A DNA stretch of 64,000 nt, from positions 1,241,876-1,305,875 of the forward strand of contig CAJINV010000006.1 in the NCBI GenBank assembly GCA_905178155.1. The letters run 5' to 3'. Every line of letters starts with the position of its first letter. The first letter of the stretch is position 1. Under the pieces are notes generated by a model. That model was not told the origin of the DNA. It did not search any database and saw only the letters and a program-made list of their open reading frames with translations. Shown here piece by piece: positions 1 through 64,000 of this stretch. Source of the stretch: Amoebophrya sp. A120. Lineage: Eukaryota; Protista; Dinoflagellata. Made by a program: the position numbers and the translations under genes.

Positions 1-3000
1 AGGACAAAATCGACGTTTTATCCTGTGTGAAAACCACCACATCCCCAAATCTTCTTCATCACTTGTCATGCAAAATAGCAAAAATTTGGCACAACGTCAC
101 TGTGCATGGCAGTTTTCAACTCCGAAGGCCCAAAGAACAGTATGTACAGCATTTTTGTTCCGATCTTAGGTCCAGTTCGTCTTTCGGAAAGTACAGTAAT
201 TGTTGAGCTTGTTTCCACCATTGTCGGTTGTATTAAGGTTGACACCGCTCAAGTGGTGCTGAAAGTAGAGGGGGAGTGGTTGTTCACCAGCATACCATTC
301 TCTCGGAGGTGAGAACGACCAGATCGGAAGCCCTCGTGCGGCCGCTGCGGATGTTGGTCGCGAAGGCGGGGCTTTTTTGCTACCTGACGAAGAAGCCGGC
401 GTCGAAAATCGGATGGGAGAATTTTTGGAGCAACAAGCAACAGCTGGTCTTCCTACCAGCACGATGGTAACTACATTCGCACTGCCACACTACGGGATGC
501 CAAATTCCCAACCTCGCGTTGCCGCTGCCACTGCCACTGTCGCTCCGGCGCGAATGGTACAGGTGGATCAATATCACAACCGTCCGTTGGTCGCTGTCCA
601 CCCTTCCGCCCCGTTTCCGGTTTTTCCTGGATCTGTTGTCGCAGGTGGAGTTGCTCCCATGTCATCTTCTACCACTGCACCAGGTGGCCCCCCTGTGGCC
701 ACCCCCGCCCCCGGTCAAGTACAAGTACAACGAGCGCAGCCTGCTCCACCTGCCAAACAAACTCCAGCCGAGCGTTTTGCGGTCCTTCCCCAAGCGGAAA
801 TTGTGCAGCTGGTGAAATCAGTGGGGAACGGGGGTGCCACGTACAAGATCGCGGATGGTATTACGGACTCGAAAGTTCTAAAGCCCCGTCTGGTTGAAAA
901 TCAAGTTCATGGACGGCGCATGGTGCGTAGACTACTTGAACACAGGGACAGGGCTGAAAGTGAGTATTTGAAAATTTCAAAAAACTGTAAAACTAAAAGC
1001 GTAAAAAAGCCCGGCACGATGCAAATGCATATGCAAGTACTATCTTGCATTTTTTTGTTCATAATCCTCCATTTTATAGTGCTAAGTCGCCCATTGCGAT
1101 TCACATTCATCCCAAGTGACCCACTTGGACTCGCGTGCTACACACTGTCAAAGAAGTTGCACCCAACACCAGACGGCTCTTTTTCTTTTGCCCAGAATAG
1201 GAGATGACGACGCTGACCCAGCAGCCCAAAAGCGTTCGGCCGTGTTCTTTTTCACGCGCGAGGATGGCAAAACCGAAAAGCGGCCTTATAGGAAAGGCAC
1301 CACGAACCTACGACCGGGAGCAGACTACACGTTGCTCGCAGACGGACACCTGGCTTTTTTTCTCGACATAAGCAGCGGAAATGTGTCTCGGTCATGTTCA
1401 GGAAAAAGATATATTTAGAAAAGGGCCGAACGATGGCGCTTATTTGTGTCTTCAAGTTGGCTGTGGTGACGAGGAGCAGACAGACGCAAAAACAGGATAT
1501 GTGTTTGATAGAAGACCTCGCACATCATCTACTATTTGGCACATGTCATTCTCATTGTTAGTAGTACGGGACAAGAACAAGTTGGATTTTGGCATGACAC
1601 GCAAGAGCAGATTTGCTACTTGCGATGACGCAGCACAGACTTCACTTTTTGACGCTTCCCGTCAGGCAGTACAGATCCAGACATATTTGCGCAGCATACG
1701 ACAGCACGAACGAGAATATCAGATTGCGCAATCCCCCTCTCCTTCGTATTCAGTTGGCATGAAGAACAGCTGCAACTATTCGCGGCACTACCGTGCTAGA
1801 GCTGCGCCGCAAGGACAGATGGATCCACAAGCGGATCGTATAAATTTCATTTCTTGGTCCTCGCATCAGCAACTCGCCCTGTAATTATGTAGCGCGCGTG
1901 CGTGTGGACCCGTTCCCAACTATTATGCATGACAACTGAACAAGGGGAGCGGGTGTTGTGCGTTTTCATACGCCACAATCACGTCATCAAGCCTTTCTCT
2001 ATCATACAGAAAATTTTGCTTTTTCATGCTCGGACAACATAATGGCCATGGCACAATTTGGGGCGAGAGTCATAATACCACTTTATTTTCAGGACACACG
2101 AGGGGATGCAAAGCCCGAAGGCTTTGAGGACATCAGAATCAGCCGGACCCCGCTTTCGTATCAATATAAGGATCTATGGATAAGATTAACACCCAGAGCA
2201 AGAAGGAAGGAGAAAATGATGACAAGCAGCAAAGGTTCAGATTTTGGACTTCAACCGCTAAAATAGCGCCAGGTCGTGTCGTAGTGCGTAGACTGCAACT
2301 AAGTATTCTGTTTCTGTGTGGTAGAGTCAGTTTCTTCGGAAACTCCCGACGGCGGAGTGCAGCTGGGAGGGGCGGAACTCGAACTGAAAGTCCGAGTCGA
2401 GGGCACGACGGACGCCAAGCAGAAGCTGTACAATTGTTTTCCCCTCGACAGTATGAACTGCAAAAGAAAAAGTATCGTAGTACCCGCATAAAGGCACTAC
2501 AAATTTCCTCAGCATGAGAAATAAACTTTGTCATGCGGATTTACCTTAAGAAACCTTTTGTAATGCACGACTTGCATTTATACGAGTGCGATACTTTTGC
2601 ACAGGATAGACAGTGCCCTTCCCATGGCTGTCAGCGACACCCAAAGCACGGCTCCCGCACGCGAGGAAGATGAAGCAGGAGGTACTGCAGCTGCTCCAGA
2701 GGACCCCAAACAGCATGAATTGGAGTACACAGTGCAGCGGTTGGTACACGATGAGAAGGCCAAGGACCAAGACGCCTGCTTGCGACATTGCACATTCGAT
2801 AAGAACTGCAAGGGCTGGGCCTGGAAAGCCAAACAGGGAGAGTGCCTGCGCTGGGGCCACGGGACCATCTTCAGCTTGACACCACACGCCAAAGCGGCAA
2901 CTATTCACTGCGATGTGATAACGGGCGAAGAAAAACAAGGTGGTGAAGAGGAGGACGACAGCGCATTTATTGTCCAGAAAAAGTTTCCCCCCTTGAAGTC

Positions 3001-3025
3001 CGGGCTCGAGGAAGTTTGCTTGTAG
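1..3025 (+). CDS. Pro-rich protein with C-terminal PAN/Apple-like Cys motif (5' end lies outside window); paralog of gene at 15769
   Basis: Continuous frame after removing introners at 19, 1369, 1717, 2000, 2452 and a GT-AG intron 960-1200. C-terminal ACLRHCTFDKNCKGWAWKAKQGECL. GADYTLLADGHLAFFLDS resembles GMDYVVLQSDNRAVFFLDQ in the 15769 gene. Confidence 0.6.
19..294. mobile_element. Introner, degenerate (family C/G-like)
   Basis: TATCCTGTGTGAAAACCAC...GTGGTTGTTCACCAGCATA; DR cgttt/ccatt; removal joins KIDV to SLGGENDQ in frame. Confidence 0.55.
960..1200 (+). other. Canonical GT-AG intron
   Basis: GTGAGT...TTTTGCCCAGAATAG; phase-1 join of the 377 ORF to DDDADPAAQKR. Confidence 0.55.
1369..1698. 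mobile_element. Introner family A, degenerate
   Basis: Right TIR CCAGACATATTTGCGCAGCATA; perfect DR CGACA/CGACA. Confidence 0.65.
1717..1970. mobile_element. Introner family F, degenerate
   Basis: TATCAGATTGCGCAATCCCCC...GTTGTGCGTTTTCATA; DR decayed; frame kept. Confidence 0.5.
2000..2323. mobile_element. Introner, old/degenerate
   Basis: TATCATACAGAAA...TTTCTGTGTGGTA; removal with 5 nt keeps frame. Confidence 0.45.
2452..2608. mobile_element. Introner family B
   Basis: TATGAACTGCAAAAG...CGATACTTTTGCACAGGATA; DR GACAG/GACAG. Confidence 0.9.
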
Positions 3026-6000
3026 AGATTTTTTGTTGTATTTGTACTAGGCACACACCATGCAGCATGTCGTGACCTGAGTCGCTGACTGCCGCCCGAG
3101 CGATACTATGGTCGAGGAATATATAAATCGGCTACAACCTCCTCCTCCCGGGAGACGAGAGGGGGGTATATTCCTGTATGATAATATCGGAAGTGTCGAG
3201 CAGCGCCAGCACGGTCGCGAGCACATCGGATCTAGCAGTCGACACGCCGGCCCACTTGCTTTGCGGTCGGCACGGCTGGAGCCACTGTGCTTGCATGGTT
3301 GGTAGTGGTAAGGATGAGGAACGTTGGAAAAAAAACCCTGCCTACTGTATCGGCTGAAACTGTGTGCGATGTATACCCAAAAGTACTAATATGTATCTGT
3401 GGGCATTGTTCTTGCAGAATTAGATGTCAGTGTGGCGTCTCCACGCGGCATCTTGGACGACATCAACAAAGGGCGAAGTATGGATCATATGATATTGCAT
3501 GATCCGCTGCAATAAATGTTTATTCTCGGCGCCGGGAACATCAAGCACTTTGCGATGTCTAAAGAACACACTTGCTCAGGGTTGCACAGCTGAGAAGCAA
3601 TGTGCCCCCGCCAGGAGGTTCTATTTATTGTCCGCGCGATTTTTGTTTTTGTTTTTCTCATGGGGCCTTGGCCCAGCAAGAATAAGAAGCGCTCCGCGCC
3701 GGCCAGAAAGACGGCGCTTTTGCGTTGTGGTCGTGCCGTCCTCAGTACAGGCAACATACGCTAGCACACGGCTTCGGTCTGTATACATCCCTATGGCAAC
3801 GGCAATCAGTGCGGCTACAGAAAAAAGATCGGCAGTGAATGCGGAGACGACCAGCAGGCGGGAATCTGCAAATTCGAGTGCCACAGCACAGCTTCAGTCA
3901 GTCTCTTTGGCGGTGCTGTTTCTTGGGCTGCGCATGACCTGTGCCACTGTGTCGGCGCCGAGACGGATCCGAACACGCACAAGACCGGGCGGCGAGGGTT
4001 TGGCGAGGTGATCAAAGGCGGCCGCGTGTGTGGTGGGGCAGGAGAAGCTCGCGTTGGTGGCAAAAACGTCGGAACAATTTGTGCGGACGGCGCCGGAAAA
4101 TGTCGCGTGAAGCCACTGAAAGAATCCATGGACCGGTTCTGCGTGAACTCCGTCAACGCATTGGCGTTCGCAGGCAACGGCTACTTCATGTACAAGGGGG
4201 CCAAACTGGTCTACAGCCATTTTTTCGGCACCCCCACTACCCCGGAAGAGCAGGAAAAGGCGCAGGGCCTTGTGAAGACGTTGCACGACGCAGCTGCCGT
4301 ATCCTGTGTGAAAGCACTACATGAGTACTTCTTCCCAGCACGACCCTGCCCGGGCAGTTATGTACATCGGCACGCACAGCAGCTGTGTCAGGTGGCCCCC
4401 TGATGTCTTGGGGGTGCTGCTGATTTTGGTTGCGATTTTCTAATCATATTTGAGGAGCCCGAACTGCTGTGCCCGTGGCCTGCGCTTGCTCAGGATTATA
4501 CATAAAAGAGCGAACAGATCGCCATGCTACCGTGGTAGCGATGAATTAATTATCGTGGCTGCTTATGCTCCGGCCCCCAAGGACCGTTTCCTGCCTATGT
4601 CTTGTGTGGTTCCAACCCTCTAAATTTTTATAGTGGTCTTGACTTTGGAAGGGGCTATCGTCTGTTTTCACCCAGGATACGTGGGCGGCACACCGCAGAT
4701 CAACCCCATGCAGCTGGCCATGTTGGACTCGATATCGTGAGAAAAAAACGCAAGAAGGTTGGCCACCGCCACCGCATTAGGTCATGAACCGGCTTGGCAG
4801 GTCCGTTTGCTTGTGCCGTACCAAAGCCGCGAACAGCGCTGCTACTTTTCTTACAGCAGTGACGCCGGCTGCCATGCAGCTGGCAGCCGCCAGAAGATCA
4901 CAGCGTGGCGCGGGTTGCACTCAGTTGGACTAACAGGCATCGCGCCCCACTTGCCTCCCCGTATTTCCCCGGGCACTACCACTATCTACGCACGAATGTA
5001 CTGCAACAAGCACTAAAAATGCTCTTTATCTTGTCCGGGGTTGCTGCGCAATTTATTTTTAATGCGTGGCGCGCGGCTGTATGACAATGTCAGTGCCTTG
5101 CTTTATCTCGGGTGGGGCTAGTGATCGTTTCAGATAGGGCAGACGCTTGTATATCGTGTCAATCAAGCAGGGGCCCGGGCTTCAAACTGCTACTCGCACA
5201 AACAGTTTTAAATGGAAAGCGCAGCATCAAGATACGAGAGGGCACTTAGTTACTTTCATCTCGGACCTGGTTTGTCGCTGGTAAAGCTGCCGCACGAATT
5301 ATTAGCAAATGCAAATCTATTGGCGCCTTTGGGTGTGGGGTTGGGGCTGACCAGCACACTGGCATTTTTTTCCAGCATACATGGACACATTGAAGCAGGT
5401 TGCCATCGCAGACCTCACGCAGAGCAAGCCGTATCAAGTGCAAAACGACGTTTCTGAGCGTCTCGGGAAGTCCTTGTGACGCCACTTTACTAGCTTTAGC
5501 TCGAAAAGGAAAAATTGGATCCTTCCATATACGCCGTACGTCGTCTTGCAGTTATGCACAGCATGTGATATAGAAATAGAAGTGCAAGCGTGACGTGAGC
5601 TCCTCTATATGTGTAAATTTGTCTACTGAAGGGTGCGCTTCGGCAGAGTTTTTTTGCTTTGGCGTGATCACAGGCAGATGGCATACTTACTTATTCTGAA
5701 ATGAGTGCCCTTCTCCTTAAATACAAACCGCGCTGGTTTTCCTTTTACTTTCAACGGGATCTTGCGCGGCGGGCGCTGGCCATGGCGCCAGCCGAGCATG
5801 ACAACAAAGAAGTGAAACGCTTTCTCGACCTAGTACTTCCCGAGATAATGAGCCCAGAAACTACGTTCTCCGTGCATAAGCGGTGGACGCATTTTGTGGG
5901 GCTGCGGTCGCTGGGTCACATCAAAGAAAGCGTCTACGTTCCGTTCCGGGGACTCCTCGAGAACAACAACAGCCTATCCGGTGTGAAAACGTATGCCCCC

Positions 6001-7573
6001 CTAGCCCTACAGACTTGTAATGCATATTATAGTTAGGGCCACCCGCGACCGCGTCTGTCATGGAAGTAAGTCTAAGCATCTCACGCGGCCCGCCATGGGA
6101 GGCGGGGTCTAATCCTGTTCTGGGCCATGTTGTCCTTGTCGTGCGCGACCTCGACTCAGGATTCGTTATGTGGCCACGTGGACAATGCTGCGGTTTATTC
6201 AACTTTTGCGCGCGTGACGCCACCCAGACTTGCTTGGTTTGTATACCTGTAAGCAGAGGCTGCAGCCTCTTTAGCTTGCTTGTTAATGGGTGGGTGCGTT
6301 TTTGCTTAGGATAGAACGTCTCCCCCGTTTACGAGAAAGGCGTCCAGGCGGTCAGGATCAGGTGAAGGTTTTTCAGACTGGAAGAGGTGTGCTTATTTGT
6401 AGTGCTGATTTTGTATTTCAAATGCACGAAAATGACATCAACTGCTACGGAAGATGAAAGGACTTCTCTAAACTAACAATGAGTCGCACGACATTTTTGG
6501 ACAGGTGGATATTGACTATGGACAAACAAAGAAGATTCCAGCACTTCTTCGTCCTGAAGCTAAAGCTGATTCTATGTTCGCTTCCGGTTATGAAAAAATG
6601 AAAATCGGAATTCCCACCGCCGCATGACACGCGCATAGAACGTTTGTGCAGATGCTGAACATGGCTGTGCAGGGCGCCCTGACCTACGTCTCGATTACCG
6701 TTTTATGGAGGTGAAGTCAAGCTGAGTGATCTTTCCCGCATTGTAGTTACTAGTACTAGAAAATAAAGGAAAGAAAAAGGTGCTTGTCATGTTGCGGGGA
6801 TGAACTTGCCTCTGCAGCTCTTTGCTGCAAAGCGCCCACCATCCAGTAGTTCCAGACCGTACGAATAAACGTGTTTTGCATGTTGACAGACAACGAAAAG
6901 GAAAATAGCCGCGAACAGTTTGTAGTATTGTTTATCTGGGACTCCCACTCCTTGCCGGACAAAACGGCAGAACCTTGCAAGCCCCCATGGCGCAGCTGCG
7001 CACTGCAACTTTTCATACGGCTAGCAGCGGTCCGGGCCCGCAAGATCACTCACTCTCTTGCCCCGGCTATAATTGATGGGGAGTGTTCCCGTGCTCGCCA
7101 TTCCTCTTGCCATCATCGAGGTATCCCGGGTAAGGCCACTTGCACCACCTCCACCCCCAGCACGCATAATATTGGCGCGCGAGATAATTCAGTTTGGCAC
7201 TAAAGGGAGCACTGCTTCTTGCGCTCACTACCATCGCCATCCACCTCCAACGTGAAAAACCATGCCCCAGGGGCCCACGCATGTTTTGTGCCAGTCTTGC
7301 GTTTACCGATTGGGGGTCGTGAGGGTGCTTTTCCAAAGGATACGGGGCTACCGAATTTTATTGTGACAGCGAACGGACTATCCGGGGAAAAAGTATCACG
7401 CTCGTAATTTTGTTTCTGGTTGCGTTAATCTTGCATGGCGCTCTGTGTCCTCGTCGTCATCTTCTTTGAGTTTTACTACCGGCGCCTATCAAAATCAAGC
7501 CAGCAAACTTTGCATTTCATTGTCCATTTACTGGATTGGGGATTCGCGATGCGAATTGTGCGCGTGTGATGCT

Positions 7574-7850
7574 TATCAAGTGCAAAAGTGTCTGGGTCTG
7601 GAAGGTTGGGCCTTGTGATGCTAACTTTGGACGACTCGAAAAAAATCTGTATTGCATGATCGGCAAGAGGAGTCTAGTTCGTGCTACGCAGAGACGGCAT
7701 TTGTAATGCGGAAAAGGCATCCGCATCGGGAAGCCGAAGCCCTCTAAAAATCTGTGATGCTACGTCATGCATTACAGACAACTTGGGCCATGCAAAACAT
7801 GCATGACAAACCCGGCAACATCCCAGACCCAGACACTTTTGCCTTTGATA
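7574..7850. mobile_element. Introner family A
   Basis: TATCAAGTGCAAAAGTGTCTGGGTCTGG...CCAGACCCAGACACTTTTGCCTTTGATA; DR ATGCT/ATGCT. Confidence 0.9.
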
Positions 7851-8247
7851 ATGCTCCTGGACCCCTGCATACGGATGCAGGAGCACTTGGAGAAACAGCA
7901 CAGCGAATGGCGGACGGGCTTTTGTGAAACGTTCCACACAGTGCAAAACAAGTACCCGCACGCCACGAAAACCTTCCGTGGGGTTTTGAAGCTCCTGAAC
8001 GGGATACCAGGCTGAAAAAAGCTGCCCCAAGTACAACCCTGAAGAGAAAACGCAACTAAGGTGCCTGCATTGGCATTGCAAGCCAAGGTCCTGGAAAGCC
8101 GATTTATGGTTTGGTCGCGTCTTTTTTACAAATACAGACACATATGATCGCGCGGAAATAAAAGGGCTCCTTGCGTTGCACATAAACGAAAGCAGTTTAT
8201 TCGTGCATCAACATATGCTACCGACACAAATTCTCAATGCAGGATAG

Positions 8248-9701
8248 TTGTCAGAATATGTGTTGCCGCACGGCGATCCCGCGAGCAGAGCGGGATTCGA
8301 TGTGGTCATCATGGGAGCAGATGAACAAATGAATTTAAAATTTGAAACGACCAAAATGTTCTGCTCTTTTGGCTTCGCAGCAAAATCTCATGTCATGACA
8401 GTTTGGGGGGCTCTGCAGTGCAAACAGGAAAGATCCGTAGAACTTCTTCCGGGCGGGGCGGGGCGCAACTTTTCGCTCGGATACCTGATTTTGACGGGTA
8501 CCAACCTGGGCGACGCCGTGATATGCTTCGCAAGTATGTCTGGGTCGGGAAAAATGCCGAACTTCGCCAACGCGCAGGTTTTGTATGGCACAGTGGAGGG
8601 TCGGATAATTGCAGGGCCCAGCACCAATCCAGGTTCTGGCCCGGCAGCCGCTTTGCGGTGCCTATCCTGTATGAGAAACTCCGCCTCAGGGTGGCCAAAA
8701 GTGCTGGCCTGGTTTCTCCAGTCGCGCATTAAGTACAGGCCTTTGCGCTACTGACAGAGACCGTTGCAGGTTCCAAGGGTTCCAGACCCAGACATATTTG
8801 TGTTTTATACGTGATATGGATTGCAAATATGTCTGGGTCTGGAAATTTGGTTGCTGATACTTTCATTACAAAGTTGCTGCTTGTAGGGCATAAAAGCATG
8901 AGAAATTTGTCTCGGCTCCTTGCGGATTCATCCGTGTTTAGCATTACAAACTGCCACCCAGCACGACAAAAAAAACTGGCCAACGATATCCATGCATGAT
9001 AGATCTTGTTGTCCTTGAAGTCCTGCATCACAAATCCAGACCCAGACATATTTGCAATGCATACGCGAAGCAGCTGTACGAATTTGGAAAGGAAGTGGTG
9101 AACAACTGGAATCTGGTATTACAATGAAAAATGCCCGCACCCCCAGCTCGGCAGCATTTGTATTGCAAACCTTTCCAGCAGGACCATTCCCCGTCTTGCA
9201 TATCTCAGCATCACAAATTTTCCAATGCTGAAGAGGTCAAATTTGTGTTGCGAAGTAGCCGAACAGCAGCTGGATCTGTTATGCACAAGGCACCTTGCGC
9301 ACCCTGATTCTGCATCAGAAAGTCTCGCAATCCTTTTATGCAAGACAAAAAGCTTTCATTTGGAAACTTTTCATGACAAACTTCGGCAAATTTCGGGATG
9401 GGGGCATTTTTCACTGCTATATCTGGTGCAGCAGGTTCTTGGCGACGAGAAGGCAAAGCAGGTGGCCGAGGCAACCGCGCGCGCGCTGGCAAAAAAAACG
9501 TCTGTGTACATCGCCTTCAAGAAGGTCGGCAAGAAGTTGTCGCACCTCTGGAACGACAAAATTGTGAAGCCTCTCGCTGCGGCCATGGCACACAAGCTCG
9601 AGCTGGGGCAATGCCTGGGGCGCACCAAAATGCATTTCGATGACAAAGTATCAAGACGAAAAAACGGGCCCCGAAAATTGTTCTTGCGAGTCTGCGTGTA
9701 A
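8248..9701 (+). CDS. Hypothetical protein, 3' part (start and upstream exons unresolved)
   Basis: Removing three introners gives ...GTNLGDAV-KQLYEFGKEVVNNWNL-VQQVLGDEKAKQVAE...RVCV*. Confidence 0.55.
8522..8809. mobile_element. Introner family A (first of stacked pair)
   Basis: A-type TIRs; DR CGTGA/CGTGA. Confidence 0.8.
8815..9063. mobile_element. Introner family A (second of stacked pair)
   Basis: A-type TIRs; DR CGTGA/CGCGA. Confidence 0.85.
9117..9421. mobile_element. Introner family G/C-like
   Basis: TATTACAATGAAAAATGCCC...GGGCATTTTTCACTGCTATA; DR TCTGG/TCTGG. Confidence 0.85.
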
Positions 9702-12700
9702 GCAGTTGTGCTTTTTGTGCCATGAAGGAAAAACACAACGATCCTGACTAGGCCGACAGGCTTCCCTCGTATCGTTGCCCTGTGTGACTGTGGTTACAGG
9801 TAGAAGCTCATATATGAAGGCTTCGCAGGGATCCGGAGCTTTCTTCTACTGGTGTATGCTGAGTTGACATTTCCACTACAACAGCTTGTTCCTTCATGTG
9901 CTGCATTAGCATTACGGCTAATGCCAATAAGATACGCGGCACTGTGATAATGATCGCTGACACAAAGGTGGGGCTATGTGTTTTCGTTTTCATACAAAAC
10001 TGGGGAGCTTTACGAAAGTGCCAGGCCGGATGACGCCGTCAAAATAGAAACCGTTTCCCAGGCGCATAATGAACACCAGCAGGACCCATAATCCCCCAAC
10101 GCCGAGTGCCGAGCTTCCCAAACGCGGGAAGCCATGCTGTTTGGAGCGAAAGTGGGGGCTTTTGTCATGCTTAATACTTGCAACGACCTTCCGCGTTTGC
10201 CTGCAGTGGTGCAGAATTTGAACTGAGACAGCGTTCCCCGGAATACTGGTTTGATGCGTGACTACTAGTAGTTGCTCGAGGATTGATTATGGTGATGGGC
10301 TCTGTATTAGTCGCGGCCTGCCCCACTTCGCGACCCGGTCGTGGCCTAAGCATCTGCAGAAAGGGGCGCGGGGGTGGGTCGCTGCCCTTGTGGTTCGTTC
10401 GGTCGGGGTCGGTTAGCGCGAAAATCTATTTCTATTTTGCCGATGCCACCTCCGAGCTGACGTTCCCATAACCTTGTGCCCGACGAGGACAAGACCGTGC
10501 CCGCCGAGGAGAAGGAGCATATGGGGGCAGCAGGCTCAGTTGTGATCATGAGCCCAACTGTGGCCGCCACAGGGCGCAGTAGTAGTTCCGGCTGTGGTGC
10601 ACCGGGAAAACGATCGAGAGTGTTGACGTGCCTAGCTGTTTTGGATTGTGTTTGGCATATCAGATAATGTATGTCCTCGCAGCAAGGCGTCTGCGCCTCA
10701 TCTATGAAAATCTTTAATCTTTGTCCTTCCGAGAAGGCAGATCGCTGAAAGGCGACTCGTAGGCTGTTGCGTGCAACAGGAGGGACGCGAACGTGATGGA
10801 CCTGCTCCTCCAGTAGGAGTTTACGCCCTCCTCCCGCCGTGGGTTTTGCATGAAAATAAAAGCTCATTGGACTCGCCTAAGCAAGCAGCATCCTCTCCAC
10901 AGTTGGCGCGATTGCCGCGACTGAGTTGTGCTAGGTCATACTACATGGACGGCTGCATCGCTTCTTCCACAAGGTAAAAACTTTGATCACTCGGGAAAAA
11001 GCTGCGGAGGAAAAGTGCTTGGAGGGAGCCGCACAAAAAGCCGCACAAGAACCAGAAACGGCGGCGCAGGAACCGACGTTGGAAGACTATTGTGAGGAAA
11101 ATTCCCGCAACCCCCCATACTCGTCAGCGAGATGCTAATTTGCCGCATTTGTAGTTCTTGTCGTCGTGTCGACAAAAAATTTTCTGTCCTGCATAATGCG
11201 GTGGAACAAACTCGGCAAAGGGTCTCCTTTGTGTGTCGCGGAGCGTTTTACTAGGGCAGGCAGTCTGCCGCGCTACATTTTCTCTGCGTGCGCAGCCTAC
11301 CATGCTCCACAGCCATACTCCACAGCTAGCTGCAGTAAAAGTTTGAAAGCGATCTAGGTCTAGAATTATACCCGTATGGGTATGTAAGACCGATTTGGAA
11401 CCGCCCTTCCTCCCGCGCGATATAGCGTTGGTTGTGTACTAAGAAAGACGGCGACGGTCGTTGTTCCGGTTGTGTTTTGCAAACTCCGCGGCCACTTGCT
11501 GACTCTGGGGAAGGGAATTTTTTCCGCACGATACGAACTGCAAGGTACGGTGAGCAAGAAGATTTAAGGGCCAGATCCTGCCAGAAAATTTGTGAACAGC
11601 GAGTCCGATTGGTTCCGCTGGATGAACCGACTATCAAGGCTAAGAAGAAGATGAAGAAGATGAAGCGCCGGCAGGTACAATTTTTTTTCTATCACTGGCA
11701 CAATGAAACTAAAAGAAGGCTGGCTGTCATTTCTCTGGCAGCTTCTTGTCCGCACCATCGTACCTCCGGCTCATCCCATATCCCATTCCCATCTCTTTGG
11801 AAATACCAAAAAAAAGGTGCTCAAACGTTTGAGGCTCCGGATGATGAGGGCAGATTCTCGGAAAGAAAACGAAAAAAAATTTCCAAGTTGAATTTTTTCC
11901 AGCGCCTTCGCGCCGGGCGACCTTATTGGGCCACATCTTGAGGCGTTAGCCGATCGGCCACAATTGGCCCCGTTTTCTATGATTAGCGTCGGCCTGCGAA
12001 TTTGACATAGGCGCGAAGACATCGGGCTCCACCTCCTTTCTGGGTGGAGCGTCGCTAGACATTGTAGCGCAGCATTTCTTCAGAAATGCGCCACAGGGCG
12101 GGCTTTGCAGGCAATAAAATGGCCCGCCCACAGGTTTTCTGATTTACTTTTTGCCACCCCCAAAAAAGCTCGGAAAAATTACCCACTTTCATACCCATCG
12201 CAAAAAATGCGTCAAACACGGGCGGAAATTGAAGAGTTTGTCGGTCGCCGAAAATTTTTTTGGATTTTTTTTGGAATTCCTTTGAAATTTTTTTTTCGAA
12301 AAATCGATTTTTCACATTTTGCAAAATTCCCGCTTTAGCATGAGTCGAACACGTGATAGCGTGCGGATTGGGGACAGTCGTTGTCGAAAACGCACGGAGC
12401 GCGCGACTTTCAAGGATTTCGCATGTGGTTGCTTGTGTTTTCTTCCAGGCCTGAAGCACGAGAAGCCCGCTAGTCACATTCAAGCCATACTGTTGCTCGT
12501 GTGTGAGGCTTGCGCGCAATTTCTTTTCGGCCCGCCCCCAAACTTTTGTCCTGCGTTGAAAATATTTCGGTTTTCTTTCAAGCCCAATCATAATCGGGGT
12601 CCCGGAACTTCAAAAACGTGAAGCAATGCCTGGAGTCAGCGTCGCCATCTCACTTGTGTTGCTGCTCGTCAGCGTTAACCAGGAATTTTACGAAAATTTG

Positions 12701-12824
12701 TTTTCCGAGCTCTGATTTCTGGGTTTTTCCGATATGATGTTTTCAAGGTTTCCACAAACGCGATTTACGTTGTTTTCGAGTATTTTTCCACAGCATGAGT
12801 GGTAAGATAAAGATTAACATTAAC

Positions 12825-13559
12825 TTACAGCTTGGACGGCCGTTAGAAATAAGGAAGGTTATTTTGCGGAGATTTTGCGCGGTTGCTAGAATTTCGCCAG
12901 CGCTGCGGGGAAAAAGTACGAGACTCCTTCCGGGCTCAGAATTTTCATGGCAGTGTGGTTCCTTCCTGTGGCCCCTTCTTGTGGCGCCTGCTTAATTGCG
13001 TCTGCCTCCGCTAGCAATGTGGGAGGGTCCGTCTTGTGGCCGAAGGCAGAGACTTTGCCACTAGACCTAAAAAGAAAACGCGAAGAAGTGGCTTTTGACT
13101 TTGTGGACTATTCAGGAAAATCTGTCCGGTTATTTTATGAAAAGCGGCTTTTTTGTGAGCTGGTTATTTTACAGAAATGTGGACTGTGCCGCCGTGATTA
13201 GATTTTTGCTCGGGCGTTTGTTCGTAAAATAACCAGCCGCAGTCTTGTAAAATAACCCGTAAAATAACCAAACGCGCAGTCAGCTCCATTCCCGCCCTTC
13301 TCAAACAGCGCAATCGCGATGGTATCGCGCGACAGAAAAACCGACAATATGGCGCGTTTTCAACTCTAGCCCGATGGTGTGCTGGGTTTCCTGCATAGTT
13401 TGCGCGTGCAGGCTCTAAAAGATTAGCGACGCAGGTAGCTTGGCTCGGTCATTAGTCAAGGCATGAGCAGGATGTCTGGAAAAATAGGCGCTGATGGTTG
13501 ATGGCGTAAAATCTCCGCAAAATAACCAGTGCGAATTCTAATGGGTGTCCAAGCTCTAA
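12825..13559. mobile_element. Non-autonomous hAT-type MITE (735 bp)
   Basis: TIR TTACAGCTTGGACGGCCGTTAGAA / TTCTAATGGGTGTCCAAGCTCTAA; 8-bp TSD ACATTAAC (12817-12824, 13560-13567); subterminal GGTTATTTT/AAAATAACC repeats. Confidence 0.8.
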
Positions 13560-15768
13560 ACATTAACATGAGCACGAGCATCGTTTATTTTCTTCCACTT
13601 CCACAGCATTAGCATCACATACACATTGTGAATTTCAACTTTCATCAAGAATTTTGTATCGTTATCTCGTCGGCATTCTTCTTGCACTCGGAGGTATTTT
13701 GTAGTCTGCACACATAAAGAATCTCGTCACGGACCAGCAGCAGTGGCTTGAAGAGTCGGGACTGCAGCTGCATTGTACTTCGTCTGTATGTCATTCTGAT
13801 TAATTTCCACTTTGAAAACTTCAACATCTAGTGTTATCTAAGAATCTTATTTCCTTTCACAGCGGTCTCTGACCATCTTCTTTGTTCCAGCTTCTTCCAG
13901 GTACATTTACATTTGTTTTACCTCATTTTCTGTTTTTGCATATGGTTTACTTCTCTCCCATCTGGGAGAGCGTTTAGCATTGTATTATCAAAAATCTTGT
14001 GATAAAAATCTTGCTTCGGCCACTTCCGCAATCCCTCTCGATGTACGATATAGTGTTGGTATTTATTGATGAAAGTCCAAGATTCTTGTATTCCGTCTAT
14101 TTGAAATTGAAAGACTGTTGCAGCTAACGAACCCTGCCTAGGTCGTGTTTTTCTGGTACATTACTTGAGTCAGAAAATTTCTCATCCTGTCTTGTATTTA
14201 TTGGCACTCCTTTTTCTTCGTTGTAACCAAGCTGACATGAAAATTTTATCTTTATGTCGGAAGCAGGGCCCAGCATCATGAAAATATCAAAAACCAGACA
14301 AGGAGTGTTTTATGCAGAGTCCCTCTTATTTTATTCTGTTTCGCTACAGGAGCCGGGTTTGGGTTCATGATTCGCGCGTTGCGACGCTTTCTGTTCCTTT
14401 CACTCGACCTGAAACCACCATTGGTTGTATTATCGTTTTTTATTTCAGAAGATGTCGAGGTCGGCTCTTCATCATGACGTCAGTTTCAGTATACCTGAAG
14501 ATCGGTTTTTGAAGCAGAGTTTGCAGTATATCACATGTCCTCGTCGGTTCCGGTAGACTCCCTTCTCATTCTTATTCTTCTCGTAGTTTTATTTGAGGAT
14601 AGCACTCTCTAAGTATATGTTTTCGGTTATTTTGTCTCTTGTTGACGTATGAAGAAGATGAAGATTAGATTCCAGCAAGACGTTGTCGTGGCTACTAAAG
14701 TTTGCTTGTTGCTGATCATAGTTTAGCTCGAGTAACAAGTTCTGTTCTAGTTCTTCTAGCGTCAAGACTCTAGTTCGGTGTTTTTGAGCGATGGACCTGT
14801 TGCGTTCTCCCAGGTGCAACTGCTCGGTGAGTCGTGTCGTATGACGCTCGGTCTGCTCGTGGTCGTGGCAGACTTCATTCATATGCTGCGTCCCTTTCGT
14901 GGTCGTGGTGAGGAAAGCACTTGCATGGTTCTGATTTTGATTTATTCACGTACCCGATGTAGGTTTCATGTTTTTCTCAAAAGAAGCAGAAACCTGTTCT
15001 TCTTCTTCCAGTGTGAGTTTTTTCCCCGTCAACTTTTATTTCGAAACACGATCGACACTATTTACGTGTATAAACCTGCAATGAGCTTAGTTTTTTTTTC
15101 ATTTTTTTTCCCCATCATTTTCATTACAACAACAACAGCTGCTACTTCTACTAGAGCATCATCTACTAAAAACTTTACAATCCCAAATATGTTCAAATTT
15201 CCTCCTCCTGTCCGACGCCTTGCAACAATTTAGATTTTCGTATGATCATCTTCCCAGCTTTCTACATCGAGAATAATCGCCTCTAGCGGACTTTGTTGTA
15301 TCCACCCAGAACTACCGAAAAAATTTTGTTTCAAAGGCAAGCGAAGAGATCAAAGTCGCTTCCCGCAAAGGACGGCCTCGGTGAAGTGCGGTTCTCTCAT
15401 CTGCGCGAGGTCGAAAAGTTATCGCGGGTAGAGAAAATGAACAAGCAGGAGCTACAGCTTCACGAGCACCATTCCTACGACGATATTGGGCTGCTCGTGC
15501 AGCCTCAGCGCATGATGACGCCGTTGTTCTGGCGCCCTCTTCGCAAAATGACTTCTACAACCGATGTGGTAGTTGAAACCCCGCGCGTCGGGGCGGCGAC
15601 GAAGAAAATGAAAATAAATGTGGGGACGGCCACGGTAAGTAACACGACTCACTATGTTATTTTGCTCCAACAGCATCATGTGTAGTACTGATAATTCGTA
15701 CTGGAAGATGTAATCCGCTCGCACTTCTTGTAGCACTCATTAAAAACATCTGCGAACAACGTCAAAAA

Positions 15769-18700
15769 ATGGTAGAACTCTCTCCGTAGCTTTTTCACTC
15801 CTCAACTTACTACCAGGTGCTTGCCACGGCCCTGCTGCTCGGTTTTTTTTCGCAGCAAGCTGATTTTCCCTTTTGCGTACGAGCCACTTCTGGTTCTGGT
15901 GGCCCATCTTTGTTGGCCGAAGACGGAGCGGCAGGCGGACCAGCGCGCGCCGCTGGTGCACACCGCTCGATTGCCCCAGACGTCGAAGAAGGCCGCATAT
16001 GAGAGTGCACATCACCCCGGGCGAACCTGGCTCACCCCTGCTCGCTCATTCCTTTGTAATGCGAAATATCAACGTTCCCACATGTTGCGTTTCGAAAAAT
16101 GGTTGTGAATTCTCACGAGCGCAAACAGTACTAGATAGAAGCTAATACGTGCCACAGGTTTGTAAAGGTTCACAAGCTGCAGTACTGCATGGTTTTGTAG
16201 TGATGTTGCTGTAGTACTGGAACTAGGTATGCGTCAAGTTGTGAGGGGGAGTAAAGGGACTTATCGAAGCATCTGCACTTTCATACGCAGCCGCGGGGCC
16301 TCCATTGCACAGTTCGGGCCAGGACGACGAGGATGGTGACTTTTCGTCTGAAGATCATGACTCCGAGGTGGCCGCCTTCGTTGCTTGGCACTTCCGGAGC
16401 GTTTCCGGGATGTTAAAAAACGGAAATGCAGCCGCAGGGCGTCGGGGAAACAAGAAGAGGAAGAAGAGGTCCAAGCAGGAGGTACTCGCTGGGGAAGGAG
16501 CGCTTTCGGCAGAACAGAATAGCGGACGAAAAGTGGTGTCCACGAAAAACGACTGGGGAGCATTTTTGCAGGCTGCGGCCGTGTACCATGCGAGCAAACA
16601 GCCTGAATCTGCTAGCCAAGAAGACGGTAAACAACCTCAGCCTGCTAGTCAAGATGAAGCTGATGGAGGCAGCACCACCAGCCAGGACAACAACAGTGAC
16701 GCTCTGCTTGGCGGCTCCAAAAAGTACGAAGATGATGCAACCGCTCCTGCTGCGGCCGCCGCGCAACACGGTGGTGTAAGTGAAGGCGAAGAAGGTTCTG
16801 GACCCGTTCAGGACGAGATAGATTCCGGTTCATCTACTTCGGGGGAAGAACAATTTCTACAGCGCCAAGAGTTCCGGAGCCATCGGTTGGGGACCCCCGG
16901 CGGTTCTCCCGGACATCAGCATACAACCACACCGACCTTGGACCACACGAGGCCCAGCGGGGTCGCAACTACGCCCCATACTGCAACGAGTAAGGCGCCG
17001 CGGGTGCATCTTCATGGAGATATCTCTGGCAAAACTTCAACTGAAGAACCTTGGCGACGAGGCACGAATCAAGCAGATTTTCAACCGGTTCGAGGATCAT
17101 CAGATGGGCGGCCTTCTTACACTAACCGACCTCACCCGTATAACCCGCCGGATAGCCGGCTGAGAGGCCATGCTGCGACCAGCGCTGGTGCTGCGCAGGG
17201 GGCCGGTGTCCGACCGCACACGCAAATCGGGGGCCATGTTGATCAGCCGCACCGACCGGGTGGTGCTGGTGCTGTTCCTCCAGGAGCAAGGCCCCAAGCG
17301 GGACGGCCACTGGTCGGGCCGCAAGGCCAACATCAACACCTGCCGCCCACCTCGTTTCCGTCGCACACGACCTCACCGCCGCAAGGAGCGCATCTTCTAC
17401 CAGCCCCAACAGCAAGTTCCTCCACAGGCCCGGCTGGTGCCCCTGGAAGTCGCTCACCAGTTCAACAAAAACCCGCGGGTGCTGGTAGCAGCTCCGGACT
17501 ACTAGAACCCGCTGGTGGTAAACAGCTTCATCCTGCTCCTCCACCTCAGCAACAGCCTGCTGCTCCACCTCAGCCTCCTGCTCAACCTCGGCCGCCCGCG
17601 CAAATAAAACCTGCTCCGCCTCCTCCTGCCCAACATCTTCCGGGTGCAAATCCTGCTTCTGTTCCTTCTCCTCCGCCGACTTCTCCTCCGCCAGGTCCTC
17701 CTCGTCAGCACGGCCCCCCCTTCATACCACCGACGCCGCATTACGAGGTGATTGGTGTTGTGGAGTTGTCTTTCGTTTCTCGGGGAACTCCGACCGGGAC
17801 GTGGGAGGATGCTGCCATCTTCAGCGAGGAACAGCTGAAGAAGAATGGAGCTCATCTTCAGACTCGCAAAGCAATTGTGGCCCTGAAGCTACCAGGTATT
17901 TTCGACCCACCTATTCCGAGTGGCAAGGTGAAGGTATGGCGTTCTCAGCTGTTACACTCTCAACTGTTACATGATTGAGCTTGTCATGCAAAATTGGCAC
18001 CAAGACCAACATCTACATGATCGAGCTGCCTCGTGCGGCAAGTTGTTCTCAACGCGCTAGACAGCATGATAGAGAAGCTGCCCCAAACCTGCAATGCAAA
18101 AGGCTCAGTCTTCTATCTTTCACTTTTGCCGTTCTTGCATTACAAATCCATTTTAGTAATACAGCTCTGCAGCGAGTGTGACGCTTGAGAACTCCATAGC
18201 AGGGAATGGATTACGTGGTCCTGCAGAGCGACAACAGGGCTGTGTTTTTTCTGGACCAATCAGCTCCGGCGGTCGACTTGCAACAAGGATTGCAAAAGCA
18301 ACTGGGAGCGAAAGCTGATGGCCTTCACGTCGCCCATATGCATGTGAAGCAGGCGGCCTACACGTGGTTTTCCAGTCGCGACGCCAATAAATTTCAGGGA
18401 TTCCCTGTCCTGGATACGCAGAATACCAAAGATGAACTTCCTGCAGCTGCGCCCGAGAGTCAAGAAACCTGCATGCGGAAATGCACGCTGGACGTGCAAG
18501 AGGAGAAGCAAGGATGTGGTTTTCTCAAACGTTACATTCTCAACTGCTACATGATGAATTTGTGAAGCAAGAATGGCAAAAGTGAAAGGAAGAAGAAGAT
18601 TGCGCCTTTTGCATTACAGATTTGGGACGGACTCTAGTGCTATTTAGCGCGTCGAGAAGTTCTTGTCATGCGAAGAAGGCGCTATCGTGGGAAGAGTGAT

Positions 18701-21700
18701 AGTGTTTTTGCATGACAAAAAATCATGGAACTATATGAGAATGTAACGTTTGCGAGCCCCATAAAGGCGCTGGTGCTGGCCCGCCGACACACCACCACTG
18801 CATCGGCTGGGCTTGGTTCGAAGTAACAAGCGGGGGCGCACCTTCCCAGGGCAGATGCCTCATCGTGAGGGAGGGGGAGAACGCGCACGCAGCGCCGCCC
18901 TTCAAGACGTCTGTGGACAACGTTATCAAGGAAGAGATGGAAAAGAAGGGAGGCGACTTGAAAACCTACTGCAAACAGGACCAGGGGACGATGAAAGAGA
19001 CGGACGCCACAACCGATGCGAGCGCGAACGAGGACCACCCAGGCGCTGACCACCTGCAGAAGCAACATTCCACGTGCGGGCGCCATCACTTTGGGGGGAG
19101 CCACTGCTTCTGCGCTCCTGCGGTGGGAAGCCAGCACCAGCGCCCGCAAGAAAAAACAGGACACTACCTGATGAAAGTGTTTTTTGGTGCGCACGACAGC
19201 AAAATTTGCGGCTGGGACGCACAAATTGGCAGCCAGTGTCGGACGGAGGATAACGAACCTGGAACGTGCGTCTTCGATTGCCACAGCAGGACGGCGTTTC
19301 TTGGTCGTTTTTCTCATGATCTGTGCCAATGTGTCGCTCGCCCCCAGGACGCGCAGGCGGCGGGCACGGTGATCGATGAAGACCCGTACAACCAAAAATG
19401 TCACGGGGCAAACGACGGCACCGTTTTTCGTTCTACGCAGAGCGCTCCGAGGACTAGCGGCACACCTTGTGGGTTCGGAACTATGCCTTGCAATAGTACT
19501 ATGATCGCACTAACAAGCGCATGAGAATAGATATCCCACTCCTCAGCATCAGAAATGGAGTTTGTGATGCATGATTGTAATCCTAATTGGCTTCTAACGA
19601 GTGCGATGCTTTTGCAAGGCATAGGCGGTCACAAAGCAGGTCAGTGCGAGGTAAAACCGCCGAAAAACTTATGCCCAGAAAAAGCTGTCTCGGTCTCAAA
19701 TCTTTGCAGCAGTTGTGACTCGGCAATACAAATTTGCTCAGCCTGACTACGGGCAAAACCTGTGATGCGTCAGGCACAAGAGATAATTTTGATTCTTGCA
19801 TATCGAGCATGACAGAACAGAAAAATAATCTCAAGGAGTGTGCTCTGTGTTCCGCATTACAAGTTGAGACTGATTCGGTTTTTTCTCGCGATAAGACTGG
19901 CGCGACCAGTTGTGTGTGAACCTGGTGGACGCAGCGACCCTCGTTGTCAACCCGCTGGCTTATGGAGTTCTCAAACGAAGCACTGCTTGCTGTTACATGA
20001 AGATTTGTCATGCAAAATTACCAGCATCAGGATGTTGGGATCAGCATCGCTCCACACGATCAAGTAGCCAGTAAGCATGCCAAATTCATCTCGAAGGGCC
20101 ACCAAACATGATGGAAATCTGTGGCTGTGCCGAATTTGTAATGCGAGACCTGAGCAGAGAGAAAGCCGCCCTAGCCCCCTTTTCACTTTTGCTAATCTTG
20201 TTGCATCGCAAATTCGTGCTGCGGCAGCTGATAGTGTAACGCTTGAGAACTGCGTCATACGCGGATGACGAAAGGTATGCAATTGGTCTGGAATGCACTA
20301 TCGCAAAAACAGCCCGCTATCGACGAGATAAACAAGGAAACCGCCACGGAACTCATGGCCTTCATGCATGGCGACGGGTCACTGTTGCAGATCAACCCGT
20401 ATGCATTGCAAGAGTATCGTACTGCTCGTACCAATTGCAATTTGTGCATTACAAATCTAGGCGTTAGGTCTACTTTATGTAGTACTTTCACCATGCGCTT
20501 TTCCTTTTCCTTTTGCTTTTCATTGATATAGTACTTCACTGAATAAAGCAGAGCATAGTGATAATCTGTGGTTCAAATTGATGAAAATAAAAGTAGGCAT
20601 CGCGAGATGAACAAGAGGAAAACAAGGAATGACGGAAGACTTGCGGATAAACATGAGGAAAAATCGACATGTTCTTGCCCGTCGTGTGGACGACAGCGCC
20701 TACACGAAGATCATTTAATCATGTTGCACATGAGACTAGAAGATTTGCTACGGCCATATTCATATATCCAGTTTGAGAATTTGAAAATGAAAATTTTCGC
20801 TGCTGAATACTAGGTCCACGTGGAGCAGCAGAAGAAGGAGAAAGAAGGCTGCGACGGTGGACCCAATATTCCGAGAAAAAAACCTCCCTCCCCATATCAA
20901 ACACAGATTACATTAACTAGCAATATGACACATAATGCTCCAATATGACATTTGACGATGACGACATGAAAAAACTCCCAAAACACGAATTATCATATTG
21001 TAATATTGTCATATTGTCATATTGCATATTGCTCGCGACAGCCTGGCGGCTGAAAATTGGTCCTACCCGACACGATGTCGGCCGGGTGTTGTGATTCTAG
21101 GGCCTCTTAGGTGGGTGGCCATGCCTGTGTGGCAAATTTGGGCCGATGAGTTGTACGCACCTCCTCCGCCTCTCTTACCCTTGCCCAGTCTGCTGAACCT
21201 AGAGGGGGCGAGGCGCTCGTGCGCCGCGACTGGCAACACTCTAATCCTTTGGTTCTGTAGGCAGCGCCTGAGCTGTAGCGCCTCCTAGTGCGCTGTGGCT
21301 TTTAGCAGCATCGCCATGCCCGGGTTTCCTGACTGAGCGTCATAGCTTATTGTACTCCGAAACCGCAACGCGCCATGCTAATGACCACACGAAAACACTA
21401 TGACGCAATGACTGCTGAATTTTGAGCAAATGGGCTACCGTACGGAAAATTCGCATGAGAGCGGGCGGCCCGTGGCGAAGTCATTCGGGGCGCGCGTGCT
21501 GTTCGGGGTCGGACGATTGTGCTCGCCCATTGGAGAAGACGAGCGCATGTTGTATGACCACTCTCCTCTACCTGCCCAGCAATAACTCCAAAGCGCCCTG
21601 CTTATCTTTTCGCGATAGTTGCATGCTTTCTTCTGTGTGTATTAATTAATTTACTTTGCATGCGGATTGTAACGGAAAAAATACGCCTTGCGTGTCACTT

Positions 21701-24700
21701 GTTCTGGTCTAGCTCTAGCACTTCTAAGCCCCTAGCCCACGACCGCAGTACTTAGTTTGTTAGAATTTAGTGGCAGCCAGCAAGGCAGTTTTGTCATGGC
21801 TGATGTAAATGATTCTTGTCTCGCATGAAGATGAACCTGAGCGCGAATCCATATAGAATTTCAACGCGGGGCGTTTTGGTTGAATTTGCAGGGCCGGGGA
21901 GGTTTTCCCAAGATAACGCGACTCGTCGTCTCGCTGGCGACCGAACAAAATGGGACAGGAGCGGGCCTTGCAGCGCAAGTAGCGGCGGGCGCTGCCAGGT
22001 ACTTATTCAATTCAATGGCCATAGATATACTGAAGCTTCATTCCCATCGCCTTCGCCATAGCTCTTTCTGCAGATGAACTTGATGAAAATAGTTTTGCTT
22101 TTTTGGTGTAGAACGCTTATTGGGGAGGGGGCTGTGCTCTATGGACCTGCGGATTTTTCATATTCCCTCCACATTTCTCCATCTGGAATGTGCCGCCGTG
22201 CCAGTTGGTTTTTTTATACGGGGGAGCTGAGCACGTAGATGCTGATGTGCTACTTTGCGTCTTTTCATCGTCCGACCTGGAGTTGCAGCACAAAGTCAAC
22301 TATTAAATTAATTTGGCTTCATGAAGATGGCGCGTTTTTATGCAATATAAATAAGCTAAGTCACAGTGCCTATTTTCCAGCTTCCCTCTGGGATTTTAGT
22401 TTTCAGTGTATATTTATAAATAAGCGCGTCTTGTTTATTTCGGCCCGCCAGTACTAGCACTGCGCAAAAGTAGAGTACGTGGCGGAACCCTTCGCGGACG
22501 AACCTGGGTCGTCTTCGTCCCCTTTTGTTCGCTGTGTGTCGTTTTTCACATTTTCTTGCTTTTGGTGTTTGGATCAAACCCCGGCGGTTCTTGTTTAGCT
22601 TAGTGAACCCGAGATCTTTGTCGAAGATAAAAAGGGGCTTCTTCCTTACAACTGGGCTATTCGCACAGACGTGGCGTCTCTGTTCGTTCTGCTCTGCGCT
22701 GGCCACACGTGGCCAGCGCCACCGCCGGCTTCTCCCGGCCCACGTATCTGTGGCTGGTGTCCCCTTGCGGCGCCGCCTACCAATAAAGCCTGATGCAGTC
22801 ATCCAGCGCCGCACCCAAGAAGGATCACCGCCCTGCCGTTGCTTCTCGGGCCAGCAAGGCGGCCGCAGCCGCACAAGCAAATCCTCCACCACCTCTGCCA
22901 AAAAAGAAGCGGCAACCGCCGCGGAAGTTTGACGCGAGTCAAGATCTTGATCTTGGTCTTGGTCGCCAGGACGTCGACGTGGAGCCCTCCTCGGATGACG
23001 AATCCCTTATGGCTCCTGGTCCTGGGCACGGCAACGGCGGGCGCGAATCGGAATCCGTATCAACTGCAAAAATTGCCTGGGTCTGGAAAAGTGCAAAAAC
23101 ATCGTTTGTCATGCGCGTTTTGTATAAACGCATGTGGACTGTGATGGATGCCCTGGCATCACAGATTCCGTGAGATCTTTGCCATGCCTTTTCCGCATGA
23201 GAAACTGCCTCTTGGCTTGCTCAAATAAAGTGGACGGCTTTATTGATAATCATGCAACACTCACAGATCCTTGCATGATTCAGATTTAGCATGACAAGTT
23301 GCACCCTTCCAGACCCAGACACTTTTGTAATCCATAAGCCGACGAGATTGACAATGAGAACAAGGTGCGCATCAATTCACATGGGTCGATACGCGGACAC
23401 GCTGCGGCGAGGGACTCTCAAGAAGATGAGTCTGAGGAGCTGCAGCAGGAGGATGAAGAGATGCCGCAACAGCAGGACTCAGAGGAGGATCTGGGGCACG
23501 AAGAGGGCCTGCAGCAGGAGGGCGAAGACGAGCGGGAGAGCGAGGAGGAGCTGGAGGACGAAGAGGAGCTGGGACAGGTCGTATTTACGAAGGAGGAGGA
23601 CACGTTGCTTGCGAAGCGGTATGTGGAGACGAATCTGGGGTCCTATGAGGAGGCTGTGCGCGACGCAGACCATATGAACTGCAAAAGTATCGCACTCGTA
23701 TAAATGCATAGATATACAAATCTCCTCAGCATGAGAAAAAAAAATTGTAGTCCTAAAGAAAAAGATAAAGATTTGCAATGCATGCTTGCGATACGAGTGC
23801 GATACTTTTGCACAGCATAGGCCAGAGCGTCCTGCTATTTTTGAAAAACAAGCTGCTCAAGTCGTTGCTGAAGTGTCTCTGGCTGGAGTGGAGTATGACC
23901 GCCGCCCTGATTATCACCGTTGGCTGCAGCCTGTGCAGAAAGTGCAAGCAGCACCAGGCGCAACTCGAGCGGGCCGCCCGCCTCCGTATTGAAGACCAGT
24001 GCATCCCTGTTCCCCGCCCCAAAGCCAAGTCGGGGCCCGGAAAGTATCCTGTGCAAAAGTATCGAATTCGTATTGCAGACATGCATTACAAATCCAATCG
24101 TTTATGTAAATCCGCATTACATATTAATTGAGTTCTCATTCTCAATCTCATGCTGAAGAAATTTGTATTACGCATTTATACGAGTGCGATACTTTTGCAG
24201 TTCATAGACAGATGAAATCCGCAAAGGCAAAAGCGGCTCCAGCAACAGGGATTAGACAGCAGGGCAACGCGGGCGAAGGCGAGTGGGCGGATTGCACGAA
24301 GCCAGTTTTCAAAAACGGCGAGTCCGCGAGTATGAACCGGATTCACCAATCAGGTGGTCAGAAGCAGCACACCGGGGGCCAAGGTCATCGGATAGCCGCC
24401 GGGGAGGAAATTGACCAAGCTCCCGTGGTATCAAATGCAAAGATGGCCGGGTGTGGAAGCATGCAACTTGTGATGCTACATCTGGATTCCAAAAAAATCT
24501 GTATTGCATGAGCAGCAGAGGGAGTGTAATTTTTCCTACCCGGAGGGGCCATTTGTCATGCGTTATAGGCATTAAGAAGCCTACTGCCTACAAAAAATGA
24601 AAATCTGTGATGCTAGGGCATGCATCACAGACATCAGGGCTCATGCACGACGTGCGTGACAAATCTTAGAATCATCCAGACCCAGACACTTTTGCATTTG

Positions 24701-27700
24701 ATACTTGAACGGCGACGCAGACCTCGACGCCAACGCAATTCAGCCGTCGATGAAAGAGCTTTGCAAGGAGTACGCAAAGAACCGGGGCCATGGCGGGCGG
24801 GCACAGCTGCAGAACACTTTTACCAACTTGTTTTTCATCGTGCGATACCGGTTGCCAGAGAACATCTTTGCGGGCTTGCTGGAGCTATGCAAGACAACCG
24901 GCGGGTCTGTCTACGCCTCCGGCGGTTTCAACGACTACCTCTGGGTTGCGTTGAAGCAGGGGATTCTCGAGAAAAAGCAAAGGCTGGCGGGAAGAATTAT
25001 GGGGCTCTCAAGCGTTACGCCCCCAGCTGTTACATGATTTGCGATGCAAAATCAGCAGCAGCATCTTCAACGCGATCAAGTTAATTCGCATGACAAATTA
25101 TCGAAGGGCAAGGCATCGTCTAAATCTGTCCAAAATTTGCAATGCGAGAGCTTCAAGTGCGCGCCCCGCACCACTGCTGCTCTTGCATTGCAAATTTATG
25201 TAACAGCTGAGAACGTAACGTTTGAGAAGTCCATAAGAGTTGGCTACTGTTGTTTATCAGCAGACGAAAAAGACGGCTGCATCAGTGTGCGGGTGTCCTT
25301 CATAGCGTCAGGTGAGATGCCGAAGAAAGTGGATATGCATCTCGCCGCTTTGCCGGTCGCAAATAAGTCACCGCACACCGTTTACGGAGTTCTCCGGCAA
25401 ATTCTACAACTGGTGGGGCTGGACTACGGTGATAATTGTTGTCTTCAATTTGACGGCGCGAGGGAGCTTGGCGGCACGTGCGCCATGACGCTGGACTTCG
25501 CCAACGTGGGGAAGGAAACAGCAGCACTCGCACGGGATGCAGCGCTCCCAAAAAACCATCAGTACGCATTCGACGACGGAATTGATGCCTTGGTGGCAGG
25601 CAACGAAAGGGCGCAGCGGGAGGAGCTTGCGGCGGGGCTTCACGAGGAAAAACGCGGGGTCTCGGGCGGCAAGGTGCTAGATCTGCTGGACGCCTTGTGC
25701 TCTGAGAACGCAGAGTTGAAGCAGGAAGTATTGGCAGTTGCACCCCTTCCATCGGGTGCGAAAAAAACGAATCTCCTGAAGATGTTGCTGAAGGACTACG
25801 AGAATCAGATCTTCGTCCTCTTGTGTGGTGCGCACGACGCTAGTGCGTCGCTGAAAAAAGCCTGGGCATGAATTGCAAAAGAATCGCAGCAGCTGCAATT
25901 GCATTACAAATTTCCTCAGCATGATGAAACGCGGACTCTGTAATGCGGATTGACTTGAAGTTGAAGAGGAGGATCTCTGTGCAGCGCAAGCATGACTGCA
26001 ATTGATACGAGCTGTGCGATATTTTTGCACAGGATACGTGCTCGCTGCTGAAAATTTTACCCTCCCGGGCGCACGGGCCGGGGAATGCCCGTCCCTGGAC
26101 ACCATTTGCCGCGTAATGAACAGCTTCTACTACATATCCTATTTAAAAACGTCCCCGCCCTATAGTTGTCATGCAGATTTGCATCTACAGAAAAATCTGT
26201 GATACACATCCGCGAGAGAGGAATTTGTAGTCGTGTTCTGGGATTTGTAATGCTATGAATGAATAAATAAACAGGATGAGCAGACGCCTCTGTGATGCGG
26301 CTGTCCTTGCCAAACAGCACTACACTACAGATGATAACCTGGCACGCATACCTCCCAAAGCTGGGAGACTTGTATTGCAGATTTACCAACTTGACTACGG
26401 TGCGGGGACGTTTTTACTCAGGATACTACAGCCTGCAGTCGTCGCACAAGTTGAAGACGGAGCTGAGTGCCTTCGTTGCCACGACACAGGACGCAGCGGT
26501 GCGGTCGACGGGATCACTGCACGCGATTCACTCTCGATGGAATTTCCACCGGGTTGTGCTGACTTTCCTGGTGCAGCACCACGCAGCACTGACGGAGTTT
26601 GTCTTCCTTCAGATCAAGAAGCTCGGACATGCGTCTTATTTTGGCGAGGGACCGAATATCGCGATCATCCAGCGGGCGCTCGGGGTAGTGCCGCTGGAGC
26701 CTCCTCCCCCGAAAGCCAAGGCGGCCGGTGCACCTTCAAAAGCAAAAGCGGCGGCGGTGGGACCCAGCAAGGGCAAGGGGCAAGGGAAAGGCGCCGCTAC
26801 GAACGGCGGGCGGGTAGCACCGTCAAAGCAGGCTGCCGCGGAGACGTGGTGTGAGAGGGCAAGTTTGCTTATTTATGGGTTGCAAATATGTCTGGGTCTG
26901 GAAGAGCCAGACCTGTGATGCTGCATGTGGATGCTACAGAAGTCTATCTGTATTGCATGAACAGCAAGAAGAGTCAAATTTGGCTACGCGGAGAGCGGAT
27001 TTGTCATGAATGCAGGGTGCGCAACGGTAGGCGCTCAAAAAATGTGTGATGCTAGGGCATATGTCACAGACATCATGGAAAATGTGCATGACAAACTTCT
27101 CCTCTTCAAGACCCAGACATTTTTGCACTCGGTATTATTTATCCTGTGCAAAAGTGTCGCATTTGTATAATTAAATGCAAGCTCTGCATTACAAATATTT
27201 TTCCTAAGGTAAACGAGCATGACAAATTTCATTTTTCATGCTGAGAAAATTTGCAATGCATTTACTTATGCGAGTGCGATACTTTTGCAGTTCATATTAC
27301 TTCGTGGCCGACAATTTTGATGGCAGCTGCGACGGCGGATTTGTGTACCACAGTCGACGCTTCGATCTTCAAGCCGTTCCAGTGTTTGGGCCAGGAGCCG
27401 AAGTTCGGGGAGCTGGAAACAATCTGCTGCCAGGCACAGCTGAATCTCGTCGCAACCCTGGAGTCGATTGACGCCCAGCTTGATGCGCTTCGCCTGGACG
27501 AGGCCGAGCGGGAGGTCGCTGCAATTAAGAAAGCGAGGCAGGAGAACAGAGCGGAAATGGCGGAGAAGCTGAAGATATGGACTGCAAACAGGTCTGGGGC
27601 TGGAAGGTTGCAACCCGCAACCGCAGCAAGGCTGTCTTTGGATTCCAAAAAAAATTAACTATATTGCATGACCAGCAACTGCAACAGCAGTCCAGTTTAT

Positions 27701-30700
27701 GCTACGTACGCGGGCACGGCGTTTGTCATGCGGAGTAGGTATCTATCAGGAACCCTTCTAAAACTAAAATTGTCTGATGCTGGGCCATTCATTGCAGGGA
27801 ACATCGGTCATGAGAGATATGCATGACAGATCTTGCATTCTTCCAGACCCAGACATTTTTGCAGCTGATAGAAGAACTTGCGCAAAAGGCTTGGAGTAAA
27901 AATCGAAGCAGCAAAAGCGCAGAGCAGCGCCGTGCCGATGCTTCAGCGTGTCTTCCGGATGAACACGGAAACTGCAATGGGAGGCATCATCTTCCCCCAG
28001 GAGTCAAAGTTGCGGGACTTGGCCTGGCAGAACAAGTCTGCAGTGGCGATGAGCTGTGTAAGGGGCAAGCTCAACTGCTTCGTTGAAAACTTCTGCGACG
28101 GCATCGAGACGCTGATGGCGAAGCGAACAAACTGGGCCCAGGTCGGGAGAATGTTTTGCGCGAAACTCGGCACCGAGATCGATCCGAAGTACGAGGACTG
28201 GAAGGAGGACATCAGAGAGTGCCAGGTCCAGTGCAAAATCCGAGGGTCACCGATCGAGGCGCTGGTGTTTCTGCATAAAAAAGACACTAGGCAACTGGAC
28301 CTCGGGCGGCCGGCCTTTCGACTTCTCAACGCGTGCGCGCTGGCCGAGTTTAGTACGGCGCAGAACGATATGGACTGCAAATGTGTCTGGTTCTGGATGA
28401 AGATTCTAACTAAAGCTGTGATGCTGTCTCTTGATCCGAAAAAAAAAAACTGTGTTGCATGACCAGCCAGGGCGCTGCAGTTTGTGCTACGCGGAGAGGG
28501 CATGTCTCATGTGGTAGAGGCATCGCAAAGCCTTCTCAAAATCTGTGATGCCAGGTCATGCATCACAGAGAGACATCAGGGGTCATGCAAAATATGCTTG
28601 CATGTTGACAAACCTTCCATTCTTCCAGACCCAGACATATTTGCATGTGATAAACAAAAGGGACCTCAAGCAACTTTACGAACAGAAGCAAAAGAACGCG
28701 GGGACGGTGAAAATGGTCGGGCGGCACAGTTTAGACCAAATTCTGAAACACGAACAGGCGGGAACGGAGGCAGAGTTCGCAGCTGCTTGCGCGTCCCTGT
28801 ATCTTTCCAACAGGTGCCGGGCGCCCTTCCAGAGGGAGAAGAACGCACACGAGCGGTCCGACAAGGGCGCGAAGCGGGGGCCGCAGGATGGAGATGAGCG
28901 CTTTGCAACGAAGGTGGGACTGAATGCGGCGGACGTCCGTGCAGCGGCGCGCGCGGCAGCACCCGAGCCCGTGAAGAAGAAGGCTCACGCGGGAGGAGGA
29001 GTGGGCGCGGACGCCTCCAAGCTCGTCCTGAACGAGGCCAACGACGACCTGAAGAACTCGGTTTTTGAAGGGCGGGAGGAGGAGATTATGCCCGCCGAAT
29101 ATCTCAAACACGAGACACCCGCAGCGACTGCGACATTCTCAAAAAAGCAGGTGTCGCTGCTGGAGCATGTGACGGCGCAGGGGAAGAAGAAGAACGGAAC
29201 TGGGGCGGGTGGCAGTGTGCCCACAGCAAATATGTCTCTCTGGGTCGTCTGCAGAGTAAGTTCGAACAGTGGCGTAAGTCTGTGAGTGAAGGGTGGTCGC
29301 GCTGCAATATAGAGGCAGGCACGACTGCAGTTGTGATGTGCTAGAAGCGGTGGCAGTGCCCTGCGCCTCCATTCGCATGGTATATTGCGTCTGCCCGTCA
29401 CAGATTTAAGTGAGGGTCATGCCAAACAAGCATGGCGGGCAGACTTCAAATCTTTCCAAGGCCAGACATATTTGTAATGCATACAGGAGTAGCAGCTCGA
29501 GCGCCAGTAGCAGTCTTGCCGCGAGCAAGCAAGCGGGAGGACGGGGGGTGGGCAGCGCAGGGAGCAGTAGCAGAGTCGCCGCCGGGGCTGGCCACGCCAT
29601 GAAGGAGACCTTGCTTGGAGAGTCGTCCGCAGCTGGGCCGACTGGTAGTTTGAAGATGAGCCTCGACCACGGCTTCATGAGCTCGACCGTTAGTAGCCGC
29701 CTAAAGCAGGCCAACAGCAGCAAGCCCAGCAGCTCAGTGTCTTCCTTGGGGAAGGCGGGCAGCGCTGCCACCTCGTCGTCGAAAGTGCTGCAGCCTCCGG
29801 CGCCTTATCAAATGCAAATGTGTCTCAATGGGTCTGGAAGGGTGGAATTTGTAATGCTGTCTGCGGATGATAAAAGTATCTGTGTCGCATGAGTAGCAAG
29901 ACCAGTCAGCTCTTGGCACGCGGAGAGGGCATTTGTCATGCGTAATTTATTAGCATCAAGAAGCGAAAAATCTGTGATGCTAGCACCAGCATCACAGACC
30001 TCACGGGTCATGCAAAATCTGCATGACAAGCCCCGACTCCTCCAGACCCAGACATATTGATATTTGCAGTTCATACGCCTTCGAAAAAACCTGCGGAAAG
30101 TACACTGCAGCCCGCGGCCTCTCACGCAGGCCGCCCCGTCGCGGCAAAGGGCAAAACCTCGGGGGGGCCCAGCTCTAGCTCTACGGCGAGATCGTCGGCG
30201 AACGTGAAAGAGGACTTTTTATCAAATGCAAAGACTTATCTATGTCTGGGTCTGGAAGAGTGCAGGAGTTTGCCATGCAGTTTCTTTTTGCATGACCTTG
30301 ACCCATGAGGTCTGGAATGCGGCATCTAGCATGACAGATTCTGCAACGTCTCTGCCATGCCTATCTTGCATGAGAGGTTCCTTCTCAACGAACTTGGTAA
30401 TCATGCAGCACAGATTTTTTGCATGATTCGAATTTAGCATGACAAGTTGCCATCTTCCAGACCCAGACATCTTTAAAGTGCATTCTTTTTCAAGATGAGC
30501 AATACGCTGAGCGCTGGCGGTACAATTGGATTGATAATTACAATAATGATACAAAGGGTGTGTTTGGGTGTATGTCGGTTTCTCTTTTGTCTGCTGGTGC
30601 TGGTGCGAAGATGAAATCTATTTTACAGATAGCGCCTCTGCGGGTAGTGTTGCAGTCAGATACGTGCAGCAAGATATATAACCCTCTGAATCAGGTCGCG

Positions 30701-33188
30701 GCGCGGAGGTTGCAGCCGCCGGCCACGTGACCGGAGGACCCACTGGCGGCGCCACAGCTGGCGGCGGTTCAAAAAAAAGGGCTAGGGTCGTAAGGAACGT
30801 GCAGGTCGACGGGAATAAGATTCGGCGGGTCGAGGAGTCCGAATCCGAAGAGGGCGACCGGGATGCTGATGGGAAGAAGTTCGGCTGAAGGGTGAGTGGT
30901 TGTGAGAAGGTCGCTCCGCTTCGAGGGGATTTTATAAATATAAATAAACGTAGTTGGAAGCAAAACTAAATCTGGTCTGAATGCCGATCCTATAGTGAGT
31001 TTTTATTTTCTGGGCCTTTTCCTATCTTCGTCTTGTTGAGATTTATATAGGGCCCAAAGTCAACATGACTCCACGCACTATTTTTTCAAGGTTCTAGCAC
31101 AAGCATTTTTTGAAAATCAACAAACAATTTGTAGTCGAGGCGCTAGCTCTGAAAGTCTCAGTGTGCAAAACCAGGCAAAGCCCTTGGTTTGTAGGTCTCT
31201 ACGTTTCTAAACAACAAGCGAACCCACTTTGCTGAAAGAAGCAGAATTTTCTCGAGCGCATCGGATGCTTGGGCGCTTTCAGAATTCCAGGCCAAAAACG
31301 ATGAGAAGTCAAACTAACAATATGAATATGAGTGAAGATTTGCGCGATGAGAAAGCAACATGAAGATTTGCGCTGCGGTGTTGGATTGTGGTCTTCCTTT
31401 TATTTTGTTTGGAATGGGCGCGATATTTTTGCAACGGGTGGGAGGGAGGTATCAAGTGCAAACTAATATGTCTGGGTCTCCTGGAAGAGAGCAAACGTTC
31501 GCCATGTGATTTCTGATGCTGCACGTGCACACAGGTCCTCTTTCATGCATGAAAAGCATTTAAGAGACTCGGTTGGTGTTTCCTAGTGCCTAGCCTGGGC
31601 GGCAAATGACCTCTCCTGGAGACAAAGACAGCACATGCAGAGCTGACAACGCATCACAGATTTCAGTCATTCCAGAATCCGCACCAAGTGCACAAATACA
31701 CTCTTCCAGGCTCGGACATATTAACTTTCGACGCATAATGGCACCCGCTCGGCGTGATGCTTACCGGTCTGCAGGGGGGCGACACAAAAGTTCATAGAGC
31801 ACAGGAAACATGCATGAAGTGCGCTCGTATCGTGCGCCGTTTTGTAGGAACATTTTTTATATTCATTCCAAAAAACAACACAGGTCCGCTTCCGGGTTCC
31901 GACACTCGACACCTTCCGGTCATTTTGCTCAAAATCCAGCAGTCATAATGTCATATTGTCATATTGTCATAATGCATATTGCTCAACGTGTCGAAATTTT
32001 GCTAGTTAATGTAATGTGCAAACAAAAAAAGACTTCTGATGCGCGACTTGCGTACACAAAGCCACCTGTCATGCTGGTGGAGAAGCGCTACTAGGGCTTG
32101 CCCGTGCCAGACAGCACTTTCTTCTGCGGTCCGCATCCGTTCCCTACCAGCATGACAACTCACAAATCACGCCACACAAATTCCACTTTGAGCTATGGGG
32201 ACGAGGGGGGATTTTTCATTTTGATAGCCAAAGCCTCGTCCTCTCACACCGGCGTCACTGTGGGCACCGAGCACGCGACGCTTTCTGCCGAAAAATGCGA
32301 GGCGGGCGAGATTCTGGCCTGCTGCGACACGCTCTGCGACGCGGCGAACCCTGAGCTGTTTAAGTCCGAAAATTTTGAAGCCGTGTGCAACCGGGACTGC
32401 GCGTACTGCTACAAGAAAGACGAAGCCCATTGCCACAGCCTGTACCCGTGGGCGCCGAAGTCCGAAACCGCTGCCTCGGCGGCCGCTGCCTCTTCCTTTA
32501 CGGAGCAGAAAAAAATGCAGAAGGAAGGCGTATCCAGAAGAAAAATCACTGCCCCAAACACTTCCCAGAAAAGTTCTTGTCATGCAAATCTACGTGCCGA
32601 AAATTATGTTTCTCATGCGCAGCTGGAGCCCCAACATGAGAGGCGCTTTCTCTTCGTGTTTTGCAATTTGTCATGCTTGAGTCAAACGATAAGCAGCTCA
32701 ATCTGTGATGCTGCTGCACCAGCTAGACACAACTACAGTAGGATCCCAATAAACTTGTCATGCGCATCAAGAGGCAAAAGTTGCTGATTTATTGTCTACA
32801 AGATTTTTTATCTTGGCAACCCCGGGATTGTGTCGTGGGCCCCCGTTTTTTCTCAGGATGAGGTTGCAGCGGTGAAACCAAAGCCTCGTCCTCTCACACC
32901 GGCGTCACTGTGGGCACCGAGCACGCGACGCTTTCTGCCGAAAAATGCGAGGCGGGCGAGATTCTGGCCTGCTGCAACACGCTCTGCGACGCGGCGAACC
33001 CTGAGCTGTTTAAGTCCGAAAATTTTGAAGCCGTGTGCAACCGGGACTGCGCGTACTGCTACAAGAAAGACGAAGCCCATTGCCACAGCCTGTACCCGTG
33101 GGCGCCGAAGTCCGAAACCGCTGCCTCGGCGGCCGCTGCGGCCGCTTCGTCCTTTGCGGAACAAAAATCCAGCTCCGTCATTCTCTAA
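15769..33188 (+). CDS. Probable secreted Pro-rich protein with PAN/Apple-like motif and two C-terminal Cys-rich repeats; one intron carries the 11-kb hAT element
   Basis: caaaaaATG, 45-nt GT-AG intron 15772-15816, hydrophobic N-terminus MVLATALLLGFF. Frame restored across introners at 15998, 17935, 18515, 19482, 19670, 19961. Exon 20814-20866 joins 32232 to give EQQKKEKEGCDGGPKASSSHTG, matching repeat 2 EQKKMQKEGCSGETKASSSHTG. The link across 20400-20813 is not resolved. Confidence 0.55.
15998..16285. mobile_element. Introner family F
   Basis: TATGAGAGTGCAC...TGCACTTTCATA; removal with 5 nt joins the 15817 and 16305 ORFs. Confidence 0.7.
17935..18198. mobile_element. Introner family E
   Basis: TATGGCGTTCTCAGCTGTTACAC...GTGTGACGCTTGAGAACTCCATA; DR GAAGG/GCAGG. 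Confidence 0.85.
18515..18763. mobile_element. Introner family E
   Basis: E-type TIRs; DR AAGGA/AAGGC; frame restored. Confidence 0.8.
19482..19623. mobile_element. Introner family B
   Basis: TATGCCTTGCAA...TTTTGCAAGGCATA; DR decayed; frame kept. Confidence 0.75.
19670..19893. mobile_element. Introner, minor family H
   Basis: TATGCCCAGAAAAAGCTGTCTCGGTCTCAA / TTGAGACTGATTCGGTTTTTTCTCGCGATA; DR AAACT/AGACT. Confidence 0.7.
19961..20259. mobile_element. Introner family E
   Basis: TATGGAGTTCTCAAACG...GTAACGCTTGAGAACTGCGTCATA; frame restored. Confidence 0.75.
20400..20460. mobile_element. Introner family B, left half only
   Basis: TATGCATTGCAAGAGTATCGTAC; no matching right TIR found. Confidence 0.55.
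20921..21034. repeat. Left subterminal CAATATGA/TCATATTG array of the hAT element
   Basis: Multiple 8-mers in both orientations. Confidence 0.75.
22793..30614 (+). CDS. hAT-family transposase (TTF-type zinc finger, DDE RNase H-like core, hATC dimerization region), ~1460 aa, split by 14 introners at 13 sites
   Basis: Spliced exons total 4392 nt in one frame. Motifs: WLEWS..GCSLCRKC..QKQHTGGQGH (ZnF), CLSADEKD (D1, 25263), LQFDGA (D2, 25452), LLCGAH (CxxH), HSRWN, FSTAQNER (E). The C-terminal end is less certain. Confidence 0.85.
23058..23336. mobile_element. Introner family A
   Basis: A TIRs; DR ATCCG/AGCCG. Confidence 0.85.
23673..23819. mobile_element. Introner family B
   Basis: B TIRs; DR GACCA/GGCCA. 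Confidence 0.88.
24045..24206. mobile_element. Introner family B (reverse orientation)
   Basis: TATCCTGTGCAAAAGTATCG...CTTTTGCAGTTCATA; DR GAAAG/GACAG. Confidence 0.88.
24429..24703. mobile_element. Introner family A
   Basis: A TIRs; DR CGTGG/CTTGA; frame restored. Confidence 0.85.
24998..25235. mobile_element. Introner family E
   Basis: E TIRs; DR AGAAT/AGAGT. Confidence 0.85.
25867..26036. mobile_element. Introner family B (CAT start variant)
   Basis: CATGAATTGCAAAAG...TTTTGCACAGGATA; frame restored. Confidence 0.75.
26135..26425. mobile_element. Introner family C
   Basis: TATCCTATTTAAAAACGTCCCCGC...GCGGGGACGTTTTTACTCAGGATA; DR CTACA/CTACA. Confidence 0.9.
26874..27134. mobile_element. 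Introner family A (first of stacked pair)
   Basis: A TIRs; DR TTATT/TTATT. Confidence 0.85.
27140..27296. mobile_element. Introner family B (second of stacked pair)
   Basis: B TIRs; DR TTATT/TTACT. Confidence 0.85.
27576..27870. mobile_element. Introner family A
   Basis: A TIRs; DR GAAGA/GAAGA. Confidence 0.88.
28369..28652. mobile_element. Introner family A, inside the putative catalytic Glu codon
   Basis: A TIRs; DR AACGA/AACAA; join gives STAQNER. Confidence 0.88.
29218..29483. mobile_element. Introner family A, degenerate
   Basis: Right TIR intact, left decayed; DR CAGTG/CAGGA. Confidence 0.65.
29806..30075. mobile_element. Introner family A
   Basis: DR CGCCT/CGCCT. Confidence 0.88.
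30220..30484. mobile_element. Introner family A
   Basis: DR CTTTT/CTTTT. Confidence 0.8.
31450..31737. mobile_element. Introner family A, degenerate, in the non-coding part of the hAT element
   Basis: TATCAAGTGCAAACTAATATGTCTGGGTC...; DR not matching. Confidence 0.6.
31942..31984. repeat. Right subterminal TCATATTG array of the hAT element
   Basis: GTCATAATGTCATATTGTCATATTGTCATAATGCATATTGCTC, near-identical to 20993-21034. Confidence 0.75.
32228..33165 (+). repeat. Near-identical ~280-bp tandem coding repeat (32228-32510, 32878-33165), Cys-rich domain
   Basis: KASSSHTGVTVGTEHATLSAEKCEAGEILACC(D/N)TLCDAANPELFKSENFEAVCNRDCAYCYKKDEAHCHSLYPW present twice. Confidence 0.9.
32531..32860. mobile_element. 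Introner family C-like
   Basis: TATCCAGAAGAAAAATC...TTTTTTCTCAGGATG; DR AGGCG/AGGTT. Confidence 0.8.
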
Positions 33189-35566
33189 GTGGTCGAGAAA
33201 CAAAACGGTGTTCTATTGCAGCAAACCTGCAGACTAGAAACGCCAGTCATGTTCTTACTATGAATTTATTTCGAAATCACTATCACCGCAACAAAGTAGA
33301 AGTACTAAGTAGCTAACTGTTTCAGATTCAGAAAAAAACCAAAATTTTGTTCACAAAAATCAGTATCTTCGCGTACTAGCACGACTATTCGTATTTTTTT
33401 AGAAATAATGCATTCTCATCGCCCGTGGCCTTTTTTCATGTACATTAATACTAAATTTTTCTCGAAATGAATTTCAGCGAGGACGAGGCGGAGGTGGAGC
33501 CAGTGTCCTTTATTAGACCGAAAGAGAACTACATCAAAACCACACCGACCGACATCATCTTGTTAACGTAAACTAAAGTAAAAAGTATATATTTTTTATC
33601 AGACGTATCCCGCAATAAACGCAAACGCCAGCAAGTGAACTTTATTCAGTAGTAAGTGTCCTCGTATTAATATTAAGCGTAACTATAGACCCAAGAAACA
33701 AGCGTATTTTATCACTATGTAATCTAGAATTTTCTCGCACGACGAACAGCGTATCTATTCCGGAAGACTATAAGTATGCAACACCAACAAGACTTTTCCA
33801 GCAATTGCAACTGTACTACTAGCATTATGCGTATCCCGCAGCCGCAGCAGAAGTAAAAGTAGAAGTCAAAGTACTAGAAAGTATCATCCCGCCGAAAATT
33901 TTTGCTAGTTGTAGTTTCTCTCAGCCATCAGTCGACGTCCTATGCTGCGTACCCCGCAGCAGAACTGGACGTCGAGTGATGGTCCTCAAATCCTCACTGG
34001 AAGATTGTCAGAAAGAGCCCAACAAGCCGAAGCCTTTGCCAGAAAGAACCATCGCTGAATGAAGATCATGTCGTGAAGATGAAGCTACAACAAGGCACCA
34101 AACTCGCGCTACTAGTACCATTTGTGCGATGTAGTTGTAGGTCGTATTTCTAGTCGTGTCAACATCGAAGAAGATGACAACAACAACACGAGGGAAGTAG
34201 ATGATCGTGATGTTAATTGTTGCACAATGCGCCGCATCAGAAAGTACCTTAATAACCTTTGCAGCTACTACGAGGACCACGACATCACTTCATCGAAAAC
34301 AAAGCTGGTGCTCAAGAAGAACTTCTGACTCCGAAGATCCTTATCTTCATCTTCCAACCCTACTAGTTTCACCACCATTAAGTATGAAAAAAAATTTTAC
34401 TTGTTGTCGGGCGGCCCCCTAGTGTGCTGTGTTAAAGCACCATGCGGTCATCGTCGGACCTTTCATCGGCTTCATCGCCGTAGAAGTGCTGACGATGAAG
34501 GAATTCATCTTCGTGTTCACGACAAAGACATCTTGTCAATAACGAAGATCAACGACCTCCACATGATGTAGTAGATGCACTGCGCGGAGGAGGAGCAGCC
34601 CACTGTGCTGGCATGAGTTCACCAGCATGAAGATGATCCGCGGGAGCTCTGCGCACGAGGACCACGTCGGTTCTATTTCGTCTCGTGCCAAGAGATGTAG
34701 AGGTTGAAAAGTGTTGTCGTGCAAGACCTATAGTACCTACCTCCAGGACGACGACGATGATATTCTTTACAACCATCACTACTTTCACGGGACAGGATCT
34801 ACTTCTTCATCTCAACTACACAAAAAACGATCGGAGCAACCCAGTTTTGTGAGATGAGTGTGAAGACCACTCGGGATCTCTGACTGCTTGTCATGTTGTG
34901 CATGTGGAAAAGATCATACCTCCCGGGGAACCACGAAGAGACGGGAGAACAAAGGGTTGTCCTCGTGTAGTTGGGTCTAAGCGGCCACTAATACTAGAGC
35001 GATTGCATTCCTGTAGTTTTGCCCAAGTGTGTGTTGGTGGTCCAAATTCGAAAGCCATGTTGCCGTTTCTGACGCGAGGGCTTGCAACCGCGACCCTGCC
35101 CCTCTCCACCATCTCTCATTTACAACAGGAAGGTCGTAGTTCTTGGGAGGAGCAGCTTCAGATTGTTGGCGACAGCACTTCTTCTTTTGGACTGCACGAT
35201 AGCAGCTTACAGTTGACAACACAGCAGCCATTGCTTGCACGCGGAGGAGGTCGAGGAGAAGCAGAAGGAACAATACTAAAACCAACCGCTTCCCCCTCAT
35301 CATCCTTTCTCTCCGACTACACTAGCGGCAGCCATGATCCTCGTGAAGGCCCCTTCCTTCGCCCCTAAGGCCCCTGGTGTCATGCCGATGCCCGAGATCA
35401 TGATCATGGAAATAAAATTCTCTCCGAACAAGCACGGCAAACCACTTTCTGCTCGCTGCAGGGCCAGTTTCCCTGCAAGCCGGAGGGAAACTACTGCAAC
35501 ATCTCGTGTGAAACGTACGAGGCCTCCTTCGCTCCCAACACTACGCATACCTGCGCGTGCCAGGAT

Positions 35567-35814
35567 TTATCTGGGTCGGGACGATTGCCCGACTTGTCAT
35601 GCATATTTTACATGACCCGTGACGCCTGTAATGCATAGCCTAACATCATAGCCTTTTAGAGGGCTTCCTGATGCTTATTCCGCATGAGAAATGCCCTCTC
35701 CGCGTAACACGAGCTGGAGTCCTCTTGCTAGTCATGCACTACACATTTTTTTGGAATCCAAAGACAGCATCACAAGTTACCACCTTCCAGACCCAGACAT
35801 ATTTGCAATGCATA
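35567..35814. mobile_element. Introner family A, left end lost
   Basis: Right TIR intact. Confidence 0.65.
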
Positions 35815-35891
35815 GACGCATACCTGCGCGAAGTGCTTCGCCACCGGGCGTGCCAGGATTTCCAGGATGCGAAGTGCTTCGCCACCGGGTG

Positions 35892-36144
35892 TGTGCATTG
35901 CAAATATGTCTGGGTCTGGAAAGCTGGAACTTGTAATGCTGGCCTTACATTCCTGTGAAATCTGTATTGCATGACCAACAAAAGTCGCAGCCATTTTTGT
36001 CGCGCAAGAACGCACTTTCTCATGCGGGCTGCCTCTGAGAAAGAGTCCTGGAAAGTTGTCTGGCTGGGCTGCATTCGGAAGTTTTTCCATGATCCACATT
36101 TTAGCATCACAAGTTTCAAGACCCAGACATATTTGCATTTGATA
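35892..36144. mobile_element. Introner family A
   Basis: DR GGGTG/GGGTG. Confidence 0.88.
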
Positions 36145-36321
36145 GGGTGCGTCGAATGTCCCGAGGCGTGCCTGGAAAAATTTCACCTGCAGGACAAGCG
36201 GACCATCCTCGGAACGAAGCTTTTCTGTTGCGCGGAAGCGCTGAGCCGAAAGCAGTGCGACCCTTGCTGCAGTCACGAACACGGGGAGGCGGACTGGAGG
36301 GCCAATCGCTCCCTGCCGGAT

Positions 36322-36574
36322 GAATGTCTGGGTCTGGAAGATTGCAACTTGTGTTGCTGCATTCGCATGTCTAAAAAATTTGTGTTGCATGCGCAGCAAA
36401 AGGAGCCTAATTTTTGCTACGCGGAGAGGGCACTTGTCATGCGAAATAGGCATCAAGAATCCCTCAAAAAAGCTGGGATGCTAGGGCATGCATCACAGAC
36501 ATCATGGCTCAGGCAAAACGTGCATGACAAGTCCCAGAATCTTGCAGACCCAGAGGACATTTTTGCATTTGATA
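36322..36574. mobile_element. Introner family A, left end deleted
   Basis: AATGTCTGGGTCTGGAAG...TTTTGCATTTGATA. Confidence 0.7.
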
Positions 36575-38033
36575 GTGGGGACTTGTTGTGCACTGGAGTG
36601 TCCCTGTGCCGTGCCTGGGACGGACTGTCCGAAGTATAACGAGTCATGATGTTGATCCCATCGGACTTTTACTTCATTTGTGCCATAATCCGATAGTCGT
36701 GTTTGTTGGCAGGATACGATAAAGATAAAATTTAAATGATGTTTGTTGTATCCTCGTCGTTTGCAGCACGTGGTGGTTGTGCCACAGTCGTGCTGACTCA
36801 CTGTCATTTCTTTAGAAGTGATGGCTGACTGCTTGGAAAATTTTGAAACGCGACAGTCTCTTGCTGGTTCAACACGGGATAATTCTTCATAGATTCCATC
36901 ATGAGATGGAGATTATGATGCTGAAATACGCGTGAATAACGGTGTGATAGATTGTCGTGAAGAATTTTTCGTATTAATTTATCAGTTAAGAACCATGGTG
37001 ACGGAGATTAAAGAACTTGCGTTGCAGCTGCAGGAGCTCTAGTGAGTAAAACCTTGTTCAATTTCGTATGCAGGCAGGAGCACGACACGAGCACCAGCTG
37101 CAGGTGGTGCAGCATAGTTCTCTTTCCCAATTGCGAGGCTATTCCGCCCTCGTGAATTTATTTCGGGCTGTCGTTATTTCGCACATGTAATATCATGATC
37201 AATAAGTTTCTCGTCGTTGCACAGAGTAGCCTCAGATGAATCGGCCTGCTGTTGCTCGGTACTATGAACTGAACAACAAGTTCTCAACATCTCACCAGAG
37301 GGGTCGTCGCCGATAAAAAAAAATCTTTTTTTCATCTCTTTTCGTTAATTATAGGTGGTCATGACCAGCTCTATATGGCCCCTCTAAAAGAAGAACTCTT
37401 CCTTTTCCTTTTGTGGGATCCTCGTAGCACGCAGAGTGCTTATAATGATCGGAGCACGCAGACGTGAGGATCGTAGCAACATATGTGGGAATTGCTAGTG
37501 CACCAACGGTGACAGCCATCGCTTTTTTCTCCGAGTCGCTTTTTTTCTTCCACCTCGCATGCTGCTTTTCATCAGCAGCATGATGATACATCAGCGGCAT
37601 GCGAATTCTCGTCAAGCATCGTCTCATCGTCGTTGAGTGTAGTCGTTGTTGTGTCTGTAGATATAATTACGAATAGCAGCTATGTTTTATAGCACACAAC
37701 AACGGGTGGATCATTTTCAACATGGCGGAATCGTTAATATTGCAACGCGTGTCGTGATCGTGAACTAGGGCGCTACTACTCTGTATCACACCATGCTGCT
37801 TCAACTCTTAAGCAAATCAAAATTGAAAACCCAACACACAGCTTCTCTTTTTTTTTTGGATCGGGGAAGTATGTCTGGAGCAATGTATCTGTAGAAAGAT
37901 TTGTTGAATTTGTTCCTTTGTACAAATTGGGGCAATAAATTTGAACTTTTGTACAACTTCTTTGCTCGACTTTGTAACACATAAACAAGAAGAACCCAAG
38001 TAGAAGCCTTTTCCACAGGAGGACCTGCACATT

Positions 38034-41000
38034 ATGGCCGACGAGGTGGATATGGAAGCGTCAGGACTGAAATCGTCAAAGTTGAAATAGTTTGCGATGC
38101 ATAAAATGCTAGACGCAAAGCGCCTCTCTTGCAGAGCAGGCAACTGAGGCCGATGATAAGCCTGTTTGGAGTGTGAGATAGAGCTGCTAAAATAGCATAA
38201 CAAAAGCAGTGCTCTCTGCTCAAACAGCATGACAAATTAGAATTACATGCTGCCAAAATTTGTCATGCGCCACTTGCAAACTGGGCTCCAGCTGGCATCG
38301 CTTTTTTGCATTACAGATTGTTGCAACTTTGACGATTTCGATCCTGACACTCCCATAGTGGAGAAGGACCCCACCATGGGTGGGGCCCCGGAGGTGGAGG
38401 ACTTCTCGATCCTGAAACAGGCCCTGCAAAACGTGAAGGCGGTTCTGACCCCCTACGACTGGATAGAGTTTGTATCAAATGTAAGTAAAAATGTCTGGGT
38501 CTGGAAGATTGCCAGGTTTGTTATGCATATATTGCATGACCCATGATGCCTGCAATGCATGGCTTAGCATCACAGATTTTCAGAGGGCTTCCTGTTGCCT
38601 ATTCCGCATGAGAAATGCCCTCCCGGCGTAGCACAAACCGCACTCCTCTTGCTGGTCATGCAATACAGATTTTTTTAGAATCGAAAAACAGCATCACAAG
38701 TTGCAACCTTCCAGACCCAGACATTTTTGCAGTTCATAGCTCGCGCAGGAATACGAAACCGCAAGGGCCTTGAGGACTAGAATGGAAAGTATTAGAAGTC
38801 CTAATATACTTCTTTCTTGGATTCAGGTTCGTTGTTTTGTGCATGACAGATGAACAACAACAAACCGCATATTATCCTGTCGTGGTCTGCGTCTGTGTGA
38901 GAAATGATCAGAATCACATTTATAAACACAACAGGGGAAGACCGACAGCGCAAAATCGTTTCCGGTGAAGACTCCGACGACGAGCCAATACCGGAAGACG
39001 AATTGGTATGGATGTGTCAGGATTGAAATCGACAAAGTTGAAATAACTTGTGATGCATAAAATGCAGCCCACGAAGAGCCTGTGTTGCAGAGTAGGCAAG
39101 TGAGGCAGACTGTAAGCCTGTTGAGGGGTAGAAACAGAGCTGCCAAATTACCATGACAAAAGGCGTCTTCCTTACCCAAACAGCAGGTGAAACTAGGTTT
39201 AGGCTCTACCCAAATTTCTTATGCGCCACTTAGAGACTGGGTTGCAACTGGCATCCATTTTATGCATCGCAAACTATTTCAACTTTGACGATTTCGATCC
39301 TGACGCTTCCATAATTGGAAGTGAAGAAAAAGATGGAGCGTCTCGCCCACGCGGAGCATCTGAAGTCGCGCATTGTGGAAGTGCAGAACTACTTTTCCGA
39401 CGTCATTCACTCGCTGATGCAGTGTCACGGGCACATATGGGACTGCACAACTCTCCTTCCTCGGCCCACATTTTTTGAAGCGCATGAGCAGCAACACAAA
39501 CAATGCTAGAAATGTGGTTTTCGCATGACAAATGACCTGCACGTGGATTGTACTACTGTTTGTATCGGTGTTTTGCATTACAAGTCAACAATGAGGGGGA
39601 CGATGAGTTGTCTACTCTCATACCAAATCACGAACGACGTGAAGAACGCCGAAGTTTTATTCCGAGGAAAAACGTCACCACCTCCCAGGAGTTGTTGTCA
39701 CGCAAACCTGCATGCCAAAAAAGTTTCTCATGCGGAGCCCCATGGGAAGCATTATCTAGTCGTGTTTTGGGATTTGTGATGCTAGAATCAATCAGGATCA
39801 TTATATGCTAGATCTGTGATGCTGCTGAAGCACTTAGGTAAAAGAGGACTACTCTACGAGGACAAGCTTGTCATGCGAAACATACAACCAAAGCTGGTTG
39901 ATTTGTCTAGCAGATTTCCCTCAGTGTGGGGACGTTTTTGCTCGGGATAAGTTTTTATCGAGGTCATGCGATTTGTCCCGAAGAATTCGCGGGACGCAGT
40001 AGAGTATCAGATGCAAATGTGTCTGGGTCTGGGAGATTCCGAATTTTGTCATGCAGTTTTTCCAAGCTCTCCCTCTCCCACGTGTGGAAAGCAGGGCCTA
40101 GCATCACAGGTTCTGCAGCCCCTTGGTGATGCATATTCTGCATGAGAAATGGCCTCTCAGCATGGCCAGAAGTGGGTACCCTTTGCACGTTATGGATCAC
40201 AGATCTTTGATGTAGGATCCGAAACACGCATCACAAGTTCGGATCCTTCCAGACCCAGACATATTTGCAGTTGATATAGAGCGCCTCACGGAAAAGAACG
40301 CGGAACTGACCCGGCAAATTCAAGAATTCGAGAAGAAAATGGAAGAAATAGCCGAATACCAGGAGAAACGGCAGAACATGCTGCTGCAAAGACACCAAGC
40401 CGCGTTTGAGAAGCGGAAGACCATATGCGTTGCAAAACCATCGTTGCGCCAGTAGTCGTAGCAAGTACATATGCATATACAAATTGCCTTAGAAGCATGA
40501 GAACTACATCAAATGGAATTTGTAATGCTGATGTACCTAACAAGAAACGAGACCTGTCATGCAGTATTGCAAATGCAATTGCTACGTCGAATTCTTGTGC
40601 GACGAAGATACTTTTGCAATCCATAGACCAACAATCTGATCAAAACCTGTTTTACGGCGATGCGGTGCGACTGCCAAACGAGCTGGATGAACCGGCACAG
40701 GGAGGAAGTCCAGGCCCTCCGGGCCGAAACGAAGGACCAGAAAAAGCAGATCAAACGGTTAGATGACGAGCTGGATGCGGTCTATGAAAGCCTCAGAATG
40801 TAAATCCTCAAAGTGGAAATTCTTTGTGATGCATGAAATGCGCCGCAAAAGAGCCCGTAATGCAGCGGACGCAATGGAGGCCGACTACTCGTTGTCCTTC
40901 TACGGGTGGAGAATTATTTTGGAGTGCTGATTAGCACGAGAGAAGGGCACCCCTTTGCCTTAGCCTGCATGACAGACAAGCCTGCACATGCTTTGGATGC

Positions 41001-44000
41001 CTTGGAAATTTGTCATGTGCCGCCCAGAAGTGGCGCTTCGACTGGAGTGGTGTTTTGCATTACAAACTATTTCCACTTTGTGGATTTCCAATCTGAGGCT
41101 TTCATACGGTCACGAAATTGCTTGATTCCTTCAAAGCAAAGCACGAGAAACAAGTCAAGGTCGCGGCATATCCTGTGCAAAAGTATCGTACTCGTAGTAA
41201 TCGCAGTCATGCATTACAAATCTTCATCCCAAGGTAAACGTAAAACAGCATGACAAATTCCATTTGTCATGCTAAGCTAATTTGTCATGCGATTACTATA
41301 TATTATATTCATGCGAAAAAAGAGGTAGACAGAGGGCAAACAAGAGGTGGTCGAGAGGTCAAAAAGAGGTCAAAAGAGGTAAAAAAGAGGTCGACAGAGG
41401 TGGAGAGGTGGCGCGGGACCCCTTTCGAGAGGGTCGGCGAGAGGGTGCGCGAGTATAGCCCGCCGAAGGACCCACCTTAAGGCGGCGCCTAAGTGCCTCA
41501 GAGGGTGCAGAGAGGTCAAAAAGAGGGGGCGCGAGAGGTCGACAGAGGTCGAGAGAGGTGGCGCGAATAAGGGCCAACCTCTCGCGCACCCTCTCGGCCA
41601 CCTCTGGGCCACCTCTGTCGACCTCTACCCGCGAGTATAGCCGGACTATTAGCGGGGACCCCCCAAAAGAGGTAAAAGAGAGGGCCTGCGGGGGGTCTGC
41701 GAGAGGGTAAAGACACAAAGTGGAGGGCGCGAATCCGCATGGTATTCCCCATGTGTAGCATTGCAGGCCCTTCGCGGACTTGTTTTGTTCGGCGCCTGCC
41801 CCCACCACCCTCTCGCGCCACCCTCTCGCGCCGCCCTCTCGCGCCACCCTCTCGCGTCACCCTCTCGCGCCACCCTCTCGCGCACCCTCTCGCGCCACCC
41901 TCTCGCGCTACCCTCTCGCGCCGCCCTCCCTCACTGAAGTCATTGAAAAAGTGGCGCCGGGGAATGGGGCGGGGTCGGTTCTTGGTTCACCTTGATTAAC
42001 GAAAGGCATGCGTAGCGGACTGTGGTGTGGCATCTAGGTGCCTCCTGTTCATCTGCCCCAATGCTCGTGGTAGCTCCTCCCTGCGCAGAGCGCCCTTAGG
42101 CGCGGGAAGCGCGCAGACGGTGCTGCGGGGGCATAAGTATGCATGTCGCTGTGGTCCGGTCCGCAAGCAGTTCAAACCCGGCCAAACAGCCTTGCGCTCC
42201 GGCGGTAGCCGGAGCATGGCTGGTTTATACTAGTACGATACTTTTGCAGTTCATACGGCAGAACAGCTGGCGAAACTGCAGGTGAATAAAGTAGACTAGA
42301 GCTCTTTGATGTTTTTTCGTCGGAATTGCTAAGCACAACTTCTTTTCAAAATTTTGTTCTTGTCACATGCAGAGAAACAAAGACCTAAACCGCGTGAAAG
42401 AACTGTGGAGCAAGCTTGTAAAAAAAAATCCGAAAATCTTTATACGAATAAATTCTATCAGGCGATGGAAGAGAACCTCGAGAAGCTGACCGGCAAGATA
42501 CGGCTGCTGGAGCAGGAGAAGCGGTCTTTGGAAATTTCCCTGAAGGACGAGGTGTCAAGAAGGAAGGACGCGGAGTACGGGCTGGAAAGGACGCAGGAAG
42601 AGTTGACCAGAAAAGTGGAAGAGTTCCAGGACCTATGAACTGCAAAAGTATCGTACTCGTATAAATGCATTACAAATTGACTTAGCATTACAAATTGAAT
42701 TTGTAATGCGGATTTGCCTTGAAGCAAAAATTTGTAATGCATAAACGCAATTAGTACGAGTGCGATACTTTTGCACAGGATAGGACCTGTCAGACCGTTT
42801 CGACGAACTCACCGCGAAGGCAAATCAGCTGCAGAAAGATTTTATGAATTGCAAATATCAATCTAGGTCTGGATTTGTGATGCGAAATTTGAAGGACAGC
42901 GAGGATTTGTGGTGCATAAATACGATTGCAGGCTTTTTTGTCATGCTGTGAAACTGAGTTTGTCATGCAAGAAAACTACACGTCGGTAGAACTTTTAATA
43001 CTACCCGAAAAATTTGTGATGCGTGGATGCCGTGCAGAAGATTGCTCTGTTATCCAACAGTCAGCAACACAAACTCACTGCGTCTTTCCGGACCCAGATG
43101 GATATTTGCGTTTGATAGATTTGCTGCAGACGCAGAAGGACCTCCAGACGGAGAAGGAGGAGCGGGCACTGGAGAAGCAGGACATGGACAAGGCCATGAA
43201 AAAACTGACAAAAAAGTACAACAAACTGCAACAGGAATACGACGAATTCGAGAAAGAAACGACGGCAAAACTGTCCGATCTCACCTCCAAGGTCTCCTAC
43301 CTGGTAAACGAGAACGAAACTCTATCCTGAGTAAAAACGCCCCCGCCCCAGAGTTGTCATGCAGATTTGCAATGGCAAGAACAACATTTGTGATGCGCAT
43401 CCCCACGATACGCATTCCCAATCGTGTTTCGGAATTTTTAATGCCGTCAACAGGATGGGTAGCTCGATTTGTAATGCGGCTGTCCTTGCTAACCTGCACT
43501 ACACTACAGAGCGCAACTTGTCATGCGTCGCTCCCAAAAGCCCCATCTTGACTCTGGGGTGGGAATGGAGATCTTCCTCAGCATAAACGCTGTCCAAGCG
43601 GGTGAAGCATCTAGAATGGGAAGTGCAGGACACGATACGGCAGTGGCACGAGATATGGATGTGTCAGGATCGAAATCGTCAGAGTTGAAGTAATTTGTGA
43701 TGCATGAAACGGATACCAGTTGGCGCCTAGTTTTCAAGTGGCGCATGAGAAATTTGGGTAGAACTGAAATCCAGTTTGTAATGCTGTTTGAGTAGGAAGA
43801 CGCCTTTTGTCATGATACTTCAGCAGCTCAATTTCTACCCGTACCCCTCAACAGGCTTACAATCTGCATCCCTTGCGTCCTCTGCAATAGAGGCAATTTT
43901 TGTGTTGCACTTTTTGCATCACAAACTATTTCAACTATGACGATTTCGATCCTGACGCTTCCATACGAGAATGTGGCGCAGGTGAAAAAAGAGGCGGCGG

Positions 44001-45700
44001 AAGAATTAGAACGGAGGTCGAAGGAAATCTACTCGGCCTTCGCAGCGGAGCGCGAGACGCATTTGCGCCGGTTGAAGATCCAGAATTACGTATCATATGT
44101 AAAAACGTCCCCACCCCATGCTTAGTCAAGTTGGGAACTTAGCAACACAAATCCAGAACTTTTGGGAGCCACGCATGACAAGTTGCAGTCCGTAGTGTAG
44201 TGCATGTTAGCAAGGACAACGGCATCGCAAATCCATCTGCTTATCCTGTTTGCAGCATTACAAATTCCAAAACACGATTGGCAATGCCTCTCATGGAGAC
44301 GCGCATTACAAATCTTCCTGTAATCGCAATTCTGCATGACAGCTCTGGGGTGGGGACGTTTTTACACAGGATATTACGAGTTGCAAAACCGGGATCTCTA
44401 CGTGAACGAGGCGCTGGATCTGAACCCCCTCCCCGTGCCGGAATTCCACAGCGTTATGGAGTTCTCAAAAGCTACACTCTCAACTGTAGTTACAGAAATT
44501 TGTCATGCAAGAACTGCAAAAGTGAAAGCGGGAAGATTGCGTGTTTTGCATTACAAATTTGGAACGGATTATCATGTTGCTTAGCCCTTGGGCAGTTTGT
44601 CATGCGGAGTACCTTGATAACGTAGATGCTCACGACGATTTTGCATGACAGATTCATGCAACTGTTGAGAGTTGTGTAGCGCTTGAGAGTCCCATAAACG
44701 TGCTGTCCGCCGTAGAGGAAGAAATCGGGGAAGACGAAAGTGGCAACCCTAGGAAGAACAAGGGCGGGCTGTTTTGCAAAGCGTGTCGGCGCGCGGTTAT
44801 GCAATACAAATTTCCCGTACATGTACAAGATGCATCACAAATTTCACCAATTTGGAGCGTAAAACTTGTCATGCCAAACTAGGATCGAAGCCAAGTTTTG
44901 TCATGCGGAGACCGCATTTGTACGTGTACGGGAAACTTACTGTGGATAGCGGTGGTGTTTATCGACCAGAAGGACAAAAAGCTGATGGAGATGTGGACCT
45001 ATAATATGTAAAAACGCCCCCACCCCAGAGTTGTCATGCAGATATGCGATTGCAGGAAGATTTGTAATGCGCATCTCCATGGCAGGCATTTCCAGTCGTG
45101 TTTTGAAATTTGTAATGCTGTAAACTGTTTACAAAACAGCATGCTGTTTTAAAAACAGCATGACTAGATGGATTTGTGTTGCGGCTGTACTTGCTAAACT
45201 GCACTACACTAAAGAGAAGAACTTGTCATGTTTGAATCCCAAAACTTCTCGATTTGTGTTGCGAGATCCCCATCGTGACTCTGGGGTGGGAACGTTTTTG
45301 CTCAGGATAGGACCCCGGAGCCGAAGAAGGAGGTAACTTCACCAAAGGATAAAACTATGAACTGCAAAAGTCAGGTGCTAGTGGTAATCGTAATTGCAAT
45401 ACAAATTAGATCAGCATGATGACAAATGGAATTTGTCATGCTGTTTTACGTTGGGATGGAGATTTGTAATCCCTGGCTGCGATTACTAGGGGTGCGATAG
45501 TACTTTTGCACAGGATAAAAACCTTCAACATGCAGCTCAAGTCCGTGTCCCCCAGGAGTAGAAAGTCACCGGAACGCGGCATTCTCTCCCCGATGATCAG
45601 CCCCAATCGAGCGCGGAGTCTCTCGAACGGGCGGAATCCGGGGATACGGGCGCAAACCGAGGCGACATTCAGAACACGGCCGAGCGTGCACAAGGCGTGA
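38034..45700 (+). CDS. Coiled-coil protein of unknown function, 18 introners plus 2 GT-AG introns
   Basis: One continuous E/K/L-rich frame MADEVEKDPTMGG...RPSVHKA* after removal. Canonical introns ~38789-38934 and 42282-42461. Confidence 0.8.
38051..38357. mobile_element. Introner family D
   Basis: TATGGAAGCGTCAGG..AAATCGTCAAAGTTG...GATCCTGACACTCCCATA; DR GTGGA/GTGGA. Confidence 0.9.
38473..38738. mobile_element. Introner family A
   Basis: DR GTTTG/GCTCG; frame restored. Confidence 0.85.
39007..39313. mobile_element. Introner family D
   Basis: DR ATTGG/ATTGG. Confidence 0.9.
39436..39622. mobile_element. Introner family F
   Basis: DR GCACA/CCAAA; frame restored. Confidence 0.75.
39658..39949. 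mobile_element. Introner family C-like
   Basis: DR AGTTT/AGTTT. Confidence 0.85.
40005..40276. mobile_element. Introner family A
   Basis: DR TAGAG/TAGAG. Confidence 0.9.
40424..40625. mobile_element. Introner family B-like
   Basis: DR GACCA/GACCA. Confidence 0.85.
40783..41106. mobile_element. Introner family D
   Basis: DR CGGTC/CGGTC. Confidence 0.88.
41299..42233 (+). mobile_element. Nested repeat-rich insertion, possibly a non-autonomous Helitron
   Basis: Interrupts the right TIR of the B element; 3' hairpin GCTCCGGC-GGTA-GCCGGAGC followed by CTAG. Confidence 0.45.
41806..41928. repeat. Minisatellite (ACCCTCTCGCGCC)n, about 9 copies
   Basis: Direct reading; AGAGGTC-type repeats also at 41320-41560. 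Confidence 0.9.
42634..42782. mobile_element. Introner family B
   Basis: DR GGACC/GGACC. Confidence 0.92.
42843..43117. mobile_element. Introner family A-like
   Basis: DR GATTT/GATTT. Confidence 0.85.
43323..43585. mobile_element. Introner family C
   Basis: DR AACTC/AACGC. Confidence 0.85.
43654..43965. mobile_element. Introner family D (reverse orientation relative to 54233)
   Basis: DR CGAGA/CGAGA. Confidence 0.9.
44091..44373. mobile_element. Introner family C
   Basis: DR TTACG/TTACG. Confidence 0.9.
44455..44696. mobile_element. Introner family E
   Basis: DR AGCGT/AACGT. Confidence 0.88.
44798..44948. mobile_element. Introner, minor family I
   Basis: TATGCAATACAAATTTCCCGTACATGTACAA / TTGTACGTGTACGGGAAACTTACTGTGGATA; DR GCGGT/GCGGT. 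Confidence 0.85.
45000..45309. mobile_element. Introner family C
   Basis: DR GGACC/GGACC. Confidence 0.9.
45356..45517. mobile_element. Introner family B
   Basis: DR AAAAC/AAAAC. Confidence 0.88.
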
Positions 45701-46695
45701 TGAGGAGGGGGAAAAGGCGTGTTGATGTTGAAGATGTGCACGTCCTAGTAGCCGAGAAGGAAATGAAGTGTTCCAAAAGTAAAATTTATTTACAATAATT
45801 TTATACCGTTCTTTTCTATGTCATTCCGTATTCTATTGTCTTTTACTTCGTCGCAGAAGTGAAACAAAACCAAAAACAGTTTAAGATTATACGTCTCAGA
45901 AATACGACGCGGGCGCAGGTGGCGAGTCATCGCGCTTGTTGTCGAACCGGTTTCAACAAAACAGTTTAAGATTATACGTTCATAGCATAACGCCAATTTA
46001 CCAAAACTTTTCAGGAAATATTCGTCTTACTCAAAATTTTGCAATTTACCGAACTCTAACGTACATTGATGTTATCAAATTTGTGTCGTCTTGTTAGTTG
46101 TATATGCTCCTTTACAACCTTTTGCTTTTCGGTCAGCAGAGGTCGCGTTGACAACTGTATCCCAAATAAGGCAACATCAAACTACGACGGTAGCAGGAAC
46201 ATCAAACGTATCCAAGACCACCACGTGGCTCCAATATCCTAGGGCCGCCTGCTGGTTCGTTTTGTCCGCCTTCGTTGTTGCTGCTCTTGTCTGAATTGCA
46301 ACTGCTGCTGGAAGGGATCGCTCTCTGTATAGTACAACCAAGGTTTTCATCAAAACGCGCTGAACTTCATTTGTCGTACTAGCTCGTCCCCGTCCCGCAC
46401 GACAGAACAGAACTTTTTACAACTGTACAATCTTTTGAGCAGGTCGGAAAAACTATAATGAAAATAAAACGTTGCAAATAAACCGCAACTCGTGGTTGTG
46501 GCAGCTGGGACGGTGCTGTGTGGTGCTGGTTCCCAAGGTTGCTCCTTTATTCTCGTTGAGCAGGTAGTTCTTGTTGTGCCGCCGGCAGCGCCTGCTGCAT
46601 ACGTTGGTTTGTACTTCAGTCTTTCTCTTTGCGTAAGTACGATTGTGCGCTAGCTGCATAGTACAACTAGTCCTAGTCCTCGTATTAGGTACATC

Positions 46696-46985
46696 CCCGC
46701 CCTTGCAGGGAAGGGGGGCTGCCAGCAGGTAGTCAATTGTTCGGCTGCGAACTACATCATAGCACAGACTTCGGACACGGAAAGTCTGCCAGTCTTGCTA
46801 ACGAACAGCCCGCCCTTGCAGGGAAGGGAAGCTATCGGATGCTAGTTATTTAGACAAAAAAGCCTCGCCCTTGTAGGGAGGGGCGCCTAGCACGAGCTCG
46901 CAGCTGGTGCAAAAGTCTCTTCGCATAGCCGACCATGTAGCGGAAGACACTGAGCGAGACGCAACCTGCTTCCCGCAGGGAAGCT
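46696..46985. repeat. Dispersed CGCCCTTGCAGGGAAGG repeats (3-4 copies)
   Basis: Copies near 46698, 46812, 46866 and a partial one near 46972. Confidence 0.6.
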
Positions 46986-48410
46986 AGACACACTGGCCCC
47001 GGCTTTCTGGGAGCGGGTCTCAACGCAGTTAGGTTGGCCAGCAGCTAGCTAGCTACCGCGCGCGCCCCTCAGCGCTCGCAAGCACCAGGCGCAACGGCGC
47101 AACCCTGAGGCGCAGGTGGCGCGTCAGAGCACGCGGCCACTGCAGCAATAGGGACGCACGCCAAGCGCAGGCGCTGACGGCACGAAGGGCCGCGACTGCC
47201 GAGAACCAACAAGAGGAAGCCGGGAGCTGCCGTAGTTCTTCGCCCGCATGGCCGGACTGCTGTGTGTGGTGGCACCGGCTTAGCCGGGGGACCCGCTATA
47301 TCTAGTAGCTTGTATTCGCTATGTCTTCCGCATCGCGCGGGCCTTGTGAGGAATGTAAGCCCAGGCGGGAGAGCATTGCGGCGCCCCTCCCCTTCTGCCT
47401 AAGATGCTGGGCAGACGAGGAGGGCGCAAAGCATCCGCGGAAGCGCAGGATGCCCCCCGGCCGCATCACCTACAGGCTAGTAGCTTATGGCCGATGTGTG
47501 CCGGCACTTCGCGGCAAAATCGAGCAACACGGCGCTAGCAGCGAGAATCGCCTTGATGTGGCCGTCAGGAACAAGGAATAGAGATTGCCGGAGCGTTTAA
47601 GCACGCCCGCCCCCCTTGGGGTCGCATAGGCTCCTCCCGGCTCCGATGTTCACCTCTTGCGCTGTTCGCCGGGCCTAGCCAGATCCATCGCGGACACAGA
47701 GGGTAGCCTCGCACCCTTGCTCGTCCGTACAAATCGTTTGGGTGGATCGCTTTCCCGGTGTCACGATCAAAAATCGAGCGGCACGTACCCCAGACACAGG
47801 GCAAAGTGCATCGTGTATAGTATATAGTATTAGGTACATCAGAACTTGTCGTGCTAAAAACTCGTCGTGCGCAAACAAGTTTATTTCGGTTTCTATTTTA
47901 GTATTAGTAGTCGTGCATATGCTACGGACGTAACCTAGGACCGTCGTCCATTTACAATTATCGGTTCTGGTTGCCCTTTTCGTATTGTCGTGCGTTGTCG
48001 TCGTCCTCTTGTGTTGGTAACATTTGAAGCGGAGGCACTCGCACTCTGTCGGAACTGTTCTTCAATCGTTGTCAGTATCGTCTCACGACGTTCGGTTGCG
48101 TTGTCTTGCTTCCGGCCGCCTGTGGCTGGCTCTACTCGTAGTTTCCATCGTAACTACAAAGAAAACGACGACACAGAACCTATTCATCAGTTCCCATGAA
48201 GGTAGCCCCTTTTGTTTTCAATTTCTCTTACATCTCGTTATATTTAGAAATGCAAGGACTTATTTTACTTGGTCCTGATTCACCCGCGGGCCCGCCTTCA
48301 CAAGTGTTTTGCGCGACGACGTTTACGTTTGTTTACTAACCTTCCAAGGAACCCGAACTTTAGAAAAAAGAAAAACACGAAAAGCTACTTACTTACTGTG
48401 GTCATTCAAA

Positions 48411-51400
48411 ATGAGTCAACAACTCGAAGACCCGACGGCCCGGAAGTCGAAGAAATCGGACCGGAAATCCGGGAAAAAATCCGAGAGCAAGAAATCGGAG
48501 ACCAAGAAATCCGATATGAGACTGCACAACTCCCCATCCCCCTCATTTGTGATGCAAAATTCCAAATCCGCCCTTTGCCTGTTAGCACTGTTTGCATGAC
48601 AGCTTCCGGAGTTTTCCAAAACAGCACTACAATCCTCTACTAGGAATTTGCCATGCACAAGCTGCATCTTTATACCATCGCTTGTGTTGCTGTTCATGCA
48701 ACACAAATGAGGGGGAGGGGGGGTTGTGAACTCTCATATCCGAGATCAAAAGCGCAGTAGATGAGGTTGTCGAGATCCTGGCCGACGAGGGGCAGAAGGT
48801 GCCGTCTAGTCATATGACCTGCTCAAACGTTGCAATCTCAAACGTTACAGTAGAGTCTGGATTTTGTCTTGCATGCTGAGCATGACAGAATCGCTGAGCG
48901 TTCTACTTTCTGCAATACAAATTTCGGCAGGTAATTCTAGTGCGGTGTGGGGCTCCGAAGCTTGTCATGCGCAATTCTGTGAGAGCAGGTTTGCGCATGC
49001 ACTTCTTGCACCACAGATTTCCGTATTCTCTTGTAACGCTTGAGATTGTAACACCTGAGCAGGTTATAAGTCAGGGCACTGTAGACACCAGCCACATCGG
49101 TGGCCTCGGTGGCGCACCCCCCGTAGTCGCCGTGAGTCATGCCACGCCACATCACTACAAAAACAAAGCCGCCGTCGGCTACGGGGCGGGGGTTGCGTCT
49201 GGTTCTCTACCGCACTACCACAGGACGACGCAAAATCAGCACGAGAGCGGCGCTGGTAGTACAAGTGGCGCCGCAGTCACGTTGCAGCCTCCTGCAGCCG
49301 TGTCTTCGGTTGTATCTCCATCCCCCCCTGAGATGCTGAACGGCACACCGTACCAGGCACCAGCGCCGTTTGTGCCTCCGTCGACCACGCCTGTGGCGAG
49401 AGACGAACCTGGTGATGGCGAGGACCGCGGCTTTGGTTTGGGAAAATTGCTCGGGGGGACTGGTTTGAATATGGGGGGAGGGGGAGGGCAGTACGGCGGA
49501 GGGCAGTATGGGGCCGGACAATACGGCGCTCCCGGCATGATGGGAGGCCAGACCCAAGGTCACCATGGAGGAGCAGGAGGCGGTGGTGCAAGTGGCGGTA
49601 TCATGGGATTTTTCAGCAAATTGGGCCTCGGAGGAGGGGATAGTAACAAGCCCCCGAACCCGTATGCGAACATGGTGCCGCCGGGGACAATATGCATTGC
49701 AAATATGTCTGGGTCTGGAAGAGTGCAAACTTGTCATGCAGGTTTTATATGACCCATGAGGTCTGGAATGCAGGATCCACCATGACAGATGCTGTGAGAT
49801 CCGTATCGTGTCTATCCTGCATGAGAAACTCCCTATCGACCTGGTCAAAAGTGGACAACTACTTTTGGTGATCATGCAACACAGATTTTTGCATGATTCA
49901 GATTTGGCATGACAAGTTGCCATGTTCCAGACCCAGACAAATTTGCATTCGATAGACAGCGCCGGGGCAGTACGGCGGACCAGCACCGTATGGAGGTCAG
50001 CAGCCCTACAATCCATACGCAAACATGGCTCCGCCCGGAACGACGATGCCACAATATGGCCAACAACCCCCGCAACCCGGGCCGTACGGAGGTCAACAGC
50101 CACCGGCGGGAGCGTACGGGGGCTATCCGCCGGGTTACGGAGGTGGACCACCTGGAACTGGTCCGCCCCCGGGGTACGGAGCACCACCGCCGCCGGGATA
50201 TGGTGCGCCAGCAGGTTCACCTGCTGCGTTACCCGGTTACGGCGGACCCATGATGCAGCAGTCGCAAGCGGGAGCAGGAGCAGGTAATTCTCCTGCAAAT
50301 ACTAATGCGGCACAACAGTTGCCGCTGGCACCAGCCCCGCCCGGGACTGAAATTTCAAACACAGGAACTGCTGCACCGGTTACAGGAGCTAATACTACTT
50401 CTGCCGCCTCCATGGCCGCGGTCGGACTCGCGGGCGCGGCGGCTGGCGCTGTTGTCGCCGGGGCGGTGATGCAACAAGATATGCAGCAGCAGCAGCAGGT
50501 ACACCCTCCCGGACAACAGCAACAGGTGTTCAACTACGGTTCCTTCCCGGTGACGCAAGGCGCTGTTTTGAACCCTCCGCCCCAACAAAGCCTGGACATC
50601 TTCGGACCGGAGTTCACGATCAAACAGAAGGTGACGAAGCGAGACCTCTTGGAGAACACATTGGGCGTCGAAATGGGTAACTTCTACAACGTCCAGCCCT
50701 TTGGCCATTCCGGTGACAAAAACAGCGAACTTCCCTGGAAAATGTACGTTGATGAAAAATCTGACAACTGGTGCGGAAGGATTTGCTGCGGCCCGACGAG
50801 AGGTTTAACATTTGACGTTTTTTACCCGAAAAAGGAGAAAGACGGGGGCATGAAAATTTTGGAACTGAACAAACCCTTTATCTGCTGCGAACCCTGTTGC
50901 GCGTGCTGCTGCTGTTTCTGCACGGGGTTCTGCAAGCCGAAGTTCACGGTGACGGCGACGGAACATTTTCCGGGGAACACGACGGGGGGTAAGTACGAGA
51001 TCGGGTATGTTCAGGATCATTGTCAATTATGCGGAACGCGGGAGGAGATCCATAAAATCCGTTCTGCGAATGATTCTGGCAGTACAAAAAGTGGGTGCTG
51101 CGGCGATTCGAAATACACCCACTTGTACACGATCAAGGGTACGTGCTGCCAGCTGGGCGCCTGCCTCCCCGCCGGGGGGAGCGCGAAGTATCCGATTTAC
51201 AAGGGGGATAACAACAAGGAGAAGGTCGGTATGTTTACGAAGATGGGGAAGGGGGTGATGCAATTTGTCCAGGAGCTCCTGGCCGACGCGCAGACCTTCA
51301 AAGTGACCTGCCCGCCGGATGCGAGAGCGGAGGAGAAAGCGCTGTTGTTATGCCATTCTCAACTGTTACATTCTCAACTGTAGTTACGCGGATTTGTCAT

Positions 51401-52827
51401 GCAAAATTGCCATCAGCCTCCACTTGATCAAGGTGCTTGGCATGACAAATTTTGGAAAGGCTAAGCAGCACGATAATCTGTGGCAAATCTGTGATGCGAA
51501 AGCTGCAATATTGCCGCATTCACTGTTGCTGTTCTTGCATTACAAATCCAGGACGACTAGGATTCGGATCTTTTTCAATTTCCCAAATCAAGCCACAGCG
51601 AAACTTCGCGAAGAGATCAGAAGGTAAAGAAAAAGAACACCGAGCTGACGCCGCGATCTCCAAAGAAGAGCAAATGACAGAAAAGAGAGGGACGTAGTGT
51701 AGGAAGGGTCGTGGATCAGTAGCACTGAGATCAAGCGAAAAGAAAAAACAAAGGAAAAAGAACGACGAAAAGACCAAGAAAGACTTCTTCACTTCATTCA
51801 TTGCGCAGGGATTTTGAACGACTAATGGTGCTCAAAGATATCACGGTAGACCATGTCATATTGCGCACGACATAGCCCACGAATTCCGAGAATTGAAGTG
51901 ATGAGCAATATGATTTACGAACCCGATTGTTGACAGCTCTCGTAATAGTCAGACTGAAAATCATGCGCGAAAAGGAAAGGAAAAAGAAGAAGCACAAACT
52001 CAAGGACACGACGCAAGATGTTCTATAAAAGAGGGAGAGAGATGACTTAGGGGTGGCGATTTGAAGTGTGTTGTTGATTGTTCCCACGGGAATGCCGTTT
52101 TACGGTGAAGACGATCAATTTGTATGTGAAAGACCCTCGTGAAATTGCATTACAAATCCATGTAACAGCTGAGAATGTAACGGTTGAGAGCGCCATAGTT
52201 GTTGGCCGCGGGGCTCATGGTGGATCTCCAGTACTACGAACAGACCAACGACAAACCGGAGGAAATGGTATGCGTTGTAAATATGTCTGGGTCTGGAACA
52301 GTGCAACTTGTGATGCTACAATTGGATCCTAAAAAAAATCTGTATTGCATGAGCAGCAAGAGCAGTCAAATTTGGCTACGCGCATCGGGCATTTGTCATG
52401 CAGAACGCGCATCGATAAGCGCTCAGAAAATCTGTGTTGCTAGGGCGGCATACATAGCAGACATCGTGGATGTGGATCATGGAAAATGTGCATGACAAAC
52501 TTGTCTTCTTTCAGACCCAGACATATTTGCAGTTGATAAATGGAAGGGTATGGAAACATGATTGGGGGGCTCTTTTACCCCGACAAAGCTTCCTCCAGTG
52601 CGTCGAGCGAGGCGGGATGTTCTTCGGCAGTAGAAAACCAAAGCCAAGGTACTGGGGCTGTAAGTGGCTTCGAGGACGAGAGTGGCGCAAAGGGCGCAGT
52701 AGAGGAGATAAGTAGTACGGGCGCTTCTAGTAATTTCGCTGGAGAAGCACAGAGTGGCGGACGGTATCGGGCTGGTGCGTCGAAGCTGAAGGAAAAAGCA
52801 GGCGGCACTGACTCTGCCGAGTTGTAG
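48411..52827 (+). CDS. Phospholipid scramblase (PLSCR)-family protein with long Gly/Pro-rich N-terminus, ~842 aa, 5 introners
   Basis: PPPGY repeats, Cys-rich CCEPCCACCCCFC, C-terminal LADAQTFKVTCPPDARAEEKALLLAAGLMVDLQYYE resembling the PLSCR C-terminal helix; spliced length 2529 nt. Confidence 0.82.
48515..48738. mobile_element. Introner family F
   Basis: DR TCCGA/TCCGA. Confidence 0.9.
48813..49068. mobile_element. Introner family E-like
   Basis: TATGACCTGCTCAAACGTTGCAATCTCAA / TTGAGATTGTAACACCTGAGCAGGTTATA; DR AGTCA/AGTCA. Confidence 0.88.
49691..49954. mobile_element. Introner family A
   Basis: DR GACAA/GACAG. Confidence 0.9.
51349..52197. mobile_element. Introner family E carrying a 594-bp nested insertion
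   Basis: DR GTTGT/GTTGT; the paralog has an empty site. Confidence 0.88.
51551..52144. mobile_element. Nested insertion with 16-bp target duplication
   Basis: TTGCATTACAAATCCA at 51535-51550 and 52145-52160. Confidence 0.7.
52269..52538. mobile_element. Introner family A
   Basis: DR AATGG/AATGG. Confidence 0.9.
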
Positions 52828-53908
52828 ATGAAAGTACGAATTTACAGATGCAAACACGTAAATTGAAGAAAGGCCACTTGAAATTGTTCGTAAAAATTAT
52901 TTCACCTTCAAAAATAGGCACAACCGTGGTTGTTCTCGTTTTTATCATCCACATCCTTTGATTGCTAAATTTCATTTTCGTGATTTTGAATGTTCACCGT
53001 GTCGACAGTGCGATTTACAGTTTCGAAACCAAAATCTAAACCCTATACATTACACTTTTTCAGAAGTTTGATCCTTGCCCACCTAGAATGAATAGTTCGA
53101 AGTGCTGCCGCGTTTGTCATGAAAAAATTAGAAATATGATTCCCCCGGTAGCGGTAAGTATGTAATACCTACCAGAATGAGCCAACAGTTCTTTTATCTG
53201 ATCCAAGTCTTGCTTTTGATTTTTTTCCAGTGCAATGCTATCATGCCGTAGTTCCCACAGATGACACGGACAACTATGAGCTCGTCGGCGTTCTGTGAAC
53301 AAACCGAGGTCGTCGAATCAGATTTGACGCAGGAATCGACTGATATCGGTTACGGTTTCGGTTGTACGTGTATACCTTGTGCCAGCTTTATCTACGAAGG
53401 AGCTGCTTCGGTCTGATAATCGTGCCCGTCCTACTCTTCTCGTCCATGATGCTTGTGCTTCGTTTGGTTTATTTTCTTTCGTTGATTTTTCGTTTCCCCA
53501 GTCGCGCGGAGGTCCTACTTTATGCGTTTTATTAGAGCTGCTGCCAGAAGTTGTTGTAGGGACAGTTCTAGGTGCCAGCATTGCCAGACCCCGTTTTCGT
53601 CCCTTCGTCTCAACATTCCGCTCGTTGTTCCCCCACTTGTTGCAGGACCCAAATACCATTTTTTTGTCGAGAAACAGCGCAAGGAGATTGTATAAGTAGT
53701 TCGTTATGCCCGGTGGACTTGTTTGAAGCATATCAGAAGGAGTATCCCTTTTTCTGTTCTATTAACACCACCGAGTACGAGCAAACACAATTACTTTAGA
53801 ACGCGCACACAGCGAAAATAGGCAGTCCGAATTCAGAAACAAAGAAACACCACTACGTGTAAAAACCCCTCTTGCACCCAAGAGCAGCATATCGACCGTG
53901 AACAAATT

Positions 53909-56900
53909 ATGGCAGCACCACCACCCCCGGGCTACGGCGCGCCACCCCCGGGTTACGGCGCGCCACCACCCGGCTACGGGCAGCCACCACCACCTGGCTA
54001 CGGCCAGCAACTCCCTGTCGCTTACGGGCAGGTGATGCAGCCACCGCAACAGGTCATGTCGGATGATATTTTCGGGCCCCAATTTAACATCAAACAGAAG
54101 GTGACGAAAAGGGACCTCCTGGAGAACACATTGGGCGTCGAAATGGGAAATTTCTACAACGTCCAACCGTTTGGGGAGAAGGGAAACAAGAACAGCGAAC
54201 TTCCCTGGAAAATGTACGTAGACGAGAAATCATATGGAAGCGTCAGGTTTGAAATCCTCAAAGTTGAAATAGTTTGTGATGCATAAAATGCAACCCACAA
54301 AATGCCTGTCTTGCAGAGTAGGCAAGGGAGGCAGATTGTAAGCCTGTTGAGGGGTACAAATAGAGCTGCTGGACTAGCATGACAAAAGGCCTCTTCCTTA
54401 CCCAAACAGCATTACAAACTGGATTTCGGCTCTACCAAATTTGTCATGCGCCACTTGAAAACTAGGCACCAGCTGGTATCCGTTTTATGCATGGCAAACT
54501 ATTTCAACTTTGACGATTTCAAACCTGACGCATCCATAAATCAGATAACTGGTGCGGAAGGATCTGTTGCGGGCCGACGAGTATCAAATGCCAATATGTC
54601 TGGCTCTGGATGAATGCAGATGTTTGTGATGCAGGTTTTGCATGACCCAGAGTGTCTGGCATGCAGGACCAGCATCACAGGTTCATCTTCGAGAGCTTCA
54701 CGATGCCTACTCTGCATGAGAAATCCGCTTGGCACAACTTTTGTTCTTCAGGCAAGACAGATTTTTGTGTGATCTGAAATGCGCATCACAAGTTGCAACC
54801 TTCCAGACCCAGACATATTTGCAATGCATAACGAGAGGCCTCACCTTCGACGTTTTCTACCCGAAAAAGGAATCGGAAGGCGGGATGAAAATTTTGGAAC
54901 TGAAAAAACCCTTCATCTATCAAATGCAAATATGCCTGGGTCTGGAAGAATGCAACTTGTGATGCTGCGTTTGGATTCCAAAAAAATCTGTATTGCATGA
55001 GCAGCAAAGGGAATGCAATTTTTGCTATGCGGCGAGCGCATTTGTCATGCGGACTAGGCATCAAGAAGCCCTTGTAAAAAATTTGTGATGCTGGGGCATG
55101 CATCACTGACATCGTGGCTCATGCAAAACGTGCATGACAAGTTTCAGAATCTTCCAGCCCGAGACATATTTGCAATGCATATCATCTGCTGCGAACCGTG
55201 CTGCGCGTGCTGTTGCTGTTTCTGCACGGGTATCAAATGGAAAAATGTTTGGGTCTGGAAGGTTGGAACTTGTGATGCTACCTCTGGACTCTGAAAAAAT
55301 CTGTATTGCATGACTAGCAAAAGGAGTCTAGTTTGTGCTACGCGGGGAGGGCATTTGTCATGCGGAGTAGGCATCAGGAAGCCCTCTAAAAATCTGTGAT
55401 GCTAGGTCGTGCATTACAGACATCCTGGGCCATGCAAAATATGCATGACAAACCCGGCAACATCCCAGACCCAGACTACACTTTTGCAATTCATAACGGG
55501 GTGTTGCAAGCCGAAATTCGAGGTCACCGCCACGGAGAATTTTCCGGGGAATAAACGAATATGCATTGCACAAGTATCGTACTTCTAGTAGGGATTCTTG
55601 CATTACAGATTTAGTCAGCATGACAAATGAAATTTCTCATGCTAATTTGGCTCAGGAAGGAGGTTTGTCATGCAGTATCGCAATTACTACGAGAACGAGT
55701 GCGATATTTTTGCAATGCATAACGTGGCGAGGCCTACAAAATCGGCTACGTGCAAGATCACTGTCAGGTGTGCGGGACCCGGGAGGAGATCCACAAAACC
55801 TCCGATGGGGGTGAAAAGCACTTGTACACGATCAAAGGCAGCTGTTGCCATATGAGAGTGCGTTACAACTCCCCCTCGTTCGCATTTCTCATGCAAAATC
55901 CCAACTCCAATTGTTCCCCTGCGTCACTATTATGCATGACAGATTCCGGAAGCTCAAACGGTACTACACGAGGCGCATGAATTTGTAATGCACAGGCTCC
56001 ACGTGTGGTGGTGTTTGTATGGCTGTTCATGCAATACAAATGCGGGGGAGGGGGGGTTGTGCACTCTCATATGCCAGTGCGGTGCCTGTTTGCCAGCCGG
56101 GGGGTCGGCTTCGTTATGAACTGCGAAAGTATCGTACTCGTGTAAATGCATTACAAATTTCCTCCGCGTGAGAAATAAAATTTGTAATGCAGATTTACGA
56201 TAAGAAAAAAATTTGTAATGCAAGACTTGCATTTATACGAGTACGATACTTTTGCAGTGGATATTCGTACCCCATTTACGACGGGGAACACCACGACCGC
56301 GAAATTGGGGAGTTCAAAAAGATGGGTGGTATGCACTGCAAAAGTATGGCACTAGTAGAAATCGCATGACAATTTTCCTCAGCGTGAGAAATGGAATTTG
56401 TAATGGTGCGGGTTTGTCATAAGAACGGAATTTGTAATGCATGACTGCGATTACTACGAGCACGATACTTTTGCAGTGGATAACCGGCGGCATTAAGCAG
56501 TTCGCGATGGAGTTGCTCGCCGACGCGCAAACCTTTCAAGTCACATGTCCCGACAACGCTCACAACGAAGAAAAGGCGTTGCTACTGGCGGCGGGATTGA
56601 TGGTGGATCTGCAGTACTACGAGCAGACAAACGACAAACCGGATGAGTTGGGCGGCTACGCAGACATGGTATGCATTGCAAAAGTATCGTACTTAGTAGG
56701 AATCGCATTACAAATTGGCTCAGCATGACAAGTAGAATTTGTCATGCTGATTTACCTCGGAAAAAAATTTGTTATGCATGACAGCAATTGCTACGAACAG
56801 TACGATACTTTTGCATTTCATACATGGTCTTTTACAACGAAAAATCTTCCATTCGGTCGTCTAGCAGCAGCGCATCCGGCGCATCCGACTACTCCCTCCG

Positions 56901-57461
56901 CGTAGCGAATTTTATCCTGAGTAAAAACGTACCCACACCAGAGTTGTCATGCGACTTTGCCATGACAGGAACATTTGTGATGCGCAACCCCATGACAGGC
57001 ATTTTCAATCGTGTTTGGGAACTTGTAATGCTGTAAACAGGATCAGCAGATCGATTTGTGATGCGGCTTTCCTTGCTAACTTGCACTACCTCACGGACTG
57101 AAACTTGTCATGCGTGACTCACAAAACTCCTAGGTTTGTGTTGCAAAATCCCCATCCTGACTCTGGTGTGGGTACGTTTTTACTCAGGATAAATTTCCCG
57201 TCGTCTTCATCTTGCAACAGTGACACGGATCATAGTTGTGGTGCAGCTGGGATGAAGATGAAAAACAAGTCGGGCAGCAGCTCTACTTCAGGGGCAGCTG
57301 GTGTCGCGGGAAAGGCAAACTATGGTGCCACCGGATGGACAACGAGCGAATGTGAAGATTTCTCGTCGGATGATGCTGGGGCAACAGCAACGAGCAGCCC
57401 GAGTACTAGGAAGGCCCAGAGTAGCGGCGCAAGTGGAGTTTTCGAAGAGAGTGAGCTTTAA
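53909..57461 (+). CDS. Phospholipid scramblase (PLSCR)-family protein, ~433 aa, 10 introners
   Basis: Spliced length 1302 nt; aligns with the uninterrupted core of the paralog at 50590-51348. Confidence 0.88.
54233..54538. mobile_element. Introner family D
   Basis: DR AATCA/AATCA; empty site in paralog. Confidence 0.95.
54582..54830. mobile_element. Introner family A
   Basis: DR ACGAG/ACGAG; empty site in paralog. Confidence 0.95.
54918..55181. mobile_element. Introner family A
   Basis: DR TCATC/TCATC; empty site in paralog. Confidence 0.95.
55231..55495. mobile_element. Introner family A
   Basis: DR ACGGG/ACGGG; empty site in paralog. Confidence 0.95.
55560..55721. mobile_element. Introner family B
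   Basis: DR ACGAA/ACGTG. Confidence 0.9.
55851..56071. mobile_element. Introner family F
   Basis: DR TGCCA/TGCCA; empty site in paralog. Confidence 0.93.
56115..56263. mobile_element. Introner family B
   Basis: DR TTCGT/TTCGT. Confidence 0.93.
56330..56482. mobile_element. Introner family B
   Basis: DR GGTGG/ACCGG; length restored relative to paralog. Confidence 0.88.
56670..56822. mobile_element. Introner family B
   Basis: DR CATGG/CATGG. Confidence 0.92.
56913..57191. mobile_element. Introner family C
   Basis: DR AATTT/AATTT. Confidence 0.92.
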
Positions 57462-58765
57462 GACGACGAAATTGTTATTTGCATCAGTGTATGTCGATGT
57501 CGTCGCCCGATCGAATAGAAGATCGTGTCATCTCTCACTGTAGTCAGAGGCAGTAGAGCACACAAGAAATGCAGACAAAAACCAATCCAAAGTAAGTACT
57601 ACACTCTGGCTTTATTCCACAAAAATCACCTTCGTGGTCGTACGAAGAAGATTTTGTATAAAAGAAATGAAGCTGAATTCTTTGGTTGTCCCTACTATAT
57701 CACGACTAGCAGGTGCTGCACCAACATCCTGCGCGATTTATGTACAATCACAAACTGTTTTTTGTTTCGCTGTGTCGCTTACGACGTCTAGGTTTTTTCG
57801 CTTCGCGTTCGCACTATAATTAAAAAATCCAAGTACTTTGAAGTTCTCCCAGACATAATTAATACCTCATCTCAACATCGCTTCGTTTCAAGTTTTTCGT
57901 CCTGGCTGTTACCCTCTCGTGAAGATGTAGACAAGCACTTCAGATTTAAGGTTCTCCATAAGTACAAGCTGCTTCTCAACAGAACTACCTAGAGAAGAAG
58001 TAATTGGAATTGCAGTTATCACCACGAGCCCGAGCACGACCGCGGGGAGGAGGACAAGTAGGAACATGTTCGCACTCATTGTTTGTGGTCATCGCCTGTA
58101 TGTTTTGAGGAAGATGTTGAGTTTCGGTGCGAAAAACAAACGGTTTCGTCGTTGATGCAGCCATATTAATCGTTGGTCACGGTCGTCGTCCTGGTTGTCA
58201 TAGTCATGGAATAAACTACGTCCTCGTCCACGACCTGCTACGTACTCGCGCGCCGCTTGACACGATAATCCCTGCTAAACAAACCACCAGAAGAGCTTCG
58301 GTATTTTTGTGATTGTTATGAATAATTTCTCATGTTGCCTTTCGCTGTCGGTCCGTAAGAACCATATCCTTTGAAGCCGCTGCCGCACAGTTCTTATTTT
58401 CGTACAGAACAATTCAAATTCTTCGTCCGTTGCGATTTTCATTTTCGTATGAAATTTCTCATTTGTCGTCCTGAGGATCGTTCTAGCCTTGTCGTCAGCT
58501 CCTGTCTGCGTCGGTTTCTCTTGGTCACGAGGAGATGAAGAACTGAAGTTTATTTCCTAGTCCCACCTGGTAACGAATTGATGAAAAAGAAAAACATCTT
58601 CAGCACAATTGTTATAGCCAGTTCCAACTACTCTCCCGTCTTCAACTCAACCTACTGCAAGAATCTAGTACAAAAGAAACCAACGACCAGCCCGAAACAG
58701 CATCAAGAGCAACATACAAGAGCAATCGCACAAAGAACTACTCCCCCAACCACCAAAACCAAAAA

Positions 58766-59161
58766 ATGGCGATCCTGAAAACTATGGCCCTCGCCGCCGC
58801 CTCGACGGCTTTGCTGGCGGGCAACGGCGGTGTCGATGCCGTGGAGGTTCTGATGTCGAATCAGAATAAAATGGCGACCGCCCAAAACAAGAAGAAGATG
58901 AGTACCGCGACCTCCACCAAGAAGACCGCTGAACTGCACAAGAAGGCGCACCACAAGAAAGCGTCTCAGCACCAGGAGAGCCAGAAGGTGTCGTCTAAAA
59001 TGTCTGAGAAGGAGAAAAACATTCTTTGTGACGAGCAGTTGAAGGCTTACTGTGAAATCAAGGGTAAGACCAGCACCATCGAAAAAATGGCAGCCGATGC
59101 GGCCAAGGCGTCCCTCGACGCGCAGGGTTGCAGCACAACCTGCCCCGGCTCTTGCCGTTGA
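58766..59161 (+). CDS. Small secreted Lys-rich protein with Cys tail, copy 1 (intronless), 131 aa
   Basis: Signal-peptide-like MAILKTMALAAASTALLAG; caaaaaATG context; three paralogs. Confidence 0.85.
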   Translation: MAILKTMALAAASTALLAGNGGVDAVEVLMSNQNKMATAQNKKKMSTATSTKKTAELHKKAHHKKASQHQESQKVSSKMSEKEKNILCDEQLKAYCEIKGKTSTIEKMAADAAKASLDAQGCSTTCPGSCR

Positions 59162-60406
59162 GTTTTTTGCGTCGTCTGGTGACGTCGGTCGTTCAAACTA
59201 CAATCAAAAGGGACGTCGAAACAGCAGCTGCAGAATTGGAAATCCCTTTACAGAGGTGGGAGAAGATAACAACCCACGCGAAGTAGAACGACAACTACTT
59301 TCTGTATATGTCTTGTCGCTAGCAGTTGCACTTCGTCTTCATGTTCATCTCATCAGCCAAGAATGAATCACTCCTCCAGTTTTATTCATACAAATGTAGT
59401 GTATCAGTTTCACGTATTATTATTACGTTCTTGCACAGTATGCTAGTCCCTGCTTCCTCTGCTCGTGCGTATCCCGCATGGTGATGACATTGAGAGCAGC
59501 CCAGCCTTTTTTTGTCCCACCACAAAAAATCTTTAGCATAAACTCCACTTTCCAACTCGAAAAATAATTAGACAAATCATTTATCGTAGCTAAGAATTTA
59601 GCAAGTAAAAAGAAACCATCTCAAAGAAATTTTAGAGTTCATCTGCATACATCACGACATGGATGCTGAAGACCATTTAGCAATCCGACGCAGCCCCCCT
59701 ATCAGTACCCCTGATAAGCACAAGGCCGTCAGACACAACGCGCGCAAACAAGAGTATCAGAAAGCTCTATCCCAAGCGAGTGCATCATTCACAAAATAGC
59801 AGAAGTAGCAGCCGCACTTTTTCTGTTATTTTGAGCCTTGGTCAAGAAGATCGGTTGTCGCACCACGACTCTTTCCTAACAATCATCACTCGGCTCGGTC
59901 GTCGTCTCCTCGGATTGATTCGGTTGTTGTGACTCATTGTTCGAGGTAGAACCTACAGCAACTGGAGTTTCGGTTTTTTATGCGTAGCCGTCCGTTCTCG
60001 AAAGCGTGCCACTCTGCGAAAGATGTTTCGTTTTTCGGCGTCCGTTGTAATTCCAAGTCATTCGTTCACACGATGTTTAAAATAAAAGTACTCGTTTTCT
60101 TTTCTGGGCTTGCCCCTGTCGTCCTCGTCCTTAGTCTCGTCCTAGTATTAGTAAGCCTCGTCGTTTTTCTGAAGTAATTATCTGTTCCCCCTAGTAACGA
60201 AAACGAATCGACAAAGAAAGCAAAAATATCAGCACAATTGTAGCCAGTTCCAACTAGTACTCTCCCGTCTACAACTCCTACTGCAGTCTAGTAAGAAAGA
60301 AACCAACGACCAGCCTAAAAACACCCAAAGAAACGACGCCACAAAGCTATACAGCATCAAGAACAAAAATCGGACAAAGAACCCCCCCAACAACCAAGAC
60401 CAAAAA

Positions 60407-61083
60407 ATGGCGATCCTGAAGAACGTGGTCCTCGCCGCCGCCTCGACGGCTTTGCTGGCGGGCAACGGCGGTGTCGATGCCGTCGAGGTTCTGATGTCGA
60501 ATCAGAACAAGATCGCGACCGCCAAAAACATATGCATTGCAAATATGTCTGGGTCCTCTGGAAGAATGCAAGACTTGTCATGCACATTTTGCGTGACCAC
60601 CATGACGTCTGTGATGCATGCCCTAGCATCGCAGACTTTTCGAGGGCTTTCTGATGCGTAAACTGCATGAGAAATAATGCCCTCTCCGCGTAGCACAAAG
60701 TCGACTCCTCTTGCCGGGCATGCAATACAAATTTTTTTGGAATCCAAACGCAGCATCACAAGTTGCCATCTACTTCCAGACCCAGACATTTTTGCATTTG
60801 ATAAAACAAGAAGAAGATGAGCACGGCGACCTCCACCAAGAAGACCGCTGAGCTGCACAAGAAGGCGCACCACAAGAAAGCGTCTCAGCACCAGGAGAGC
60901 GAGAAGGTGTCGTCTAAAAAAATGTCTGAGAAGGAGAAAAACATTCTTTGTGACGAGCAGTTGAAGGCTTACTGTGAACTCAAGGGTAAGACCAGCACCC
61001 TCGAAAAAATGGCAGCCGATGCGGCCAAGGCGTCCCTCGACGCGCAGGGTTGCAGCACAACCTGCCCCGGCTCTTGCCGTTGA
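60407..61083 (+). CDS. Small secreted protein, copy 2 (one introner)
   Basis: Removing 60531-60808 gives ATAKNKKKMSTATS, matching copy 1. Confidence 0.88.
60531..60803. mobile_element. Introner family A
   Basis: DR AAACA/AAACA; empty site in copies 1 and 3. Confidence 0.95.
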
Positions 61084-62334
61084 GTTTTTTGCGTCGTCTG
61101 GTGACGTCGGTCGTTCAAACTACAATCAAAAGGGACGTCGAAACAGCAGCTGCAGAACTGGAAATCCCTTTACAGAGGTGGGAGAAGATAACAACCCACG
61201 CGAAGTAGAACGACAACTACTTTCTGTATATGTCTTGTCGCTAGCAGTTGCACTTCGTCTTCATGTTCATCTCATCAGCCAAGAATGAATCACTCCTCCA
61301 GTTTTATTCATACAAATGTAGTGTATCAGTTTCACGTATTATTATTACGTTCTTGCACAGTATGCTAGTCCCTGCTTCCTCTGCTCGTGCGTATCCCGCA
61401 TGGTGATGACATTGAGAGCAGCCCAGCCTTTTTTTGTCCCACCACAAAAAATCTTTAGCATAAACTCCACTTTCCAACTCGAAAAATAATTAGACAAATC
61501 ATTTATCGTAGCTAAGAATTTAGCAAGTAAAAAGAAACCATCTCAAAGAAATTTTAGAGTTCATCTGCATACATTACGACATGGATGCTGAAGACCATTT
61601 TATTTAGCAATCTGACGCAGCGGCCCCCCTATCAGTACCCCTGATAAGTACAAGGCCGTCAGACACAACGCGCGCAGGCCAAAGTATCAGAAAGCTCTAT
61701 CCCAACAAGCGAGTGTATCACTTACAAAATAGCAGAAGGAGCAGCCGCGCTTTTTCTGTTATTTTGAGCCTTGGTCAAGAAGATCGGTTGTCACGCCACG
61801 ACCCTTTCCTAACAATCATCACTCGGATCGGTCGTCGTCTCTTGCGATTCGGTTGTTGTGACTCATGGTTCGTAGAACCTGCAGCAACTAGAGTTTCGGT
61901 GTTCATATTTTATGCGTAGCCGTCCGCTCTCGAAAGCAAAGCGTGCCACTTTGCGAAAGATGTTTCGTTTTTTGGCGTCCGTTGCAATTTCAAGTCAGAT
62001 TCGTTCACATGATGTTTAAAATAAAGCACTTGTTCTCTTTTCTGTCGTCCTCGTCCTAATTCTCGTCCTAGTATTAGTAAGCCTCGTCGTTTTTCTGAAG
62101 TAATTATCTGTTTCCCCTAGCACCCAAAACGAATCGACAAAGAAAGCAAAAATATCAGCACAATTATAGCCAGTTCCAACTACTCTCCCGCCTAGCACTC
62201 CTACTGCAGTCTAGTACAAAAGAACCCAACGACCAGCCCTAAAACCCCAAAGAAACGACGCCATAAAGCTATACAGCATCAAGAGCAACAAGAGCAATCG
62301 CACAAAGAACTGCCCCAACCACCAAAACCAAAAA

Positions 62335-62958
62335 ATGGCGACTTTGAAGAACATTGTCCTCGCCGCCGCCTCGATGGCTTTGCTGGCGGGCAACAGCGGA
62401 GTCGACGCCGTGGAGGTTCTGATGTCCAACCAGAACAAGATCGCCACCGCCCAAAACAAGAAGAAGACCGCTGAGCTGCACAAGAAGGTGCACAAAGCGG
62501 CGTCTCAGCACCAGGAGAGCAAGAAAACCGCGACGCTGTCGAAGGAAGGGGCTACGCCCCTGATTTGCGACCCTATCCAAACGGAACTGTGTCGCGCTAA
62601 AAATTATGGAACCAAAATCTTGCAGCTAAGAGCAATAATTCTTCATGTAGCTGCTATAGTTCCCCCCCTCCTCCTTTTTTTTTCTGATACAGATACTGTG
62701 TCTGCTTTTGCCTTTGCATGTGCTAAAAGCGTAGTAAGATAAATCAAAATTTGGTATGCATACTAATCAATACCCAACACTGTGGCAAAAAAAAGGAACG
62801 GATCGGAAAACTAGTAGCAACAACTGCTCAAGCTCAAGATTTTGCTATAGGATATGTACGCTAATCCAGCCGAACCCATTAACGTTGCGACCCAAACTGC
62901 GTTGCTCGAGGCGGCTGGGTGCACAGTGAAAAGCTGCTCCACGGGTTGCTGCCGCTAA
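62335..62958 (+). CDS. Small secreted protein, copy 3 (one introner at a different site)
   Basis: ...LCRAKN-ANPAEPINVATQTALLEAAGCTVKSCSTGCCR* aligns with the copy 1 tail. Confidence 0.78.
62605..62854. mobile_element. Introner, minor family J (old)
   Basis: TATGGAACCAAAATCTTGCAGCTAAGAGCA / TGCTCAAGCTCAAGATTTTGCTATAGGATA; DR decayed; frame restored. Confidence 0.65.
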
Positions 62959-63453
62959 GATGGGAGCCGGTAGTTTGGGTTTATCTTTATTCTTCTTGCG
63001 CCGGCGTGCCAGCACGCGACAAGGATTAACACCATGTTGTACAAAATAACTACACCAAAAGAAGTGCCAGTACCATCTTAGTGGAGTAGTTGTTCATTTC
63101 GTTTTGATTGCATATCAAAAGAAGCTACGCCCACATGTAAAAATCTTTCTAGATTTCTTGTCGAACGTCAAAAACTTGTAGAGACATCATCCATACGCTG
63201 CAGTATTATACATAGTATACTCCGCAGCCCGGCTTCCTCTGCTCGTGCGTATCCCGCACGGTAAGGAAACCATTGAGGGCAAACCATATTACCAGTTTAT
63301 TTCCATCCTACAACAAATCTGTAGCACTCCTGTAGTTTTGAAAATTTTTAGAAAAGTCATATCATTTGTTCAGAAAGTTTTTTGTTTTTAGATTTTAGCT
63401 GCTCAACGAATCCAGTTCCAGCGCGATGTAGTCCTCGACCATGAGCAATGTGA

Positions 63454-63778
63454 TATCAAAACGAAAAATCCCCCTTCCCCATATCAAAACGAAGTTTCTG
63501 ATGCCGGATTTGCGTACACAAATCTGATTTGTCTTGCAGTAAGGCAGCGCAGCCAGATCCTCGGCCTAGGTAGGGGCGTTTGGGTCTAGTTGCTTAGCAT
63601 TACAAACGGCTGCCCCCTAGGCGCAACAGCATGCCTAATCGCTTCCATAATGGAGCGGAAGCTTCTGCACTTGTCTTCTTGCAAGACAGACGTGATTTGT
63701 GGTCTCAAATCAGCAACGCAAATTTTCGGAGTCATACTTTTTCGATATGTTGGGGAGGGGGGATTTTTCCTTACAATA
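63454..63778. mobile_element. Introner family G, intact, outside any CDS
   Basis: TATCAAAACGAAAAATCCCCC...GGGGGATTTTTCCTTACAATA; DR TGTGA/TGTGA; absent from paralogous flanks near 59680 and 61610. Confidence 0.88.
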
Positions 63779-64000
63779 TGTGACCACGCAGCCCGCCTAT
63801 CAGTACCCCTGATAAGCACAAGGCCGCAAGGTGGAACAACAACCGCAAAAAGTATCAGAAAGCTCTATGTCTATCCCCTCGAGCAAGCGTATTATAACTC
63901 AGAAAGAGGTTGATGTAGCAGTCGTGTCCCTAGTATGTAAAAAAAAAGAGGAAAAAATGCCGCGTGCGGGTTTCGTGAAAACAGGCTGAAGTTGAACGTG

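Follow-up and report, generated by a model that had tools for sequence, protein, structure and literature searches.

The window examined here is a 64,000-nt stretch of the genome of Amoebophrya sp. A120 (C6:1241876-1305875 of the 115.5-Mb assembly). Introner elements, a type of repeat that bears both inverted and direct repeats and forms non-canonical introns, are already known for this organism (PMC7789003; PMC12130899). At the locus described below, a coding exon is interrupted by an introner of the G family, the introner is interrupted by an 11-kb DNA transposon with terminal inverted repeats (TIRs) and a target site duplication (TSD), and the transposon carries a long gene that is itself divided by further introners (Table 1). 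A search of Rfam over positions 20000-33500 gave no match.

Table 1. Positions of the features at the locus (window coordinates) and the evidence on which each is based.
Feature	Position	Strand	Basis
Possible upstream host exons (inferred)	16305-17934, 18204-18514, 18769-19481, 19629-19669, 19899-19960, 20265-20399	+	Inferred
Host exon, 5' half (...VHVEQQKKEKEGCDGGPK), with left repeat CCCAA at 20862-20866	20814-20866	+	In frame with 32232 onward; homologous to second repeat
Left part of G introner: arm TATTCCGAGAAAAAAACCTCCCTCCCCATAT, then left TSD copy CAAACA (20898-20903)	20867-20903	+	Alignments, arm pairing
TIR DNA transposon, 11,115 bp	20904-32018	+	TIRs, TSD, other copies, RNA contig breaks
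Gene of the element, 15 exons, 1,496 codons	22793-30888	+	Border model, public protein model, RNA joints from 27570 onward
Gene exons 1-5	22793-23057, 23342-23672, 23825-24044, 24212-24428, 24709-24997	+	Model
Gene exons 6-10	25241-25866, 26042-26134, 26431-26873, 27302-27570, 27871-28367	+	Model
Gene exons 11-15, then stop codon	28657-29216, 29488-29800, 30076-30214, 30485-30518, 30694-30885	+	Model, RNA
Inner introners, arm to arm	23058-23336, 23673-23819, 24045-24206, 24429-24703, 24998-25235	+	Grammar
Inner introners, arm to arm	25867-26036, 26135-26425, 26874-27134, 27140-27296	+	Grammar
Inner introners, arm to arm	27576-27870, 28369-28652, ~29217-29483, 29806-30075, ~30220-30484	+	Grammar, RNA joints
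Canonical (GT..AG) intron in the gene of the element	30519-30693	+	RNA joint 30518/30694, cut +1
Right TSD copy CAAACA	32019-32024	+	Border comparison
Right part of G introner: arm ends at 32226 (...GGGGGGATTTTTCATTTTGATA); repeat GCCAA at 32227-32231	32025-32231	+	Alignments
Host downstream exons 32232-32529 and 32865-33187, then stop codon	32232-33190	+	RNA joint, codon usage
Host introner intron	32530-32864	+	RNA joint 32529/32865, depth 621
Intact G-family copy in the window, TGTGA repeat on both sides	63454-63778	+	Only the arms resemble the split copy

The 11-kb Element and Its Copies

The left terminus of the element (20904-20923, CAGATTACATTAACTAGCAA) matches the reverse complement of its right terminus (31999-32018, CACATTACATTAACTAGCAA) at 19 of 20 positions, and the 6-bp duplication CAAACA lies at the exact borders on both sides with all six positions identical. 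The ends proposed from the sequence alone were thus found precisely where they had been placed, and by our arithmetic such a combination of TIRs and TSD would be expected by chance about 1e-5 times in the window. Subterminal arrays of 8-nt repeats are present at 20989-21031 and 31942-31978.

By searching the whole genome at the DNA level, the terminal bases were found to be common to four other copies, of which three are short derivatives and the fourth is a 3' fragment. The derivatives (L004, L005, and L006), with lengths of 839-893 bp, keep both ends and are 78-84% identical, and two of them (L004 and L006) have 6-bp duplications of their own (CACATA and TGTAGT, respectively), giving a TSD of 6 bp in three of the three copies with both ends scored. 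The 3' fragment (1.4 kb, 97% identity) lies on contig C5 and is duplicated on C102, and part of the element is repeated, at 100% identity, on a contig of 1,852 bp (C265). In addition, RNA contigs derived from other copies of the element part from the reference exactly after position 32018. The family is small: besides the single full copy and the 3' fragment, it has at least three deletion derivatives of ~850 bp. It shows two features of a Class II TIR transposon, namely terminal inverted repeats and a TSD of fixed length at independent copies. The 11-kb element represents a TIR/TSD family that is undescribed, and its gene is an orphan, expressed, and riddled with introners. Its termini (CAG/CAC, with a 6-bp TSD) differ from those of the introners (TAT...ATA, with ~5-nt repeats); because both the end grammar and the duplication length are different, the element is not the mobilizing partner of the introners.

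The Gene inside the Element

The borders of the inner gene were assigned from RNA joints and from the introner grammar (TAT...arm...arm...ATA, followed by a repeat of 5 nt). An automatic search based on the repeat only was too loose (1,900 solutions), and the borders were therefore curated by hand. Once the introns are removed, the frame from 22793 to 30885 is free of stop codons over 1,496 codons, and the model equals the public protein CAD7953438.1 (GSA120T00013579001, 'unnamed protein product [Amoebophrya sp. A120]', 1,421 aa) apart from the start of the latter at M73 and three junction details.

The inner introners end in TAT...ATA with a repeat of ~5 nt and belong to families with many genomic copies (83-89% identity). 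The sequence-only reading had counted 15 of them, which is revised here to 14 introners in 13 non-canonical introns plus one GT..AG intron, the intron at 26874-27301 consisting of two introners stacked at one site (26874-27134 and 27140-27296). Joints in RNA contigs from two datasets (X3 and X6), located at 27570/27871, 28367/28657, 29216/29488, 29800/30076, 30214/30485, and 30518/30694, confirm the last six introns of the gene, namely five non-canonical introners and the GT..AG intron. The public protein model and these joints together bear out the earlier proposal that the insert contains a same-strand gene with non-canonical introns. Moreover, RNA depth was 12 over the inner gene and 8 over the host exon in X6, and ~10 and 854, respectively, in X3; these opposite ratios indicate that the inner gene and the host gene are expressed independently.

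Identity of the Inner Protein

A series of profile and sequence searches yielded no relative of the inner protein. Pfam analysis of 10 ORF pieces and of the full public protein found no family, including no integrase or Copia/Gypsy-like homology in the latter. The hAT dimerization domain (PF05699) gave no hit at E<=10 on full-length CAD7953438.1 and none at the locus of the element when the genome was scanned in six frames, and a genome scan with PF14291 found nothing at this locus. Exons 6, 8, and 10 had chance-level matches only when searched against PDB sequences, and a HMMER search with exon 6 against 1.84 billion (1.84e9) representatives returned only CAD7953438.1 itself. Within the genome, the only matches beyond its own locus were to C265, covering aa 15-127, and to the C5/C102 fragment, covering aa 1340-1421.

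Several leads were obtained from features other than direct homology. All 10 of the named neighbours in a protein-language-model comparison (ESM features) were hAT-derived families, at low scores (0.80-0.86); the scores of this comparison overall (0.80-0.89) serve as leads only. The motifs LSADE, QFDGA, CGAH, and SRWN could be recognized by eye in this order along the protein. An AlphaFold model of exon 6 alone, of low confidence (pLDDT 39), has a strand-strand-strand-helix-strand order, which is RNase-H-like, with one Asp on strand 1 and another just past strand 4. Foldseek found no match to this model at E<=0.001 (best E 0.058), and its weak matches all had RNase-H/ASKHA-type folds. Based on these observations, the inner protein is probably a transposase, and membership of the element in the hAT superfamily is possible, with the chances for and against it about equal.

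The element shares several features with hAT transposons (such as Ac, hobo, and Hermes), including short (20-bp) TIRs, subterminal arrays of short repeats, one long candidate transposase gene, short deletion derivatives, and, as judged by eye, the order D...D...CxxH...RW in the protein. On the other hand, two features by which hAT elements are recognized, the 8-bp TSD and the C-terminal dimerization domain (PF05699), were not found: the duplication is 6 bp in each of the three scored copies, and the inner protein has neither this domain nor any other hAT match in Pfam, PDB, or HMMER searches. The protein also differs in having ~115 aa between the second Asp and CxxH and a long low-complexity tail. 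Subgroups of hAT elements with 5-6-bp TSDs exist in Repbase. The label 'hAT' given to the element in the sequence-only reading is thus not established, and what speaks for it is the low-scoring language-model neighbours and the motif order.

The Host Gene and the Split Introner

The downstream exons of the host gene encode two Cys-rich units of ~105 aa each, which are 96% identical, and codon usage favours the Cys-rich frame (+72 bits versus -49 and -107 for the other frames). The host sequence expected to continue position 20866 from the 32232 side is AGCCTCGTCC..., and joining 20866 to 32232 would give ...EGCDGGPK/ASSSHTG in the frame that codon usage favours. This join is collinear with the second repeat unit at the nucleotide level without any indel, as had been anticipated when the joined exon halves were said to match the second repeat of the gene, and the junction within unit 2 (32529/32865) is present in RNA.

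Farther upstream, the region 16305-20399 has 964 codons and no stop after removal of five introners, and on this sequence evidence it may represent part of the host gene. The chain is in frame with 20814 only if the intervening intron is 20400-20813 (414 nt), for which no clear repeat/arm grammar was observed and no arm pairing with its 20813 end was found. If the chain is correct, the host protein would be ~1,200 aa in length. None of the annotated proteins of 55-177 aa and 126-400 aa contains the host exon, and the 44-aa ORF of the left exon had no match in the annotated-protein search. A protein of ~1,200 aa would have been missed in these searches, which were limited to <=400 aa.

The two parts of the G introner lie between the direct repeats CCCAA (20862-20866) and GCCAA (32227-32231), which match at four of five positions. 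The left arm (20867-20897) and the right arm (~32196-32226) can still pair (-30.8 kcal/mol versus -38.9 for an intact copy). At least 40 right arms of this family occur in the genome, and four intact copies (L018, L014, L019, and L020) of ~305-325 nt, each with a perfect 5-nt repeat, are collinear with the split copy through the breakpoint except for a 4-nt difference within an A-run. The split copy lacks ~70-100 nt of the usual G interior. The proposed correspondence of its rejoined halves to the copy at 63454 holds for the arms (63 nt at 79% and 64 nt at 75%) and fails for the interior, which differs. Similarly, the span 20867-32226 previously assigned to G is correct as the extent from arm to arm, and the intron itself would be 20867-32231 (11,365 nt).

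Possible Splicing across the Enlarged Introner

The edge of the downstream host exon is sharp in RNA. In X3, the depth of the exon from 32228 is 854, compared with 12 in the adjacent half of G (32000-32199) and 5-23 at the 3' end of the element; at least 98% of the host-exon RNAs in this dataset do not run into the upstream genomic sequence. The drop from 854 to 12 indicates that the exon edge is a processing site, rather than the result of read-through or of a start farther upstream, and that the old introner acceptor is in use. The corresponding AG (32226-32227) spans the end of the G right arm, and its 5' partner could be either the exon ending at 20866 or a spliced leader.

Precise removal can be seen in RNA for the host intron at 32530-32864 and for five of the inner introners; in the case of the enlarged G, it is the acceptor-side edge that is visible. 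Among the RNA reads and contigs examined, which covered the right side of the element, none joined 20866 to 32232. The RNA contig ends exactly at 32228 and has no extra letters. It stops there because both repeat units, as well as any spliced form, share the sequence CCAAAGCC... from this position onward; the shared sequence branches the assembly graph, and no contig could therefore carry the 20866/32232 junction. Almost no reads of the locus were present in the raw RNA runs X9 and X10. In a previous survey of A120 introns, only introns of 40-1000 bp were validated and the maximum allowed by the aligner was 10,000 bp (PMC7789003), and an intron of 11,365 nt would thus be invisible to the published pipeline. 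Removal of 20867-32231 in cis as one intron has an about even chance of being correct, perhaps a shade better.

The main competing explanation is that the insertion uncoupled the two exon halves and that the downstream Cys-rich exons now receive the dinoflagellate spliced leader (DinoSL) by trans-splicing at the AG at 32226-32227 of a long or polycistronic precursor, in which case the exon 20814-20866 would lie outside the downstream mRNA. A T-rich tract followed by AG is located directly 5' of 32228, and the contig ends at this position without extra letters, as if a shared leader followed, although this end is already accounted for by the branching of the repeat units. Moreover, 37.8% of A120 transcripts carry DinoSL and the genes are arranged in co-oriented clusters (PMC7789003), and the donor required for cis-splicing is non-canonical and now 11.4 kb distant. 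However, the first in-frame ATG is close to the end of unit 1, and trans-splicing would turn ~290 nt of intact ORF with biased codon usage into a leader; a Cys-rich and probably secreted repeat would be left without an N-terminal signal; and the G arms are intact and still able to pair. Taken together, trans-splicing appears to be a substantial but minority possibility.

Order of Insertion

The nesting of exon, G introner, 11-kb TIR/TSD transposon, and introners within the gene of the transposon is supported by the sequence, by other genomic copies, and by RNA. The order had been read in the same way from the sequence alone, and it stands on the TIR/TSD borders, the other copies of the element, and the intact G copies that are collinear across the breakpoint. 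Neither an empty allele nor a paralogue of the host site was found in the assembly, in which the host flanks are unique.

The location of the inner gene on the same strand as the host might be taken to suggest that 20867-32226 is a single autonomous G introner of giant size with its own transposase and without any nesting. This is very improbable and was rejected, since the inner element is bounded by TIRs and a 6-bp TSD of its own and occurs elsewhere without G flanks, its CAG/CAC termini and TSD length are unlike the TAT...ATA ends and 5-nt repeats of introners, and the alignment of short intact G copies continues through the breakpoint. Least probable of all is misplacement of the 11-kb block between two G-like repeats during assembly, which was likewise rejected: C265 shows that the assembly has some redundancy, but a misjoin would not yield a perfect 6-bp TSD and 19/20 TIRs within complementary halves of one introner, RNA contigs cover 31418-31883, RNA at low depth extends over the right terminus of the element and on through the right part of G, and the flanks are unique in the genome.

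A chain of insertions may be proposed for the nested arrangement. An introner of the G family (244 nt removed in splicing, made up of 239 nt and a duplicated repeat of 5 nt) would have entered the coding exon of a gene ending in two Cys-rich repeats and then acted as a non-canonical intron. Later, the 11,115-bp cut-and-paste transposon presumably entered G 31 nt from its start, just beyond the left arm, producing the 6-bp target duplication and leaving both arms of G intact. The long gene of the transposon is transcribed independently of the host gene, its 14 introners and one GT..AG intron presumably being precisely removed, and its product is most likely the transposase of the element, a very divergent RNase-H-like DDE enzyme that is possibly distantly related to hAT. 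The host gene is still strongly expressed downstream, with the old introner acceptor in use, and the region 20867-32231 may, with roughly balanced prospects, be excised whole as one non-canonical intron whose ends are defined by the G arms. This chain as a whole, including the best guess on removal of the giant intron, is considered slightly more probable than its negation. The proposal that introners act as safe harbours for large transposons is illustrated here by this case only; two further copies of the element had flanks that were uninformative in this respect.

Relation to Known Systems

G and the 14 inner elements resemble the introner elements previously described in Amoebophrya (PMC7789003) in that they have terminal inverted repeats of 8-20+ nt and 3-5-nt direct repeats across the exon/intron borders, belong to multi-copy families, and have non-canonical splice sites, the five inner introners with RNA joints showing the same precise removal. 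The differences are that insertion of another transposon has here brought one introner to 11,365 nt and that the inserted gene is itself full of introners. It has been reported that the introners of A120 derive from TIR DNA transposons, some of which bear ORFs (Gozashti et al. 2025, PMC12130899). The present locus agrees with that report in having TIR-flanked elements in genes of A120, some with ORFs, and in the large number of introners that one gene may contain, whereas the 11-kb element has CAG/CAC termini and a 6-bp TSD and lies inside an introner rather than forming intron ends itself.

Amoebophrya has thousands of introns without GT..AG ends. In the published model of their removal, a hairpin of the inverted repeats draws the intron ends together (PMC7789003), and the locus provides a natural test of this model, as 11.3 kb now separate the two G arms in a highly expressed gene. 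It bears on whether pairing of distant arms, or recognition independent of the arms, suffices for removal; if the enlarged introner is still excised, recognition of its ends would need neither a local hairpin nor a short distance. With regard to the inner element, its TIR/TSD family includes non-autonomous derivatives as well as an ORF that is intact, expressed, and invisible to profiles, in contrast to the genome paper, in which no transposase was reported in A120 (Farhat et al. 2021, PMC7789003). It may tentatively be suggested, at somewhat less than an even chance, that an introner grown from 244 to 11,365 nt is still precisely excised even though 28 similar introner ends and an independently expressed gene lie between its own ends, and that the insert encodes an enzyme that would be the first candidate in A120 for an autonomous DNA transposon and whose lineage is so divergent that current profiles miss it.

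Finally, the arrangement can be compared with twintrons and stwintrons (such as the fungal stwintrons, PMC8469720), which also contain intervening sequences within an intervening sequence and whose removal must likewise be ordered or recursive. Unlike in those systems, the inner introns here belong to a separate, expressed gene on a transposon, and they do not break the splice signals of the outer intron.

Coding frame and splicing of the host gene

Two open reading frames, one Cys-rich and the other (+1) rich in Arg, Pro and Thr, extend across both repeat units in the downstream part of the host gene, and codon usage was found to favor the Cys-rich frame over the +1 frame. The intron between the two repeat units has GT..GT ends, and in the RNA run X3 its spliced form reached a depth of 621, as opposed to 3.5 for the retained form.

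Upstream of the element, a multi-exon, Pro-rich ORF chain of 964 codons, interrupted by five introners, could be detected, which may be where the host gene begins at its 5' side.

Positions of the features, in the window unless a contig of assembly G000 is named
Feature	Position
Pro-rich ORF chain (+ strand)	16305-20399
Element interior shared with C265	21913-23764
Entire contig C265 (L001)	C265:1-1852
Public protein model and simple rule disagree	23825-23850
Public protein model and simple rule disagree	24424-24708
Public protein model and simple rule disagree	25862-26044
Stacked introner pair	26874-27301
RNA contig in the element 3' region	31418-31883
Degenerate introner-like stretch	31450-31730
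Two open frames of the host gene	32232-33237
Host intron	32530-32864
Element 3' fragment (L002)	C102:4747-6134
Element 3' fragment (L003)	C5:7834953-7836340

Introner borders in the element's gene

Where the 5-nt repeats are unequal, the "keep the left repeat" rule and the public protein model (CAD7953438.1) differ by one residue (VNG versus VDG; AWL versus AWV), and 9 nt are also missing from the public model, with FLKN replaced by Y. Judging from sequence, the exact cut position within such imperfect repeats is left unfixed. In addition, one site carries a stack of two introners from different families in the order repeat-A-repeat-B-repeat (TTATT, TTATT and TTACT), and in the gene model both are removed jointly as a single 428-nt intron.

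Other copies and the 3' region of the element

The whole of C265, a 1,852-bp contig, is 100% identical to part of the element interior, and the common stretch includes one introner; this contig is probably an assembly leftover or duplicate. Two further contigs carry, between identical flanks, a 1.4-kb fragment from the 3' portion of the element (97% identity), ttttcgtcgaaaatcgtgaccta being found on either side of the fragment. In the RNA run X6, this fragment copy reached a depth of 56, indicating higher transcription than that of the window's copy. The 3' region of the element itself contains a degenerate introner-like stretch (ATATGTCTGGGTC ... CCAGGCTCGGACATAT), which is crossed by an RNA contig without splicing.

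Follow-up and report, generated by a model that had tools for sequence, protein, structure and literature searches.

The introners of Amoebophrya sp. A120 have been published as elements whose inverted repeats start with TAT, continue with seven looser bases and AAA, lie between 3-5-nt direct repeats and give introns with non-canonical ends (Farhat et al. 2021, PMC7789003). That paper describes introner borders as variable or unknown and places about 65% of A120 introns in a non-canonical class whose ends seem arbitrary; the nine top classes of Table S4 all read NT-NN, hinting at N+TAT. In the 19 of 58 A120 family rows considered from a 2025 dataset, duplication lengths vary (2-5), as do the co-option calls, with no single rule among them.

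In Polarella (class 14) and Florenciella, introners are known that take both of their splice sites from the target site (bioRxiv 2020.10.14.339549, PMC9860276, PMC12130899). As in A120, both cuts lie inside the target duplication, of which a single copy remains, but Polarella class 14 requires an AGGH target that supplies GH and AG, whereas any target serves in A120. Fritillaria borealis likewise has transposon-derived non-canonical introns (95% non-GT/AG), with a conserved U2 spliceosome (PMC13326754). Its termini are biased (main classes AG/AC and AG/AT; terminal YAY) and U1 is kept, whereas A120 has free termini and is reported to lack U1. In introns of Yarrowia, Trichomonas and Giardia, the 3' cut follows an upstream motif by a short, constant distance (PMC2483917; by our own count from that paper, the branch A is at -6 and -8 in Yarrowia/Trichomonas). 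These organisms keep ACTAAC and AG, whereas the A120 motif is ATA and AG is unnecessary.

Nonconventional introns of Euglena follow the code N3-CDG...CH'G-N5-6|R, and non-spliceosomal factors are supposed by the authors (Nomura et al. 2025, PMC12501133). They share with the A120 introns a MITE-like origin, a terminal stem, self-complementary triplets, fixed spacers of which the 3' one is longer, free termini and a register read from non-slidable junctions. The lineages are unrelated, TAT/ATA stands in place of CAG/CTG, the spacers are 1 and 4 nt rather than 3 and 5-6 nt, and exon +1 shows no separate purine rule in A120; the euglenid CDG...CHG at +4 to +6 and -8 to -6 was not found here. Single triplet changes kill splicing in Euglena (PMC12501133), whereas some are tolerated in A120. 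The A120 elements being already published, what we add is a single fixed register, more general than the four sites of the initial annotation. Compared with Farhat et al., we describe one register at 38 of 38 informative junctions, a 5-bp duplication and a rule that reaches old repeat-less introns; figures 3 and S19-S23 of that paper may depict the register.

One splice register for introner introns

The window (the whole 64,000-nt stretch of DNA that was analysed) holds 80 elements with short direct repeats and with inverted repeats that start with TAT, followed by about seven looser bases and an A run. They are repeated, with five families inside the window, and are removed from mRNA at no fewer than 17 contig joints. 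We defined k as the number of left-repeat bases retained in the mRNA and considered values of 0-5. Because any k removes the element plus 5 nt, continuity of the reading frame is uninformative on k. The initial annotation had proposed k = 4 (4 nt from the left repeat, 1 nt from the right) from four mismatched repeat pairs, at 28369, 32531, 55560 and 56330, all of which we found in the sequence:

28368..28656, + strand: intron at k = 4; element 28369-28652, repeats AACGA/AACAA, ends AT..CA; Glu kept in P0001
32530..32864, + strand: intron; element 32531-32860, repeats AGGCG/AGGTT, ends GT..GT; contig k = 4 exact (X1)
55559..55725, + strand: intron of scramblase paralog B; element 55560-55721, repeats ACGAA/ACGTG, ends AT..GT; contig k = 4 exact
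56329..56486, + strand: intron at k = 4; element 56330-56482, repeats GGTGG/ACCGG, ends GT..CG; contig k = 3-5

Reading the junction from cDNA where repeats mismatch had been suggested as a check, and spliced contigs gave k = 4 exactly at two of these sites. The joint 32529>32865 (X1) has zero slack and supports the proposed Cys, for which the protein alone gives only k <= 4; removal of 32530..32864 yields EGC in a Cys-rich two-repeat protein whose sister repeat at 20844 also has EGC. The joint 55558>55726 (X1 and X2), again with zero slack, bears out the proposed register there, the protein alone giving k <= 4. At the other two sites the data bound k. Left position 4 was said to be the only source of the Glu at 28369; annotated P0001 does have Glu there (k = 4-5), and the protein level bounds k to at least 4, as is also implied, indirectly, by an X1 contig piece starting at 28657; the 15 joints listed out of 348 include none for this site. 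For the Gly at 56330, left positions 1-2 suffice where 1-3 had been named, so that k is at least 2, and the joint 56327>56486, with 2 bases of slack, gives k = 3-5 (X1, X2). The element 32531-32860 has a 3' end of ATG rather than ATA.

The following features extend the comparison:

18..10944, + strand: 22 in-window introns of annotated gene P0002, all register-compatible
861..1203, + strand: old intron with variant 5' motif TAC, ends TT..AG; unique split in P0002
3347..3789, + strand: old intron, decayed repeat TACTG/CATCC, ends GT..TC; unique protein-compatible split in P0002
17934..18202, + strand: intron at k = 4; element 17935-18198, repeats GAAGG/GCAGG; contig k = 2-5
19481..19627, + strand: intron; element 19482-19623, repeats GGAAC/GGCGG, ends CT..CG; contig k = 4 exact; unique split in P0005
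19669..19897, + strand: intron at k = 4; element 19670-19893, repeats AAACT/AGACT; contig and protein k = 2-5
19960..20263, + strand: intron; element 19961-20259, repeats TGGCT/CGCGG, ends TT..CG; contig k = 4 exact; P0005 k = 4-5
20866..32230, + strand: 11,365-nt intron at k = 4; element 20867-32226, repeats CCCAA/GCCAA; enlarged by a nested transposon
23057..30488, + strand: 13 TAT-type introns of gene P0001 (14 elements, one twin), all register-compatible
29217..29487, + strand: intron with variant 5' motif TGC, repeats CAGTG/CAGGA, ends GT..GG; unique split in P0001; an X1 piece ends at 29216
49690..49958, + strand: intron at k = 4; element 49691-49954, repeats GACAA/GACAG; contig k = 0-4 (X1, X2)
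60531..60803, + strand: element with AAACA on both flanks

Spliced contigs gave k = 4 exactly at 32531, 55560, 19482 and 19961 and bracketed the cut at five further sites; no inserted bases were present in X1 record 2 or record 5. Three annotated A120 proteins contributed 41 junctions to a test set of 54 (exon queries, n = 3, match A120 proteins at 99-100% identity). All 38 informative junctions agreed with k = 4 (9/9 contig joints, 33/33 protein junctions), counts that draw on contigs from one study, which lose rare isoforms, and on an annotation that may rest on the same RNA. The next-best register agreed with only 25 of the 38, and k = 4 was the sole compatible register at seven. Counted without selection, the three proteins have 44 junctions in the window, of which 41 agreed; the remainder were two GT-AG junctions and one 9-nt gap. 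With k drawn at random from 0-5 at every site, multiplying the compatible fractions gives about 1e-4 for the nine informative contig joints and about 1e-15 for all 38. At 11 of the tested junctions the motif is a variant and its placement was partly register-guided; the recount without them, with exact TAT and ATA ends only, gave 30/30 (chance about 1e-11).

Wherever transcript evidence in the window discriminates, the introner intron is thus N-TAT...ATA-NNNN, cut 1 nt before TAT and 4 nt after ATA, which supports the form with a free +1 base proposed earlier. The 3' end was also correctly predicted to follow distance rather than AG: an AG-ending register within the repeat was excluded at 14 junctions, including the contig joints at 49691, 32531 and 19482. 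At 49690..49958 the AG-ending register (k = 5) is unused, and 17934..18202 is the sole GT..AG reader among the 80 in the k = 4 register. Elements of either orientation, old repeat-less introns (repeat identity is <=2/5 in 12 of the 22 P0002 introns) and the 11,365-nt intron, whose contig joint 20862>32228 (k = 1-5) has an X1 depth of 264.6, all obey the register. The register follows transcription and not element orientation in the tested genes, which are all on the + strand; in the largest family, opposite-orientation copies (23058 vs 24429 and 28369) exclude the mirrored k = 1. At 60531..60803, comparison with two tandem paralogs that carry the empty site (single AAACA) demonstrates a 5-bp target-site duplication.

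Runs X1 and X2 are presumed RNA from one sample and X7 is a DNA-like run; run X4 gave a single, uninformative joint, run X5 contributed one contig, and the raw-read RNA runs X11 and X12 yielded 0 reads on the stretch. Two joints, 52299>55077 (X1/X2) and 26967>28481 (X1/X7), were discarded as copies from elsewhere that connect interiors of related elements. At 861..1203, an alternative TAT at 859 leaves the motif assignment ambiguous.

If the rule applies genome-wide, the seemingly diverse ends would all follow a single code whose frame slides, and exact borders would follow for tens of thousands of introns. The introns would then be either the most terminal-base-blind spliceosomal class that we found or a second independent origin of a Euglena-type ruler. 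It singles out +2 to +5, -7 to -5 and both spacers as key bases, predicts the position of a branch point or circle junction, and makes the removal of non-GT-AG introners without detectable U1 testable.

Bases and pairing at the intron ends

Boundary bases were counted over the 80 elements, with k = 4 assumed for the 26 outside the transcript test. TAT occupies +2 to +4 and ATA -7 to -5. A single intron is GT-AG, five end in AG and 24 have G at +1, which departs from canonical U2 termini; bases +1, -2 and -1 are free. The 5' positions read T79/C1 at +2, A77/G3 at +3, T74/C5/A1 at +4 and G44/C31 at +5. Position +6 is never T and is C in 28/80, and +7 is mostly A, unlike the U12 donor RTATCCTT. 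T is found at -9 in 29/80. There was no drift of +1 toward G, the intronic base being G at 6 of 19 position-5 mismatches. Exon +1 is a purine in 52/80, similar to repeat position 2. Per-position repeat conservation, which had been put forward as a check, does not discriminate: the mismatch profile is flat (13, 20, 19, 19 and 19 of 80), as expected when every repeat position is exonic in one copy and intronic in the other.

In old introns (repeat identity <=2/5, n = 16), TAT was kept in 13 and ATA in 15, and TIR positions 4-25 matched at 10.7/22; the motifs outlast the rest of the element. Among 12 variant ends, eight disrupt end-to-end pairing uncompensated and four become G-U. For seven of the eight, a transcript-derived junction shows that the intron is still removed, and no variant junction departs from the register.

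Old introns paired better with their own ends than with other ends (-18.8 vs -9.6 kcal/mol), and G-U exceeded A-C among stem mismatches (135 vs 84; 42 vs 18 in old introns). In predicted folds, TAT and ATA are mutually paired about 60% of the time, and between the triplet and the main stem lies an internal loop. TIR positions 4-7 have an in-register pairing probability of only 0.34-0.44, and the ends therefore seem to be read as sequence. TAT and ATA double as the ends of the transposon, and strand-biased mutation could account for the G-U excess.

Candidate removal mechanisms

We favour, with a probability of roughly 0.55, a loosened major spliceosome as the agent of excision. It would recognise both motifs at fixed offsets while the terminal stem keeps the intron ends together. 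N-U-A-U-(G/C) would act as a donor that retains +2U, a +3 purine and often +5G for U6/U5, with +1G and U1 dispensable. The stem would substitute for U1/U2AF in pairing the ends, and the 3' cut would be fixed 4 nt past ATA without need of an AG. Donor-like 5' variation, motif persistence, stem pairing in old introns and the precedent of branch-anchored 3' ends in Yarrowia and Trichomonas count for spliceosomal reading, and the resemblance to a major-type donor noted initially stands as an apparent likeness. In PMC7789003, A120 is reported to retain U2, U4, U5, U6 and 83/89 spliceosomal proteins, with U1 not found and U11, U12, U4atac and U6atac absent. There, the TIR of sister strain A25 begins TTA-R-R and its top annotated classes are all TT-NN; judging from that annotation, A25 ends would likewise place T at +2 and A at +3.

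Other observations count against a spliceosome. Mutual TAT:ATA pairing would hide the motifs from it, +5 C and the infrequent -9 T match U6 and U2 pairing weakly, and jointly free +1, -2 and -1 exceed every spliceosomal intron class that we found in the literature. An Rfam search of the window found no snRNA. A general +4U shift via SNRNP27K loss was unsupported: the GT introns examined in the window (two in annotated proteins, others by eye) have +4 A or C.

As any 5-bp target serves in either orientation and exactly one repeat copy remains, insertion is silent in mRNA. This would account for the spread of the elements through genes: these transposons can saturate genes because target choice and orientation are irrelevant.

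Removal outside the spliceosome, as supposed for Euglena, is possible but on present evidence doubtful. A protein nuclease/ligase at the stem end TAT:ATA would cut 1 nt upstream and 4 nt downstream of it and join the exons, and the GTATG likeness would be coincidence. The design matches the tested code N3-CDG...CHG-N5-6 in its self-complementary triplets, fixed spacers, longer 3' spacer and free termini. Own-end pairing in old introns, the G-U excess, the missing U1, the lack of any AG or G+1 preference and in-register excision of the 11.4-kb intron also fit. However, removal of seven of the eight pairing-breaking variants and the internal loop that isolates the triplet argue against it, as do +2/+3 variation like that of GT/GC and A/G donors and the apparent +2T/+3A of A25 despite a different TIR. 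We know of no such enzyme.

More speculatively, N1-TAT...ATA-N4 may be a second splicing code without terminal dinucleotides or U1, its machinery convergent with that of Euglena, with a stem-end ruler, and possibly non-spliceosomal. TIR transposons with a 5-bp duplication would then be perfect introns anywhere in either orientation, and the transcribed transposase-like gene inside the nested element at 20904-32018 may be of the family that mobilises them; we hold this only tentatively.

The minor spliceosome or its remnants, reading NTATC as RTATCC with the 3' end set by distance, are very unlikely. U12 introns tolerate varied termini, and TATC occupies +2 to +5 in about one third of elements. 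The U12-like reading in the initial annotation is not supported: the minor snRNAs are reported absent from A120, +5 G is commoner than C, and +6 is C in only 28/80.

Still less probable are artefactual joints from reverse-transcriptase jumps over hairpins at short repeats or from aligner or annotation bias. Strong hairpins with flanking repeats are a classic substrate for such jumps, X1 and X2 are presumed RNA from a single sample, and the annotation is alignment-based. Template jumps would, however, produce mixed registers, whereas the offset is constant even where no repeat remains, removal restores long reading frames, and the exact sites have zero slack and aligner-disfavoured ends (CT..CG, TT..CG, GT..GT, AT..GT).

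The least credible alternative, that joined forms exist in DNA through precise excision or as empty alleles or that the transposase writes an orientation-tied 4+1 asymmetry, is largely refuted: the DNA-run comparison lies outside 49450-56620 and the genes share one strand, but X7 lacks all six X1 exon joints and is unbroken over 18650-20932, and the opposite-orientation copies exclude k = 1.

A nested transposon and the gene P0001

The 11,365-nt intron contains an element of another kind:

20904..32018, + strand: nested TIR transposon carrying P0001, with 23-nt inverted repeats and a flanking 6-bp repeat CAAACA

P0001 is possibly a hAT-like transposase; by eye, its motif order fits the hAT pattern of DDE, CxxH and W. 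A hAT transposase is expected to have an RNase H fold, and its TIR element to duplicate 8 bp of the target; the flanking repeat read here is 6 bp, and hAT subgroups with 5-6 bp duplications exist. A Pfam search with P0001 gave no domain and a PDB sequence search no match. Its predicted model was poor (pLDDT 37), and Foldseek with that model found no match. A representative search gave two weak, low-complexity-type matches to PKD/Ig proteins. Atlas look-alikes scored 0.80-0.89, below the 0.9 bar, and were mostly of the hAT clan where a family was named. The Glu at 28369 is a lead as a putative catalytic residue. A contig has a loose end at 20903, near the transposon, and another copy elsewhere is suggested.

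Splice register of the introner-type elements

Introner-type elements (transposon-derived introns) were found to occupy about half of the window (0.49). They start with TAT, end with ATA, have imperfect terminal inverted repeats (TIRs) and carry 5-bp direct repeats on both sides, and they match the introners described for A120 in PMC7789003. While the elements are already known, a fixed register of their removal is the new part as far as the literature searched goes: we found no statement of it there, though figures 3 and S19-S23 of PMC7789003 may show more.

The initial annotation had read four sites (28369, 32531, 55560 and 56330) as keeping four bases of the left repeat and one of the right (k=4, where k is the number of left-repeat bases kept). 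The four repeat pairs were present as described. The protein arguments converged on k=4, but each site alone yielded only a bound (k of at least 4 at 28369 and at least 2 at 56330; at most 4 at 32531 and at 55560). Assembled contigs were examined over 17500-33400 and 49450-56620, with 7 of 13 runs aligned. The informative runs, X1 and X2, come from one sample; that they are RNA is a guess, and rare isoforms do not show up in contigs.

Joints in assembled contigs (run, permitted k)
17931>18201, X1, k=2-5
19480>19628, X1, no slack, k=4 exactly
19666>19896, X1, k=2-5
19959>20264, X1, no slack, k=4 exactly
20862>32228, X1, k=1-5, an 11,365-nt intron
32529>32865 (site 32531), X1, no slack, k=4 exactly
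49685>49955, X1 and X2, k=0-4
55558>55726 (site 55560), X1 and X2, k=4 exactly
56327>56486 (site 56330), X1 and X2, k=3-5, compatible with k=4
eight further joints in 49450-56620, X1 and X2, at perfect repeats

X1 gave at least six exon joints on 17500-33400 among the 15 of 348 matches listed, and even the 11,365-nt intron follows the register. On 49450-56620, X1 and X2 gave 11 element joints among 12 matches; the twelfth connects the interiors of related elements and was rejected. Nine of the 17 contig joints were informative; k=4 was compatible with 9, k=3 with 5 and k=5 with 4. The joint at 28369 was absent among the 15 of 348 matches listed. An X1 contig piece beginning at 28657 implies k>=4 at 28369; the Glu predicted at this site is retained in the annotated protein P0001 (k=4-5).

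Three exon queries matched one annotated A120 protein each (P0001, P0002 and P0005) at 99-100% identity. Since the A120 gene models derive from transcript alignments, perhaps of the same RNA as X1, protein residues report junctions, and we enumerated all nucleotide splits that these sequences allow. N+TAT-like...ATA-like+4 was possible at 41 of the 44 junctions inside the window, while two were GT-AG and one was a 9-nt gap; the compatible split was unique at 862, 3348, 19482 and 29218. Contig and protein evidence agreed at 4/4 junctions tested by both. When junctions were pooled (n=54, 38 informative), k=0 to k=5 fitted 3, 4, 13, 25, 38 and 21, respectively, with k=4 the sole solution at 7. 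Motif placement leans on the register at 11 variant-motif junctions; without these, k=4 fitted 30/30. We are nearly certain of the register for the main isoform within the window, and consider it very probable genome-wide.

PMC7789003 reports that over 60% of A120 introns are non-canonical, with no clear signature at their ends, and describes the position of the splice sites with respect to the hairpin as 'variable'. All nine top classes in its Table S4 are NT-NN, which hints at the 5' offset; in a 2025 introner dataset (PMC12130899), calls across the 19 of 58 A120 families covered here were mixed. The register reduces an unexplained splicing system to a few testable bases.

Several individual elements were also noted. 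At 15998-16285 the flush repeat is only 4 bp (CGCA), yet annotation and frame require removal of the element plus 5 nt (k=3-4), so distance outweighs repeat alignment. Twin elements with one repeat copy between them (8522-9063 and 26874-27296) are removed jointly in the annotation. At 23839-23847, 9 nt in frame (a short palindrome, TTTTGAAAA) are missing from P0001, representing an annotation gap, an assembly difference or a micro-intron. No right partner was found for a left element end at 20400-20460; the main contig continues through it and it makes up the last part of the P0005 frame, consistent with both element ends being needed. At 32860 one contig of the DNA-like run X7 reads A, which would restore ATA (an allele, another copy or an assembly error).

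Sequence anatomy of the register

Bases were counted over 80 elements, 54 tested and 26 TIR-paired with k=4 assumed. As proposed initially, position +1 was free (A26 C10 G24 T20), followed by +2 T79, +3 A77 G3, +4 T74 C5 A1 and +5 G44 C31, with T never found at +6. The intron end read -7 A79, -6 T80 and -5 A78. The final two bases fell into 15 classes (AG 5/80; GT-AG 1/80). GT-starting registers were excluded at 8 junctions and AG-ending registers at 14, bearing out the suggestion that the 3' end is set by distance rather than by AG. Members of the largest family occur in either orientation and rule out a mirrored register; the asymmetry is therefore a property of the transcript.

Where repeat identity was at most 2 of 5 (16 introns), TAT was kept in 13 and ATA in 15, while the rest of the TIR had half decayed; from these sequences, triplets and offsets appear to be under selection once mobility is lost. 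None of 12 variant ends was compensated by a Watson-Crick change opposite (4 became G-U, 8 unpaired). In old introns, an end paired more strongly with the opposite end of the same intron (-18.8 kcal/mol) than with those of others (-9.6 kcal/mol; permutation p=0.0002). G-U exceeded A-C mismatches (135 vs 84 overall; 42 vs 18 in old introns). Common descent and a strand bias in mutation could play a part here. The predicted stem was weak at TIR positions 4-7.

Candidate mechanisms of insertion and removal

The elements insert with a 5-bp duplication, and each is removed together with 5 nt, at an offset of 1 on the left and 4 on the right; whatever the target and the orientation, the mRNA is left unchanged. 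The duplication length follows from a tandem gene trio, in which the copy at 60408 has an element flanked by two AAACA while those at 58767 and 62336 hold a single AAACA.

The yeast donor is GUAUGU, and in ACTAAC one particular A branches. We favour, with a probability of roughly 0.55, a major spliceosome with loosened checks on terminal bases. N-U-A-U-S would be used as donor, an A of AUA would be the branch point with a cut at a fixed distance downstream, and the terminal stem would take the role of U1/U2AF. This is favoured because variation at +2/+3 is donor-like, variant ends are uncompensated, A25 (a sister strain with a different TIR) apparently has +2T/+3A, A120 is reported to retain U2/U4/U5/U6 and spliceosomal proteins (PMC7789003), and branch-anchored 3' ends occur elsewhere (PMC2483917). 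PMC7789003 also reports that U1 was not found and minor snRNAs are absent in A120. Against a relaxed spliceosome, +5 and -9 match snRNA pairing weakly and the TAT/ATA triplets are often predicted to be paired; the window's GT introns are without the +4U shift that SNRNP27K loss would suggest.

The main rival, put forward for Euglena, would be a cutter guided by structure. The code tested there, N3-CDG...CHG-N5-6, is built on the same plan (PMC12501133); the resemblance of the Euglena nonconventional introns to the A120 register is likely convergence. We regard such a cutter as possible, at clearly lower odds than the relaxed spliceosome. U12 introns tolerate varied termini. The U12-like reading of NTATC ends in the initial annotation is nevertheless improbable given the reported absence of minor snRNAs (PMC7789003). 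Artefactual junctions are less likely again. By coordinate sum, no bases were inserted at the joints in X1 record 2 (17500-33400) and record 5 (49450-56620). Reverse-transcriptase jumps do yield artefacts. DNA-level explanations are the least credible, with none of the six X1 exon joints found among the X7 matches listed and X7 unbroken over 18650-20932. Nothing aligned from runs X11 and X12 on 17500-33400.

Nested transposons and host genes

A TIR transposon lies within an introner:
20904-32018, TIR transposon, 6-bp flanking repeat

Its TIRs differ from those of the introners, and it need not be their mover. The P0001 gene inside it is intact and spliced (1421 aa), with a motif order that looks hAT-like by eye. 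Some hAT subgroups make 5-6-bp duplications. A loose X1 contig end at 20903 apparently marks a further copy elsewhere. PMC7789003 reported no transposase in A120.

Other introners are enlarged by nested inserts (7379-7871, within which 7574-7850 is itself an element; 41169-42255, with GA- and CT-rich repeats at 41300-42200; 51349-52197). X1 contigs cover 51320-52149 at a depth of about 21. An intergenic stretch (12860-13524) has nested inverted repeats starting TATTTT without a 5-bp repeat and is a different element type.

All gene models made in the window are on the + strand:
3-11135, +, P0002, weak PAN match; annotation may fuse several genes
15437-20528, +, P0005
48411-52830, +, scramblase (Pfam PF03803), 5 introners
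53910-57460, +, tandem scramblase paralog, 10 introners
58767-59160, 60408-61084 and 62336-62960, +, tandem gene trio for a small protein that looks secreted, flanks duplicated

Of the three small-protein genes, only the middle one carries an introner within its coding sequence. The scramblase introners were modelled at different sites in the two paralogs. An acidic stretch with FVAWHFRS at its end occurs in both P0002 and P0005, and the two look like diverged paralogs.
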